Both the position numbers and the translations under genes were made by a program. Source: Reclinomonas americana ATCC 50394 (Eukaryota). From it: DNA of 48,970 nt. Location of the stretch: assembly GCA_048213135.1 (NCBI GenBank), contig PS015400.1, forward strand, positions 62,001-110,970, in the 5' to 3' direction. Below the pieces are notes generated by a model. The model searched no databases. It worked only from the letters and a program-made list of their open reading frames with translations, and was not told where the DNA came from. Below, in pieces: positions 1 to 48,970 of the stretch (the first letter of the stretch is position 1; every line of letters starts with the position of its first letter).

Positions 1-3000
1 CGGAGACAAATGAGAGAGAATGCGCAGGGCTGCAGCAGTGCACTGGCGTCGATCCAACGTAACATGATATTCATGTACTCCATAAATCGGCGGTGTCTGG
101 CGTCACACAGGAGGAGAACGTCAGCAAACGGATACGTACTCGTATGCACACACACACAGTACTTACAATACTTCGTCAGCCGACAACGCCGCCGTGACCT
201 CATTGTCCATGCTCCCCAACTCCACGGTCGTCGAGTCTTTCACACCGTCGTCGCCGTCGTCGTCATCCGTCACGGCGGTGAGCGACGACGAGAGTCTAAA
301 CAGTGGATCGGAGGCCGTTTGCGTGGGATTGAGACGCTGCTCCAAACGAGCAACGGCCATGCCGAGGCTAGCAACTCGGCGTTCGTCCAATCCACGTACA
401 TTGAGTGACGCACTGTACAACTGCCGCAAGTGCGTGACCAGGCGTCGATACAGTTCACCGTGGGTACTGTGAGAGGTGACGTAAAATGAAACTGATGAAG
501 GAAAGCGACTGCCACACGCTGCTGTCACTCACCGCTGCATACTGCGAGCAACGAGCAAAAAGTCCACCAGAAGCCCAACAATGCGCCCGAGTATGTACTC
601 GTCGGCGCCGGCCTTCCCAAACAGCGTCTGATCGCCCACTACGCTGGACGACGATGCTTCGTCTTCCAGGTCCTCGACTCCCACCTCGTAGTCCTCCATT
701 GCACCGACAAGCAGCGAGTGCGTCGGTGAACTGTGACCGGCTGTTGGACAAGGGACAGAAATATCGAAACATCAGAAAACAGACAAACGAAACGTGTCGG
801 CAGCGAACACAGATGCCGAGTCGACCGGCAGCCGTCGGCGTACGGTCGGCGACGGCACCAGCGACTCGCGGGTTCCCGTGCGCTGTCGCTCAAAGGAAGC
901 TCGGGCACTCCACGCACCGCTGATGTAGTTGACGATCTCTGCATCGAGGAATTGCAGAAGCGACTGACTGTTGCTAAGATCCAGCACCGTCGGCGACACC
1001 ATGCCGGTATCGACATACACCTGCCAGAGTGGGAAAGAGAGTGCGTGAGACATTCGACGGCAGTCGACGAGGCAAGAATACCGCAATAACGACGTTACGC
1101 ACTGAGCGAATGAATGTGACCAGTGCACAGCGCAGTTCAATTGGAACGCCTTCCTCGATCAGCATCGACACGGCCTCTTCAAATGCCAGCGTCGACTGCA
1201 CGATGCTCTCAATCTGGCCACACCACCGTTGCGTGTGAGAAGACAAAACAAACACAGTCAAATGGGGAGTGCGCACAGGAGACGAACCGCAGTCTGCCGC
1301 CCAGACGCACACTTGGCAAGCACGCGCAACAGATCAATGTGGTACGCCAGCGGTCCTTGCGGGCGGTAACGATGGTCATCGGTCAACATCAATTCGCGAC
1401 TGCGGAGGGGTGAGTGACGATGGGGAGCAAGCAAGAGACGAGGGAATCAGAAGACCCACCGCTCAGCACGACCATTCTTGCCGCTGAACAGCAGCAGGGA
1501 CCGGGGGTGGTGTTGAACAAGAGCTTCGGCCACCAGCCGTTGATTGCGAGGAACCGGCAAGTCGTCGACAATGACCGACACCTCAAGAAGCTCCAAATGC
1601 CGACGCTGATGAGTGGCAGCACAACTGCTGGCGGCCAACTCGATGAGATCCACGGGAACTCGTTGTGCCAGCAGCGCCGAATTGCGAAAGATGTACGGCA
1701 GCAGCGAGTCTGCACCGACGTCACACCTGCAAGCGCAAACACTGTCAGTATCATACAGTGGTGATCAAGAGAGGGTTGACATGGCGCTCACAAGTAATGC
1801 GACTGAAAGAGCGTGATGTGCTCAGAGAACATGCGCTGCACAATCGGGCACAGCACAAGCGAAACCTGCGAAACAACATGTTGGTAAGCAGCACAGCACA
1901 GTCTGTTGTGGGCGCCGTGACTACACAACACACCGCCAACAGAGAGGAATACAGGCCACTGACTGCGGACTTGACAAGGGTTCGCTGCGCAGGGCGGCAG
2001 TGGAGGATATCCGCAGCTCTGCACCACGACATGCATGTCAGTTGTGCGCGTACACTTTGAGCTGCATGACGGGAGTGACCGACACGCAACGTCACTGATC
2101 GAAGCAAGTGCGTAATGACAGGGAAACAGCCGCTGGCAAAGAAAATTCCAACCGCGTCAGTTGGACTCTCACGCACGGCTCGGCGCATCGCTGCACACAC
2201 AATGCCATCAAAAAGAGAAGAAGAAGAAGAACAAGCAGAAAGATGGAGCGCACCCTCAGTGATGGTGCTCATCAAGTGTGCCTGTAGGCGCAGGAATAAG
2301 CGCCGGTCGTGCAGCAACACACACGACAATACGCACCACACGCTCCAGCAGATCTGGACTGCTGGTCCACTTGTCGTCGGCGTCGGTGGCCACTCGCACC
2401 ATGGCCAAACTGAGGTTCTGCATCTCTCGCTGACAGTCGACCAGCGTTCGAGAAAAGAGAAGCCTCACATCTTGCACCGTTGTCAGGGTGTCGGCAAACT
2501 TTTCGTGAATCATCAGCAGCGTGTGGAACGCTTCTGTCTGCAGTGCGACGCTGTCGTATTGGCACAGATCCAGCAGAATGTCGTGCACTTGCTTCGATGG
2601 AGAGACGCCAGAGCAGCGCTGGTACATGCACGATTCGCAGAGTCAGCATCGTCTCGCACCCCAAGGGACAGACGTCTGATACGTACGTTGATGACAGTCG
2701 GCAGATGAATGTCCTTGGCTGGCACACCGGCCTTGAAGTGTCGCAAGAGTACGGTGCAGCGGAAGGTGGTCTCGGTGAACAGCAACGTCTGCATCACCTG
2801 CAAGGCAACGACTTTGCAATTCTGCCCACACACAAGACAAACGCCTTCGTCAGCTGAAGCGGAGACACGAGACACAAGAGAGAAACACGAAACCATGATT
2901 GTATCGTTGTTCTCGTTGCTGGCGTAGCGGAAGTTGGAATGCCGCGTGGCTCCCGGTGCTGGCAGCAAGAGATGTAAGCTGCAACAAGCACAGACACACA

Positions 3001-6000
3001 TCTTGCCGACATCGCAACCCACCATCGTACACGTCTGTGGTGCCGTCCAGCAGGTTCCACAAGCTCTCAATGAGCGTCCCTCGCGATTGTCCGAGACCAA
3101 TGAAACCCTCCCGTATCAGTACGTGCAGAGTCTCGAGGAACAGCAGCACTGACTGCGAATGTGATGGATCGGACCAGCGCAGCCGCGTCTCCAATTCCTG
3201 CCAGATCACGCGCAAGTGAGACAGAAGTGTGCTCCACTCCATCATCCGCAGCGCGCACACACATACCACCACTTGCATCACGCCACTGACAATCTGCTCC
3301 TGCATCCGCACAACGGGGTGGTCGCCGTAGCGGTAACGCATAAACTCGGCATTGTCGATCGTGCACTCGAAGGAGGCTTCACTCAGCACCTCCGTCCAGA
3401 CCTGCGTGCACAACAGCAATAACACTTAGTTGTTGTACGATGATGAATTCGACACAAGCGACGAGCATGTTATGCACCCGAACGAGATTGATCTTCGGTA
3501 ACACTTGGAACGGTTGCTGGTCAATGTACAAACAGCGCAGAATGTAACAGCAGCCGGCGCGCAAACGCAGTGGCAATCGTGGATCAAAGGCCCCGCGTAC
3601 AACGACGGGCAATGAGAGGCCAAACGTGTCACCCACCAGCGTCACCGCCGGCCGGTACCGTTCCTAACGACCAGAATAAGCCAGATACACCAGAAGAACA
3701 GCATCAACGCACCGACTCACCGCCGCGAGCAGTGCGTACAGTCGCAGGCTGCTCATGAAAAACTCGTAGTCCATGCTTGGATTGGCTCGGTTGGCGGCAG
3801 CCCAGGACAGCACTTCTGTCGACTCCTTCACCGACAGATCCGAATTGAGAGACACCAACATGAGTTCCTCCCCGCTTGAGCGAGGCTCCTGCGTGAAGGC
3901 TGGCGTATGAGTGGTGATCACACACAGAGAGTCACAAGATTCGACAACAGGTGCACACCAAGCAGAGGCGGAAGAAAGGCCAATGTACTTGCGAGTCCGA
4001 CAACTCGCGAACAGCTGCATGCTGTGCATACCGACTGGCCCGGCCGTGTATCGACAGTCCGTGGAAGATGAGAAGCAGGTAGCTGCGACAAAAGAGGTGC
4101 CAATCAGTGAGACAAATGCGGGCACCAAGAAGCGATCATTGCATGGCAACTTTGGATTGCGGCCTTCGCGAGCGACAGCGGAGAGAGTGAGACGCACATC
4201 GACGCGGGTGCGGAATAGTTCCGCTTCGTTCTCAAAGCTGAAGAGTGAAGCGGGTGAGAGAGTGCGCAAAGAGGCAGTGTGCATGCACAACAAGATAGCC
4301 ACGAAACAGAAATGGAAAGGTCCAGCTGGCGCCGACAAACAGCGCAAAGTGGAGACGGAATATCGCCAACAGCGAAGACTCCGGCCGCAGCACGGCGTAC
4401 TTGTTGCGACGGTAGCCTCGAATCGACTGCCGGATCAGACTGTGCATTCGGGACGTACGGTTCACAAGAGACTGGTGCAGGGGCAACAACAGAGAACACC
4501 GGCGGCATGACTTACCGATAAAACAGGCGGAAGACATGTTGAGCTCGCTCATTCACTGGGTCCTCGCGGATTGAGCGACCCGGATAGGCGGTCTGCAACT
4601 CGCGAATGCAGAGGCACACCGCTCGTAGCACTTTCAGCTCTCGCAGTATCTTTTGGAACGCGCGGTCCAGACGACCCTCACGTGTCAATGGATCGGGGTC
4701 CGAGCTGATGGTGCACCCATTGATGAGGCGGGTCAGTGACTTGCAGATCCACTGGTACGAGCGGTCGTCATCCAGCTGCAGCGGGCCTTGCTGCAGAATG
4801 CTACGCATTGACACGAGCAACTACCCGGCACACTCACGAATTAAGCGAAGCGCATAGATACAGAGATAACGTCGCACAGTCGAGTGGCACGCAACAGGAA
4901 GATGAGTGGCGACAGAGTAGGCTCGTGAAATGTCCGAAAAGCTGACGTGCAGCATCTCCCACGTGCACGAGTACGACGGCGCAGAAGCAAAGACGAGCTG
5001 CACAAACAACGCCTCAGTCATCACGGCCACGAGAGCGACAACAACGACAGCAACACACACACACACACGCAACAGGAATACGAGAGCACTGAGCATCCTC
5101 ATCGTCCTCCAGCATGTCGAGGTCCTTTGGCCTTTCCTCGTCGCAATCGTTTCCCGTGTCGAGCACTGTGAGCACGCACCCCGACGCCACGTGCTGCAGA
5201 ATCACCTTGTCGCGGACAGAAAATGGCTCGTTGGTGCCGAGCGTGTGCTGCGCCCTGCTCGTTCAGACGCCACGACAACAGCCGACACCTTCACAACAAA
5301 CAAGCAAACAGACCGCAAGTTCGCCCTTGACGAGACGCCACAAGGTGTTCTCGTCGTCGCGATCGCACGTAGTGTACACAACCGGAATGCTGCTGGCGAC
5401 CGCCTCTGCAGCAGCGGACGATGTCACTGCAATCTCGGCGGCAGGCGCTGCGGCCGACGGGGCCGTGGCGGCCGACGTACGAGAGTCGGCGAGACCAGCC
5501 AGTGGATTGCGCGTCACCACCGCACCCTCTAGACGGAGGAGAGCCTCGGCGCGCGCCTCGGCCACCTCCTCGGCAGTGGCCATTTGCACAAAACGGTACC
5601 CGAGACCACCTACAGATCGAGGGAGTGAGGCGAGACCAATGCCACCCAAGAGAACCCATGCAATCCTCACTCAACGTGAGTCGCCAGCGGGCGACGGTGC
5701 GGCCACGGATGCGGCGCGTGCACGGTGGCCAGTGGTCACTGCATCGGGGTGGGCCGCCAGAAACATGCTGCCGCACATGTGCCGCAATCGAAATGTGCTG
5801 CCGAACTTGACAGCACCGCCTGTAGGTAATGGCAGGGTGAGGCGCATGAGAGAAAGAGAGAGGAAGGACAAGAGGAGGAGGAAAACACAAACCTGTGGCT
5901 GGGCACTCGTGCTCGATCTGGAAAAAGAGATTCGGGTTGTCCAGCTTCATGCGTGACACGCGAGAGCCACGTGTTGCGCGCGGAACAGTGCGGCTGTATG

Positions 6001-7161
6001 CTGCGACAGATGGAGAGACAACGTGTGAGGCGACAAAGGCGTGGAGCTGCTGAAAGATGATGAAGACGCACCGAAACCGTCGGCACAAAACTCACTGACG
6101 CACAGATGCGTCTGCGAGTTGGTGTGGTACAGCAGCACAGCATCGCCAAAATGCAGCAGCACCTCGTCCGGTGAGTTGGCGTAGGCGCGGCAGAAGCGAT
6201 GAATGCGCAGAGGTGAGCCAGCGAGCGCCGAGTTGAGCGCATACCGCTGATCGAGAGGCAGCTTGAACTGACTGACTTGCAGCAGCAGGTTGGTCTCCAT
6301 CACCGCCAGCATCAGGTCGTCTTCGATGCGCACCAGATCGCCGTCGTTGCGCAGTTTCATGGCCGGCGTCAACACGAAATGCGTGCACGAGGTCGAGTAC
6401 TTTTGCAACTGCACCGCCATGCTCGTCGACTCGGTGTCGGCCACACGCGGCGTCGATCCCAGCAGCCAGCCCGTACGCACATGTCGCAGCTGATGACACG
6501 CACAGATGAGAAGAGTGGCAGGGGGGAGGGGGGAGGAGGGGAGGGAGAGGACGAGAACATGCCTGCACAGTGCCGCTGTAGATACACGAGTGAGTCCGCA
6601 CGCGGTTCTCCTCGCACCGGTTCGTCTCACGCTCCTGCTCGGCCGATACCTGAGCACACAGCGTCTCATCAGTGGAGGGGCGATGGAAGAGAGAGAGAGA
6701 GGAGACGAGCGCAACATGCAGATGCTGCAACTCGGCGCGATCGCCCGGACTGAGCCAGGTCGGCGGCAACTGCGGATCAAACTCCTCCAGACCGAGCACC
6801 TCCAGTCGCCGCACATACTGCATCTGCACCACACACGAGGTGCGTGGCATCACCTCAAACACCGCATCTGTTTCTCGATCATCAGTCACTCATTCGTCAT
6901 GACTCTCGATGGATTGAGAGACGCACCCGAGAAGGATGTCGGTGGGTGCGACACACTCCCGCGCAAAACACCCGCGCGATCGTCGCTCTCGCTGTGTGTG
7001 CGCGTGAGGAGTGGTCAGAGGCGATAAGAAGACCACTCTGCCAATCACAACCGCGCTCACCCGACAGTGAGAACATAGCCGTCGAGCTCCACGCACTCAA
7101 TCGTGATGTGATCGCCATAGTGCAGCAGCGTAGGTGCAGGTAGCACGCTGTCTGCGCTCAT
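1..7161 (-). CDS. ITPR: Inositol 1,4,5-trisphosphate receptor (IP3R/RyR family) Ca2+ channel, paralog 1; multi-exon, 3' part lies beyond the window
   Basis: ATG at 7161. Spliced exons give the IP3R N-terminal suppressor domain (LLHYGDHITIEC..DGYVLTVG..PPTSFS/DAVFEVMPR; EQERETNRCEEN..YSGTVQ/LRHVRTG; HFVLTPAMKLRNDGDLVRIED), MIR-like repeats (LHFGDAVLLYH; GGAVKFGSTFRLRHMCGSMFL), a RIH-like segment (DPLTREGRLDRAFQKILRELKVL) and LLDLCQYD, which matches LLDLCKYD in paralog 2. Coding exons continue to the left edge; the pore is not in the window. Confidence 0.9.
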
Positions 7162-7260
7162 CGGGGCGCACTCCGAGGTTTTGACTGTGAGAAGGAACAG
7201 ACTTCGTGGGAGAAAACAGATGAAAATGAAGGTGTCCTGCGTGTTCGATCTTGATATCAC
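7162..7260. promoter_or_regulatory. Putative bidirectional promoter, 99 bp between divergent start codons
   Basis: Geometry only: ATG at 7161 (-) and ATG at 7261 (+). Confidence 0.4.
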
Positions 7261-8212
7261 ATGGCTGCGGCGACTCCATCGTCATCGCCAGGCGTGTTTT
7301 CGTATCTCCTTCGGGTGTTCACTCCCTCGTCGCCGGCGCCACCACCACCACCACCACAGACCACCAGCGCCACGTCATCGCGTCGCGTGACTGTGCGGCA
7401 TCGACGGCGACGAGTGGCGCGCAGCGCATCACCCTCTGCTGCCGCTGCTGCTCCAGTGTCATCACCTCCTCCTCCAGCTCCAGCTCCAGTGCGACACCTA
7501 TCACCTTCACTGCCACCACGGCAACAACAACGGCGAGCATCGGCGTCGCCAGTGCGTGGTGTGTCGCTCGGAGCCGGTGCCCCAGATCCGCAAGTGCTGC
7601 TCGGCCTCGCCTCCTCGTCGATCAGCACCATCTCTGATGTTGACGAGGACAGTGATGACTGTGAGCACAGTGCCGCACCCTTGCAGCAGCAGCCTGCGAT
7701 GGCCGCCATGCAGGAGCAGCTGGCACGAGCGCGGGCCGACTTGGCGCGGTGGATTGAGTTTGCGAATCGGTGAGCGCGTGGTCTTATGGGGCGCGTGCTG
7801 TGTCGTGTGGCTCACATGTGCACACAGACTGCGTGCGGATCTGAAGGACGAGCGAGAGCGGCGATTGCAGGCCGAGTCGCGTCTCGAGGATGTGTACGCC
7901 GAGATGCTGACGTATCATGCGCGGCTGAACGAGCTGGAGAGCCACTACCCGCGGCAAGCGGCGCCAGCGTATCAGGGAACACCGCCGCCTGCACCGCGTG
8001 TTCTGTTCAGTCCGGCCTCCACGCCGCCGTCGAGAGCGACGTATGCCATGCAGCACGACGTCGATGCGTCGCCAGCCTCGTCGCTGCAATCGGTGCTGCT
8101 TGTCGCCTCGCCACCAGAGGTGCTGGAGTCGCCACCTGTTGCCAGCAAGCCACCAGCACGTGCCGTTGCCAGCAGCGGCGACGACGACGACGTCGTGGAG
8201 ATTGAGCGATGA
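7261..8212 (+). CDS. Hypothetical Pro/Ser-rich protein with a central coiled coil (2 exons)
   Basis: Intron 7770-7827 (GTGAGC..CACAG) joins ...MQEQLARARADLARWIEFANR to LRADLKDERERRLQAESRLEDVYAEML... in frame. Stop TGA at 8210-8212. Confidence 0.7.
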
Positions 8213-8266
8213 GGACGACGGACGGAGAGACGGAATTAGCATTTTTCTTAGGTTTTCGCCCATGCG

Positions 8267-9474
8267 ATGAGCTGGGGGTGGTGGCTGTTGTGTACAGTTG
8301 GTGGATCACTCAGTGCACTTGCTCTCTCCTCGCTGTTGATCTTTGTGCTGTACTGTCGATACGTGTGTGGCTTGTCGTGGCTGGCCACCAAGATCGAAGT
8401 GATGATGGTGTACGTGCGTGCAGATCAACTCCCTCCCTCCCTCCCACCTCCCACCTCCCATCATTCAGTGACATGCATTACACACGCAGTTCCACGTGCT
8501 CAAAGTCGTGCACGTTCCCCTGTGGAGAAGGTACCGGCGATCACCCGACTCGCACTACGTTTTGTTGCGCCTGCGACCGGCGGACAACAACCCGACACGG
8601 CGTTTCGAGGTGGACTACGTGGAGGAGCCGCTGCATCAGTGGCCGCCGACGCACGAGCCGCACAGAACGCACGTGCGCGTGGTGTGCATTTCGGACACAC
8701 ACGAGCGCCACGCGGCGTTGCAGGTGCCGCCGGGCGACATTCTCGTCCATGCAGGTCGGTCGATTGCATTGTTGCAGTAAGTCTTTGCTTCCACTCACGG
8801 CGGTTGCAGGGGATATTCTATTGCAGAACCGCGGCGTCTCACCCAAGGCGCTGCAGCAACTCGACGACTTCAATCGCTTCCTCGGTTCGCTTCCGCACCG
8901 CCACAAGGTGGTGGTGGCCGGCAATCACGACCAGGTGTTGATGGATCTTGGGGCGGAGCGAGTGCGTGCTGTGCTGTCGCACGCCGTGTACTTGGAGAAC
9001 GACTACGCTGTGCTGCCGGTGGACGACGAGCACGAAGTGCATGTGTTCGGGTCGCCCTTGTCGCGACGTGGCAACTCCGACAATCGCGCTTTCCAGCACC
9101 GACGCGGTGAGGCACTGCATGCACAGTGGGAGCCGCTGCGGAAGCACGCGCAAGAGACCGCTCGCCGCGTGGACCTACTGGTGACGCACGACACGCCCGA
9201 GGGACACGCCACCGACGGCATCCACGGCCAGTGCATCCACACCCGTCAGTTTGCCGAGACCGTGCAGCCGGTGCTGCACGTGTGCGGCCACGTGCACAGC
9301 TACGCCGGCACCTCGCAGTGGTCAGACGACACACACTCGTGCCTCGTGGTCAACGCCACCTCCGTCACGCGCACCTACTTGCCGTACAATCCACCCATCG
9401 TCGTCGACATTCCCATCTCGCTGCTCCGTCACCGAAAGCACAAAAACACCAGCGAGGAGCCAGTCGCCCGCTGA
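8267..9474 (+). CDS. Calcineurin-like metallophosphoesterase, MPPED1/2 (239FB)-like, with an N-terminal hydrophobic anchor (3 exons)
   Basis: Motifs VRVVCISDTHERH, PPGDILVHAG/DI, LPHRHKVVVAGNHD, DLLVTH, LHVCGHVH, YNPPIVVDI. Introns 8414-8489 and 8755-8809. Confidence 0.92.
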
Positions 9475-9557
9475 GAAAGGCCCATGAAAGCACACAATGA
9501 AGGAGGAAAAAACAAACGAAATGTATTTTGCAAGAGGCGGACCAGCAGGCGTCGAGC

Positions 9558-10225
9558 TCACTTGGCCTGCTTGGAGAGATGTTGCAGTACGCGTGACTTG
9601 ACCCATGCCTTGTCGTGCGGCACATACGCTCCACTCTGATTGTTGAATGTCAACACGGCCAAGTCGGGCAACGCGTCGACTGCAACACACACACACAGTC
9701 AGGGAAGGCGACGAGAGCAGGCGCACAAACAGAGGAAGACGCAACTCCACGCATGCAAGTCCTCGATCTCGTATGTGATGGAGCGCGCCCTCGGGAAGTC
9801 CTTCTTCAGCTTTTGTTCGAACAACTGGCACACACCTGCAGCAATGATGATTAAGGGGTTTGCTATCACTCACTCTCACACACACAATCAGACGCACCAT
9901 CCATGGCCTCGTCACTCGACTCAAAGTCCGCATATGTGCGTGTGGCGGCCTTGGCGCCCGGTTGCAACAGAACAATGGTGTGCGTTTGTGCCTGTGCCTG
10001 TGACAACAAGTGAGCGACATGGCCATCGTGGTTTCTCTCTCTCTCCCTTTCCACCACCCGTCGTGCTTTTTGTTCCGCGTGTGCTCTGCTGACGCACATG
10101 AAGAGAGACACACAGAGAGAGAGAGGGGTGGCGGAGAGGCAAGACAACGCAAGTGCGTGTGACGCATGCATGCATGCAACGAGGACAACATGCAGGGTGG
10201 ACGGGCGCAGAAAGAGACCAACCAT
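9558..10225 (-). CDS. ERH: Enhancer of rudimentary homolog (4 coding exons; the first is probably the ATG alone)
   Basis: Spliced product ..THTIVLLQPGAKAATRTYADFESSDEAMDGVCQLFEQKLKKDFPRARSITYEIEDLHAWIDALPDLAVLTFNNQSGAYVPHDKAWVKSRVLQHLSKQAK* matches the ERH family (HTILLVQ..RTYADYES..SITYDI..FID..DL..PYNKDWIK). The start ATG|GTTGGT at 10225 is less certain than the body. Confidence 0.95.
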
Positions 10226-10352
10226 TCTCTTGATGTGTGTGCGTGAGTGTGTGTGGCGGTCGGCGCAGAGGGCGGGCAGCGAGGTGTGATTGATTGTTCC
10301 GAGCCAGTGGACCAACCAAGAACATCTCTTATATTATCTTTTTTTGTGCACA

Positions 10353-10892
10353 ATGGACTCTGCGCTGCTTGACTCTGCTGCCCGATCGTTGCGCATAGCT
10401 TCACACACACTCTCACAGACACGAGCAATCGCGGACGTGTGTGTGTGTGTGTAAAGAGGGGCGAAAGAAGTTGTTGAGAGATGCTCATGCATGACCACAC
10501 ACACGCACACGCACACAGGGTCGGAGCCGACGGTGTGACTGGCGTGTTGTGCACGGACGAGTACGGCTTGTGCATTGCAGGTAATGGCAGAGAGCGTGCT
10601 TGTGAGCTGTGTGCGTCATTGTGTGCTCACTCGTGCGCAGCCAATGGATCCGCCAACGCGCGTGGTGCCGGCTACGTGAGCTCCATTGCGACACGGGCGT
10701 CGGCACTGTCAAACCCCGACGACGTGCCTGTTGTGTGCGTGGAGACGCTCTCCAAGTTGAGCACAGAGAGAGATTGAGTGGATCTGTTGTTTGTGTGGTG
10801 ATCAGTGGCTGACACACGTGTGTGATCTGTGCAGGAAGATTCTCATCCGAAGGGTTGACGCGCAGACGACTGCGATCATCAAGGACAAGTGA
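10353..10892 (+). CDS. LAMTOR5: Ragulator complex subunit LAMTOR5/HBXIP (4 exons)
   Basis: Spliced product MDSALLDSAARSVGADGVTGVLCTDEYGLCIAANGSANARGAGYVSSIATRASALSNPDDVPVVCVETLSKKILIRRVDAQTTAIIKDK* matches the LAMTOR5 motifs GVLCTD.QGL, AG.IS..A..A..L and D.PVVCLE. Confidence 0.92.
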
Positions 10893-10998
10893 GCTACTCG
10901 GGTGTGCAGTCTGTTGGTGGAAGGAGGAAGAGCGGAAGAAGATGGAAGACCATGATGAAGGATTTTGTGTGTTACATTGTTGTTTTTTTGGAGGCACT

Positions 10999-13900
10999 TC
11001 ACAGCATTGTGCAGCGGTGTTTGGCTTCACCCCAGTGACACGTGCAGCAGATGCAGCACAAGGCGAGGCACTTGGGGAAGCACTGGTTGCCGCATGTGTC
11101 GCAGTGGCAGGCGGTGACGCAGGTCACGCAGGATTCGTGCAGGCAGTTGGTGATGCCGAACTCGCGACTGCGGCTGCGAGGGTAAGGATCAGCACAGATG
11201 GCGGCGCGCGTGTGTGCATGTGCGTCGGTGGCACCACAGTAGACGTACCCGGCCAGTTCGTCGCGCGACAGCTCCCAGGTGCCAGGCGGTGCGATGCGTT
11301 TCTGGTACACGGTTTGCTCTCTGCCCTCGCCGTACCACTGCACTAGCAGGCCGGGTCTACCGTTCTCGTCAATGGCCCAATCGTCGTGTACCATGATCAT
11401 GTAATTGCGGGAGAACAGGAACCTGTGTGGTGGAGTGTGTGAGGAATCACGAGGTGTGGGAGGCAGCACCACGGACTCGGTCACCGTTCGCGACGTTGAT
11501 GCTCGGAGGCGTGACGGGGATAGAGATCGAGCCTGCGGTGTCGTGTTATGAGTTTGCTTGCCTGCTTGCTCATTACGCAAGCACATGACGGGCGCGCAAC
11601 AAGTAGGCGTGCATGCCGGGTGTCAGGTGTCGCGATGTCGATGTGTGACTGGCGAACCACGACATGGGTCCGGCCGGCAGATCACTCGGTGGCATGGCAG
11701 TGATGCCTGTTGTTGGGGGAGCAGTGAGTTGCAGTGGCATGGTGTGCACTCACCACTTCGGTTCGTTCACAAACCACTCGATACAAGTTGATTCATCAGC
11801 TTGACACTGGTGGCGGTGAGAGGGAGGAGATCACAACACAGCAAGTACTCATTTCTGCAGCGGGGCTCACTTTTCGTACTCGGGAGGAACGTCTGCAAAC
11901 GCTGGTGCACGTCTCGATTCACACACGCCCTATTGACTGACGAGTGAGTGCCATACAGCCTCTCTCATGTGCCGATGATACAAGATCACACCTGCCCGGC
12001 CACGTGCGGGTCACCCGAGATGAAAATCACTCGAGCACGCTTCTCCACGGCCAGCTGCACGTGCACCACACCGCCATGTGAGCAACACACCACTCCGCGC
12101 TCCACAAACACAAACAGATTTACGAAACAGTCTGAAAGTTCTTGAGCAGATCCGCTCGCTCCGCACGGTGCTGCACGGTGGACCATTGATCTCGCAGATC
12201 GTCTTGCACCAACACCAACATATCAGTGGCAAATGATGAGGCAGTGATCAGCGCATCGAGAGTCATTACCTTCGTTGTCGGCTTGGCCAGGAAGACTCGG
12301 CAATGTCTGTGCTTGCCACACGTCATGTACCATGTACAAGTACACGAGAAACAGGATGCCGGCACCAATGCAACTCACCATTCCAATCACTGCGACAATG
12401 CGCATGAGCTCATGACAGCACAGCGACGACGCATCACACAATTACGCAACACTCGTAGTTGATCCAGATAATCGGTGTCGGAGACGAGACCACAATGAAC
12501 CGAACCTCACCCTCATCCAAGTTCTGCATGACGACACACCGTAGCGTGTGCTGAGAACTGTGTCGTCCCACTTGCTGCGGTGACTCGCGACGAAACTGCC
12601 AACCACTCCATGATACGGCGATGCGTTTCCACTTTCACCACCTGTCGCTGCGAGCGCTCCGTGCGCATGTCCACCGCGACAAAAGCCCAATCGCCGAGCA
12701 AGTGCACGTATGTGGCCGACACCTGTGCATCACTGCACATCACTCAACTGCAGCTGCAAAGACACGTGGAACAGCAGCACGCGCTCTCGCACCTCCGGGT
12801 TTCCAAGCAGGTTGGTGCGAAAATCGCCAGCCAGCTGGAAGGCAAGAAACATTTCCTGGGCCACCTTGAACAGACCCTGCACGGCACCAGTGAACCTAGT
12901 ACGTGAAGGAGTGCATATGCATCACAGCTGTCTCCACCGCGTACCTGCATCACTGGCGACTGTTGATCTGCATCGCGGTACGATCCCCAGCCATCGAACT
13001 GTGCGCGCACACACGTGAACAGCAGCTCGCCCACCAGTAATCCACCACACGCTGCACATTACGCACAATATCGTGATCGTCCCACATGCATGAGAGCGGC
13101 ACCTGGCACATCACTCGCGAAACCGGAAATGAGCCCCAGTTGCTGCAGTAGTCGTCCCAGAAAAATCGATGCAGTGAGCGGTGCATTTCGTCGGTGAAGG
13201 GCGTCTCTCGGAGCGTTCGTGTGGCCTCCGTGTCACCGTACATAGCCTCCGCCGACTTGTCCACCCACTCACGCACTGCAGCGACCGCAGACCACACTGG
13301 ATCGGCGTAGATCTGATCGCCACCCATGTGCATCCTGCATGCACGATGTCATGAAACAACAACAAATGAACAGTTCGGCACGATTCGATTGTCAAAGAGT
13401 GTCTGCAGACGCAACATGTGATACGGTGGTGCGTCCTCTGGATCCAGGTGCGTTTCACGCAAGTGCTCCCACATGGCGAACAGAGTCGCGTCTTCTGTTT
13501 GCTCCTCCACCAGATTCGACATGCCAGAGTTGCCGTTGCATCTGCGGAAGACAGGTGAGCAAAAAAAACCAGAAGAGGTGTGCGAGTGTAGACTCGACTG
13601 AGAAGACGCAGCGAGGCAAAGAGCAAATTCGGAGCCGTGCCCACGGGTGGCACTCGGAACTCAAAGCGAAACGACGGCTGATCAAATTTGAACTCGGAGA
13701 ACGAGTAATGCACGACCTGGTGCACGTCATTCTGTGGCACATCCATGTCCCATCGAATGAGGGCCTGTCTGCCATCACAATCCATGGCCACTGGAGCGAC
13801 TGCTTCGACTGTTTGCGGTTCGCATCCGGGCGATGTCGACTGCCAAGTCAGAGTGCCTGGTCGTCTGCGCATTCATGCAGGGCAGATGTTGTTGGATATT

Positions 13901-14911
13901 GCCGGCATGCAGTATTAGCTCCGGTTTTTGCACGCAACTGTGGTCGATGCAAAACCATGCTGACGCCGACACTCCACACATTGTCCTCACATCCGAGGAA
14001 ATGGAGCACGGGCCCCCGACGAACACTGTTTGGCAATGGAATGCCAAACCACAGCATCGGCGCGCCCACTTGCAGGAGTGGCGAGTCATCCTACGACCGC
14101 AGCGGTTTTCATAAGCTGTCCGTCGATCGACTCGCCACGTGACTGGTGCACGATAACTCACCTCCGTCCCACGAGCGCTGAGCAGCTTCTTGGGAAAAGC
14201 ACCCTCCGGACAATCGATCCACCACCCCGTCTGCGACCTTGCCAGATTCCTGCAACGGCTCAGCAGATGAAATCTGCATGAACTGCACAAGATGGCAAAT
14301 CACATCACCCACTCACTTGATCTGGAACTTTTCCAGCTCCCACGCTCGATGGATATCGCGCTTCCTAAAGTACAAGCGCACTCCAGCGAGCTCGTCCTGC
14401 CCCAGGTCCTCGGTTTGCAGGCAGAAACGGTCGATGTTGCGTGGATGAAAGTTCGAACGATCCTTGCCGTACTGTTGAGTCGCGTGAGTGCCAAGGACAG
14501 AAACAGGTGGCGAAGAAAGAGAAAGAGAAGCCCGCGCCTGCAAGTGATTGTCGAGTACGATGGGTGGCAACTCTTGTCCGTTGGACTTGACTGCAACGAG
14601 CGCGGAAGAGGAGGGAGATGAGCATAGATCGAGAATCTCTGACAAGTGGCGCGCGCCGCACCGAGAACAATGGTGATGAGCTGCTCATCGTTCTTGCGAC
14701 TGCGCTCGCCCGTCCACATGAACAACTCATAGGTGGCATACGATGGCACGGGTGCCGCGTCGACAGACGCCTCGGCGGATATCGAATGCGCCGGAACTGC
14801 ACCACCCGCCGTCAGCGGATCCACCATCGGCATCAAGGCGACGGCATTCGGCACCGCCAGCTGTGGAGCCATCGCGGAAGGTGGCACGACGACGACTGCA
14901 CTGTCAGCCAT
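10999..14911 (-). CDS. PhoD-like (alkaline phosphatase D family) metallophosphatase with an N-terminal PLAT/LH2-like domain and a Cys-rich C-terminus ending in CaaX; multi-exon
   Basis: PhoD motifs after splicing: RGPVLHF, LFAS/CNG, PYHM/MHMGGDQIYAD, MWDDHDI/FDGWGSY, VDMRTERS, DDLRDQW, RVIFISGDPH, NQLVSS/GITAMPP, SRNY. PLAT-like N-terminus: YELFMWTG..ITIVL..NFHPRNIDRFCLQTEDLG..GVRL..AWELEKFQI. Ends ..KCLALCCICCTCHWGEAKHRCTML*. Confidence 0.85.
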
Positions 14912-15097
14912 CGTTGCGTGCGAGCACCCACTGAAAACGAAACATAAAAAGAAGAAAAATTCCGGCGGGCGATAATGGTTCTCTTGTCACGACGACCAGC
15001 AGCACACACTGAGCTCACACAAACATTCACACGATGCATTACAACACTTCAACCCAGTCACCAACAGGAATTAAAATAATGATCTACAGCCGCTCAT

Positions 15098-16179
15098 TTA
15101 GTAGCCGTACTCGTCTGCCCCGTCCGGATCGTCGTCGTCGTCATCGTACTGGCCGTCGCCCTCCTCACCGTCGTCTTCGTACGAATCGTACTCGCCGTCG
15201 CCATGATGCACCGACGAGAAGCCCTGTTGCACGGTGCGCATCTGCGCCAGTTCGTGCATGCGCTGCCGCCGCTTCTCCAGCATTTTCTGCGTGCACGCAT
15301 GTCATGAGCAAAAAGACATTTCATCGCAGTGACCCCACAGCGCGACAAACCAGCTCGGCTTCCCGCTGTGCAGCCTTTCTCAGTGACCGCTCCACGTCCT
15401 GACGTGCCTTGGACGCTCGTTGCTCTGCACGTGTGCGCGTTGAGTGGTGTGGCGTGCGAGGAGCCGTCACGTGACGAGTGCACACACAAACCATCGATAA
15501 TGAGCTTGCGCTGTAACCGGACAACATCCACCTCCGAGAACTCGGTCAGCGCTCGTGCGATGATCTCCGTCTTCAGCTGCACGCGGGTGGTGAGATCGGG
15601 AAGCACGCCAAGCCGACACTGGCGACACAAAACACATACACACGAACCTTTTGCTTCTTGACCTCGAGCGCACGCTGCCGTCTCTGCTCCTGCCGTTCCT
15701 TTACTCGATTCTCCTCGTCTAACCGCTCGTTCTCCGCCACCAGATCCACTGCGTACGCACAGCTAAGCACAAAAACGCACACTGGGAGGGAGAGAAAACA
15801 AACACGCAAGCAGCGAACCTGTGAATGGACTGCGCTCTGTTCTCCGCTTCCACGTCGCCTGCTGCGCGTTCTGCCGCTGCTTCTGCATGGTCTTCAGCCG
15901 TTCCTTCTCCTGCTCACGCTCCCGCTGAAGCCGTTGCCGCTCCGCCTCCCGCTCCTCCATAATCTTCTGACTCTCGCGATACATGCGCCGCGGGGTGATG
16001 GGCGCCGGTCCCCGATGCGGGTAGTGGTAGCCAGGCCCACTACCGCCACCACCTCCCTCAGCTCCACCACTGCCACCACCACCAGCAGCGGCTCGACTTG
16101 CCTCGCGACTATGTGTGTGTGCGTGTGTGAGAGAGAGCGAGTGACTGCGTTGATGACGCCACTCACGCAACGATGACAT
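15098..16179 (-). CDS. Uncharacterised Arg/Glu-rich coiled-coil protein with an acidic tail; multi-exon
   Basis: ATG TCA TC|gttgcgt..tag|T CGC GAG.. gives MSSREASRAAAGGGG..MEEREAERQRLQRERE..ERSPF../VDLVAENERLDEENRVKERQEQRRQRALEVKKQK/..LKTEIIARALTEFSEV../MLEKRRQRMHELA..DDDDDDPDGADEYGY*. Confidence 0.75.
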
Positions 16180-16481
16180 CCATCCACGCGACGGCTTCTG
16201 AGCAGGCGCCGGTCGTGTTCTACCCAGCAGCACCAGTGAGCTCTTTCTCTCTTGACACGCACTCAGATAACACAAAACGCATCCAACCTGGCTGAGCCGG
16301 GCCCTGTGTACAGTGATGTCTGCCGCGTGCGCTTGATAGCCTCCACGTGGTGCGAAGTCGGCACCTCCACTAGTGGCGAGAAGTGGAACAGACGCGGCTG
16401 TGTGGAGTTGAGAGAGTGTGAAATGAGCGTGGAGAGTGAGATTTAACGATCAACGCACAGTCTGTGTGTGTGTCGCTCCCC

Positions 16482-16542
16482 TGTGTGTGTGTGTGTGCGT
16501 GTGTGTGTGTGTGTGTGTGATAGAGAGAGAGAGAGAGAGAGA
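16482..16542. repeat. Compound (TG)n-(AG)n microsatellite
   Basis: Directly visible. Similar shorter CA/TG and GA/TC tracts occur in many introns (e.g. 19215-19260, 32659-32681, 43237-43290). Confidence 0.95.
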
Positions 16543-17091
16543 CGCAACATCAACACGATATGGAGCAGAGGCCGATGATCCTGCGCGAACACCGGGAAGG
16601 TCGAGAGCCGGCAACTTTGGCGAGTGCGTCGCCATTGCTCACTCTCTCAATGATGAAATCGAATGAAACCGACAGGACGGATTTGATCCCTCATTCTCTC
16701 TCCTTCTCTCCCTCTCCCACTCCCTCTTGGCATGTGTGTGTCTCTCAGTGTGTGCCGCGACTGCCACCAATGCATTGCATGGGCAGAGTTTAGTAGTGAG
16801 AATATTAAACTAGTGTTCGATTGAGATACCGAGTCCGCTGCCAGCACCGCCTGTCGCCACGCTTGAGCACACTCAACTGGCTGCAGGAGAACGCAAGGCG
16901 CGCGCAAGTGGCAAGGCGCGCGGGCATGAAAATTCCGGGCAAAATCCGTATCGTGTCCAGTAACATTTTTTGCATTCGCCGTCCCAGGTGAGCAGTGTGT
17001 CACCATTGTGTGTGTGTGTGTGTACATGTGCGTGAGTGTGCACGCCAGCACGCGCGTGAGAGAGTGGAAGAGAGGCAGAGGGAGAGAGAAG

Positions 17092-18018
17092 NNNNNNNNN
17101 NNNNNNNNNNNNNNNNNNNNNNNNNNNNNNNNNNNNNNNNNNNNNNNNNNNNNNNNNNNNNNNNNNNNNNNNNNNNNNNNNNNNNNNNNNNNNNNNNNNN
17201 NNNNNNNNNNNNNNNNNNNNNNNNNNNNNNNNNNNNNNNNNNNNNNNNNNNNNNNNNNNNNNNNNNNNNNNNNNNNNNNNNNNNNNNNNNNNNNNNNNNN
17301 NNNNNNNNNNNNNNNNNNNNNNNNNNNNNNNNNNNNNNNNNNNNNNNNNNNNNNNNNNNNNNNNNNNNNNNNNNNNNNNNNNNNNNNNNNNNNNNNNNNN
17401 NNNNNNNNNNNNNNNNNNNNNNNNNNNNNNNNNNNNNNNNNNNNNNNNNNNNNNNNNNNNNNNNNNNNNNNNNNNNNNNNNNNNNNNNNNNNNNNNNNNN
17501 NNNNNNNNNNNNNNNNNNNNNNNNNNNNNNNNNNNNNNNNNNNNNNNNNNNNNNNNNNNNNNNNNNNNNNNNNNNNNNNNNNNNNNNNNNNNNNNNNNNN
17601 NNNNNNNNNNNNNNNNNNNNNNNNNNNNNNNNNNNNNNNNNNNNNNNNNNNNNNNNNNNNNNNNNNNNNNNNNNNNNNNNNNNNNNNNNNNNNNNNNNNN
17701 NNNNNNNNNNNNNNNNNNNNNNNNNNNNNNNNNNNNNNNNNNNNNNNNNNNNNNNNNNNNNNNNNNNNNNNNNNNNNNNNNNNNNNNNNNNNNNNNNNNN
17801 NNNNNNNNNNNNNNNNNNNNNNNNNNNNNNNNNNNNNNNNNNNNNNNNNNNNNNNNNNNNNNNNNNNNNNNNNNNNNNNNNNNNNNNNNNNNNNNNNNNN
17901 NNNNNNNNNNNNNNNNNNNNNNNNNNNNNNNNNNNNNNNNNNNNNNNNNNNNNNNNNNNNNNNNNNNNNNNNNNNNNNNNNNNNNNNNNNNNNNNNNNNN
18001 NNNNNNNNNNNNNNNNNN
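17092..18018. other. Assembly gap (N run); further gaps at 18439-18844, 36007-36026, 36766-37081 and 45214-45347
   Basis: Runs of N. Confidence 1.
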
Positions 18019-18355
18019 GCTGCATGGAGGGCGCCTGAGCGTCGGCCGCCGGCGAGCCGGGACCAGCCGCCGCCGCAGCAGCAGAGGGACTGCCGACACC
18101 GCCGGCAGCCGCCGCCGCACGACGTGCAGTCAACGCGCTCTTCACGCCCTGTGCAAGGCGACGCAGAGCCTTGGGCGGGCGTCGTCCGTGTAGCGGGTTC
18201 GGAGCGGCGAGATCCAATGCACTGTCGAGATCTTCGTCATCATCATGACCACCACTTGCGGCTTCCTGCGCACGCAGGCTGGCTGCCGCTTGCGCTGCCA
18301 GTGCGCCTAACGCGCCGGGCAGGCGGAAGCGAACACCTTCGCCGCCGTCAGCCAT
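18019..18355 (-). CDS. Ala/Gly-rich N-terminal coding fragment (MADGGEGVRFRLPG...) on a small contig between gaps; probably the mis-oriented first coding exon of IP3R paralog 2
   Basis: ATG at 18355 is preceded by a pyrimidine-rich acceptor (ctcgcccacttgcag). The frame stays open into the gap, and IP3R-2 has no visible start codon. Confidence 0.55.
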
Positions 18356-18844
18356 GAGAGTGTAGCTGCAAGTGGGCGAGCGAGAGAGAGAGTGCGTGAG
18401 AGGCAATGTCTCATGTCCACAACTCTCGGAGAAACACTNNNNNNNNNNNNNNNNNNNNNNNNNNNNNNNNNNNNNNNNNNNNNNNNNNNNNNNNNNNNNN
18501 NNNNNNNNNNNNNNNNNNNNNNNNNNNNNNNNNNNNNNNNNNNNNNNNNNNNNNNNNNNNNNNNNNNNNNNNNNNNNNNNNNNNNNNNNNNNNNNNNNNN
18601 NNNNNNNNNNNNNNNNNNNNNNNNNNNNNNNNNNNNNNNNNNNNNNNNNNNNNNNNNNNNNNNNNNNNNNNNNNNNNNNNNNNNNNNNNNNNNNNNNNNN
18701 NNNNNNNNNNNNNNNNNNNNNNNNNNNNNNNNNNNNNNNNNNNNNNNNNNNNNNNNNNNNNNNNNNNNNNNNNNNNNNNNNNNNNNNNNNNNNNNNNNNN
18801 NNNNNNNNNNNNNNNNNNNNNNNNNNNNNNNNNNNNNNNNNNNN

Positions 18845-19212
18845 TGGTGCCTGCGCGTCCTCCGCCGCCTCCCGCCAAGATCTTCTTGCCGCGTGAGGAG
18901 AGCTTGCAGTATGGCGGTGCGTTATGCATCACGGCTCTTTTTCTTGTATTCATTTACCGATCTCTCCACTTGCAGACGTGATTTACTTGCACACGCAGCC
19001 GGCACGCCGTGCGGAGGGCAAGACTCGCAGTGGTGGCTATCTGTCGACTCATGGGTTGCGTCCGTCTTGCACAGTCGGTGTAATCGTCATCGCCGTCGTC
19101 GTTGGTGCTCATTATGTTGCGCGTAGAACTGGCGATCGGCGCATTGTGCTGTCGCGTGGATCGGAAAAGTCCCCGCCTGTCGACTTTCAAGGTACGAGTC
19201 GCCTCTCTCATC

Positions 19213-19251
<39 letters not shown>

Positions 19252-22200
19252 TCTTCTTCTTTCCCGTGCTTACATCTCTTTGGCCTGCAGATGCCATGTT
19301 CCGCGTCATGCCGCGACAGAGTCACTCGGCACGCTTGCGCTTCGAGAGCGAGTGCAAGAAGAGCCAGTTCTGGAACAAGAACAAGTACGCCGATGGCGAC
19401 TTTGTGGACGTGGCGCCCGACATGCTAGAGACGCTGGTGCGTGGAAAGATTGGCGACGAACTGCTGGCGCACCCGCCGGCCCGTGTTGGCGTCGAGCCCG
19501 AGCTGGCGCCCGAGCATATTCACGCGCAACCGGGTCACCTCTCGGACGCTCTCGCCTGCGTGCAAGTGTCCGCTGACGGCAAACTGGTGGTCACTGGCCT
19601 CTCGAACGGCACGTTTTGTGTTCACCGACTCGACCCGGCGAGCGAGAACGGAGTGGAGCCGTCGTTTGTGGCGCAAGACGACTTCAAGTTTCACGAGACG
19701 CCGCTGACGGTGGCGGCCTTTAGCGCGGACAAGAAGTCGATCATTACCGGTCTCGACAATGGCTTTGTCTTTGTGTGGGACGTGGCCACAGGCGCTGTTG
19801 AGCGGCGCCTGGAAGGCCCCACCAGCGGCCTGGACTGTGTCGGATTCTCACTGGATCGCAAGTTTGCGATTGCCGGTGGTCACGACACCAAGGTGTGCGT
19901 GTGGGACTTGACGGTCCACTCGCAATCGCAGCCGAAGCATTACATGGCTGGCCATACCGACTGGGTGCGCGCCGTGTGCATCTCTCCGGACAACACCCGG
20001 GCCTTCAGTGGCAGCGACGATCACCACGTTCGCATGTGGTCCATGGAGAACGGCCGCTGCCTCAAGATCTTCAGGAACCACAACGACTATGTGCGGTCTC
20101 TGACAATGACTCCCGACGGCCGCTACTTGGCATCCGCCGGCGACGACAACAAGATCTGCCTGTGGGAGGTCGACAAGCCGGACAAGCCGGAGCCGCGAAT
20201 CATCGCTGCCGAGGACTGCTCCTACATTATGAGTATGGCGGCAAATGGCACGCATGTTGCCATGGGCGACAACGGCGGTAAGGTGCGCTTGTACAGCCAC
20301 CTGGTCGGCGGTGATCAGTCGCCGGTGGCCGAGGAAGACGATGCGGTGCATTCGAGCTCCGTGTCTGCTGTTGCCTTCACTGTTGACGGCCGCATGGTCC
20401 TTGTCGGCCACGAGGATGGTTATCTCCGGGCTCTGTCCGTTGAGGGTCGGCGACTCGTGCAGCGGCTATCCGTGCAGCCCTCCGCAGCAGGTGTGCGCAG
20501 CATCAGCGCCATTGATCGAGATCACATTGTCGCGGTCTGGCAGGACGCGAATGTTCGAGCGGTATCACTGCAGACGTGTCAGCCAGTCGATGTCGCAACG
20601 CTTCCACCCAGCGTCTACGTCGTGCACAGCACGATGTACGATCACCTAGATTCGAATCGCTATCACCTGGCCTGCGTGTCCGCCGTGTTCTGCGCCACTC
20701 TTGCCGGCACCGAGTACAAGGTGGTGGCGGCCGATGACAGCACCATCAAGGTGTTTACGGACCAGCTGGTTGCCGAGCGTGCGTCCGTGCACAGTTCTCG
20801 CGTGTGCCGCATGCTCCCTGTACGCGTCGCTGGCAACACCTGCACCTTTGTTACCGGCAGCTACGACCGCGACCTGGTGTTGTGGTCGCTGACAGTGGCC
20901 GCCGACGGCAGTGTTTCCATCACCGAGGTACGTCGCATGTCTGGTCACACGGACTACATCCGGTCGGTGGCCCTCTCCCCCGACGGCCAATACGCCTTCA
21001 CGGCCTCCGACGACAACTCAGTGCGTGTGTGGAACCTCACCACTGGCGAGACCGTGTGCCGCCGTGGTGATTTTAGTGGTTGGGTGTTTTCTGTCGCGTG
21101 TTCCTCCAACAGCCGCTTCATTGTTGCCGGCGCGGACGGCAACCCAGCACGCCTCTGGCGCTGGCAAGAGCGACGTGGAATCGCGCCAGCGCGGCGTCCG
21201 CGCGGAGAAGGCGACGGAGAAGGCGACGGAGACGATGACGATGAGCCGTGGGATGGCATCACTGACAGCTCGCCGGAGACTGTTTTCGACTTCAACGGCG
21301 ATCCGGATGCTGGATGGATCGGTCGAGCCCGCGACATGGTGATTACCCCCGACTGCAACTACGTCATCAGCGGTCACGAGGACAACAACATTCGTGTGTG
21401 GTCTGTCGAGCGCTTGGAGGAGATCGCCGTCCTCCGCGGTCACGAGGGCACAGTTGTCAGCCTCATGCTGCTGGCGCCGCCGGCACCTGGTGTTCAAGTG
21501 CCGTACGACTTGCAGCTGCTGAGCTCTTCCGACGACCGCACTGTCCGCATGTGGAACGTGAGCTTGAGCTCGGTGGCGGACCCGCAGCATGTGTTTGGAC
21601 GGCGCTCGGTGGCCACCGGCGAGGTGGTGAAGGAATTCCGTGGTCATTACCAGTCGGTCAACACGTTTGCTCTGACGCGCGACGGGCAACACATTGTCAC
21701 CGGCAGTGACGATCGTTCCGTCCGTACCTGGGCGCTGGCCAACGCTCAAACGGTCGATGTTATCATGGGCACGAGTCACAGTGGTGCCGTTGCTGGCGTC
21801 GCCTTGTCCCGCGATGGGCGGTTCGTTTTTACGGCCGGCGCCGACAACACCGTGCGCAAGTGGGACATTGACACGCATGAACACTTGCATGTGTTCCTTG
21901 GTCACACCGACTCGGTGAACTGCGTTGTCTTGACGCAGGACGGTCGCTACATGATCAGTGGCGGCGACGACTGCGCTGTGCGTATCTGGTCGCTGGAGTC
22001 TCAGCAATGTGTTGCCGTGCTGGCGGATCGTCATTCGCGAGCGGTGATCTCGCTTGCGCTGTCTGCCGATGATCGGTATTTTGTGAGCGCAGGTCGCGAC
22101 ACTCAGACGATTGTGTGGGATCTCGAGGCCGCCGTGGCGAACGCTGACGGGTATCAACCCACCGTGTTGCCCATTTTCCACACCGACTGGGTTCGCTCAG

Positions 22201-25200
22201 CGTGCTTTGCGCCTGACGGCTCCTTTGCTGCCGGCTTCGACTTTGGCCACAATGACGAGCTGACTCTGGCATTCCGTGACGCCCTGTGCAGCGGCGACAG
22301 CGGTGCCGTGGTTGTCACTGGTTGCGACGATACCGTCGTTGTCGTGTGGTTCCGCCGACGTCCCGGAGACGAATACTGCAAGATGTACGAGCTCCGTGGC
22401 CACATCAACTACATTGCGTCGGTGTCGGTGACACCCAGTGGCTTTATCATCAGCAGCGCCTTTGACAGTTCTGTGCATGTGTGGTCGCTTGGAACGGGTG
22501 AATCGCTGCAGTCTCTGACTATCAAAGACAACAACGGCGAGGGTTCCATACCGAACGCCGTCACCCACCTCAGCTGGACATGTGCCGCTCAGTCGGTGAT
22601 TTCTGCTCGTTCGACTCACCGCTTGCACCACGGCGGAGGGCTTGGCAGGAACTTCCGCTACGGCTTGGCCGCCTGTGCTGACGGTCGCCTGCGCCTGTGG
22701 AACGTTGACAAGGTCGCAGACATGCTGCGGTGGCGAGCAGTCGTGCGACGCCGCAGTGCGTGGCCGGCAGTCAGCAGCTCATCGGCTTCGTCGTTGGCCG
22801 ACGGGGACAGCGGTGTTGACTTTGATGCGCTCTACGAGGAGACTGCGCAGGTCCTGGATGCACAAATGGTCGAAGAGTTTCGGCACTTGGTGCAGCTGCA
22901 GCGTGCTCGCTTGTCCGAGGATACCGAGAACAAGTCGGTGACGGAGCGTCTTGGAGGCTTTGTGGTCCGATTCGGTGACGCGGTGCAGTTCAAGCACGAG
23001 CGCTCGGGCATGTACCTGGCCGTGACTGCTGATCTCGCCTACACCGATCGCCGTGGTGCAGCAATGAAGGCCAGTGTCAGTGAGGACGCCGGGAATGCGT
23101 TCTACATCGAGTCTGCCACCAGCATTCGCGTGGAGGGCGATGCGGTACGTAGCACTTCGCATACTGCTACACTTGAAGGAGGGATATACTGACTCGCATT
23201 TGTTGTCCTTCCTCGCAGATCCGCATGGGTGACGGTATTCGTCTGTGCAGTACGCAGTACCAGTTGTACGTCCACCCCAGCGACCATTACTTCAAGGACA
23301 ACCGCAAGCACGAAATCATTGGCGCCAAGCATCACACTCGGTGGACAATCCACCAGTACACTGACTTCTCTTGCCCGCGAGATGTCCTCAAAGCCGGTGC
23401 GTTGCTTGTCGTCACTGAATGTTCCATGCCGTGTACGATTTTTTCGACTTACCACTCGAGTACAACGCAGGTGACGTGTTGTACTTGCATCACAAGCGGA
23501 CGAATGGCTTCCTCAGTGCGCACGACAACAGCGACTTGTCCATGCCGGCAGAGCAAGGTCAGTAGGTGTTGTCGTAATTTTTGTCCCGGCTCCACTGGAA
23601 GAGTCAATTGACGTCGCTTGCTGCGCAGGCCATTTGCGCGTGTCGCCGGCGGGTGAGCACATTAGCCGCGAGCAACTGTTCTCTGCGAGCAGCATGTGGG
23701 AGGTGGAAACGGAGTCTGTAACCACTGGTGCGTCTCGCTTGTACAACATGATTGGTTGATTTGATCGCTGACGTGTCGTTGCTCAGGTGGTCCTCTGCGC
23801 TGGAAGTCGTGCATCCGACTGAAGCATGTTGCAACTGGGCGGTATTTGACGCAGAAACGTCAGCATGGTGTGTACATTCAGAGTAATGAGCTCTTGCGCA
23901 CCTTTGTTGTTGCTTGCTGACATGCAAAATGGTGACGTGCGCGGCAGACGGAAGCCGTGTGCTGGCAACGTGTGACACGCGCCGTCCGAGCACTGTGTTT
24001 GTGGTGCTTCCGCTGCTGGAGGTATCGTTTGCGCCTCCGCTGTGTGTGCACGTTCTTGTGACACTGATGCATTGCGCGTGATTATCGTACAGAGCGAGGG
24101 ACTTATTCAAGTCGACGATCATTTCTTGTTGTTCCACAAGAAAACGCGGTCGCTGCTGCGTGCTGACCTCGGCAAAAAGGCCACAGAAAAGCATGACGGT
24201 CGCTCTCGCAAGCTTCCTCTCACTCTGTCGAGCAACGACGGAATCCCGCCGGATGAGGACGCGTTCTTGGCTCACGTCGCACCCCCCGACGATCTCGGCC
24301 GTCTCTACAAGGCGTGCTCACTGAAAGGAGCCTTTGTGCGCTTTGTCGAATCGGTACACTCGCAACGTTGCAGAATTGTCTCACCTTGTATCTCGTCTTA
24401 CTCACTGGCTTGTTTGTTTCATCGTAGGTTGGATCGCAAGACCTGAGTGTTGCTTGCGGTGTGCCCAAGTTCCTCAAGGCCGAGGACGCACTGAACGAGC
24501 TGGTGAGCATGTGCACGGAACAGGCGACGCGACAGCGAGATCGCTGGAACCAGCGTCTCTTGCGACAGCTTGACGTGCGTACGATCATGGCCGCTCGCAA
24601 TGCGTGTGTGCGAGCATCCCTTGCTGACTCAAGACGTTGTTGCCGTTGGCAGATTGTGCATGCAAGTTTCACCATTCTTCGCCGGCGGCTGCAACTGGAC
24701 GCCGAAATCTCACCCGAGAGCGAGTCCGATGAGGAAGACGACGAGGCCACGGCGTCCGTGGCTGGCGAGGGTGGACTGGACACCGAAGCTGATGCCGTCG
24801 GTGCCGGTGATGAGGAGTCCGACGAGGACTACGACGATGGATCAAGTGACGACGAAACGGAGGAGGAGGATCCCAGCAGCCGCGTGAAGCGTCTCGTGGT
24901 TCTGTGCTGCAAACTGTTGCGCGGCATTGTGACGGGTTCGACGACAGGCCAGGAAGAAGTCTTCTTCTCGCGACGCGGCTACTTGCAGATGCTAAAGGAC
25001 ATGCTAAAGGACGAAGATGATGATGTGGCTGACCAAGCGGCGTACGCTATTTCGGAGGTGTTCCGCGACAACTCGAAGCTGTTGCACAGTGAGGGCTGCC
25101 GGCGATTCATCAACGACATGGTGAATTTGTTGATTTATCGCAACTGGTCGAGTGGCTGGAAGATCATGGCGCGAATCTTCGACATTCTCCGCACGCTGTG

Positions 25201-28200
25201 CGTTTGCAACGGTCGCAGTGTCCCCGGCAACCAGCGAGTTGTGTTGGAGCGATTTGCCGACAGCATCGATTTCAGCAACGAGCGGGAGCCGAAGCCGTTT
25301 GAGGGCCAGTTGGCTTATGGTCTAATCGGCGTCAGTTTCGAGGGGCAGGTGCGGTTGCTGTTTCCAAAGTCGCTTGGTGAAGCTCCATTAACGTGCGTTC
25401 CTCTTGTTATAGGTCATGAAGATTGCCTATCGCTCGGACGGCTTCCAAGACGAGCCGACCAAGGTGAATTTGCAGGATGCGGCCACCAAAGCAGACGATG
25501 ACGAGGAGGCGATGATACAGGCACTTCGCCTGCAGTTGGAACTGATCGCATCTTTGTGTTTGGTTTGTTGTCTTACGTTCGCGAAACTCATTGCCAGACA
25601 GTTCACGTCTCTCGCACTGTGCAGAATCGTCGAGTGCCGACTCGTGAGACTCTGCCACGCGCAGATCGAATTGATCAAGCACTCTTTGCCATGATCGAGC
25701 ACACTCTTTCGCGCGACGTGTTCGAGGTGGCCAAGGTGCTCGTTGAGACCGATCCTCGAGGCCGGTCGCAAGGCGTCCAGGGCAAGGAAGACGATGAGCG
25801 GCTGCAGAATGCAGCAGATAGTTTGCGCAAGGCCGCTGCTATCTTCATCCAGTACCGATTCGTTGACGTGGATCCATTCTTTGAGCGTCCCGTGCTGTAC
25901 TCCACTGAGGCGACGGCGGAGCAAGAAGCAGCTGTGCCGCTCAATTTCGACCAAGGAGCAGGCGTTGAGATGCAACCAATGGGTGCATCCGGTGGAGACG
26001 ATCGGAGAACGCGAGGTGAGATGCATGGATCGAGCTTCATTCTCCCGCTCGCTTCATCGCTGACTTTTGTTTGCGTGTGCGGGGACAGGAAATGAGAAGC
26101 CACCCACGGCGGCGTTCCGCGATGTCATTATTGAGCTGCTCCAGGGCAAGACCAATCCAAGCTCTCTGCTCTCAACAGTTACGTAACCTCTGCCCCGCTG
26201 CTGTCAACCCTCTCAAGCGCCAACATGAGCGCACAGTTGCTTCGGTCACTTTCCATGCTTGTGCGCTGGGGTGAAGTGCCGCTGGACCATTTCGACCAGA
26301 TCGTCGAAGGTGTCCGTAAGATGCTGGAGTATCACGACCCTGGTGTGTGTGCTGTTGTTGGGTTTTCATTCGCTCCCAACTTTTCCGCTGACCGTTTCAC
26401 TTGCGTGTAGACATCAAGGAGACCAAGCGGTTCCATTCCCTGCCTGCCAACGACATGGTTGTACGTTGCAAGATTGACTGCCTGGTGCTGCTCAATGACC
26501 TCTTCGATGTGCGCCTACGGCATCGAGTGCGCCGCCTGCTGCGCGAGTACTTGGCGAACGGTGCGCCTGCCGCCAACTCGGTTGTATCGAGAGAACATCT
26601 GGAGACCTTGTTTTTGGTGTGTACGCTTGATTTGTACCCGACAAGCTTAAGTCTTAGGTACACGCTGAACGTGGCTTCTTGTTTTCTGCACTTGCAGGAG
26701 GAATGGAAGGACTTTTGGAGTGCCAAGGAGGAGGACAAGATGGCGCATTTGCTGCTCGACTTGTGCAAGTATGACTATCCAAACATCCGTCTGCCTGCTC
26801 TGCAGCTCCTTTTCCGCATCCATCGGTGAGAACACGCCACCAATTCCACTGTGTGCCCTATTCCAGCAGAACACTTGTCTGACCGCCGGCGACCTTGTGC
26901 CTACTCGCAGTGATGCAGAGGAAGTGTGCGATGAGCTACGCTCCGCAGTATTCAAGTCGGTGTACGATGCGGAGGTGGTGGATGTGGCGAGCAACATTGC
27001 AGCGCTCCAGGCCCGCGGTACTCGAGTGACTGATTCGGATGACGACCGACGGAGTTGCATCGATGGAATTACACGGATTCTCGACGGTGAGTGTGCTCGC
27101 ACATGAACGTGTTGGCATTTCATGCACTTGCTCATCCCAAGCATACGCACACAGCTCTTGTCGCTCGTGACGCAATTGTGAAGGAGTGGCGACAGGCTCT
27201 TGATGGACTGCGGTACGCGCCGAACCCAGTTGCGCGTCAAGCGTCGATTCGGATGCTGGAAACTCTTGCCATTGGTGAGCACGTGGAGTAGTCGCTCATG
27301 ATTGTAGTGATTTCAGTCACTGATGTGTTGGTGGCAGAGCTGGAAGACAGAATGCCAGAGTTCGAGTCGTCGCGACTGCGTGCAGTGTTGAAGCGGTTCC
27401 TGGCGGCGCCGACTGCGCGACAGCGTCAAGCGGACATGCACATGATTGAGGAGCTGACGCGAGGTGCGTGGAGTCACCATAGTGCATTGTATTCCGGGTC
27501 AGTCAGTCAATTCTTCTTTGTGCAACCAACAGAGGTGACCGAGAGCGAGCTGCCACTCCGTCGCACCCAGCAGCTGTTGCATCAGCTCAACATGGGCCGT
27601 ATCGCCATTGCACTGCTCAAGCTGCCACTGGATTATGTGTACCAGGGCCGCCAAGCACAATCTGCGGGGGACACGTCGGACAGTGAAGTCACTATGACGT
27701 TCCTGTTCACCCAAATTTACCGCTTGCTTACTCTGGTACGGCAAAACCGCAAGTTTGCGCAGACATGTTGCCATCGTCATCTGATATTTTGTGGCATTCT
27801 CGCTATAGATGGTGCGGCACAACCGTGCGAACCAGAAGTGGTGTGCGTCGCACCTTGAGTTGTTCATGAAGCATTTGCGGTGAGTCAACGCTGAAGTTAG
27901 TTACATTTGCCCTGACAGCAAGTTGTCTCACTGCACGTGGTTCGGTAGGTTCTTTGATCCGGAAGAGCAGAGTCCGAAGCGCGCGGAAAAGGCGAAACTG
28001 CATCGTACCGTGGTGCGCTTCCTCACCGAGCTCCACGAGAACAATCACGCACTCTGCCACGGAGCCCCCAAGGAATACGTGGCCGATATTATTGGTCTCA
28101 TTATCAAGTACGGTCGCCACGAGCGCTACTTGAAGATGCTCTCTGTGTTGCTGGAGCCCAGTGGACAAATCATGCCCGACAAGCAGCAGCAGGTCATGGA

Positions 28201-31200
28201 TCTGTTGCTGGAGCATAACGCGTACGAGCTGCTGCCGTTCATGTTGCGTCACTGCCGTGCCTCTGTTTGTTCAGCTGCTTGCCGGTCTCTTATTTCACTC
28301 ATCATTCTGGACACAGTGTTCGATCTCGGCGAAATCTCGACGTCGGTGGTGAGGACGAGTATGATGACAGCGAGAGCGGTCCCGGGGCACAAGAGGAAGG
28401 TGAAGAAGATAATGCCGCGGTAGAAGACAATGCCGACGACTTTGATGGCGACGACGGTCCGTTTGAGGACGACGAGTATCAGTCATCCGACGAACAGCAG
28501 CGCACCTACAATCTCGCTGCCTTCAAGCTGCTGACTCAGTGTGCCAAAGGAAAGCAGAAGACTCACATGGTTAGTCTGGCCTTGAAGTGTTCGTCTTTGT
28601 TGTGCCTCACCGATTTGTCTTGTGTCATTGCCGCAGGCCGAGACCATGTGTCAGAGCTTGCTTCCTTTCCAAAAGGCTTTCGAGTTGCGCGAAGCTTTTG
28701 ATGACGAGACGGTGTTTGATTTCGTGTACGAGGTCTACGTCAACACGGAGCTGCGAGCAAATGCCGTGAAACCAAGTGATTATCACCAGTTTGTGGCAGA
28801 GGTGATCACTGGCCTGGAGGCATTCGTCAACGAGTCAGCGTCGTCGGACGCCGCTGGCGCCAATCAAGTAGACGCAGATGTCGACGGTTCGCTTCCTCGC
28901 TTGCTCACAGTTACACGCATCGTGGGATCTCATGTGAATCGTTTGTTGCCATGTAGTCGACCCTGACGAGGCCGGCGAGTCCTCTGTGCGTGAGACGTTT
29001 GAGCGACATTGGGAAGTATCGTGCAAGGACCAAAAGGAGCATTTTGAGAATGCTTTCTTGCACTACGCACCAATTCTCATTGGCGCCCTGGAGTCGCCGC
29101 TCGCTACGTATCACAACGATTTGCTGGATAGCAATCCGTTGCGTTTTGTGGCATGACAACGGTTGTGTGTCGTTGCCTCTCGCATTTACACATGCGATCT
29201 CGTGCAGGCAAGTAAGGAACCACATGTCAAGCTTGACTGGAGATGCCTTGCGCGTGGTCAGAAAGTGTTCCACTGACCGCTGGGTCAAGGAGGCCGAGGA
29301 GCTGAGGAAGGCCTACCAAATCGGCAGCGGAAATCCTGATGAAGGCTCCGTTCACGACACGGTGACAGCCTCGCAGCAAGGTTCCGGCGGGCATCGTGAC
29401 CCGAGTCGGGCTTTGTCCTCACCGACCTCGCCGACGCGGGAGACGACGCTGGACTTTGAATTTGGCGTGGCAGTCGACGACATGACCACCGACGATTTCA
29501 GTGACGAAGAGGAGATGGAGGACGCGCTGCTGGACAAGACTAAGTCGCCATCGAGTCCGCAACATCGCCCGTCGTCGGCAACTCGTGGAGGCCCTCACAG
29601 TCGACGAGCCAAGAAGTCATGCTGCGGATGGCTGTGTTGTGGATGTACTCGATGCTGTGCTGCGGACGACGCCGACGACAATGGTCGCGCTGGTGCTCCC
29701 TCGGCGCCCACCAAGGCAGCGGCGCTTGCCAAGCACGTCAAGCAGTTGCGTCTCTTTAGGTTGTCCGTCGCTCAATTCGTCGACTCTTTTTGACACTGGT
29801 CGTGCCTGTGAGCAGTGAGTACTTTGAGTTTGAGCGTGAGCAGCTATCGGCTTGCTTCCTTGAGCACGACGACGAGGCACGCCGCCGGCGCGCGGCGGCC
29901 AATCGCCCTTCGCTCTTCCGACGGATCTTTTGCTGTGGCCGTGCAAGAGGCAAGGCGGATTTCCAACACCAGTCGTTCGACGCCCGACGACTTAGCAACA
30001 AGCACGTTCGCTATTTGTACCTCGTCCTCGCCCCAGCGTTGCGTTCTTCCTTGCACGTGTTCGTGATCAAATCCGTCTCTACGAATGACACCCTACTGAC
30101 CGCAGCACCACGGAGGAAGGCCGCGATTCGAAGATCTACCATGATCCGGTGATCAACAGCTTGCAGACGCTGACACGAGTGCTGGACGCCAATTACAAGC
30201 TTGCTATGCGTGAGCACAACCCAGACTCGAAGCCGCTGGTGGACAACCAAAACATCCTGTGTCAGCATGGATATGTGGGGCTGATGTTGCAGCTGCTGAT
30301 CAGTTCCACTGAGGAGGTAATGCAGCGTGCGCTCGAGTTCGCCATCGCCATGCTTCAGCGCGGCAACCGCCGAGTGCAAGAGGCTGTGCTACACTTCTTC
30401 AGAACCCATCACGATCACGGCTTTTTCCACTTTGTCCGGCAGCGCTTGCGCCACACGTCACTGGAACTGGCCGAGACGAGCCGACATGAAGAGGCTGGCC
30501 AGGTCGGCCAGGAGCAACGCCGTGAGATGCACAGAGCGATGGTGACGACGGAGAAAATCCTGCGTCTGCTGCAATTGTTGTGCGAAGGCCACTTCCGACC
30601 GTTGCGTTTGCACCAGCAGAGATGTCGCGGGTGAGCAAGTGGCACTCATTCTGCGGCGGTGTGCACAACAGGCTGCAGGATTATCTGCGCGAGCAGGCAG
30701 ACTATTTGCACACTGTGGACCTCGTCAGCGAGACTGTGCAGTTCCTTGACGACACCGAGCGATTCATCAGATCTGGCAGTCTCACGTTGACTATGGCTGA
30801 CCAGACATTCTGCACGCTGTCGGAGCTAGTGCAGGGTCCGTGCGTTGAGAACCAGGTGAGACGAGTGCTGCTGGGATGTGTGGCTTGAGTCGTTGTGAAT
30901 GTCGACGACTCATGTGCGTGTGCTTCAGAAACGACTTGCCACCTCAAAACTGTGCTTCGTCATCAACCGCATTCTTCTGCGTCACTTTGTGCCGGCGCTG
31001 GAGATTGAGCGCGACTTCCGTGCGATCGGTCGATTTGAAAGCGGCCGGGTTGAGCGGCAGCGTAACAACTACGAAGTGTTGATGCTTCTGGTGAGTGTGG
31101 CAGTACATGGTGGTCATCAGTCCTTCATTTGTTTGTTCATGGTGTTGTGTTTGTGTGTCCGGCAGCGCAATGCATTGGTCTGTGTCAACAGTTTGATGGA

Positions 31201-34200
31201 GGGCGGACAGACAGTCGACGAGGATGTGTTGCACTCTGTGCTTGGCGGTTTCGATGTGCGTTACTGTCGATTTTACTTGCGGGGATCGTTTGCTTCGGTC
31301 GTCGTAACCATTCCTTCATGTTTCTGGTGTGCAGTTGCGCAATGTGCTCCGGTGCCATGACCTCATTGTGCAATATCTCGGCGGTCGTCTCAGTGACGGC
31401 GACACGTACGACCCAGTGCTGGACAAGCGCGTCACGTCGTTGACCACTGTGGTGTGTGTCACCTTTCAGCACTTGCGCGAGAGAAGCTGTGTTGCTGACG
31501 TGTCGTTGTTTTGTGTTCTTTCCCCTTTCGTGCAGCCCAACATGAGCAGCATCATGGCGGACGACATGGACTCGTCGATTGAGGAGAGCGATTCACCGCA
31601 CCATGCGCACCTCAAGATGCTCCGCACGCAGTTCGAGTTCGGCATGTTGTGCTACTTCCTGACGCGCCAACTCAAGACGCTGGACCCCAACTTCCTCTCG
31701 GACTCGGTGGTTCAGGTGCCGGATGATTTTGCGCTGTACCGACGGTACGCTGGTCACGTGGAAATTCTGCGCGACGATCAGCTGGAAGACGTGTACTATG
31801 TGATTCCCAACTCGGCCTTCTTTTTGCCCGAGTCGACCATGGAGAACTTCACGCTGTCTGTCAACCGTGACAGTGCGAGCGCGAAGATTGGTGGCCTGCT
31901 CTCCGAGTACCCCAAGTTCTTGCGCATCATGGATCACCAGGAGAAGCTGCAGCGCAGCTGGATCTTCCGACTCATTAATGGCTCGAAGAGCACGCTCAAG
32001 ACGTTTACATTCATGCTGGCGCTGGCCATCAATCTCATTCTTCTCCTGACATCGGTGGTCACCGAGCGCCCCACGGATGACACTGTGTTGCGTACACCGC
32101 GCGTCCTTGCTGTTCCTCCGTTGCATGTTACTCATCTAGAAGGTACAGCAACGTGGACTTCAATTCGGATGGTATCAGCGGACTGCTCCTCGCTCTCGGC
32201 ATCTTGCAGCTCATCACAGCATTTGCGATCTGTGAGTGACTCTTTGTGTGCCTGCCGCCGTTTGTGTGTCTGGTAGCTAATAAGCACTCTGCTTTACAGT
32301 ATCGATCTACTCGATCGGAGAAGCGTACACCACAATCTTAAATCGCTGGCCAACCAAGAAGCAGCGAAGGGTCTGTAATAGCTGTGTTCTTGTCTGTGAG
32401 CATCGTTGGACTTCTAACACTGGTGGATGATGCACATGGTAGGAATCGCGTTCGGAGCGTCTCTCGCAAGCCAAGTGGCGGCGTCCCGAGAATTCCACTG
32501 ATTTTACGGCCGTCGATGTGCATCCGTTTAGCCACCATCGATCCAAATGGTGGTTCAGCTTTGTGTTCCTCTGGTTCTTGTTCCGCGACAATACGTTTGT
32601 GTACCAGGTGCGTGTCTCTGTGTATGCTGGCTGTCGCTGACGCAGTGTGTTAACCGACATGTGTGTGTGTGTGTGTGTGTGCACGTGCAGTTGATGTACT
32701 TGATTGCCAGCATTCTTGGTCTCGCGGTGTCGCCGTTCTTCTACGCGTTGCGTTGGGATTGCTGAACACTGCAGTGGGCGTGAGTGTTTGTGCGGGGCCT
32801 GACTGTCGCGATGCGCGATGCAGCTTCCACTTGTTCGACATTGTCACGCGCTTCCCCGATTTGCAAAATGTGATTCGGTCGGTGACAAAGAACTGGGCCC
32901 CTCTGCTGCTGACGGTGCGGTGGCGTGCTTGCGTGCATTCATATTTTGCTCTCGCGACTTATCATCCCCGTTTGCTGTGTTTGTGCGTGCGTGCAGTTTG
33001 GTGCGTGTGACGGTTGTGTGTGCCTTCCCGTTTACGCTCCCTAACATGCATGTGTACTTGTCTGCGTCTGGCGCGCGTCGTGATTATAGCTCTCGGTGAG
33101 TGCATTTGTGATTCCTTGCAATCTTGTGCTGTTGTTGATCTCACTCGTCCTGTGTCACCTCACAGGTGTCTTTATCGTCTACGACTTTTCGGTTTCGTCT
33201 CACTGTCCCCTGTGTATGTGTCGCTGTTGTGTTGTTCCAACGCCCTCTGTGCAGATTTTCGCGTACTTGTTCTACAACTACGAGTTCCAGCTGAATCCCG
33301 ACAACGCAATCCCGAACAGTCCCACTTTCCTGTGTGACTCGTTCATCTCGTGCTTCTTCTACTATTTCAACTTTGGGTGCGTCGTATTCTCTTCTGCTCT
33401 TCTATTGTTTGTTACTCTCCTTCTCACGTCATCATTCATTGTTCGCACGATGCAGACTGCGTGGCGGGTCACAGTTCGAGGTACATTGCATAGCGTGTCT
33501 GATGTGGGTGCATGTCGTGAACTGATCCCTTTTTTGTGTGTATGCAGGCGTTCTTCAAGACAGATGCCTCCGTTGGCCGCGTGTTCTTCGACCTGCTGTT
33601 CTTCTGTTCCGTCCATGTTTTTTTAACTTGTTTCTCCGACCCCCCATCCCACACGTGCTGACACGCTTTGCTTACCGCGCAGTCATCATCATTACGGTGA
33701 CACTGAACCTCATCTTCGGTGCGTGCCTGTCGGTTGCAATCAGTGAGTTGATGGTGACGCGCGTATGCTCACCGTCGCGACAGGTATCATTCTCGACACG
33801 TTCGGCGACTTGCGTAACGAGAAGGAGAAGCGTGAGGAGGATCACGGTAACAAGTGTTTCATTTGCAACCGTGGAAGGACAGACTTTGAGCGATCCGGCA
33901 ATGGTATGCCGTGTAATGCTGCTGCTGTGACGTTGACGGCGCTGACTTGTGCTGTCTTCTCCACTCACAGGCTTCGAGAACCACATTTACGAGCAGCACA
34001 ATATGTGGGCCTACGTGTTCTTCCTGGTTCGTGCGCGTGCTTGCATCCAGTGGCGGGTTGGGCTTGCTGACGTGCACCACAGGTGTATCTGGCCAAGAAG
34101 GACTACACCGACCTCAGTGGCACCGAGCAGTACGTGCTGGAACTGGTGAGAGCAACGCTGATGCAAAGCCACACCAATGTTTTTTGCTGCTGCTAACACA

Positions 34201-34527
34201 CAGTGAACCACGCAGGCGCGCACCAACGACCACTCGTTCTTCCCCATCGATAGAGCCATTGTGCTCGAGCGAGCGGCGAACGACGCCAAGCCAGACGCGT
34301 CTGGCACGGGGCTGTTGTCGGCACTGGGTCTGTCGGGCGTCGCCGGCTCGAGTGGCTCGGGCTCATCGTCGGACCCCGACGCTGACACGCAGCTGGTCGA
34401 GCAACTCAGTCGCTACAGCGCCCCACAGCTTCTGCGCTCCGTCCGAGCCATCTCGCTCGCTCTTGACAAGAAGTACGAGGCTGCCGCAGCAGCCGCAGCC
34501 GCAGCGGCCAGCAGTGGTGGCGACTAA
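18845..34527 (+). CDS. ITPR: IP3 receptor-like Ca2+ channel, paralog 2, with a WD40 array inserted in the suppressor domain; multi-exon, 5' end in the gap
   Basis: Suppressor domain LQYG/DVIYL..GYLSTHG/TGDRRIVL..PPVDFQ/DAMFRVMPRQSHSA, resuming at EDTEN..VRFGDAVQFKHERSGMYL. Then MIR-like SSMWEVE..GGPLRWKSCIRLKHVATGRYL; RIH-like LRTLCVCNGRSVPGNQ; RIH-associated ILRLLQLLCEGHFRP/LQDYLREQ and TLSELVQGPCVENQ; GHVEILRDDQLEDVYY; TM region SPFFYA/FHLFD..LQNVIRSVTKN; S6 LNLIFG/IILDTFGDLR; Zn finger CFIC..HIYEQHNMWAY; GTEQYV. Stop TAA at 34525-34527. Confidence 0.95.
19531..22712 (+). other. WD40 repeat array (about 21 repeats) inside the single 3854-nt exon 19291-23144 of IP3R-2
   Basis: Repeated GH..W[DNS] units, e.g. 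GHTDWVRAVCISPDNTRAFSGSDDHHVRMWS, GHTDYIRSVALSPDGQYAFTASDDNSVRVWN, GHTDSVNCVVLTQDGRYMISGGDDCAVRIWS. Confidence 0.95.
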
Positions 34528-35049
34528 CTAAACGAGCCTTTATAAAACTCATATCCATCCAGTTTCGATTTGACCGCTGCCCAACCCACAACCGATCTTC
34601 ACCACGCACCACACTCGCACACTTGAAGCCGGCATGTGTCACATGTTTACAATACTGTGTAGTGACCACCGAGAGACGGTCAGCTTCCCCCAGGGCATGG
34701 ACGGGATTTTCTTCGACTCCGCAGCGATGCGTGAGGCGAACTACACATTTCGGCGTTTTGGTCTCAGAGACCACGCTGTTTTTTTTTTCTTTCTTTCACC
34801 ATGGTGTTCGTTGCCTTTACCTTCACTCCCCAAGGTCCTTTTCTCCGTCTCGCATCGAAGTGAGCGGCAAGAGAGTTGCGCAGACAATTTGTTTGTCCCC
34901 CCATCATCCCACGCACCGACCGGCTTCCCTCTCTCTCGCGAGCGCGTTCACACCCCGCCCGCCCTTCTCTCCGCCTCTCTCTCTCTCTCTCTCTCTCTTT
35001 GTTTGCTTGTGTATACGTGTGTGCGTGTGTCTGAGTGGTGATCAGCAGC

Positions 35050-35939
35050 ATGAGGACGTCAGTGACTGTGGCACTGACGGTGGTGAGCCTCGTCGTGGTG
35101 GCGACGGTGATGATGATGAGTGAGCAGGCAGAGGCCAGAGGTCAAGACTATTACACACTGTTGGGAGTCAAGCGCGGTGCAACGCCCGCGCAGATCAAGG
35201 TGAGCCGAGTGCAATTTGGTTTGCGTGCGAGTGACGCGTGTCACTTGCACGTCATCATCATCTTCATGTTCACTCCCACCTCATCACGATTGCACGGAGT
35301 AAGACGATGTGCATCACGTGTGTATGAGACAGAGAGTGTGCGTGAGAGGGAGAGAGAGGGAGAGAGAAGTTGGGAAAGGCAAGGCATGGCGGGCATGTCA
35401 AGTCACTGACTCTCTCTCCGTCACTGTCTTTCTTTTTGCACGCAGCGATCATATCGTAAGATGGCATCCAAGATGCACCCGGATCTGCATCCGGGCGACA
35501 AGAAGGCGGAGGAGGTGTGGATGGAGATCACTCGTGCGTACGAGGTGTTGTCGGACGCGCGACAGCGCGAGATTTACGATCAGCAGTTGCGCGACGAGTG
35601 TGGCGACCATGAGCGACGACGAAAAAAAGCGACTCACACTCTCATGTGCGCGCCACACACAGTGGTGAGGAGGGCGTGAATCAGTCGGGTCACCAGCAGC
35701 AGCAGCAGGGCGCCACCATCAAGTTGCGTTCTCGGTTTCAGTTGTCACTGTCAGCGTCGTCGTGCGTGTATTGACTTTGGCGCTTGTCGACGTGCAGTTT
35801 CGGTGGTCCCGGTGGCTTCACCATCAACTTTGGCGGCCCCAACGACGGCGAGGACAAGTACGAGGTGCCGAAGGGACCCGATCTGGTGATGGACTTGCCG
35901 ATCAGCCTGCGCGATCTGTACCTGGGTCGTGAGTTGGAG
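35050..35939 (+). CDS. DNAJB11: ER-lumenal DnaJ/Hsp40 (ERdj3/DNAJB11-like), 5' half
   Basis: Signal peptide MRTSVTVALTVVSLVVVATVMMMSEQAEA; J domain DYYTLLGV..IK/RSYRKMASKMHPD..AYEVLSD..REIYDQH/GEEG; G/F region; PKGPDLVMDLPISLRDLYLG. Confidence 0.9.
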
Positions 35940-36026
35940 GTGCGTCGCCAATGCCAGTGTGCGCGGAAAGAGTGTGTGAGAATGACGGCTTGTCGTTGTG
36001 TAGATTNNNNNNNNNNNNNNNNNNNN

Positions 36027-36765
36027 TGCTCCTCCGTCAGGCTCTCTGGGTAGTCAATGGTGAAGTGCACGTGCAAGTCGCCAAAGTAGTACGGGTCCTC
36101 GGTTCTCGGCATGCCCTCGCTCGGCACAATCATCTCAAAGCCTAGTCACCGCAGTGCGTGAGCAACAAACCACTCGTCTCCCTCTCTCTCTCTTGTGCGA
36201 GTCCACATACCAGGCTTCGTGGGATCCGTCCTCACCAGGCGGACCTCGTGGTTGTCCAGGTGCTTGATGGTGTAATCAAAGCCGACCAGTGACTGCAGCA
36301 GCGAAATGTGCTCGTCCACGTGCAGGTCGTCGCCGACACGACGGAAGCGCGGGTGCGGCATCGTGCGCAGACGCAGCACCAGATTGCCGGTGGTTCCGTC
36401 GAGCACGGGGTCCGAGGCCTCGCTGAACGACTGTGTGTTTGGTGTGAGTGAGCGCCGCCGACCGCACACCAACACTGCTGCGACGCAACAATTTCGTGGC
36501 CGTCGCGAGCTCCCTTCTCAATCTCCACCTCGAGTGTGCGCACGCTCGGCACAAAGTCGACGCTCGGGCACTCATCGCACCTGCCACCATGCACTCATCA
36601 GTTCCGGTCGGCACTGACGATGCCCGGCGACAAGCACGCACGCAGACGCAACTTGGTCTCCATGACCTGCTGGATAAAGTAGCCCTGCTGGCGAGTCACC
36701 ATCTGCTGACGGCAGTTGCACTTGCGCGTTCCACGGCCCTCCTCCTTGTCGTTACTGGCACGCAC
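36027..36765 (-). CDS. DNAJB11: ERdj3/DNAJB11-like DnaJ, 3' half, on an inverted contig
   Basis: GTRKCNCRQQMVTRQQGYFIQQVMETK/CDECPSV..LEVEIEKGARDGHEI/SFSEASDP..GNLVLRL..PHPRFRRVGDDLH..ISLLQSLVGF..HLDNHEV..KPG/..EGMP..GDLHVHFTIDYPESLTEE is the sequence expected directly after the + strand half. The block is flanked by N-gaps on both sides. Confidence 0.9.
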
Positions 36766-37081
36766 NNNNNNNNNNNNNNNNNNNNNNNNNNNNNNNNNNN
36801 NNNNNNNNNNNNNNNNNNNNNNNNNNNNNNNNNNNNNNNNNNNNNNNNNNNNNNNNNNNNNNNNNNNNNNNNNNNNNNNNNNNNNNNNNNNNNNNNNNNN
36901 NNNNNNNNNNNNNNNNNNNNNNNNNNNNNNNNNNNNNNNNNNNNNNNNNNNNNNNNNNNNNNNNNNNNNNNNNNNNNNNNNNNNNNNNNNNNNNNNNNNN
37001 NNNNNNNNNNNNNNNNNNNNNNNNNNNNNNNNNNNNNNNNNNNNNNNNNNNNNNNNNNNNNNNNNNNNNNNNNNNNNNNNN

Positions 37082-37813
37082 ACAAGAGACACAAGAGACA
37101 CATACCGTGTTGATCAGGCCCACAGAGGTGGTGCAAAAGTCACCGTACGAGATCTGCATCCACACACACACACAAGTGAGTGCGCGAATCTAAGGGCGTG
37201 TGAGAAGTGTGCGCACAGACTGACACACCCACTGCTTGACCGCCAAGCACACGATCGTCATCAGCACACAGAAGTAGCCGACACCAGCCACCACCAGTCC
37301 ACCGAGCTTCTCAAACGCTCCGTGACTATGTGCAATCATCATCATCAACATCACTCAATCCACACACACACAGCGCACGAGTGAGACGAGAACGAAACGG
37401 TGGTTGCTGTGACTGCTGTGTTCCCACTGGAGGCCACGCTGCAGGCTGCGTCGCGTGCGTCGCAAACTGCACAGCACACACAGTCAACAAGTGTGACGCA
37501 ACACAAACACACAGTCAACACAACGCACAGTGTTCGCATAGGCCGGTGGTGGTATACGTTGCGGCTGTGATGGAAGCACGCCAGGTGCGCCTGGTGGCAC
37601 ATAGCCGCCGCCGCTGTTGTCGATGAACAGAGGCTGGCCAATGCCGCCGACAGCAGTGACGGGTGGTGGTGGTCCGACGGGGTAGTTCTTGGAGGGTGGT
37701 GGCAGAGGCGCTTGAAAGCCGGGAGCGGCGTAGTAAGGGGCGGCGGCGGCGGCGGCAGTGGAAGGAGCGGCAGCATCGCCACTGGGAGTGAAGGCGCGAT
37801 ATGTACCGGCCAT
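37082..37813 (-). CDS. Hypothetical protein with a Pro/Ala-rich N-terminus followed by a hydrophobic (TM-like) segment; 3' end in the gap
   Basis: ATG at 37813 (MAGTYRAFTPSGDAAAPSTAAAAAAPYYAAPGFQAPLPPP..). Downstream exons include SSVDWWLVSATSVLMTIVCLAVKQW and ISYGDFCTTSVGLINT, bounded by GT/AG introns. Confidence 0.65.
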
Positions 37814-37990
37814 GTTGGCTCCGAGTCAGCAATGTGTTTGTAGTTTGCCGGACGATGCGGCGGACAACTGTGTACGATCCGTGGAGTGGGGTTAGCTGTG
37901 CAGGGAACCACGTCACTTGTTTGCTACACGGGATGCGCGTTGCTGGTTTCGCAAAAATAAGTTGTCCTTTCTCTTCACTTTCCTTCCTGC

Positions 37991-40754
37991 TCATGTGCCG
38001 GAAAAGTCGACGACACTGACGAGAAGTGTCTGTGTCAGTGAGCCGCCTGTTAGTCCGGCGATCAGTCCGAAGCTCTGCAGACAGACAGGGGGATGCCGGT
38101 GGGCACGAATGACGGGGGTTATTGAGTAGGTGCAGCGGCAGGCGCACCATGACAATGCCCGCGGTCTCCAGATCCACCGTGCGAATGCCCTTCGAGTCGA
38201 TCATCATGCCCATGGTGGCCTGTGTGGAGCACACGAGTCAAGGCCTTTGTCGATGCCCATGCACGGAACCTCGAGGCACACTCACCAGCAATCCGCTGAC
38301 ATACCCAATCACCACCGTGATCACCAGGCTTGCCCAGTCATTCGCAATGAGGTGCGGTTTCACGCAGAAGAAGACCAGTGGAATGAACAGTAGCCGCACG
38401 ACGACAGCCACGTAGTACCAATGTGGTGGCCAGCGCGGGATGTAACCGGCCGTGATGCGACCTGTGATGCCGCGACAGCAGTGAGGGGGAGAGTGCAGGG
38501 GAGAGCGGTTTGTTATTCGGTGGCGCACCGACAAAGTCGCTAAAGTTGAACACCATCTGTGTCGCGTGCACACTCCTTTAAAGGCCAGCTGTGGATCACA
38601 TTGCGGCACCGACCACTCACCAGCAGCGTCACCGGGAACCAGTCGTTCGACCAGGTGTAGGTAACCGGCGGTATCAGCGCCACAATGCCCGGATAGATGA
38701 CGTACGACGAGAAGAAGGTGACAAAGACACAGAGGAACGGCTTCCACAGCAGGCGGAAGATGGACCAGATGCCTGAGCCGGCGTCCTTGTGTTTCTGCCT
38801 CCGCAGACCTGCACGGACTCAGACAGGCGACACAAAATGCGCCCAATGAAAGTAACACATGCACGCAACTCCATCGCGCCTCGTCATCATCGTCAATATC
38901 CTCCTCGTCATCGCCATCGTCACGACCCGCTGTGGCAAACTGCTCACACGACACTCGATAATTACATCCAGCACGTGATATTTCCAGTACAACCAACGCA
39001 CCTCTCGTTCCAAAAAATGCTGACTGAAACCCCACCCGCGCATGGCCAGGTACAGCAGCAGCGAGAGCACGATGAGGACCACCGACACCGAAAAATAAAT
39101 GTACGATGACACCACGGCTGGGTGATTGCACATGGTGAGAGAGTGGCAGCACGTACGACACTCGCAGCGTGCTGGCGCAACTGGTGCGCGACGTGGTGAA
39201 CGCCGCCTTGGTGATCATGCGCACGGACGACGCAGTGAGGCCAGCCGCGGCGGCACCTACCAGAGTGGCTTGCATGTAGCGTGGCGGGAACAGTGAGGCG
39301 AGGCCGAGCACTGCGACAAGAAAATCAGCAACGAGCAGAAGCGTTATGGGGTGTGAGACTGTAGCATACCAGTCGCATTCAGTACACCACTGCGGGCAGG
39401 GGATGCAAGAGTGAGGCGTGGTGTGCGAGGAGATAAGACAACGGAGGGAGGGAGGGACACACGCAACGCGACACAACCTGTCGAGTCGGCAAGCACGGTG
39501 AGTCAGGAGCGATCAGAAGAGCAGCGCGTAGGGGACAAGGCCTCTCTCACTCACCGGTCGTGAAAAACGAGCCCAGCAGAAGGAAATAGGCCGTGCGTTG
39601 ACTCGTCAGGTACGTCCACGCCGTTGAGATCATGAAAAGCACAATGAGAATGGGATAAAACATGAGCATGCGACTGTGGATGGTGAAACGCTGCGCGCGA
39701 ATGCCGAATGCACATGTCAGAGGCCACGACGGCAGGGCGCCATTGCATGAGACACACACACCTTGGCCCATATCAGCACGGGAAAGTAAACGAGAAAGTT
39801 GCCGAGGTTGTACGAGAACGAGATGTTGCTGATGACCCCGCTGTACGACGGATACTGCTGCTTCATAAAGTCGACTGCTCCCATGAACCTGAGCACGGCG
39901 GCGGTGAGCACCCTTCCCGATCGCACCCGCCTGCTCCACGACGCAACGAAAAGAACGGCAGCAGGAACGAGGCGCCTAGCAGGATGCACGACAGGTACGT
40001 GCGTTGGCACTGCAACAGGCAGCGGAACAGTGAGACCACCGAGAGAACGAACGAACAAACCAACGATCGATCGCATGCATGCATGCACCTGATCGCGTGG
40101 CAGCAGCGTAAAGTCCGTGCCGGAGGCTGGCGACGTGGAGTGCTTGCTGCCGCCAATGAACATGTCGCCACTCGGCACATCGCTCTCAGAGTCATCCCCA
40201 CCAAACCCGCCGTACCCTCGATACGGCGTCGGATGCCGTCCATTGCCGCTGTCGATCGGAGACGGAGGTGACTTGTTCCCGCGCCCTCCGCCTCGTTTCA
40301 CTCCTCCTGCATCAGTCTCCCGCACCGTGTCTGCATTGATTGTGGTCGACGGTCTCTGCTTCCCTCGTCGCCCAGCAGAAGAGGCCTTGTCGCGATCGGT
40401 GCGCCCGTTGTTGGGTGAGCTGGCTGTGTGCTGAAAGAGAGGCGCAATGCCTGCGACTCCAACACCGCCGCCCCCACCACTGTTGCTGCTGCTGTTGTTT
40501 GTGGAGTCGCCGAGGAGCAGGAGACTGCCATCGGGAAGTCGCGGAGGGCCAGAGTTGCTGCCGTACGACTCGGGCTCATCGGACCACTCAAAGTCGCCAG
40601 TGATGAACTGCAGCCGTGTGAGTGTGACAAAGAGATAGAAGGGAGGAAGAGAGGAGGGCGTGCCTTGGTCTTGGAGCCCGACCGGCCCGGGCGCATCTCG
40701 ACGACGAATCAATGCATGCAAGGACGCGACGGACGTCGACGTACAAGAAACCAT
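37991..40754 (-). CDS. Equilibrative nucleoside transporter (ENT/SLC29 family), copy B, with a long low-complexity N-terminus
   Basis: GAVDFMKQQYP, LGLASLFPPRYMQATLVGAAAAGLTASSVRMITKAAF, YIYFSVS, VIYPGIV, WFPVTLL/..FNFSDF/..GRI, RLLFIPLVFFCV, GYVSG, ETAGIVM/SFGLIAGLTGGS. Stop at 37991-37993; the exact first exon is uncertain. Confidence 0.9.
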
Positions 40755-40793
40755 GTTTTACATTCGTTGAAGCCTACGTATTAAACAGCGCTA

Positions 40794-42893
40794 TTACGTA
40801 CTATCGTTGTTGGTGCCGAGGTCCAGCCAGGAGACCAGACCGGACTGCAGCAAGGAGCCGGTGATGAGACCGGCGTTGAGTGCGAAGCTCATTAGAATGC
40901 CCGCCATTTCTTGGTCGTGGCTCTGCACGCGGCTGCACCCGTAGATCATGCCCATGGCTGTGTGTGCGTGGAGTGAGTCATAGAAAACGGGGAACGGCTG
41001 AGAGCGACACAACTGCCAAAGAATCCTGCAAATTGAAAAATTAGTTGAGAAATCGACTGGCGTGATGAGCAAGAGACGGCACGACGCACCATTCGTGAAC
41101 CCAAAGAGCACGGAGAGGATGAGTGGCACCATATCGGCGTGGATCAGAGATGGTTTGACGCAGAAAAAGATGAGCGGAATGCACGCGATGCGGCAGAGTG
41201 TGGCGATGAACAGGCCGGTGGGTCCAAAGGGCTTCCAGTTGCCCACAATGCGCCCCGCCTGCGCGAGTGTGCACGAATGAGGGTGGCGAAAGCAGCAAGT
41301 TGTCTTCATCAGCACAACACGCAACAAAGTCAGACACGTTCCACAACAGGAGCAGCACAATGGGAAACCAATGGTCGTTGCCCCAGCTCCATGTGTGAGC
41401 CGGAATGGCGGTGACGATGCCAGGGAAGACGACAGCCGAGAGGAAGAAGGTGAGGTACACGACCAGGAACATGAGCTGCGGCGGCCACAAAGGTTAGGGG
41501 CGATGCCGCACAACGTGAGACGGCTGGCGCACGCTACGCAACAAAGATCGATTTGAACACTTGGAACGTCTTGGACTTGGGTTTGTCGGCGATCAGCGGT
41601 GCTGCAGTCTCGCACGATCAGATCACATGCACGCACACACACAGAGACATGGCACACACACACACAAAGCAAGCGTACCGGATTCGGGATCATCCGACGT
41701 ATTCAGCACCACCTTGGTCTGCACGATTTGGAACACAGAAGGTGAGCAGCAGCGGGCGACACGACCACGTGCAGGCGCACGCAGCTTCCTTGTCCAAGTA
41801 GTACTGCGCAAACGGCCACGTGCGCATCATCGTGTACAGCAGCACGCAAACAAGAAGGAGGAGTCCGCTGAAGCCAAAGTAGACGGCCGATGACAGAACC
41901 ACTGCCGAGAGGAAGAGTGAGTGCAATGCGCAAATGCCAGCGCCCTCTCCACGCACACGCGCACACCTCCTCGGTTGGGACCAAGCGCGGCCTTGGTGAT
42001 GATCCGCGAGGTCGAAATGAGCGTGCCCGCCGCACCCACACCTGCACACGCAACGCCGAGTGAGGAGGAGCACATCACTTCGTCGAGAGAACATCACATG
42101 CAAGACAACGCGCCTGTCAGCGCGCTCTGCGTGTACTTGGGCGGAAACAAGGCCGCCAAGCCGAGAATGGTGGCATTCAGCACCCCACTGACGACACCTG
42201 CACGCCACAGTTGAGGCGCAGTGCGGTGGAGACAAGAAAACGGAGAAATATACCAATGAGGAACATGGAGGCCTCCAGCAACCACGACGCCGTGTTGATC
42301 TGGTTCGACAGAATCACGCTCCAGAACGGCGTAATGCCCAGCAGCACAAACATGCTCAAGTAGCCGGCCACAGTGCGCACGAGAATGCTCACTTTTTGCG
42401 CAAAGAACAGCAGCAGCAGATAGATCACAAAGCCTCCAATGCTACACACACACGCGCACACACACACAAAAGTCAGCTTCCTCGCGCACAGTGTGTGTAT
42501 GAGAGAGAGAGAGAGACGCGTAACTTGTACGCAGTGTTGATATCAGTGACTACGTTCTTGTGCCCGGGGTACTGATCGTTGAGAAAGTCGACAGCGTTGA
42601 TCATGCTAAAGAACGGAAGCTGCATGCAGAGCAAATCAGTGTGTGTGCACGCTCTCTCTCACACTCTCTCTCACAGAAAGAGAGGCATACCATAAAGCCA
42701 GCTCCGAGCACCATCACGACAATGTAAGTGGCGGTCTCCTGTTTCAGCGTGTGAGAGAGAGTGTGCGCGCGAGAGAGAGAAGAGCAGTCGCGCATGATGT
42801 GACCTTGCCCTCTGGCACCCTGTGGCGCAGTGCTCTGGTCACCTCTGCATCCTCAGAGTTGACACTGCTCCATTTCTTCTCAGACGCACTCAT
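40794..42893 (-). CDS. Equilibrative nucleoside transporter (ENT/SLC29 family), copy A
   Basis: MSASEKKW..YIVVMVLGAGFM/LPFFSMINAVDFL, LGLAALFPPKYTQSALTG/VGAAGTLISTSRIITKA, AVYFGFS, VFPGIV, WFPIVLLLLWNVSDF/AGRI, RIACIPLIFFCV, FGFTNG, EMAGILMSFALNAGLITGS. Confidence 0.93.
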
Positions 42894-42953
42894 TTGTTCA
42901 ACGAGAGCCCCGACGGATCAACAGAAGAATCAGACACATAACAGATCGTTGCA
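42894..42953. promoter_or_regulatory. Putative bidirectional promoter; only 60 bp between divergent ATGs
   Basis: ATG at 42893 (-) and ATG at 42954 (+, followed by a signal peptide). Geometry only. Confidence 0.4.
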
Positions 42954-45900
42954 ATGAGGAGCGATCGTCGTCGTCTTCTTCTACTCCTCCTGCTCCTCGT
43001 GTTGGCTTGTGGGCGATGCGACGCGCAGAGTTCCACGTCAACATTGCAGCCGCTCGGTGACATTCTTTCGCGATGGACGAGCGCTGGCGACTCGGTGGTG
43101 TCGGCCTCTGGAGTGGCCCTGCACTCGTTCCTCGCAACAGGTGCCACACCAAGTGGAGGCCCGAGTCTGGCAGATGCCACGACGCCCTCCATGTTGCGTG
43201 GCTTTTCGCGCGCGATCCACTCTCGAACGCAACTGTCACACACACACACACACACACGCACGCACGCAACGAGCGAAAGAGAGAGAGAGGCGCATCGGCA
43301 GCGACATGTGCAGATAGATGCGACTTGTGTGTCGTCAATGTCACCACACCTTCACTGATGCAGTCGCAGTCAGCAATCATCAACCGATGCTCGATTTCGT
43401 CATTTATTCATTGTGTGATTGGTGACAGGTTTGGTGCGAGTGGCGGTAACGTGATCAACGTTGGATCGGTGTCGAGTCTGTCGTATTCGACGAGTCGTGT
43501 GTCGGCCAACACAGCGTGGGGCAGCGATGGGCAGTGGTTCACGGCGCAGTCGGTGAGACATGCAATTGGCGTGTTGTTCGCGTTGGCGTGATCTCATGAT
43601 CATTGTGCCCCGCGATGCAGAGTCAAGTGTGGATGTTTGCGGCCAACTCGATGAGTGTCACGGGCTTCCAGATCCGTGGCACGTCGGGTGGAAACACGTC
43701 GCGGCAAGCGTCGGCAACGACGCTGCAGATCACCAGCAACGGGCACACGTATTCTGTGCTCTGTCGCCAGGTGTGGACGAGAAAGCGGTGTGCTCTCTCT
43801 TTCTATCGTAGCGTGTCTGACACGAGCGACACACAGACGTTCAGCGGAGCCGCGCCATCGATTGTGCGCATGACACTGGTGCCAGATACGCCGTCGGTGT
43901 CGCAGACGTCGTTCGAATCATCGCCCTCTGTCGACAATGTCGACATCAACAATCTGTCGGCCGCCGTTCGGGTCTACCACTTGCTGTTCTCGCAGTTCGG
44001 CAGCACCGACTCGACGGCCTTGACTAATGCACAACTGCGCAGGTTGAGTTGACACCGTGAACCTGTCCTTTTCCGAACTCACTCACATGTCCTCGCTTCA
44101 GTGTGGCCAACTCGTTCATCTCCAACGTTTTGCACACGGTTCCCAGCGATGTGGCAAACTTGTCGCTCGCCAGTGTGCAGTCCGCCATTCCCACTGCCGT
44201 GCCCGCGATCGCCGCTGCCACGGCATCATTTTTGTCAACTGGCCTGACAACGTCCGGCAACACGGCCTTGTCGTACACGGGCAGCAATGGTACGTGTCAT
44301 GCGTCGACTGGCGGGCAGGGATGATTCTTGCAGCTCACGTATGTGTGCATGCGCAGCTGCCCTTGGCAACACGGTGACCACCAGTGTCAATCTCCAAGTG
44401 CAAAACACCGACGACGTACTTATCACACCGTCGAGCACGACGTCGCCCTTCCTCACAGGCTCCTACGTGTCGTACACTACCGGTGGCCTGTACGTGCTGG
44501 CTGCCGATATCTCCGCCATCTCCAACTTGGCCATCTCCGGCAGCACGGGCATGACGTCGTCGGCCTCTGTGAACTTTCTCACGCTTACGGCTACTGATAC
44601 CACTGGCATCATTCACACGGCGTTTGTGCGTTTTGTGTGCTCGACTACCCCCGTGTGCATTGTCCACATGGGCATCATCATGGCCGGCCAGTCGTGCGGC
44701 GCCACGGGCACTGCCAGCTCGGCAGCCTCGGTCGATTCGCTCTTCCTCTCCAATCTGCTGCCGTGCCAGCGCGCGTACCTCCTCACCTACACTACCACGG
44801 CGGCAGTGACCGAGACGACGGCTCGCGCGACGATGCGAGCGGCTCTGCAGTCGCTGGCGGGCGTCTCCATTTCTGGCGGTGATTGCGTGCACCTCGTCAC
44901 CTGCGCGCGCCGTCGTCGTTGTCTATTTGACTGACTGTGCGAGTAACAGGCAATACGCCCAGCGATAATTCACTGTCGTCCTACTCGTCGCGGCTCACCA
45001 ACAACTCATCCTCACTGAGCAACGCGATTCCGAGTCGGTTCAACTTTGTTGACGGCTTCACAGGCACGGAGATCAACGACGGCGGCGAAGACATGTTTGA
45101 CGGGTGAGATAGCATGCAACACTCGCTTCCCCTTCTCTCGCGTACTCACACACACACACACTCGGTGTGTGCGAGCAGTGGAAATCAGCTCAACACCAAC
45201 GTCCAGTCTCTGANNNNNNNNNNNNNNNNNNNNNNNNNNNNNNNNNNNNNNNNNNNNNNNNNNNNNNNNNNNNNNNNNNNNNNNNNNNNNNNNNNNNNNN
45301 NNNNNNNNNNNNNNNNNNNNNNNNNNNNNNNNNNNNNNNNNNNNNNNTTCCGTACACGAACGGAAGTGTGTTGTCGCACACCGCCTTTGGACCCACCGGC
45401 TCGTATCTCACGATGAAAATCACCGGAGCGTTCTTTTGGGTTGCCAAAGTGCGTGGCTTCGATTGCTGTTGTATATATGGTGGCTAACCGCAGTGCAGCT
45501 GGACAACGTCTCCTCAGTGTCCATCACCGGCAACAATGGTGCCGACGGCGCGGGCTCGGCAACGTCAAACAACTTTCGAGTAAGCGTTACCGATGACACT
45601 GGTGCAGCGCAGACGTGGCGAGTGTTTGTTGCGTGCACTTGCTGTCTCCCTCTCTCTCTTTGTAAGACACAACGATTGTCGTACCAACGTATGTGCTGGA
45701 CAGACCAAGCGCATTTGCAACTCGGGCGACCCGAGCATCAATCACGTTTCGTGTGTCTGCAGCACACGCCGTTGTGCGACTGCTCCGCTCACACATGTGG
45801 CCGTACATAGATTTGGATGATCAACTCGGCGGCTCCGAATGCGTCTAGTGTGTCGCAAACAATCGCCACCGACACCAACAGTGACCTGGATCAGCTTACC

Positions 45901-47173
45901 AATATGACCGGTGTGTGCATACACACACACGCACACACGTGCAGTTGTCATGTGCAGTGACATGCTCACTCTTCGTCGGTGCGCTTTCAGGTATCTCGGA
46001 GGTGCACTACATGTTGTTTGGAGGGCAGGGCTCGGCGTGTTTCGCGCAGGATACGTTTTCGGGTCTGGCCACCAACTACCTCGGTGTCGTGCTGGCCAAC
46101 CGCGCAGCCTCTGCGGTCCCCACTCCGGTGAATCGCACCGCCATTATCGTGGGCACTGTCTGTGGTGGTGTCGTCTTCCTCGCCATTGTGATTTTGTTGC
46201 GTGCATCGATGCTGGTTTTGTTGGTGGACAAACAATGACATGTTCTCCGCAGTGTGACGGCTAAGTGGCTCGTCCCTGGTTGCATCGTGGCACGACGACG
46301 ACGACAGGCTCAAGCCGAAGCAGCACGCGAGCAGCTTCGCCGCGATCGTGACGCTCATCTGCACGTAGCCGAAATAGAACGACAGCGTGAGGCAGCTGCC
46401 ATTCGCGCAGCAGCACCACTCCCGTCACCACGTTACGGTAATCCATCACCAATCGGCAGCGACAGCGATATGCCCTTGATGGGCGGTGCACCGGCGTCGG
46501 CGCAAATCGGCAATGCCAATCCGGCGGCCTTCGAATTGGTGCCTCCGGACAACGTGATGGCCGCCATGGCAGCTGCGGCCGCGGGAGGGAAGAATAATCA
46601 AGGAGGTGGTGGCAACGGAGAGCCACCGCTCAAGCCGGTGTACCCGGTGCGTAGTATGGGAACCGTATGCTGAAATATTGTGAGGGTGAGATGCTGACTC
46701 CCACTGTGTTGCGCAGGGCGCCAATATGCCTCTGCCACCAGCTGCACCGCTCTTTGCGCCGCCAGCACCATTATCGCCTGCTAGCGCCGCAGCACCGTAC
46801 GCACCTCCCCCATATCAATATGTACCGAGTGCACCACCAGCGCCGCTGTCGCCAGAGGTGGGTTGGCGCCTGCTGAAGAGTGGTGTTATCACGAAAGAGT
46901 TGTTGCTTAGTGACTCGGCATCGCGCGCAGTTTGCATCGCTGGCTGTGCCTGCCCCACCCGGTGGTCCAGCGTATTCGGCCGCTCCTGTCATCTATCCAC
47001 CAGTGCGTTCACACGTGCCACTCGTTCCGTGCATTGCCCAAAATGTAATCTCTCACATGCACACACAGGCTGCACCCATGTACGCGCCCGCTCCACCCAC
47101 AACAATCGAAATGGCGCGACTGTCACCATCACCACCACCACCCAACTCGCCACCGCCAGCGTATTACCCATGA
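42954..47173 (+). CDS. Type I single-pass membrane protein: signal peptide, Ser/Thr-rich ectodomain with two copies of an unassigned domain, TM helix, Pro-rich tail with PPxY motifs
   Basis: MRSDRRRLLLLLLLLVLACGRCDA signal; TM AIIVGTVCGGVVFLAIVIF/VTAKWLV followed by ARRRR; tail APPPYQY and SPPPAYYP*. Frame-consistent GT-AG introns throughout, with one gap inside. Confidence 0.82.
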
Positions 47174-47182
47174 TTGTTGAGT

Positions 47183-48970
47183 TCAATTCACACTGAAAAT
47201 GTCTTGCTGTTCATCCTTGTTGTATTCCGTTCGTGGTCCTGCACATCGCGTCAGACACAAGGCTGCATGCTGCCGCAGGATCGAGACGTACATACCACGC
47301 AATAACTGGGGTGCGGGCTCGGCGTTCTTCAAAATCAACGAAGGAAAGCGCTCCGCAACATTCTGCACACACAGGGGCTGTTGGTGAGTGCGCCTGCAAA
47401 GTACCAACAGAACACACGCGTGCTGCGACCGCACCATGATCAACTCGCCAAACAAACTGCACCAATAAAAGAGACGGATGTGAGCATTCTGTCGGCGTGC
47501 GATTAACTGTGCGCCCTCACTCACCTGTTGCACCAGCCGAACCACGACCTGGATCACCGAAAATGTTCCGTCATCATCATCTTGACGCACCAGCAGCACC
47601 ACATGCAACTCACCGCGAATACGCAGACACGTCATCCTTCCAGAAACTCTCGTGCATGAACCCGGTGCCATTGGCACTCCGCACCAGCATGGAAAGGAGG
47701 CTGGAGATCTCTGCAGGATCGTCGCTGGTGAACGCCTGACACCGGCCATTCAAATCAAGTGAGCAACATCGTGCGACGGAGAAAACAATTACAAGTCATC
47801 CACCTGCATGATCAAGCCCATTGGCCAGATGAATTTCTGCAGACAACGTAGCGACGTGGGCACAAGGGCGAACAAACACGTACTGAGGAACACCGCGCAC
47901 CTGTCGAGTGTGGTACGAGCTACGCGCAGCAAGGGATTCAGCTTCAGAGCGACGACAACAGCGAAGACGGATTTGCTCACCCCACGCCAGTGGCGGCCGA
48001 ACCGGAAAAGTAGTATGGATTCGACTGGGAGAGAATCAACTGACGAGTGTTGCGATACACCGGCTGCCACGACGAGACAAGAGTCAGTCATCGACCACCA
48101 TCACCTAAAAGCGTTCATTGGACGCAACATCGGTCGACTTGACGTAGCCAAGGTACGGCAGACTCAGCAGCGACGGGACCTGTGCACGAAAAATCGGTTA
48201 ACTGCGGGTCGCGGCCATTGATGAGACTTGTGGTATCACACACATTGGCATCGTCCATCCTGCCACAACAGATCGAGTGAGCACGAAATCTATATTGCAC
48301 GCACTCTCTCTTTCCATTCAACGTACCATACGCGATTGCCGTATCCGTCCACCTGCAAATGCACAATACTAACGCGTCAGCAACCCGGCAAGCGCATGAA
48401 GAGGGTAGAGAGAGTGTGTGCGTGCCTCGTAAGCGTATGCTCGACCAAAGATCTCGTGCTGCGCAATCGACCACGACTGGATGCTGTACGCGTAAAGGAG
48501 CGAAAGATAAGCAGTGCGGCCGCGGAGAAAAAGTGGACAGCTCTTCAACATGCCCTTGATTGATTTCCGCGGCGAGTGCCCGAGCTCGGTTGGCCCTGTC
48601 TCCGTCGTTCATGTTGTCGCAGATCTCGGCCGCCTGTCGTAATGATACCACCATCATGGCATTGGCAGCCGTCTGAAAGAGGACGCATGGACATGAGATG
48701 AGGGAGGTCAGCATGGTGGCTGTAAAAATCGACTGCCGCACCGGATAACCAAAGACGCCATTGTCGTCTGAAGGGCGGGTGATCGACTTGGCCATTCCTG
48801 AGCAGCACACACGCACACACACACACACGCATACAGCCATTCCACTGAGCACCGGAGCAGATCAATCGCAGACATGGCGCTCCCCACCTGTTCGGCGCAC
48901 CGGAGTCCCAACGCCCTGCCACAGATTCTGCACCTGCACGGTCTCTCGCGTGAGCGACTCACACGCACAG
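47183..48970 (-). CDS. Glycoside hydrolase family 125 (metal-independent exo-alpha-1,6-mannosidase), 5' part beyond the window
   Basis: GVGTPVRRT/GMAKSITRPSDD, AANAMMVVSL, AYAYE/VDGYGN, MDDAN/VPSLLSLPYLG, YIWPM-like FIWPMGLIMQ, NGTGFMHESF, YSR/SWFGWCNS/LFGELI. Confidence 0.93.

Follow-up and report, generated by a model that had tools for sequence, protein, structure and literature searches.

Predicted 5' splice sites with a one-base-displaced donor word in Reclinomonas americana, and their possible reading by U1 in a shifted register

Results

The DNA analyzed in this study is a single 49-kb stretch of the genome of Reclinomonas americana ATCC 50394 (hereafter, the window), from which all statistics were drawn. 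The window contains, among others, an IP3R/RyR-like gene and a second one of this kind, two transporter genes, a DnaJ gene and a DnaJ_C contig, and enhancer-of-rudimentary (ERH), GH125, and PhoD_2-like genes. The sole spliceosomal RNA gene in the window is a U6atac-like snRNA gene (34657–34788, plus strand), which scored 37.8 bits against Rfam RF00619, above the gathering score of 33 (E = 7.4e-6), over the full length of the model (1–126) and has a T run at its end. No U1, U5, or U6 gene was found within the 49-kb window.

The gene models were trained on the same 49-kb window that they annotate, and the class-2 junctions discussed throughout are predicted from the sequence. Donor-free run 1, a dynamic-programming gene finder fed with GT..AG, coding potential, and intron composition, yielded 131 introns. 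For donor-free run 2, a length prior and an acceptor matrix were added to the same inputs, again without a donor model; it yielded 144 introns, 131 of which were 45–125 nt in length. The gene finder was also run with a two-class donor term (the two-class run), which is circular for the motif and in which GC donors were allowed but penalized. We term the donors with the word GTT-N-CGT (G at +6) as class 2, and those with G at +5 as normal or class 1.

In a pattern scan of both strands of the window, GTTGCG[TC] was found 53 times, as against 30.43±5.02 in 100 dinucleotide shuffles, none of which reached 53 (maximum 42). GTTGCGT occurred 28 times in sense but twice in antisense within gene spans, and the sense-strand word was the commonest among the 140 permutations of its letters (mean 5.8, sd 5.5); 24 of the 28 sense-strand sites were used as donors in the two-class run. 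With no donor model, GTTGCG was the top donor hexamer in both run 1 (20/131 introns) and run 2 (19/144). The share of class 2 ranged from 34/130 (26%, donor-model-free) to 42/140 (30%) of the predicted introns, in agreement with the abundance that the initial annotation had claimed for the shifted donors. In the list from the two-class run, class-2 donors were present in 14 of the 19 gene models, including all 10 with at least five introns. The scan found all 26 GTTGCG[TC] coordinates given in the initial annotation. The two-class run, albeit circular, recovered 22 of these and missed 10388, 11600, 43193, and 46196, although the last was a donor in donor-free run 1. Six of the eight variant donors proposed earlier were also recovered by the two-class run, while 10756 and 26178 were missed, and approximately 15 class-2 sites beyond the earlier list were added.

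All of the class-2 donors in this paragraph were predicted in the two-class run, and they differ in the other support that they received. The donors found in the scan and in both donor-free runs read GTTGCGT at 28243–28249 (IP3R-like gene), 32087–32093, 35723–35729 (DnaJ gene), and 45628–45634 on the plus strand, and at 48122–48128 (GH125 gene; absent from the earlier list), 41536–41542 (transporter gene A), 38863–38869, 36646–36652 and 36483–36489 (both DnaJ_C contig), 13409–13415 (PhoD_2-like gene), and 12444–12450 on the minus strand; two others on the minus strand, 39175–39181 and 6709–6715 (second IP3R/RyR-like gene), read GTTGCGC. Further GTTGCGT donors were found in the scan and in run 1 (29138–29144, plus; 39941–39947, minus, transporter gene B), in the scan and in run 2 (19055–19061 and 29745–29751, both plus), or, besides the two-class run, in the scan alone (30038–30044, plus, absent from the earlier list; 16165–16171, 5067–5073, 4889–4895, and 2084–2090, minus). 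Both donor-free runs predicted GTTTCGT at 33192–33198 and 45746–45752 (plus) and at 12122–12128, 4301–4307, and 2887–2893 (minus), GTTCCGT at 33606–33612 (plus), GTTGAGT at 44043–44049 (plus) and 5669–5675 (minus), and GTTACGC at 42518–42524 (minus). Run 2 predicted GTTTCGT at 12590–12596 (minus) and a weak class-2-like GTTGCGA that opens a 40-nt intron (3012–3018, minus). Finally, GTTTCGT at 37392–37398 and 787–793 and two GC versions, GCTGCGT at 13606–13612 (predicted in spite of the penalty on GC donors) and at 41779–41785, all on the minus strand, came from the two-class run.

As the initial annotation had held for several junctions, conserved domains fix the positions of class-2 junctions: five of them (9745, 30601, 32747, 41325, and 41013) are fixed to the codon with zero slack by a Pfam profile, a PDB structure, or a homologue. 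The ERH gene possesses a 66-nt intron of phase 1 (9680–9745, minus strand; GTTGCGT...CAG), whose flanking exons correspond to positions 31–59 and 61–98 of PF01133, leaving one position for the split codon, which is ATC with GT-AG ends. In the comparison with PDB 1w9g, residues 1–26 of exon 2 match chain 32–57, so that this 29-aa exon reaches 60, and exon 3 begins at chain 62. The IP3R/RyR-like gene on the plus strand bears a 71-nt GTTGCGT intron of phase 2 in the RIH_assoc domain (30601–30671): the upstream exon has 164 residues, of which residue 163 is position 22 of PF08454, the downstream exon starts from position 25, and residue 164 and the split codon occupy positions 23 and 24. The homologue P0077 is contiguous over this junction (...HFEP/LQNY...). 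In the channel region of the same gene, the tblastn matches of P0039 (2408–2426 and 2426–2472) and P0077 (1628–1646 and 1646–1692) abut across a 77-nt GTTGCGT intron of phase 2 (32747–32823, plus strand). Nucleoside-transporter gene A on the minus strand holds a 67-nt GTTGCGT intron of phase 0 (41259–41325), where the upstream exon stops at position 196 of PF01733 and the second residue downstream is position 198, and a 56-nt class-2-like GTTGTGT intron of phase 1 (40958–41013) after a 12-nt micro-exon (41014–41025). At the latter, the profile goes from 262 to 268, and the five-position gap equals two split codons plus the three codons of the micro-exon. The 77-nt GTTGCGC intron of phase 2 in the DnaJ gene (35586–35662, plus strand; two-class run), located just past the J domain, is supported but not fixed: the J-domain profile ends with ...YD two codons upstream of the donor, and donor-free run 2 picked GTGTGG, 12 nt downstream.

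If the junctions were misplaced, GTTGCGT would be a word driven by composition or codon usage, or an element in or near introns, instead of a cut site. The gene finder was trained and applied on one and the same window, and the junctions are all predictions; furthermore, a second GT exists at +6/+7, five bases downstream, and was preferred by donor-free run 2 at four sites (29143, 39942, 2085, and, nearby, 30564). Nevertheless, we regard such an artefact as very unlikely, considering the five zero-slack junctions, the 28 sense versus 2 antisense occurrences, and the enrichment of the word over shuffles and over the exonic and intronic GTT backgrounds (see below). The word also stands where the reading frames break, to resume 55–105 nt on after CAG. 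The same junctions bear on the idea that the U6 register is fixed and the cut occurs one base downstream (G/UUGCGU), giving introns that start with UU and have the 3' end shifted likewise. A cut five bases upstream of the U6 G:C pair, as described in the relevant part of PMC11162779, would fall there, and the mRNA would be identical under either cut at 30601 and 41325, where the downstream exon begins with G. We find this idea barely credible, however, as it requires non-GU 5' and non-AG 3' ends in approximately 30% of introns and would turn the ERH split codon ATC into AGC, and the first exon base past the class-2 acceptors displays no G excess (A9, C12, G9, and T12 of 42).

Among the 48 donors with T at +3 in the donor-model-free set, C+5, G+6, and T+7 were found in 29, 34, and 31, respectively. 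In the background, GTT was accompanied by G+6 in 87 of 338 cases in exons and 46 of 233 in introns (Fisher p = 1.9e-9 and 1.6e-11, respectively, against 34/48). A lack of G+6 enrichment over background had been set beforehand as refuting, whereas such an enrichment is present among the GTT donors. The combination of G+6 and T+7 in the donor-model-free set was found in 1/21, 0/13, 2/48, and 29/48 donors with A, C, G, and T at +3, respectively; the displaced word is thus carried by 29 of the 48 +3T donors versus 3 of the 82 with A, C, or G, and the extra base is T in 29 of the 32 displaced-word donors. When the two groups' donor matrices were compared, the best fit was at an offset of +1 (summed Jensen-Shannon divergence of 0.314, versus 1.58 at 0), in line with the earlier proposal that the GTT donors have the normal intronic word moved exactly by one base. 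Altogether, these data show that the normal intronic signal (G/A)-C-G-T after GT is displaced by one base, with T being the extra base.

The initial annotation regarded the class-2 donors as the same words plus a T, which holds for the displacement by one base but not for the composition, as class 2 is the tighter of the two classes. C+5 occurred in 27 of the 34 class-2 donors versus C+4 in 25 of the 54 normal donors (p = 0.0035), A in 1/34 at +4 versus 10/54 at +3 of normal donors, and GTTGAG in two donors versus 21 with GTGAG in the two-class run. These differences from class 1 suggest a further constraint or another reader. T+7 and G+4 were found in 29 and 22 of the 34 class-2 donors, respectively, and no conservation was seen past +7 (C13, G10, T7, and A4 at +8). 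On the exonic side, G at -1 was found in 4/34 class-2 donors, in contrast to 40/54 normal donors (p = 1.2e-8).

Beyond the donor, the introns of the two classes were alike. In the two-class run, all class-2 introns were GT..AG except for the two GC versions. The median lengths were 70.5 nt (class 2) and 68 nt (normal; p = 0.68), a CTNAY branch-like motif was detected in 30/42 class-2 and 55/80 normal introns at median distances of 18 and 19 nt to the 3' end, respectively, and the acceptor profiles were the same. No word in the last 40 nt separated the classes after correction for 758–841 tests. In length, branch-like motif, and acceptor, class-2 introns fit the ordinary U2-type spliceosome. 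All three phases were represented among class-2 introns, as claimed earlier (14 of phase 0, 8 of phase 1, and 20 of phase 2), with phase 2 being over-represented (20/42 versus 12/80 in normal introns). We rejected a mobile-element family, as just short low-complexity matches of at most 23 nt were found among 155 introns. We also rejected class 2 as U12-type introns: the donor word is GTT[GTC]CGT, not RTATCCTT, and there is no class-specific branch motif 10–15 nt from the 3' end. RTATCCTT with up to one mismatch had 25 matches in the window versus 19.7 expected, and only one of the near-matches, at 24022, coincided with a predicted donor.

Discussion

We propose that GTT-(G/T/C)-CG-T probably represents the genuine GT-AG 5' splice sites of U2-type short introns, to which U1 binds in a shifted register. 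The U1 snRNA would dock one position out, corresponding to Roca and Krainer's 'shifted' register. G+1 would face the U1 C that is normally paired with G-1, U+2 would be mismatched, U+3 would stand in for U+2 by pairing with U1 A7, and G+6/U+7 would stand in for G+5/U+6. Cleavage would stay at the sole GU, being set by the later U5/U6/Prp8 step. Since the cut is kept at GU while U1 is shifted, this step would have to accept six bases, not five, from the cut to the G with which the U6 ACAGA box pairs, or to dispense with that pairing.

Alternatively, ordinary U1 may pair with G+1 and U+2 normally, with U+2 or U+3 bulged out. This bulged register accounts equally for G+6/T+7, the U-U pair permits bulge migration, and the bulge +3 (or +2) register has been validated experimentally at human sites, according to the pertinent section of PMC4856993. 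It leaves C9 for -1G, however, so that -1G is expected to be at least as frequent as in normal donors (seen in 4/34 versus 40/54), and it does not strongly explain why the extra base should be T (29/32 displaced-word donors). Thus, because -1G is lost and the extra base is T, we favor the shifted register and consider the bulge quite unlikely.

Some of the results are at odds with the shifted register. In duplexes modeled with the canonical 11-nt U1 end as bare RNA (without pseudouridines and proteins), the mean energy was -1.80 kcal/mol for the 34 class-2 donors versus -5.87 kcal/mol for the 54 normal donors. On the same bare-RNA basis, the consensus GUUGCGU formed essentially no duplex with the canonical U1 end, and G+6 was paired with U1 C4 in the minimum-energy duplex for 10 of the 34 class-2 donors. 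As modeled, these poor duplexes would count against U1 in the shifted register. So does the textbook view, given in part of PMC11162779, of a cut five bases upstream of the U6 G:C pair in a fixed U6 register. The excess of phase 2 also counts against it and has no explanation, and -1G at 12% in class 2 appears to be depletion rather than neutrality, for which the shifted-register model does not account. A variant U1 or U6 snRNA or altered fidelity factors, as the initial annotation inferred, may be involved.

A dedicated reader of class 2 could be a variant snRNA, either a second U1 complementing GUUGCGU or a transformed minor spliceosome with the neighboring U6atac-like RNA. The 5'SS-binding box of the U6atac-like gene is ACCGAGAGA, while the Rfam consensus is AAGGAGAGA; GAGAGA and the AGC triad are present. 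In the unshifted U6atac register, G and C of ACCGAGAGA would pair with C+5 (27/34) and G+6 (34/48 of the +3T donors), two of the three variable positions that are best conserved in class 2 (T+7 is higher, 29/34), and A would pair with U+4 in the GTTTCGT subclass. At 24022, the predicted donor GTATCGTTT differs by one base from the U12-type word, a difference that the changed U6atac base offsets. The tightness of class 2 relative to class 1 and its poor pairing with canonical U1 are also in favor of a dedicated reader. On the other hand, the complementarity to U6atac amounts to only 2–3 bases, and T+7 (29/34) and G+4 (22/34) would be opposite C and A, respectively. Class 2 has T+3 in place of the A of U12-type sites, carries no signal past +7 such as U12-type donors have (C13, G10, T7, and A4 at +8), and lacks a branch-site motif, spacing, or acceptor of its own. 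As for the second U1, one with an inserted A leaves C9 facing -1 and predicts a preference for -1G, which is absent. We therefore rate a dedicated reader as unlikely.

In a broader view, R. americana might use two co-equal 5' splice-site codes, with U1 and U6 routinely one base off at approximately 30% of introns, or with a dedicated GUU-N-CGU reader; this is conceivable but doubtful. If the out-of-register reading is true, cleavage by the catalytic core would take place six bases upstream of the G that pairs with U6. A dedicated GUU-N-CGU reader, if true, would in effect amount to a third intron class, and might be a U1 whose 5' end has been re-tuned to GCG words or a divergent U6atac-like RNA with a box complementing C+5 and G+6. 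The re-tuned U1 would be the complement of GUGCGU, with which GUUGCGU would form a five-base-pair helix with one mismatch.

U12-type (minor) introns have been expanded in some protists. Class 2 resembles them in being a second, sharply defined 5'ss class beside the major one, and a U6atac-like gene is in the window. Unlike U12-type introns, class 2 does not carry RTATCCTT, its branch motif and spacing are not distinct, and its conservation ends at +7.

To our knowledge, a donor arrangement with an extra T and a one-base shift is otherwise only a rare exception in human genes. In human, both the shifted and the bulge +3 (or +2) registers have been proven, and approximately 1.5% of 5'ss have validated noncanonical registers, as stated in the part of PMC4856993 dealing with these sites. 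The human shifted (+1) U1 register (Roca and Krainer 2009, cited in PMC4856993) and U1 in the shifted register as proposed here share GU plus one extra base and the consensus word, G+6/U+7 serving as G+5/U+6, the cut at GU, and -1G being unneeded. The two differ in frequency (approximately 1.5% of human 5'ss for all noncanonical registers, versus 26–30% of the predicted introns here), in the word (AAGU there and GCGU here), and in the kind of evidence, which for R. americana is prediction from the sequence. The displaced G+6/U+7 is shared with the human bulge +3 (or +2) register as well (Roca et al. 2012, via PMC4856993), but a preference for -1G is predicted there, while -1G is seen in 4/34 donors here.

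The tandem donor of STAT3 is in a noncanonical U6:5'ss register, so that the spacing from the cut to the U6-paired G may depart from five bases, as we propose here (PMC11162779, in the portion on this exon). The STAT3 register is -1 (four bases), concerns one human exon, and requires extended downstream pairing (PMC11162779), whereas the register proposed here would be +1 (six bases) over a large intron class in which no conserved downstream region is seen. In Caenorhabditis elegans, the upstream cryptic donors promoted by snrp-27(M141T) start with GTTGTGA and are likewise GTT donors, the use of which hinges on a 5'ss-positioning protein of the tri-snRNP, according to the corresponding part of PMC6140464. 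Those sites are mutant-dependent alternatives located 3 nt from the normal donor (PMC6140464), whereas the predicted GTT donors of R. americana would form a constitutive class.

Gene content of the window

The window is a eukaryotic nuclear scaffold of 48,970 bases with a G+C content of approximately 57% and five N gaps. Pfam scans of the open frames and predicted exons identified two IP3R/RyR-like genes, one on the minus strand (about 163-7161) and a second copy on the plus strand (~23.9-34.5 kb; about 23929-34527), the two paralogues being located on opposite strands and 17 kb apart. The same scans recovered, on the plus strand, a metallophosphoesterase gene (8.2-9.5 kb), a WD40 frame of 1431 codons (18.9-23.2 kb), and a DnaJ gene (35.05-36.0 kb). 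The genes on the minus strand were those for enhancer-of-rudimentary (ERH; 9.56-10.2 kb), a PhoD_2-like protein (12-13.7 kb), two tandem nucleoside transporters (37991-40696 and 40794-42714, within 38-42.7 kb), and GH125 (47.8-48.97 kb). These genes are split by many predicted introns, each of ~70 nt. No tRNA gene was found within the window.

The protein relatives are distant. The closest ones in large libraries shared only 33-39% identity, including an IP3R-like exon whose best database relatives were at most 39% identical, and those with names were from a heterolobosean, a Rigifila transcriptome, Phytophthora, Diplonema, and fungi. Further searches found none, and a protein atlas returned a match labeled 'DnaJ_C' only. 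At the DnaJ locus (35050-36765), the plus strand encodes the J domain and G/F region as far as a gap at 36007-36026. The remaining DnaJ_C (profile positions 60-152) is encoded on the minus strand of a 739-bp contig (36027-36765) flanked by that gap and a second one at 36766-37081. Either this contig has been placed in the wrong orientation in the scaffold, which is the probable reading, or there are two truncated, convergent DnaJ genes. Microsatellites of (TG)n, (GA)n, and (CT)n are common in the introns and spacers (e.g., 16440-16620, 32655-32685, and 34960-35000), and many predicted introns end with ...CACACAG.

Donor sites carrying an additional T

The initial annotation proposed that the donors in this window fall into two kinds. 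In our counts, the normal donors (GTGCGT, GTGAGT, etc.) have a base other than T at +3 and G at +5, whereas the second kind (GTT-N-CGT; henceforth class 2 or shifted donors) contains an extra T at +3, placing the conserved G at +6. All of the 26 GTTGCG[TC] sites listed there were present in our pattern scan of the window. GTTGCG[TC] matched 53 times, in comparison with 30.43±5.02 matches in 100 dinucleotide shuffles, none of which reached 53. Inside the gene spans, GTTGCGT occurred 28 times in the sense and twice in the antisense orientation, and it ranked first on the sense strand among the 140 permutations of its letters (mean 5.8).

The introns were predicted by our own dynamic-programming gene finder, which requires GT...AG boundaries and an open frame, scores coding sequence by a periodic Markov model and introns by their composition, and contains no donor matrix. 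The program was self-trained on the window, and a second-order model was used because the third-order model was too conservative. Among the 131 introns predicted in the first run, GTTGCG was the most frequent donor hexamer (20/131), followed by GTGTGT (6), GTTTCG (5), GTGCGT (4), and GTACGT (4). The second run, to which an acceptor matrix and a length prior were added, yielded 144 introns, with GTTGCG in 19, GTGCGT in 13, and GTTTCG in 6.

Base counts by donor position were taken from the 131 of the 144 second-run introns that were 45-125 nt in length. The +3G donors (n = 49) had C at +4 in 25, G at +5 in 37, T at +6 in 26, and G at -1 in 31 cases. The corresponding preferences of the +3T donors (n = 48) appeared one base downstream, with C at +5 in 29, G at +6 in 34, and T at +7 in 31 cases, and G at -1 in 13. 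The frequency of G at +6 among the +3T donors exceeded that after background GTT both in exons (87/338; Fisher p = 1.9e-9) and in introns (46/233; p = 1.6e-11), and the G+6/T+7 pair was found in 29 of the 48 donors with T at +3 but in 1/21, 0/13, and 2/48 of those with A, C, and G, respectively. When the two donor matrices were slid along each other, the summed divergence had a sharp minimum of 0.314 at an offset of +1, compared with 0.86 at +2 and 1.58 without an offset. These numbers bear out the earlier description of normal donor words plus one inserted T, and the outcome named there as refuting it, no excess of G at +6 among GTT donors over background, did not occur. Altogether, we confirm the occurrence of shifted donors in the window as an observation on predicted splice junctions.

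Frequency and distribution of class 2 donors

The 130 N-free GT introns of the donor-model-free set comprised 54 with normal donors, 34 with class 2 donors (26%), 11 with GTTnG, and 31 with neither, the last of which probably include mispredictions. We also prepared a refined gene model with a two-class donor term, which improves the exon models at the price of circularity where motif discovery is concerned. This model predicted 155 introns, the leading donors being GTTGCG (28), GTGCGT (22), GTGTGT (9), GTGAGT (9), and GTTTCG (8), and class 2 accounted for 42 of the 140 GT introns of 45-125 nt. Class 2 donors were present in 14 of the 19 gene models, including all 10 of those with five or more introns.

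The refined model recovered 28 of the 34 shifted donors that had been listed from inspection and missed 10388, 11600, 43193, 46196, 10756, and 26178. Donor 46196 was chosen in the first donor-model-free run and is absent from the refined model, and 10756 falls in a low-scoring gene model. Donor 26178 would connect both halves of the IP3R-like gene, the model of which was split there at an in-frame TAA within the putative intron.

On the minus strand, the refined model twice predicted GCTGCGT, the shifted word with GC in place of GT (13606-13612 and 41779-41785). GC-AG donors carried a penalty in this model, yet 8 of them, these two and six others, were predicted in the 149 introns that were 45-130 nt long. 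The gene model at 15098-16179 on the minus strand contains four unshifted +3T donors (one GTTCGT and three GTTTGT) and one shifted donor (16171); T at +3 thus appears to be tolerated in both registers.

Junctions fixed by protein conservation

Translations of single exons were scanned against Pfam. The three ERH exons matched PF01133 at profile positions 2-29, 31-59, and 61-98, with precisely one position left over for each split codon. The GTTGCGT donor at 9745 on the minus strand belongs to the second ERH junction, whose position follows from this continuity. In comparison with the solved human ERH (1w9g), residues 1-26 of exon 2 correspond to residues 32-57 of the chain, the 29 residues of this exon reach residue 60, and exon 3 starts from residue 62. 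The codon split at 9745 would be ATC if the intron is GT-AG.

At donor 30601 in RIH_assoc (PF08454), the penultimate residue of the upstream exon matches profile position 22 and the downstream exon starts from 25, and P0077, a homologue used in tblastn against the IP3R/RyR-like gene, aligns across the junction with no gap (...HFEP|LQNY...). At donor 32747, two homologues gave adjoining tblastn matches (for P0039, residues 2408-2426 followed by 2426-2472). At donor 41325 in Nucleoside_tran (PF01733), the upstream exon ends at profile position 196 and the second residue of the next exon matches 198. The same transporter gene, on the minus strand, contains a 12-nt micro-exon (41014-41025) ending at the GTTGTGT donor 41013; this micro-exon and two split codons bridge profile positions 262 and 268 of PF01733 exactly, and the micro-exon is needed to do so. 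Because of the continuity of Pfam profiles, 1w9g, and homologues, we regard five predicted class 2 junctions (9745, 30601, 41325, 41013, and 32747) as fixed, while the others rest on the gene models.

Class 2 and normal introns differ at the donor

The two classes of predicted introns resembled each other apart from the 5' splice site. We detected no difference in length (median of 70.5 nt in class 2 and 68 nt in normal introns; p = 0.68), in the presence of a branch-like CTNAY word (30/42 and 55/80, respectively), in the distance of this word from the 3' end (median of 18 and 19 nt), or in the acceptor profile. After correction, the classes were not separated by any 4- or 5-mer within the final 40 nt of the introns (best p = 0.0008 among 758 words). 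An origin of class 2 introns from introners or other mobile elements was rejected, as an all-against-all blastn of the 155 introns yielded only microsatellite or low-complexity matches of up to 23 nt. The similarity in length, CTNAY word, and acceptor, together with the lack of a separating 3' word and of repeat copies, argues for one spliceosome type serving both classes, and against class 2 being introners or a classical U12-type class.

The intron phases were distinct between the classes. Phases 0, 1, and 2 were found in 39, 29, and 12 of the normal introns and in 14, 8, and 20 of the shifted introns, respectively. Phase 2 was thus over-represented in class 2 (20/42 versus 12/80; p = 1.8e-4).

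A U6atac-like gene and the minor spliceosome

The Rfam scan of the window produced a single match at the gathering threshold, and nothing else was credible up to E = 5. This match (RF00619), a U6atac-like snRNA gene at 34657-34788 on the plus strand, covers the full model and scores 37.8 bits, the gathering score being 33. The gene occupies the spacer that separates the DnaJ gene from the stop codon of the IP3R-like gene (34527), and its 3' end is a T run. As the U6atac-like gene is present, the organism probably has a minor spliceosome. In the alignment, the box binding the 5' splice site reads ACCGAGAGA, while the family consensus is AAGGAGAGA. The changed box predicts an altered U12-type donor with ...TCGGT at +4 to +8. 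The 71-nt intron predicted at 24022-24092 on the plus strand, in the IP3R-like gene, starts with GTATCGTTTG. Its donor (GTATCGTTT) is one base off the U12-type word, with a G at +6 that fits the altered base in the U6atac-like RNA. This U12-type appearance, with a +6 change compensated by the changed snRNA base, is anecdotal, as it was seen only once and in an intron that lacks a clear U12-type branch motif. It was the only U12-like donor predicted in the window, in which pattern scans for RTATCCTT and RTNTCGGTG were uninformative.

These features bear on whether class 2 is read by a dedicated factor or a transformed minor spliceosome. Besides the compensation at donor 24022, the changed U6atac bases would pair, in the ordinary register, with C+5 and G+6 of class 2, and a changed base would pair with U+4 of the GTTTCGT subclass. 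Nevertheless, such pairing covers only two or three of the five conserved class 2 positions, leaving T+7 facing C and G+4 facing A, and a dedicated reader predicts a distinct branch motif, none of which was seen in class 2 introns. We thus consider this explanation unlikely.

Register of U1 pairing at class 2 donors

On the current view, a constant distance between GU and the G that is read first by C4 of U1 and then by the ACAGA-box C of U6 determines where the spliceosome cuts. Out-of-register 5' splice sites are, to our knowledge, known only from rare exceptions in humans, established minigene by minigene. Two offsets of U1 could accommodate the additional T, namely a register shifted by +1 and a bulged register in which one U is looped out. 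In the shifted register, G+1 would sit on C9 of U1, predicting the loss of the preference for G at -1, and U+3 would replace U+2 opposite A7 of U1, so that the extra base must be T. In the bulged register, C9 could still pair with G-1, and the preference should persist. G at -1 was found in 40 of the 54 normal donors but only 4 of the 34 class 2 donors (p = 1.2e-8), and the extra base was T in 29 of the 32 donors with the displaced word. The commonest -1 base of the shifted donors was T in both gene-model sets (14/34 and 17/42).

Class 2 donors are tighter at C (C+5 in 27/34 versus C+4 in 25/54 normal donors; p = 0.0035) and have T+7 in 29/34 (T+6 in 36/54 normal donors), while A at +4 was found in 1/34, compared with A at +3 in 10/54 normal donors. 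In the refined model, GTTGAG was predicted twice and GTGAG 21 times. RNAduplex with the canonical 11-nt U1 end gave means of -1.80 kcal/mol for class 2 and -5.87 kcal/mol for normal donors, and essentially no duplex for the GUUGCGU consensus, with pseudouridines and U1C being outside the model in both calculations. A site this weak may need every other favorable base. The preference for C opposite position 5 of U1 is not accounted for by the canonical U1; a U1 end complementary to the GCG words would account for it, which is a prediction.

We favor a routinely used, +1-shifted register as the best-supported mechanism, on the basis of sequence statistics, because the G-1 preference is lost, the extra base is T, and the reading agrees with the division of labor between U1 and U5/U6 described below. 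The bulged register is less favored. The variant snRNAs or altered fidelity factors suggested by the initial annotation are hypothetical. Seven-base G|GTGCGT and |GTTGCGT differ by one base, and the cut would follow the position of GT. If U6 also reads G+6/U+7, the cut would be six bases upstream of the G:C pair.

Comparison with known 5' splice site registers

In the literature searched, GTTGCGT or GUUGCGU was found only in primers and unrelated papers and not as a splice word, and a search on noncanonical registers in fungi and protists gave no report from another organism. Likewise, no report of a class of shifted donors was found in this literature, and a genome paper could still mention one. 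If about a quarter to a third of an organism's predicted introns carry the +1-displaced word, it would offer a natural experiment on the scale of a whole genome. Such an organism would reveal the slack tolerated by the hand-over from U1 to U6 and by the catalytic core, as well as the changes in the snRNAs or in Prp8, SNRNP27, and U1C permitting it. In practical terms, a gene predictor that has learned canonical donor matrices will get a large share of the exons wrong in this genome and in those of its relatives.

According to PMC4856993, a few human sites use the shifted register, and all validated noncanonical registers amount to ~1.5% of human 5' splice sites. PMC11162779 treats the distance of five bases from the cut to the U6-paired G as fixed, with one four-base exception reported, and presents as established the view that U1 marks the region while U5 and U6 fix the cut. 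A cut following GT at class 2 sites would agree with this view.

Follow-up and report, generated by a model that had tools for sequence, protein, structure and literature searches.

The window, a 48,970-nucleotide stretch from the intron-rich, protist-like genome of Reclinomonas americana, carries two IP3R-like genes. The gene of interest, paralog 2, lies on the plus strand at about 18.85-34.5 kb, is divided by many short GT-AG introns and is likely to encode a subunit of an intracellular cation-release channel of the IP3R/RyR superfamily, in which a 1,156-residue WD40 insert takes the place of the turn in the first beta-trefoil handle. It occupies one gap-free contig (18845-36006; nearest N runs at 17092-18018 and 18439-18844) and its final stop lies near 34520. 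Paralog 1 (1..7161, minus strand) starts with an ATG at 7161 and continues past the window end. It is very divergent (Ins145_P3_rec, E 4.6e-13; best BLASTP piece against paralog 2, E 8e-4) and has a short handle of canonical length.

Paralog 2 opens with an exon fragment that adjoins the assembly gap (18845..18916, ending ...REESLQYG), has an open spliced frame and is followed by the donor GTGCGT at 18917. On reading, 18847-18916 holds no in-frame ATG, and the start codon is probably outside the contig, within the N gap 18439-18844. Intron 1 (18917..18975; 59 bp, GTGCGT...CAG, 72% pyrimidine in the 18 nt preceding CAG) leads to exon 2 (18976..19191; (D)VIYL...GGYLSTHGL...SPPVDFQ), which is assigned by motifs only to the first strands of beta-trefoil 1. 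Intron 2 (19192..19290; 99 bp, GTACGA...CAG), recognised by its splice sites and containing a (CT)n tract, is stop-free and in frame and would add 33 residues if retained. The big exon that follows (19291-23144) is bounded by GT-AG sites (acceptor CAG ending 19290, donor GTACGT from 23145) and lies in an ORF of 1,431 codons without a stop (18897..23192). Its protein (19293-23189) measures 1,299 aa up to the stop and 1,284 aa up to the donor.

A single frame of the big exon holds, in order, 32 residues of IP3R-type N-terminus, the 1,156-residue insert and the remainder of beta-trefoil 1, in agreement with the first-pass annotation, which had claimed an in-frame interruption by more than 1,000 aa. 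The exon start (19291..19388, exon aa 1-32) reads (D)AMFRVMPRQSH..., with a 1-8-14-like motif, and continues with handle helix 1 to ...KSQFWNKNKY. Within the insert, 21 WD40 units (aa 83-1138, 19539..22706) are flanked by two linkers of ~50 aa, namely a 5' linker without family match (aa 33-82, 19389..19538) and a 3' linker (aa 1139-1188, 22707..22856). From 22857 to 23144 the exon encodes handle helix 2 (DAQMVEEFRHLVQLQRARLSEDTEN...), followed by the middle beta-trefoil 1 strands (...VRFGDAVQFKHERSGMYLAV...). Beyond intron 3 (23145..23218; 74 bp, GTACGT...CAG, from its splice sites), the next exon (23219..23398; IRMGDGIRL...TRWTIHQY...) is assigned by reading of sequence and frame, without family match, as completing beta-trefoil 1.

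Judged from its sequence, the gene belongs to the IP3R/RyR superfamily, in which RIH (RYDR_ITPR) domains are normally two. Pfam RYDR_ITPR matches a first RIH domain in the ORF piece 24428..25498 (E 9.3e-12, 45.3 bits, cut-off 22.3) and, weakly and under the same cut-off, a second in the ORF piece 27884..28420 (E 7.3e-4, 19.6 bits). RIH_assoc is found at 30526..30885 (E 7.8e-16, 58.3 bits, cut-off 28.5). The channel region (31900..34520) extends over many small exons, whose frame translations give a first TM helix (~32000), a pore loop, S6 (...IILDTFGDLRNEK...), the zinc-finger motif CFICN and HIYEQHNMWAYVFF, with HIYEQHNMW likewise read in frame. From a profile search, RIH, RIH_assoc, MIR and Ion_trans had been expected. 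The first two are matched, but Pfam finds neither MIR in the ORF pieces of 23177-24443, a stretch divided into small exons, nor Ion_trans at E<=0.01 in the channel region. The identification as an IP3R-like channel gene nevertheless stands, with Ins145_P3_rec, RIH and RIH_assoc detected by Pfam, IP3R1 by PDB search and S6 and CFIC by reading.

The canonical selectivity filter of IP3R/RyR is GGxGD. In paralog 2, the spliced pore loop reads ...FNFGGLRGGSQFE and the filter is GGSQFE, not GGxGD; GG[IV]GD is absent from every plus-strand frame of 31000-35000. Given this filter, Ca2+ selectivity and even channel function are not assured. For the IP3-coordinating basic residues of the second trefoil and first armadillo domain, comparison of pieces 23475-23756 and 24428-25498 with solved IP3Rs yields no usable alignment. 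The gene is so divergent that a search of 1.84 billion representatives with its RIH exon yields no relative, only one match (E 2.9e-5) that is unrelated by Pfam. Sequence searches found no orthologue and no protein with the same layout, and hence conservation cannot be shown. The altered filter, the unalignable IP3-binding region and the divergence would fit a protein in which the layout is real but which is no longer a ligand-gated Ca2+ channel. Such a protein might serve as a WD40 scaffold anchored in the membrane, or else as a channel of other selectivity and gating, and its IP3R core would only tetramerise and anchor. However, S6 is retained together with RIH_assoc and the CFIC (zinc-finger) and HxxxEHNMW motifs, and the last position of the filter is still acidic, and we regard this explanation as improbable.

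The preferred reading, a channel subunit with a WD40 insert, further depends on the integrity of the big exon. GC3 is 0.71-0.80 across the linkers (0.80 in the 5' linker, where coding periodicity is maintained, and 0.73 in the 3' linker), the WD40 block and the IP3R-type exons, and codon choice is alike. The claim that both junctions lie inside one gap-free exon is borne out, as 19291-23144 contains no stop and no N. Pyrimidine-rich acceptor-like sites that could remove the block by splicing were not found inside the exon, while the three flanking introns are 72-78% pyrimidine. Contigs of three public runs span the 3' junction and are identical to the window there (0 differences over 22466-22947). 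Their coverage of the 5.65 kb compared is limited to 22466-22947 and 21827-22003, and they may come from the assembly's own source sample. This limited coverage, the five N gaps of the draft scaffold and 22 donor-like GTRMG sites within the exon, which might allow cryptic splicing, would be compatible with an artefact, in which the WD40 block is absent from the mature mRNA through unconventional or cryptic splicing or was put there by mis-assembly of the draft genome. We consider this very improbable in view of two in-frame junctions within 1,299 stop-free codons, codon periodicity and codon usage that continue uniformly through both, the missing internal acceptor, the run contigs across the 3' junction and the absence of DNA repeats long enough to confuse assembly (best direct repeats 25-41 nt, <=77% identity).

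Upstream of the insert, the spliced N-terminus of 132 aa contains three motifs known from animal IP3R1, and the tripeptide QFW, in order, at 20, 44, 90 and 121, at a chance expectation of 0.0-0.19 per shuffled window. The motif G[FY][IL]ST.GL has a single occurrence in the six frames of the window, at 19035. LQYGDVIYL and PPVDFQDAMF, which the first-pass annotation had read as a normal IP3R beginning, are present, but are formed only by splicing introns 18917-18975 and 19192-19290; the second splice yields PP..F.D..F.[LV].P, and the big exon itself holds just 32 pre-insert residues. Handle helix 1 is assigned solely via the shared QFW tripeptide and its position. An N-terminal fusion instead of an insertion, with a start at or after intron 2 (e.g., at the ATGs of ...AMFRVMPRQ), the WD40 array first, a trefoil without its first strands and upstream "exons" that are untranslated or unrelated, would agree with the zero matches of exons 1-2 in Pfam, PDB and Atlas searches, the weak coding periodicity of exon 2 (GC3 merely 0.50-0.63), in-frame Met codons at exon aa 2 and 6 and a true start codon hidden by the gap, but is highly unlikely because GT-AG splicing unites three pieces in one frame and creates two IP3R-type motifs across the junctions, the third (G[FY][IL]ST.GL) averages 0.0 per shuffled window in 200 shuffles, and a beta-trefoil starting at profile position 88 of 213 would be structurally incomplete.

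With an insertion as the preferred reading, its position can be compared with known structures. In animal IP3Rs, the suppressor domain (first beta-trefoil) links ligand binding to pore opening. The structural literature describes this domain as a hammer with a helix-turn-helix handle (PMC3685215) and locates the 1-8-14 motif of IP3R1, required for activation, at residues 53-66 (PMC3685217). Stretch 22650-23189 of the window matches Pfam Ins145_P3_rec at profile positions 88-161 of 213 (E 1.8e-6, 27.7 bits, cut-off 23), and in the Pfam search of the pre-insert half the first 87 positions went undetected. Of the split Ins145_P3_rec match anticipated around the WD40 repeats, the second half was obtained but the first was not. 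A phmmer search of 22800-23189 against PDB chains matches IP3R1/2/3 and RyR1, the best match being to residues 85-176 of the 3uj0 chain (E 1.3e-5). Exon aa 1189 (query residue 20) corresponds to IP3R1 residue 85, and the alignment extends as far as residue 176. The handle helix is covered by the IP3R alignments, not by the RyR ones; helix 2 aligns to IP3R1 85-105 and is predicted to be helical in an AlphaFold model (model 1, residues 1181-1194).

The profile match from position 88 and the match to rat IP3R1 from residue 85 thus place the WD40 block in frame within the suppressor domain (the first beta-trefoil), where it occupies the turn of the helix-turn-helix handle. The insertion point falls between ...QFWNKNKY and DAQMVEEF..., the latter aligning to IP3R1 residue 85, and the handle follows ~10 residues downstream of the 1-8-14-like motif. 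The IP3R1 alignment and the spliced N-terminal motifs both agree with the earlier placement at the helical arm of the suppressor beta-trefoil. Paralog 1 had been described as having a few dozen residues at the same site, and indeed its MPR-to-ETN distance is about 55 aa, versus about 1,208 in paralog 2.

The nature of the insert is evident from profile searches. The big-exon protein matches 53 Pfam families at E<=0.01, and the best 25 of the 53 are all WD40/beta-propeller families, with PF00400 (WD40) at E 7.5e-98 in 8 stretches. Inspection by eye together with MAFFT alignment gives 21 units, the number originally counted, with a mean pairwise identity of 23% and a maximum of 51%. An acidic loop of ~44 aa (aa 626-669) separates units 12 and 13. 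By sequence, the block is closest to long proteins with several propellers (22-29% identity).

As part of the same overall reading, the 21 repeats would probably fold as two or three beta-propellers. Two AlphaFold models each contain closed propellers, one 7-bladed and one 8-bladed. In comparison with solved WD40 proteins, VIA-align finds aa 81-418/443 similar to 7-bladed propellers (Z 31-34), and this first predicted propeller can be superposed on both RACK1 and G-beta (Z 31.5, rmsd 2.9-3.0, 281 residues). The 8-bladed propeller comprises aa 675-1068 (units 13-20, Z 31-34) in model 1 and aa 544-946 (units 11-18, Z up to 46.3, rmsd 1.7 over 335 residues) in model 2. As the 8-blade register disagrees between the models, the three propellers first predicted are only plausible. 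Foldseek matches the model to 2ymu (E 1.9e-38) and Apaf-1 (3sfz, E 1.5e-29). Both linkers and the handle are of low confidence (model 1 residues 1-74, pLDDT <50).

In our interpretation, the locus encodes a genuine and new version of an IP3R/RyR-family channel that has a platform for docking or sensing built in, of which we infer the functional part, as well as the tetramer, Ca2+ conduction and gating via the propellers. Should the protein form tetramers as related channels do, it would display a cytosolic crown with four propeller arrays. The arrays might serve as that platform, doing in cis what RACK1 or G-beta-gamma does when bound to animal IP3Rs, and their occupancy or movement could be passed through the handle to the trefoil and the gating machinery. 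In Apaf-1, the propeller pair clamps cytochrome c. By analogy, the 7- and 8-bladed pair might clamp a protein or small ligand and pull the suppressor-domain handle, so that the pore would be opened or locked and IP3 replaced or overridden as activating signal. This specific form of gating is rather doubtful; if true, it would add a new gating class to the IP3R/RyR superfamily and amount to evolutionary "hard-wiring" of RACK1/G-beta-gamma-type regulation.

The first-pass annotation did not recognise this architecture, and literature searches turned up no paper that describes a WD40-in-handle layout for the IP3R/RyR family. ITPR1-3 share the domain order of paralog 2: an N-terminal beta-trefoil with its helix-turn-helix handle comes first, then RIH and RIH_assoc, then a six-TM channel (putative in paralog 2) with a CFIC zinc finger downstream of S6. 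Further common points are the alignment of handle helix 2 from IP3R1 residue 85 and a 1-8-14-like motif preceding the handle. In contrast, their handle turn has 8 residues instead of 1,156 with 21 WD40 repeats, their filter is GGxGD rather than GGSQFE, the IP3-binding residues of paralog 2 are putative, and identity is very low, with Pfam domain scores of just 20-58 bits. RyRs belong to the same superfamily and have an IP3R-like core enlarged by inserted partner-binding SPRY and RY-repeat domains. However, these domains are of another kind and lie elsewhere, not in the first-trefoil handle, and RyR alignments omit the handle helix.

Among propeller proteins, tandem-propeller sensors such as Apaf-1 (7 + 8 blades) and repetitive bacterial or fungal WD40 arrays (e.g., 2ymu) are comparable, as neighbouring 7- and 8-bladed propellers are predicted here, but paralog 2 has no NTPase or STAND module. 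Its repeats are of old origin and have diverged (mean identity 23%), unlike the near-identical ones of hypervariable sensors. RACK1 and G-beta-gamma, both seven-bladed WD40 propellers, bind IP3Rs and either enhance their activity or activate them directly (PMC4887697 and PMC3195729), and the earlier statement that they regulate animal IP3Rs in trans is supported by PMC4887697. They are separate and reversibly bound, whereas the propellers of paralog 2 are covalent, and a common fold does not prove a common binding mode. The nearest precedent is provided by the TRPW channels of choanoflagellates and filastereans, unicellular eukaryotes whose tetrameric cation channels have at least one cytosolic WD40 propeller in the same polypeptide (bioRxiv 10.64898/2026.06.15.732245; PNAS PMC13663828). 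TRPW channels belong to the TRP superfamily and carry their propellers as an N-terminal extension, whereas those of paralog 2 are nested in a gating domain. The two have no sequence relation, the channel and cytosolic domains of paralog 2 being of IP3R/RyR type and not of TRP type, and their likeness is one of design.

The window (~57% GC, eukaryotic, with short GT-AG introns) contains five N gaps, into one of which the start codon of paralog 2, the IP3R/RyR superfamily channel gene under study, probably falls. On the + strand a frame is open from 18897 to 23192 (1,431 codons), and the large exon within it (19291-23144, residues numbered from its start) runs from a CAG acceptor, whose last base is 19290, to a GTACGT donor at 23145, the bounds that the first-pass annotation drew. 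It is enclosed by one N-free contig (18845-36006), and the protein read from 19293-23189 comprises 1,299 codons without a stop. Together with Pfam and PDB matches, the open frame and the N-free contig confirm the earlier observation of an IP3R-type channel with a WD40 block inside its suppressor domain.

The exon protein (19293-23189) has matches to 53 Pfam families (cut-off E≤0.01), with PF00400 at E 7.5e-98, and all 25 of the best matches shown of these 53 are WD40 or propeller families. Between residues 83 and 1138, 21 WD40-like units can be delimited; they align well to one another, and their pairwise identity has a mean of 23% and a maximum of 51%. DNA repeats across the array amount to motif echoes of 25-41 nt with at most 77% identity, the (CT)n of intron 2 and a 12-nt repeat in the acidic loop. 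Because the echoes are this short and divergent, the array is old and not recently amplified, and collapse in the assembly is not likely. Tandem or direct DNA repeats as the source of the array or of a mis-assembly can be set aside, as none were found beyond these short ones. The 12-nt tandem repeat (3.2 copies, 21203-21240, + strand) encodes GEGDGEGDGDDDD, part of the acidic loop between units 12 and 13, and could be a length-variable site.

Two structural models bear on the proposed three propellers. Model 1 covers residues 12-1211 from a 29-row alignment (mean pLDDT 66.5, pTM 0.49), and Foldseek matched tandem-propeller proteins, among them 2ymu (E 1.9e-38) and Apaf-1 (E 1.5e-29). VIA-align, run against 961 chains for model 1 and 969 for model 2, superposed residues 81-418/443 of model 1 on 7-bladed propellers, among them TAF5, G-beta and RACK1, with Z 31-34 and rmsd 2.4-3.0 over 277-284 residues, and residues 675-1068 on 8-bladed ones, among them ODA16, Tako8, Cdc4/Fbw7 and Rsa4 (Z 31-34). 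Model 2 (residues 384-1165; pLDDT 65.6, pTM 0.59) places a better 8-bladed propeller at residues 544-946 (units 11-18) with the acidic loop looped out (Z 46.3, rmsd 1.7, 335 residues) and leaves units 8-10 unmodelled. With these superpositions on 7- and 8-bladed propellers, predicted closed propellers in the WD40 block are well supported. The partition differs between the models, and the units may divide as 7+7+7, or as 7+8 plus a third propeller from the remaining units.

The point of insertion can be read from the flanks. The IP3R1 suppressor domain is described as a hammer, with a beta-trefoil head and a helix-turn-helix handle (PMC3685215). The Ins145_P3_rec profile, anticipated as a split match around the WD40 units, is found above the Pfam cut-off downstream of the block (22650-23189), where the match begins no earlier than profile position 88 (of 213), while the pre-insert pieces gave no IP3R match in PDB, Pfam (E≤10) or Atlas. 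In PDB the post-insert stretch matches IP3R1, IP3R2 and IP3R3, at E 1.3e-5 for the best chain, and has weaker matches to RyR1, with exon residue 1189 aligned to IP3R1 residue 85. The helix DAQMVEEFRHLVQLQRARL... is spanned by the IP3R alignments; those with RyR begin only at the next strand. On our reading, the insert (residues 33-1188, 1,156 residues) would take the place of the short turn that joins the two helices of the handle.

Upstream, GT-AG splicing of a 59-bp and a 99-bp intron joins two small exons to the first 32 residues of the large exon, giving an open N-terminus of 132 residues. It contains, in order, [LF].[IY]GD[IV], G[FY][IL]ST.GL and PP..F.D..F.[LV].P, which we take to be animal IP3R1 motifs, as well as the tripeptide QFW, which it shares with them; a fourth N-terminal pattern was partly fitted to the window. 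Two of the three motifs arise only by splicing, and the third occurs once in the six frames of the window, whereas 200 shuffled windows give a mean of 0.0 each. Directly upstream of the insert, FQDAMFRVMPRQSH has the spacing of the 1-8-14 motif, a tentative mapping; this motif (residues 53-66) is described as essential for IP3R1 activation (PMC3685217). Intron 2 (19192-19290, + strand, 99 bp) is in frame, free of stops and carries a (CT)23 tract, and its retention would add 33 residues just upstream of the 1-8-14-like motif with the frame kept. Exon 2 has weak coding periodicity, and its middle (19080-19169, + strand, VIVIAVVVGAHYVARRTGDRRIVLSRGSEK) is hydrophobic and basic, low in GC3 and has no IP3R1 counterpart. 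This 90-bp stretch could be an in-frame intron, with a poor donor (GTAATC) and a poor, purine-rich acceptor.

Beyond the insert, the exon from 23219 continues the trefoil. Seven of 57 ORF pieces have a Pfam match. Two match RYDR_ITPR, at 45.3 and 19.6 bits, two match RIH_assoc, at 58.3 and 21.2 bits, and one matches Ins145_P3_rec; the other two are an ANGEL2_N match below threshold and a DnaJ of the following gene. The RIH and RIH_assoc domains expected in the first-pass annotation are present. From 32.0 to 34.5 kb, the translated frames show transmembrane helices, S6 (IILDTFGDLRNEK), CFICN and HIYEQHNMWAYVFF; the spliced pore loop (33230-33470, + strand) reads ...FNFGGLRGGSQFE, in which the usual GGxGD is absent and an acidic residue is kept. 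For the IP3-binding region, comparison with solved receptors gave no usable alignment. Judged by its Pfam domains, S6, CFICN and divergent pore loop, the predicted gene belongs to the IP3R/RyR superfamily and is divergent within it, an assignment that does not imply IP3 binding or Ca2+ selectivity.

Paralog 1, a second IP3R-like gene with a short handle (1-7161, - strand), starts with an ATG at 7161 and continues past the edge of the window. It holds ~55 residues where paralog 2 has ~1,208, in keeping with the few dozen originally noted, and carries Ins145_P3_rec (87 of 168 listed ORF pieces scanned, 7 with matches). The two paralogs are barely alignable, as BLASTP returned one piece at E<1e-3 and mostly noise at E≤5. 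The handle of paralog 1 holds an intron (...QHLH^VSAEQ...), and its spliced N-terminus seems to be without the PP..F.D stretch, unless a micro-exon is hidden in a 190-bp intron.

Is the fusion real? Both linkers, the WD40 units and the IP3R-type exons are alike in GC3 (0.71-0.80), in their low GC2 and in codon choice. No acceptor with at least 67% pyrimidine in the 18 nt upstream lies within the large exon, versus 72-78% in three flanking introns; the 22 donor-like sites in the exon count against the fusion. Among public runs, 18850-24500 was met in three small runs from one study, apparently DNA and none RNA, which share 0.08-0.09 of its words. Their contigs, from one sample that is possibly the assembly's source, span the 3' junction (22466-22947, running over the last WD40 unit and the linker into handle helix 2) without difference; most of the stretch, the 5' junction included, is outside their coverage. 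All of these contigs end at exactly 22947 with no loose end, which could reflect a k-mer branch or a heterozygous site. We consider it highly probable that the WD40-in-suppressor layout is real. That the block acts on gating as a built-in platform for docking or sensing is a reasonable reading, reached wholly by inference, and the explanation as a whole appears moderately probable.

Head to head with the channel gene lies a gene on the - strand (18019-18355, start ~18355, MADGGEGVRF...), and their common upstream region falls mostly within the N gap 18439-18844. Further neighbours (8206-16449, 35410-35676) encode a calcineurin-like phosphoesterase (+), enhancer of rudimentary (-), a PhoD-like phosphatase (-) and DnaJ (+), the last directly 3' of the channel gene. 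Two adjacent ORF pieces that match the equilibrative nucleoside transporter family (38241-41702, - strand; E 4e-11, 3e-10) may represent two genes in tandem or a single gene that is split, and GH125 (-) lies at the window's end.

Searches for relatives found no protein that shares the layout, which is weak evidence of absence. Among longer proteins, the whole exon matched 32 of 3,022 candidates, each of them a generic multi-WD40 protein (22-29% identity) with no IP3R family among the Pfam families listed, and region 1185-1299 none at E≤10 from 135 candidates. A channel-exon search limited to proteins of 565-2,000 aa, below IP3R lengths, scored none of 1,816 candidates, and a metagenome scan with the post-insert piece confirmed none of 456 pattern matches. 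The single match of the RIH-exon representative search (E 2.9e-5) is unrelated by Pfam. In limited literature searches we found no published description of such an IP3R.

The suppressor domain links ligand binding to pore opening in IP3 receptors, and many regulators dock on its surface. If paralog 2 is a real channel, the turn of the handle tolerates very large insertions, which would help where IP3Rs are to be fitted with sensors or tags, and nature has provided an experiment on handle forces versus gating. It would also hint that protists wire Ca2+ release to so far unknown partners. As for known systems, animal IP3Rs are regulated by WD40 propellers, as the first-pass annotation stated: RACK1 enhances and G-beta-gamma can activate them (PMC4887697). 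Of the designs described, that of TRPW comes closest: these TRP channels of choanoflagellates and filastereans carry WD40 propellers at the N-terminus (bioRxiv 10.64898/2026.06.15.732245). While the propellers of TRPW are N-terminal, the block of paralog 2 lies inside the suppressor domain; paralog 2 represents a novel form of a known channel family and, if a real channel, would extend to intracellular release channels a theme noticed recently, that of cation channels with WD40 domains.
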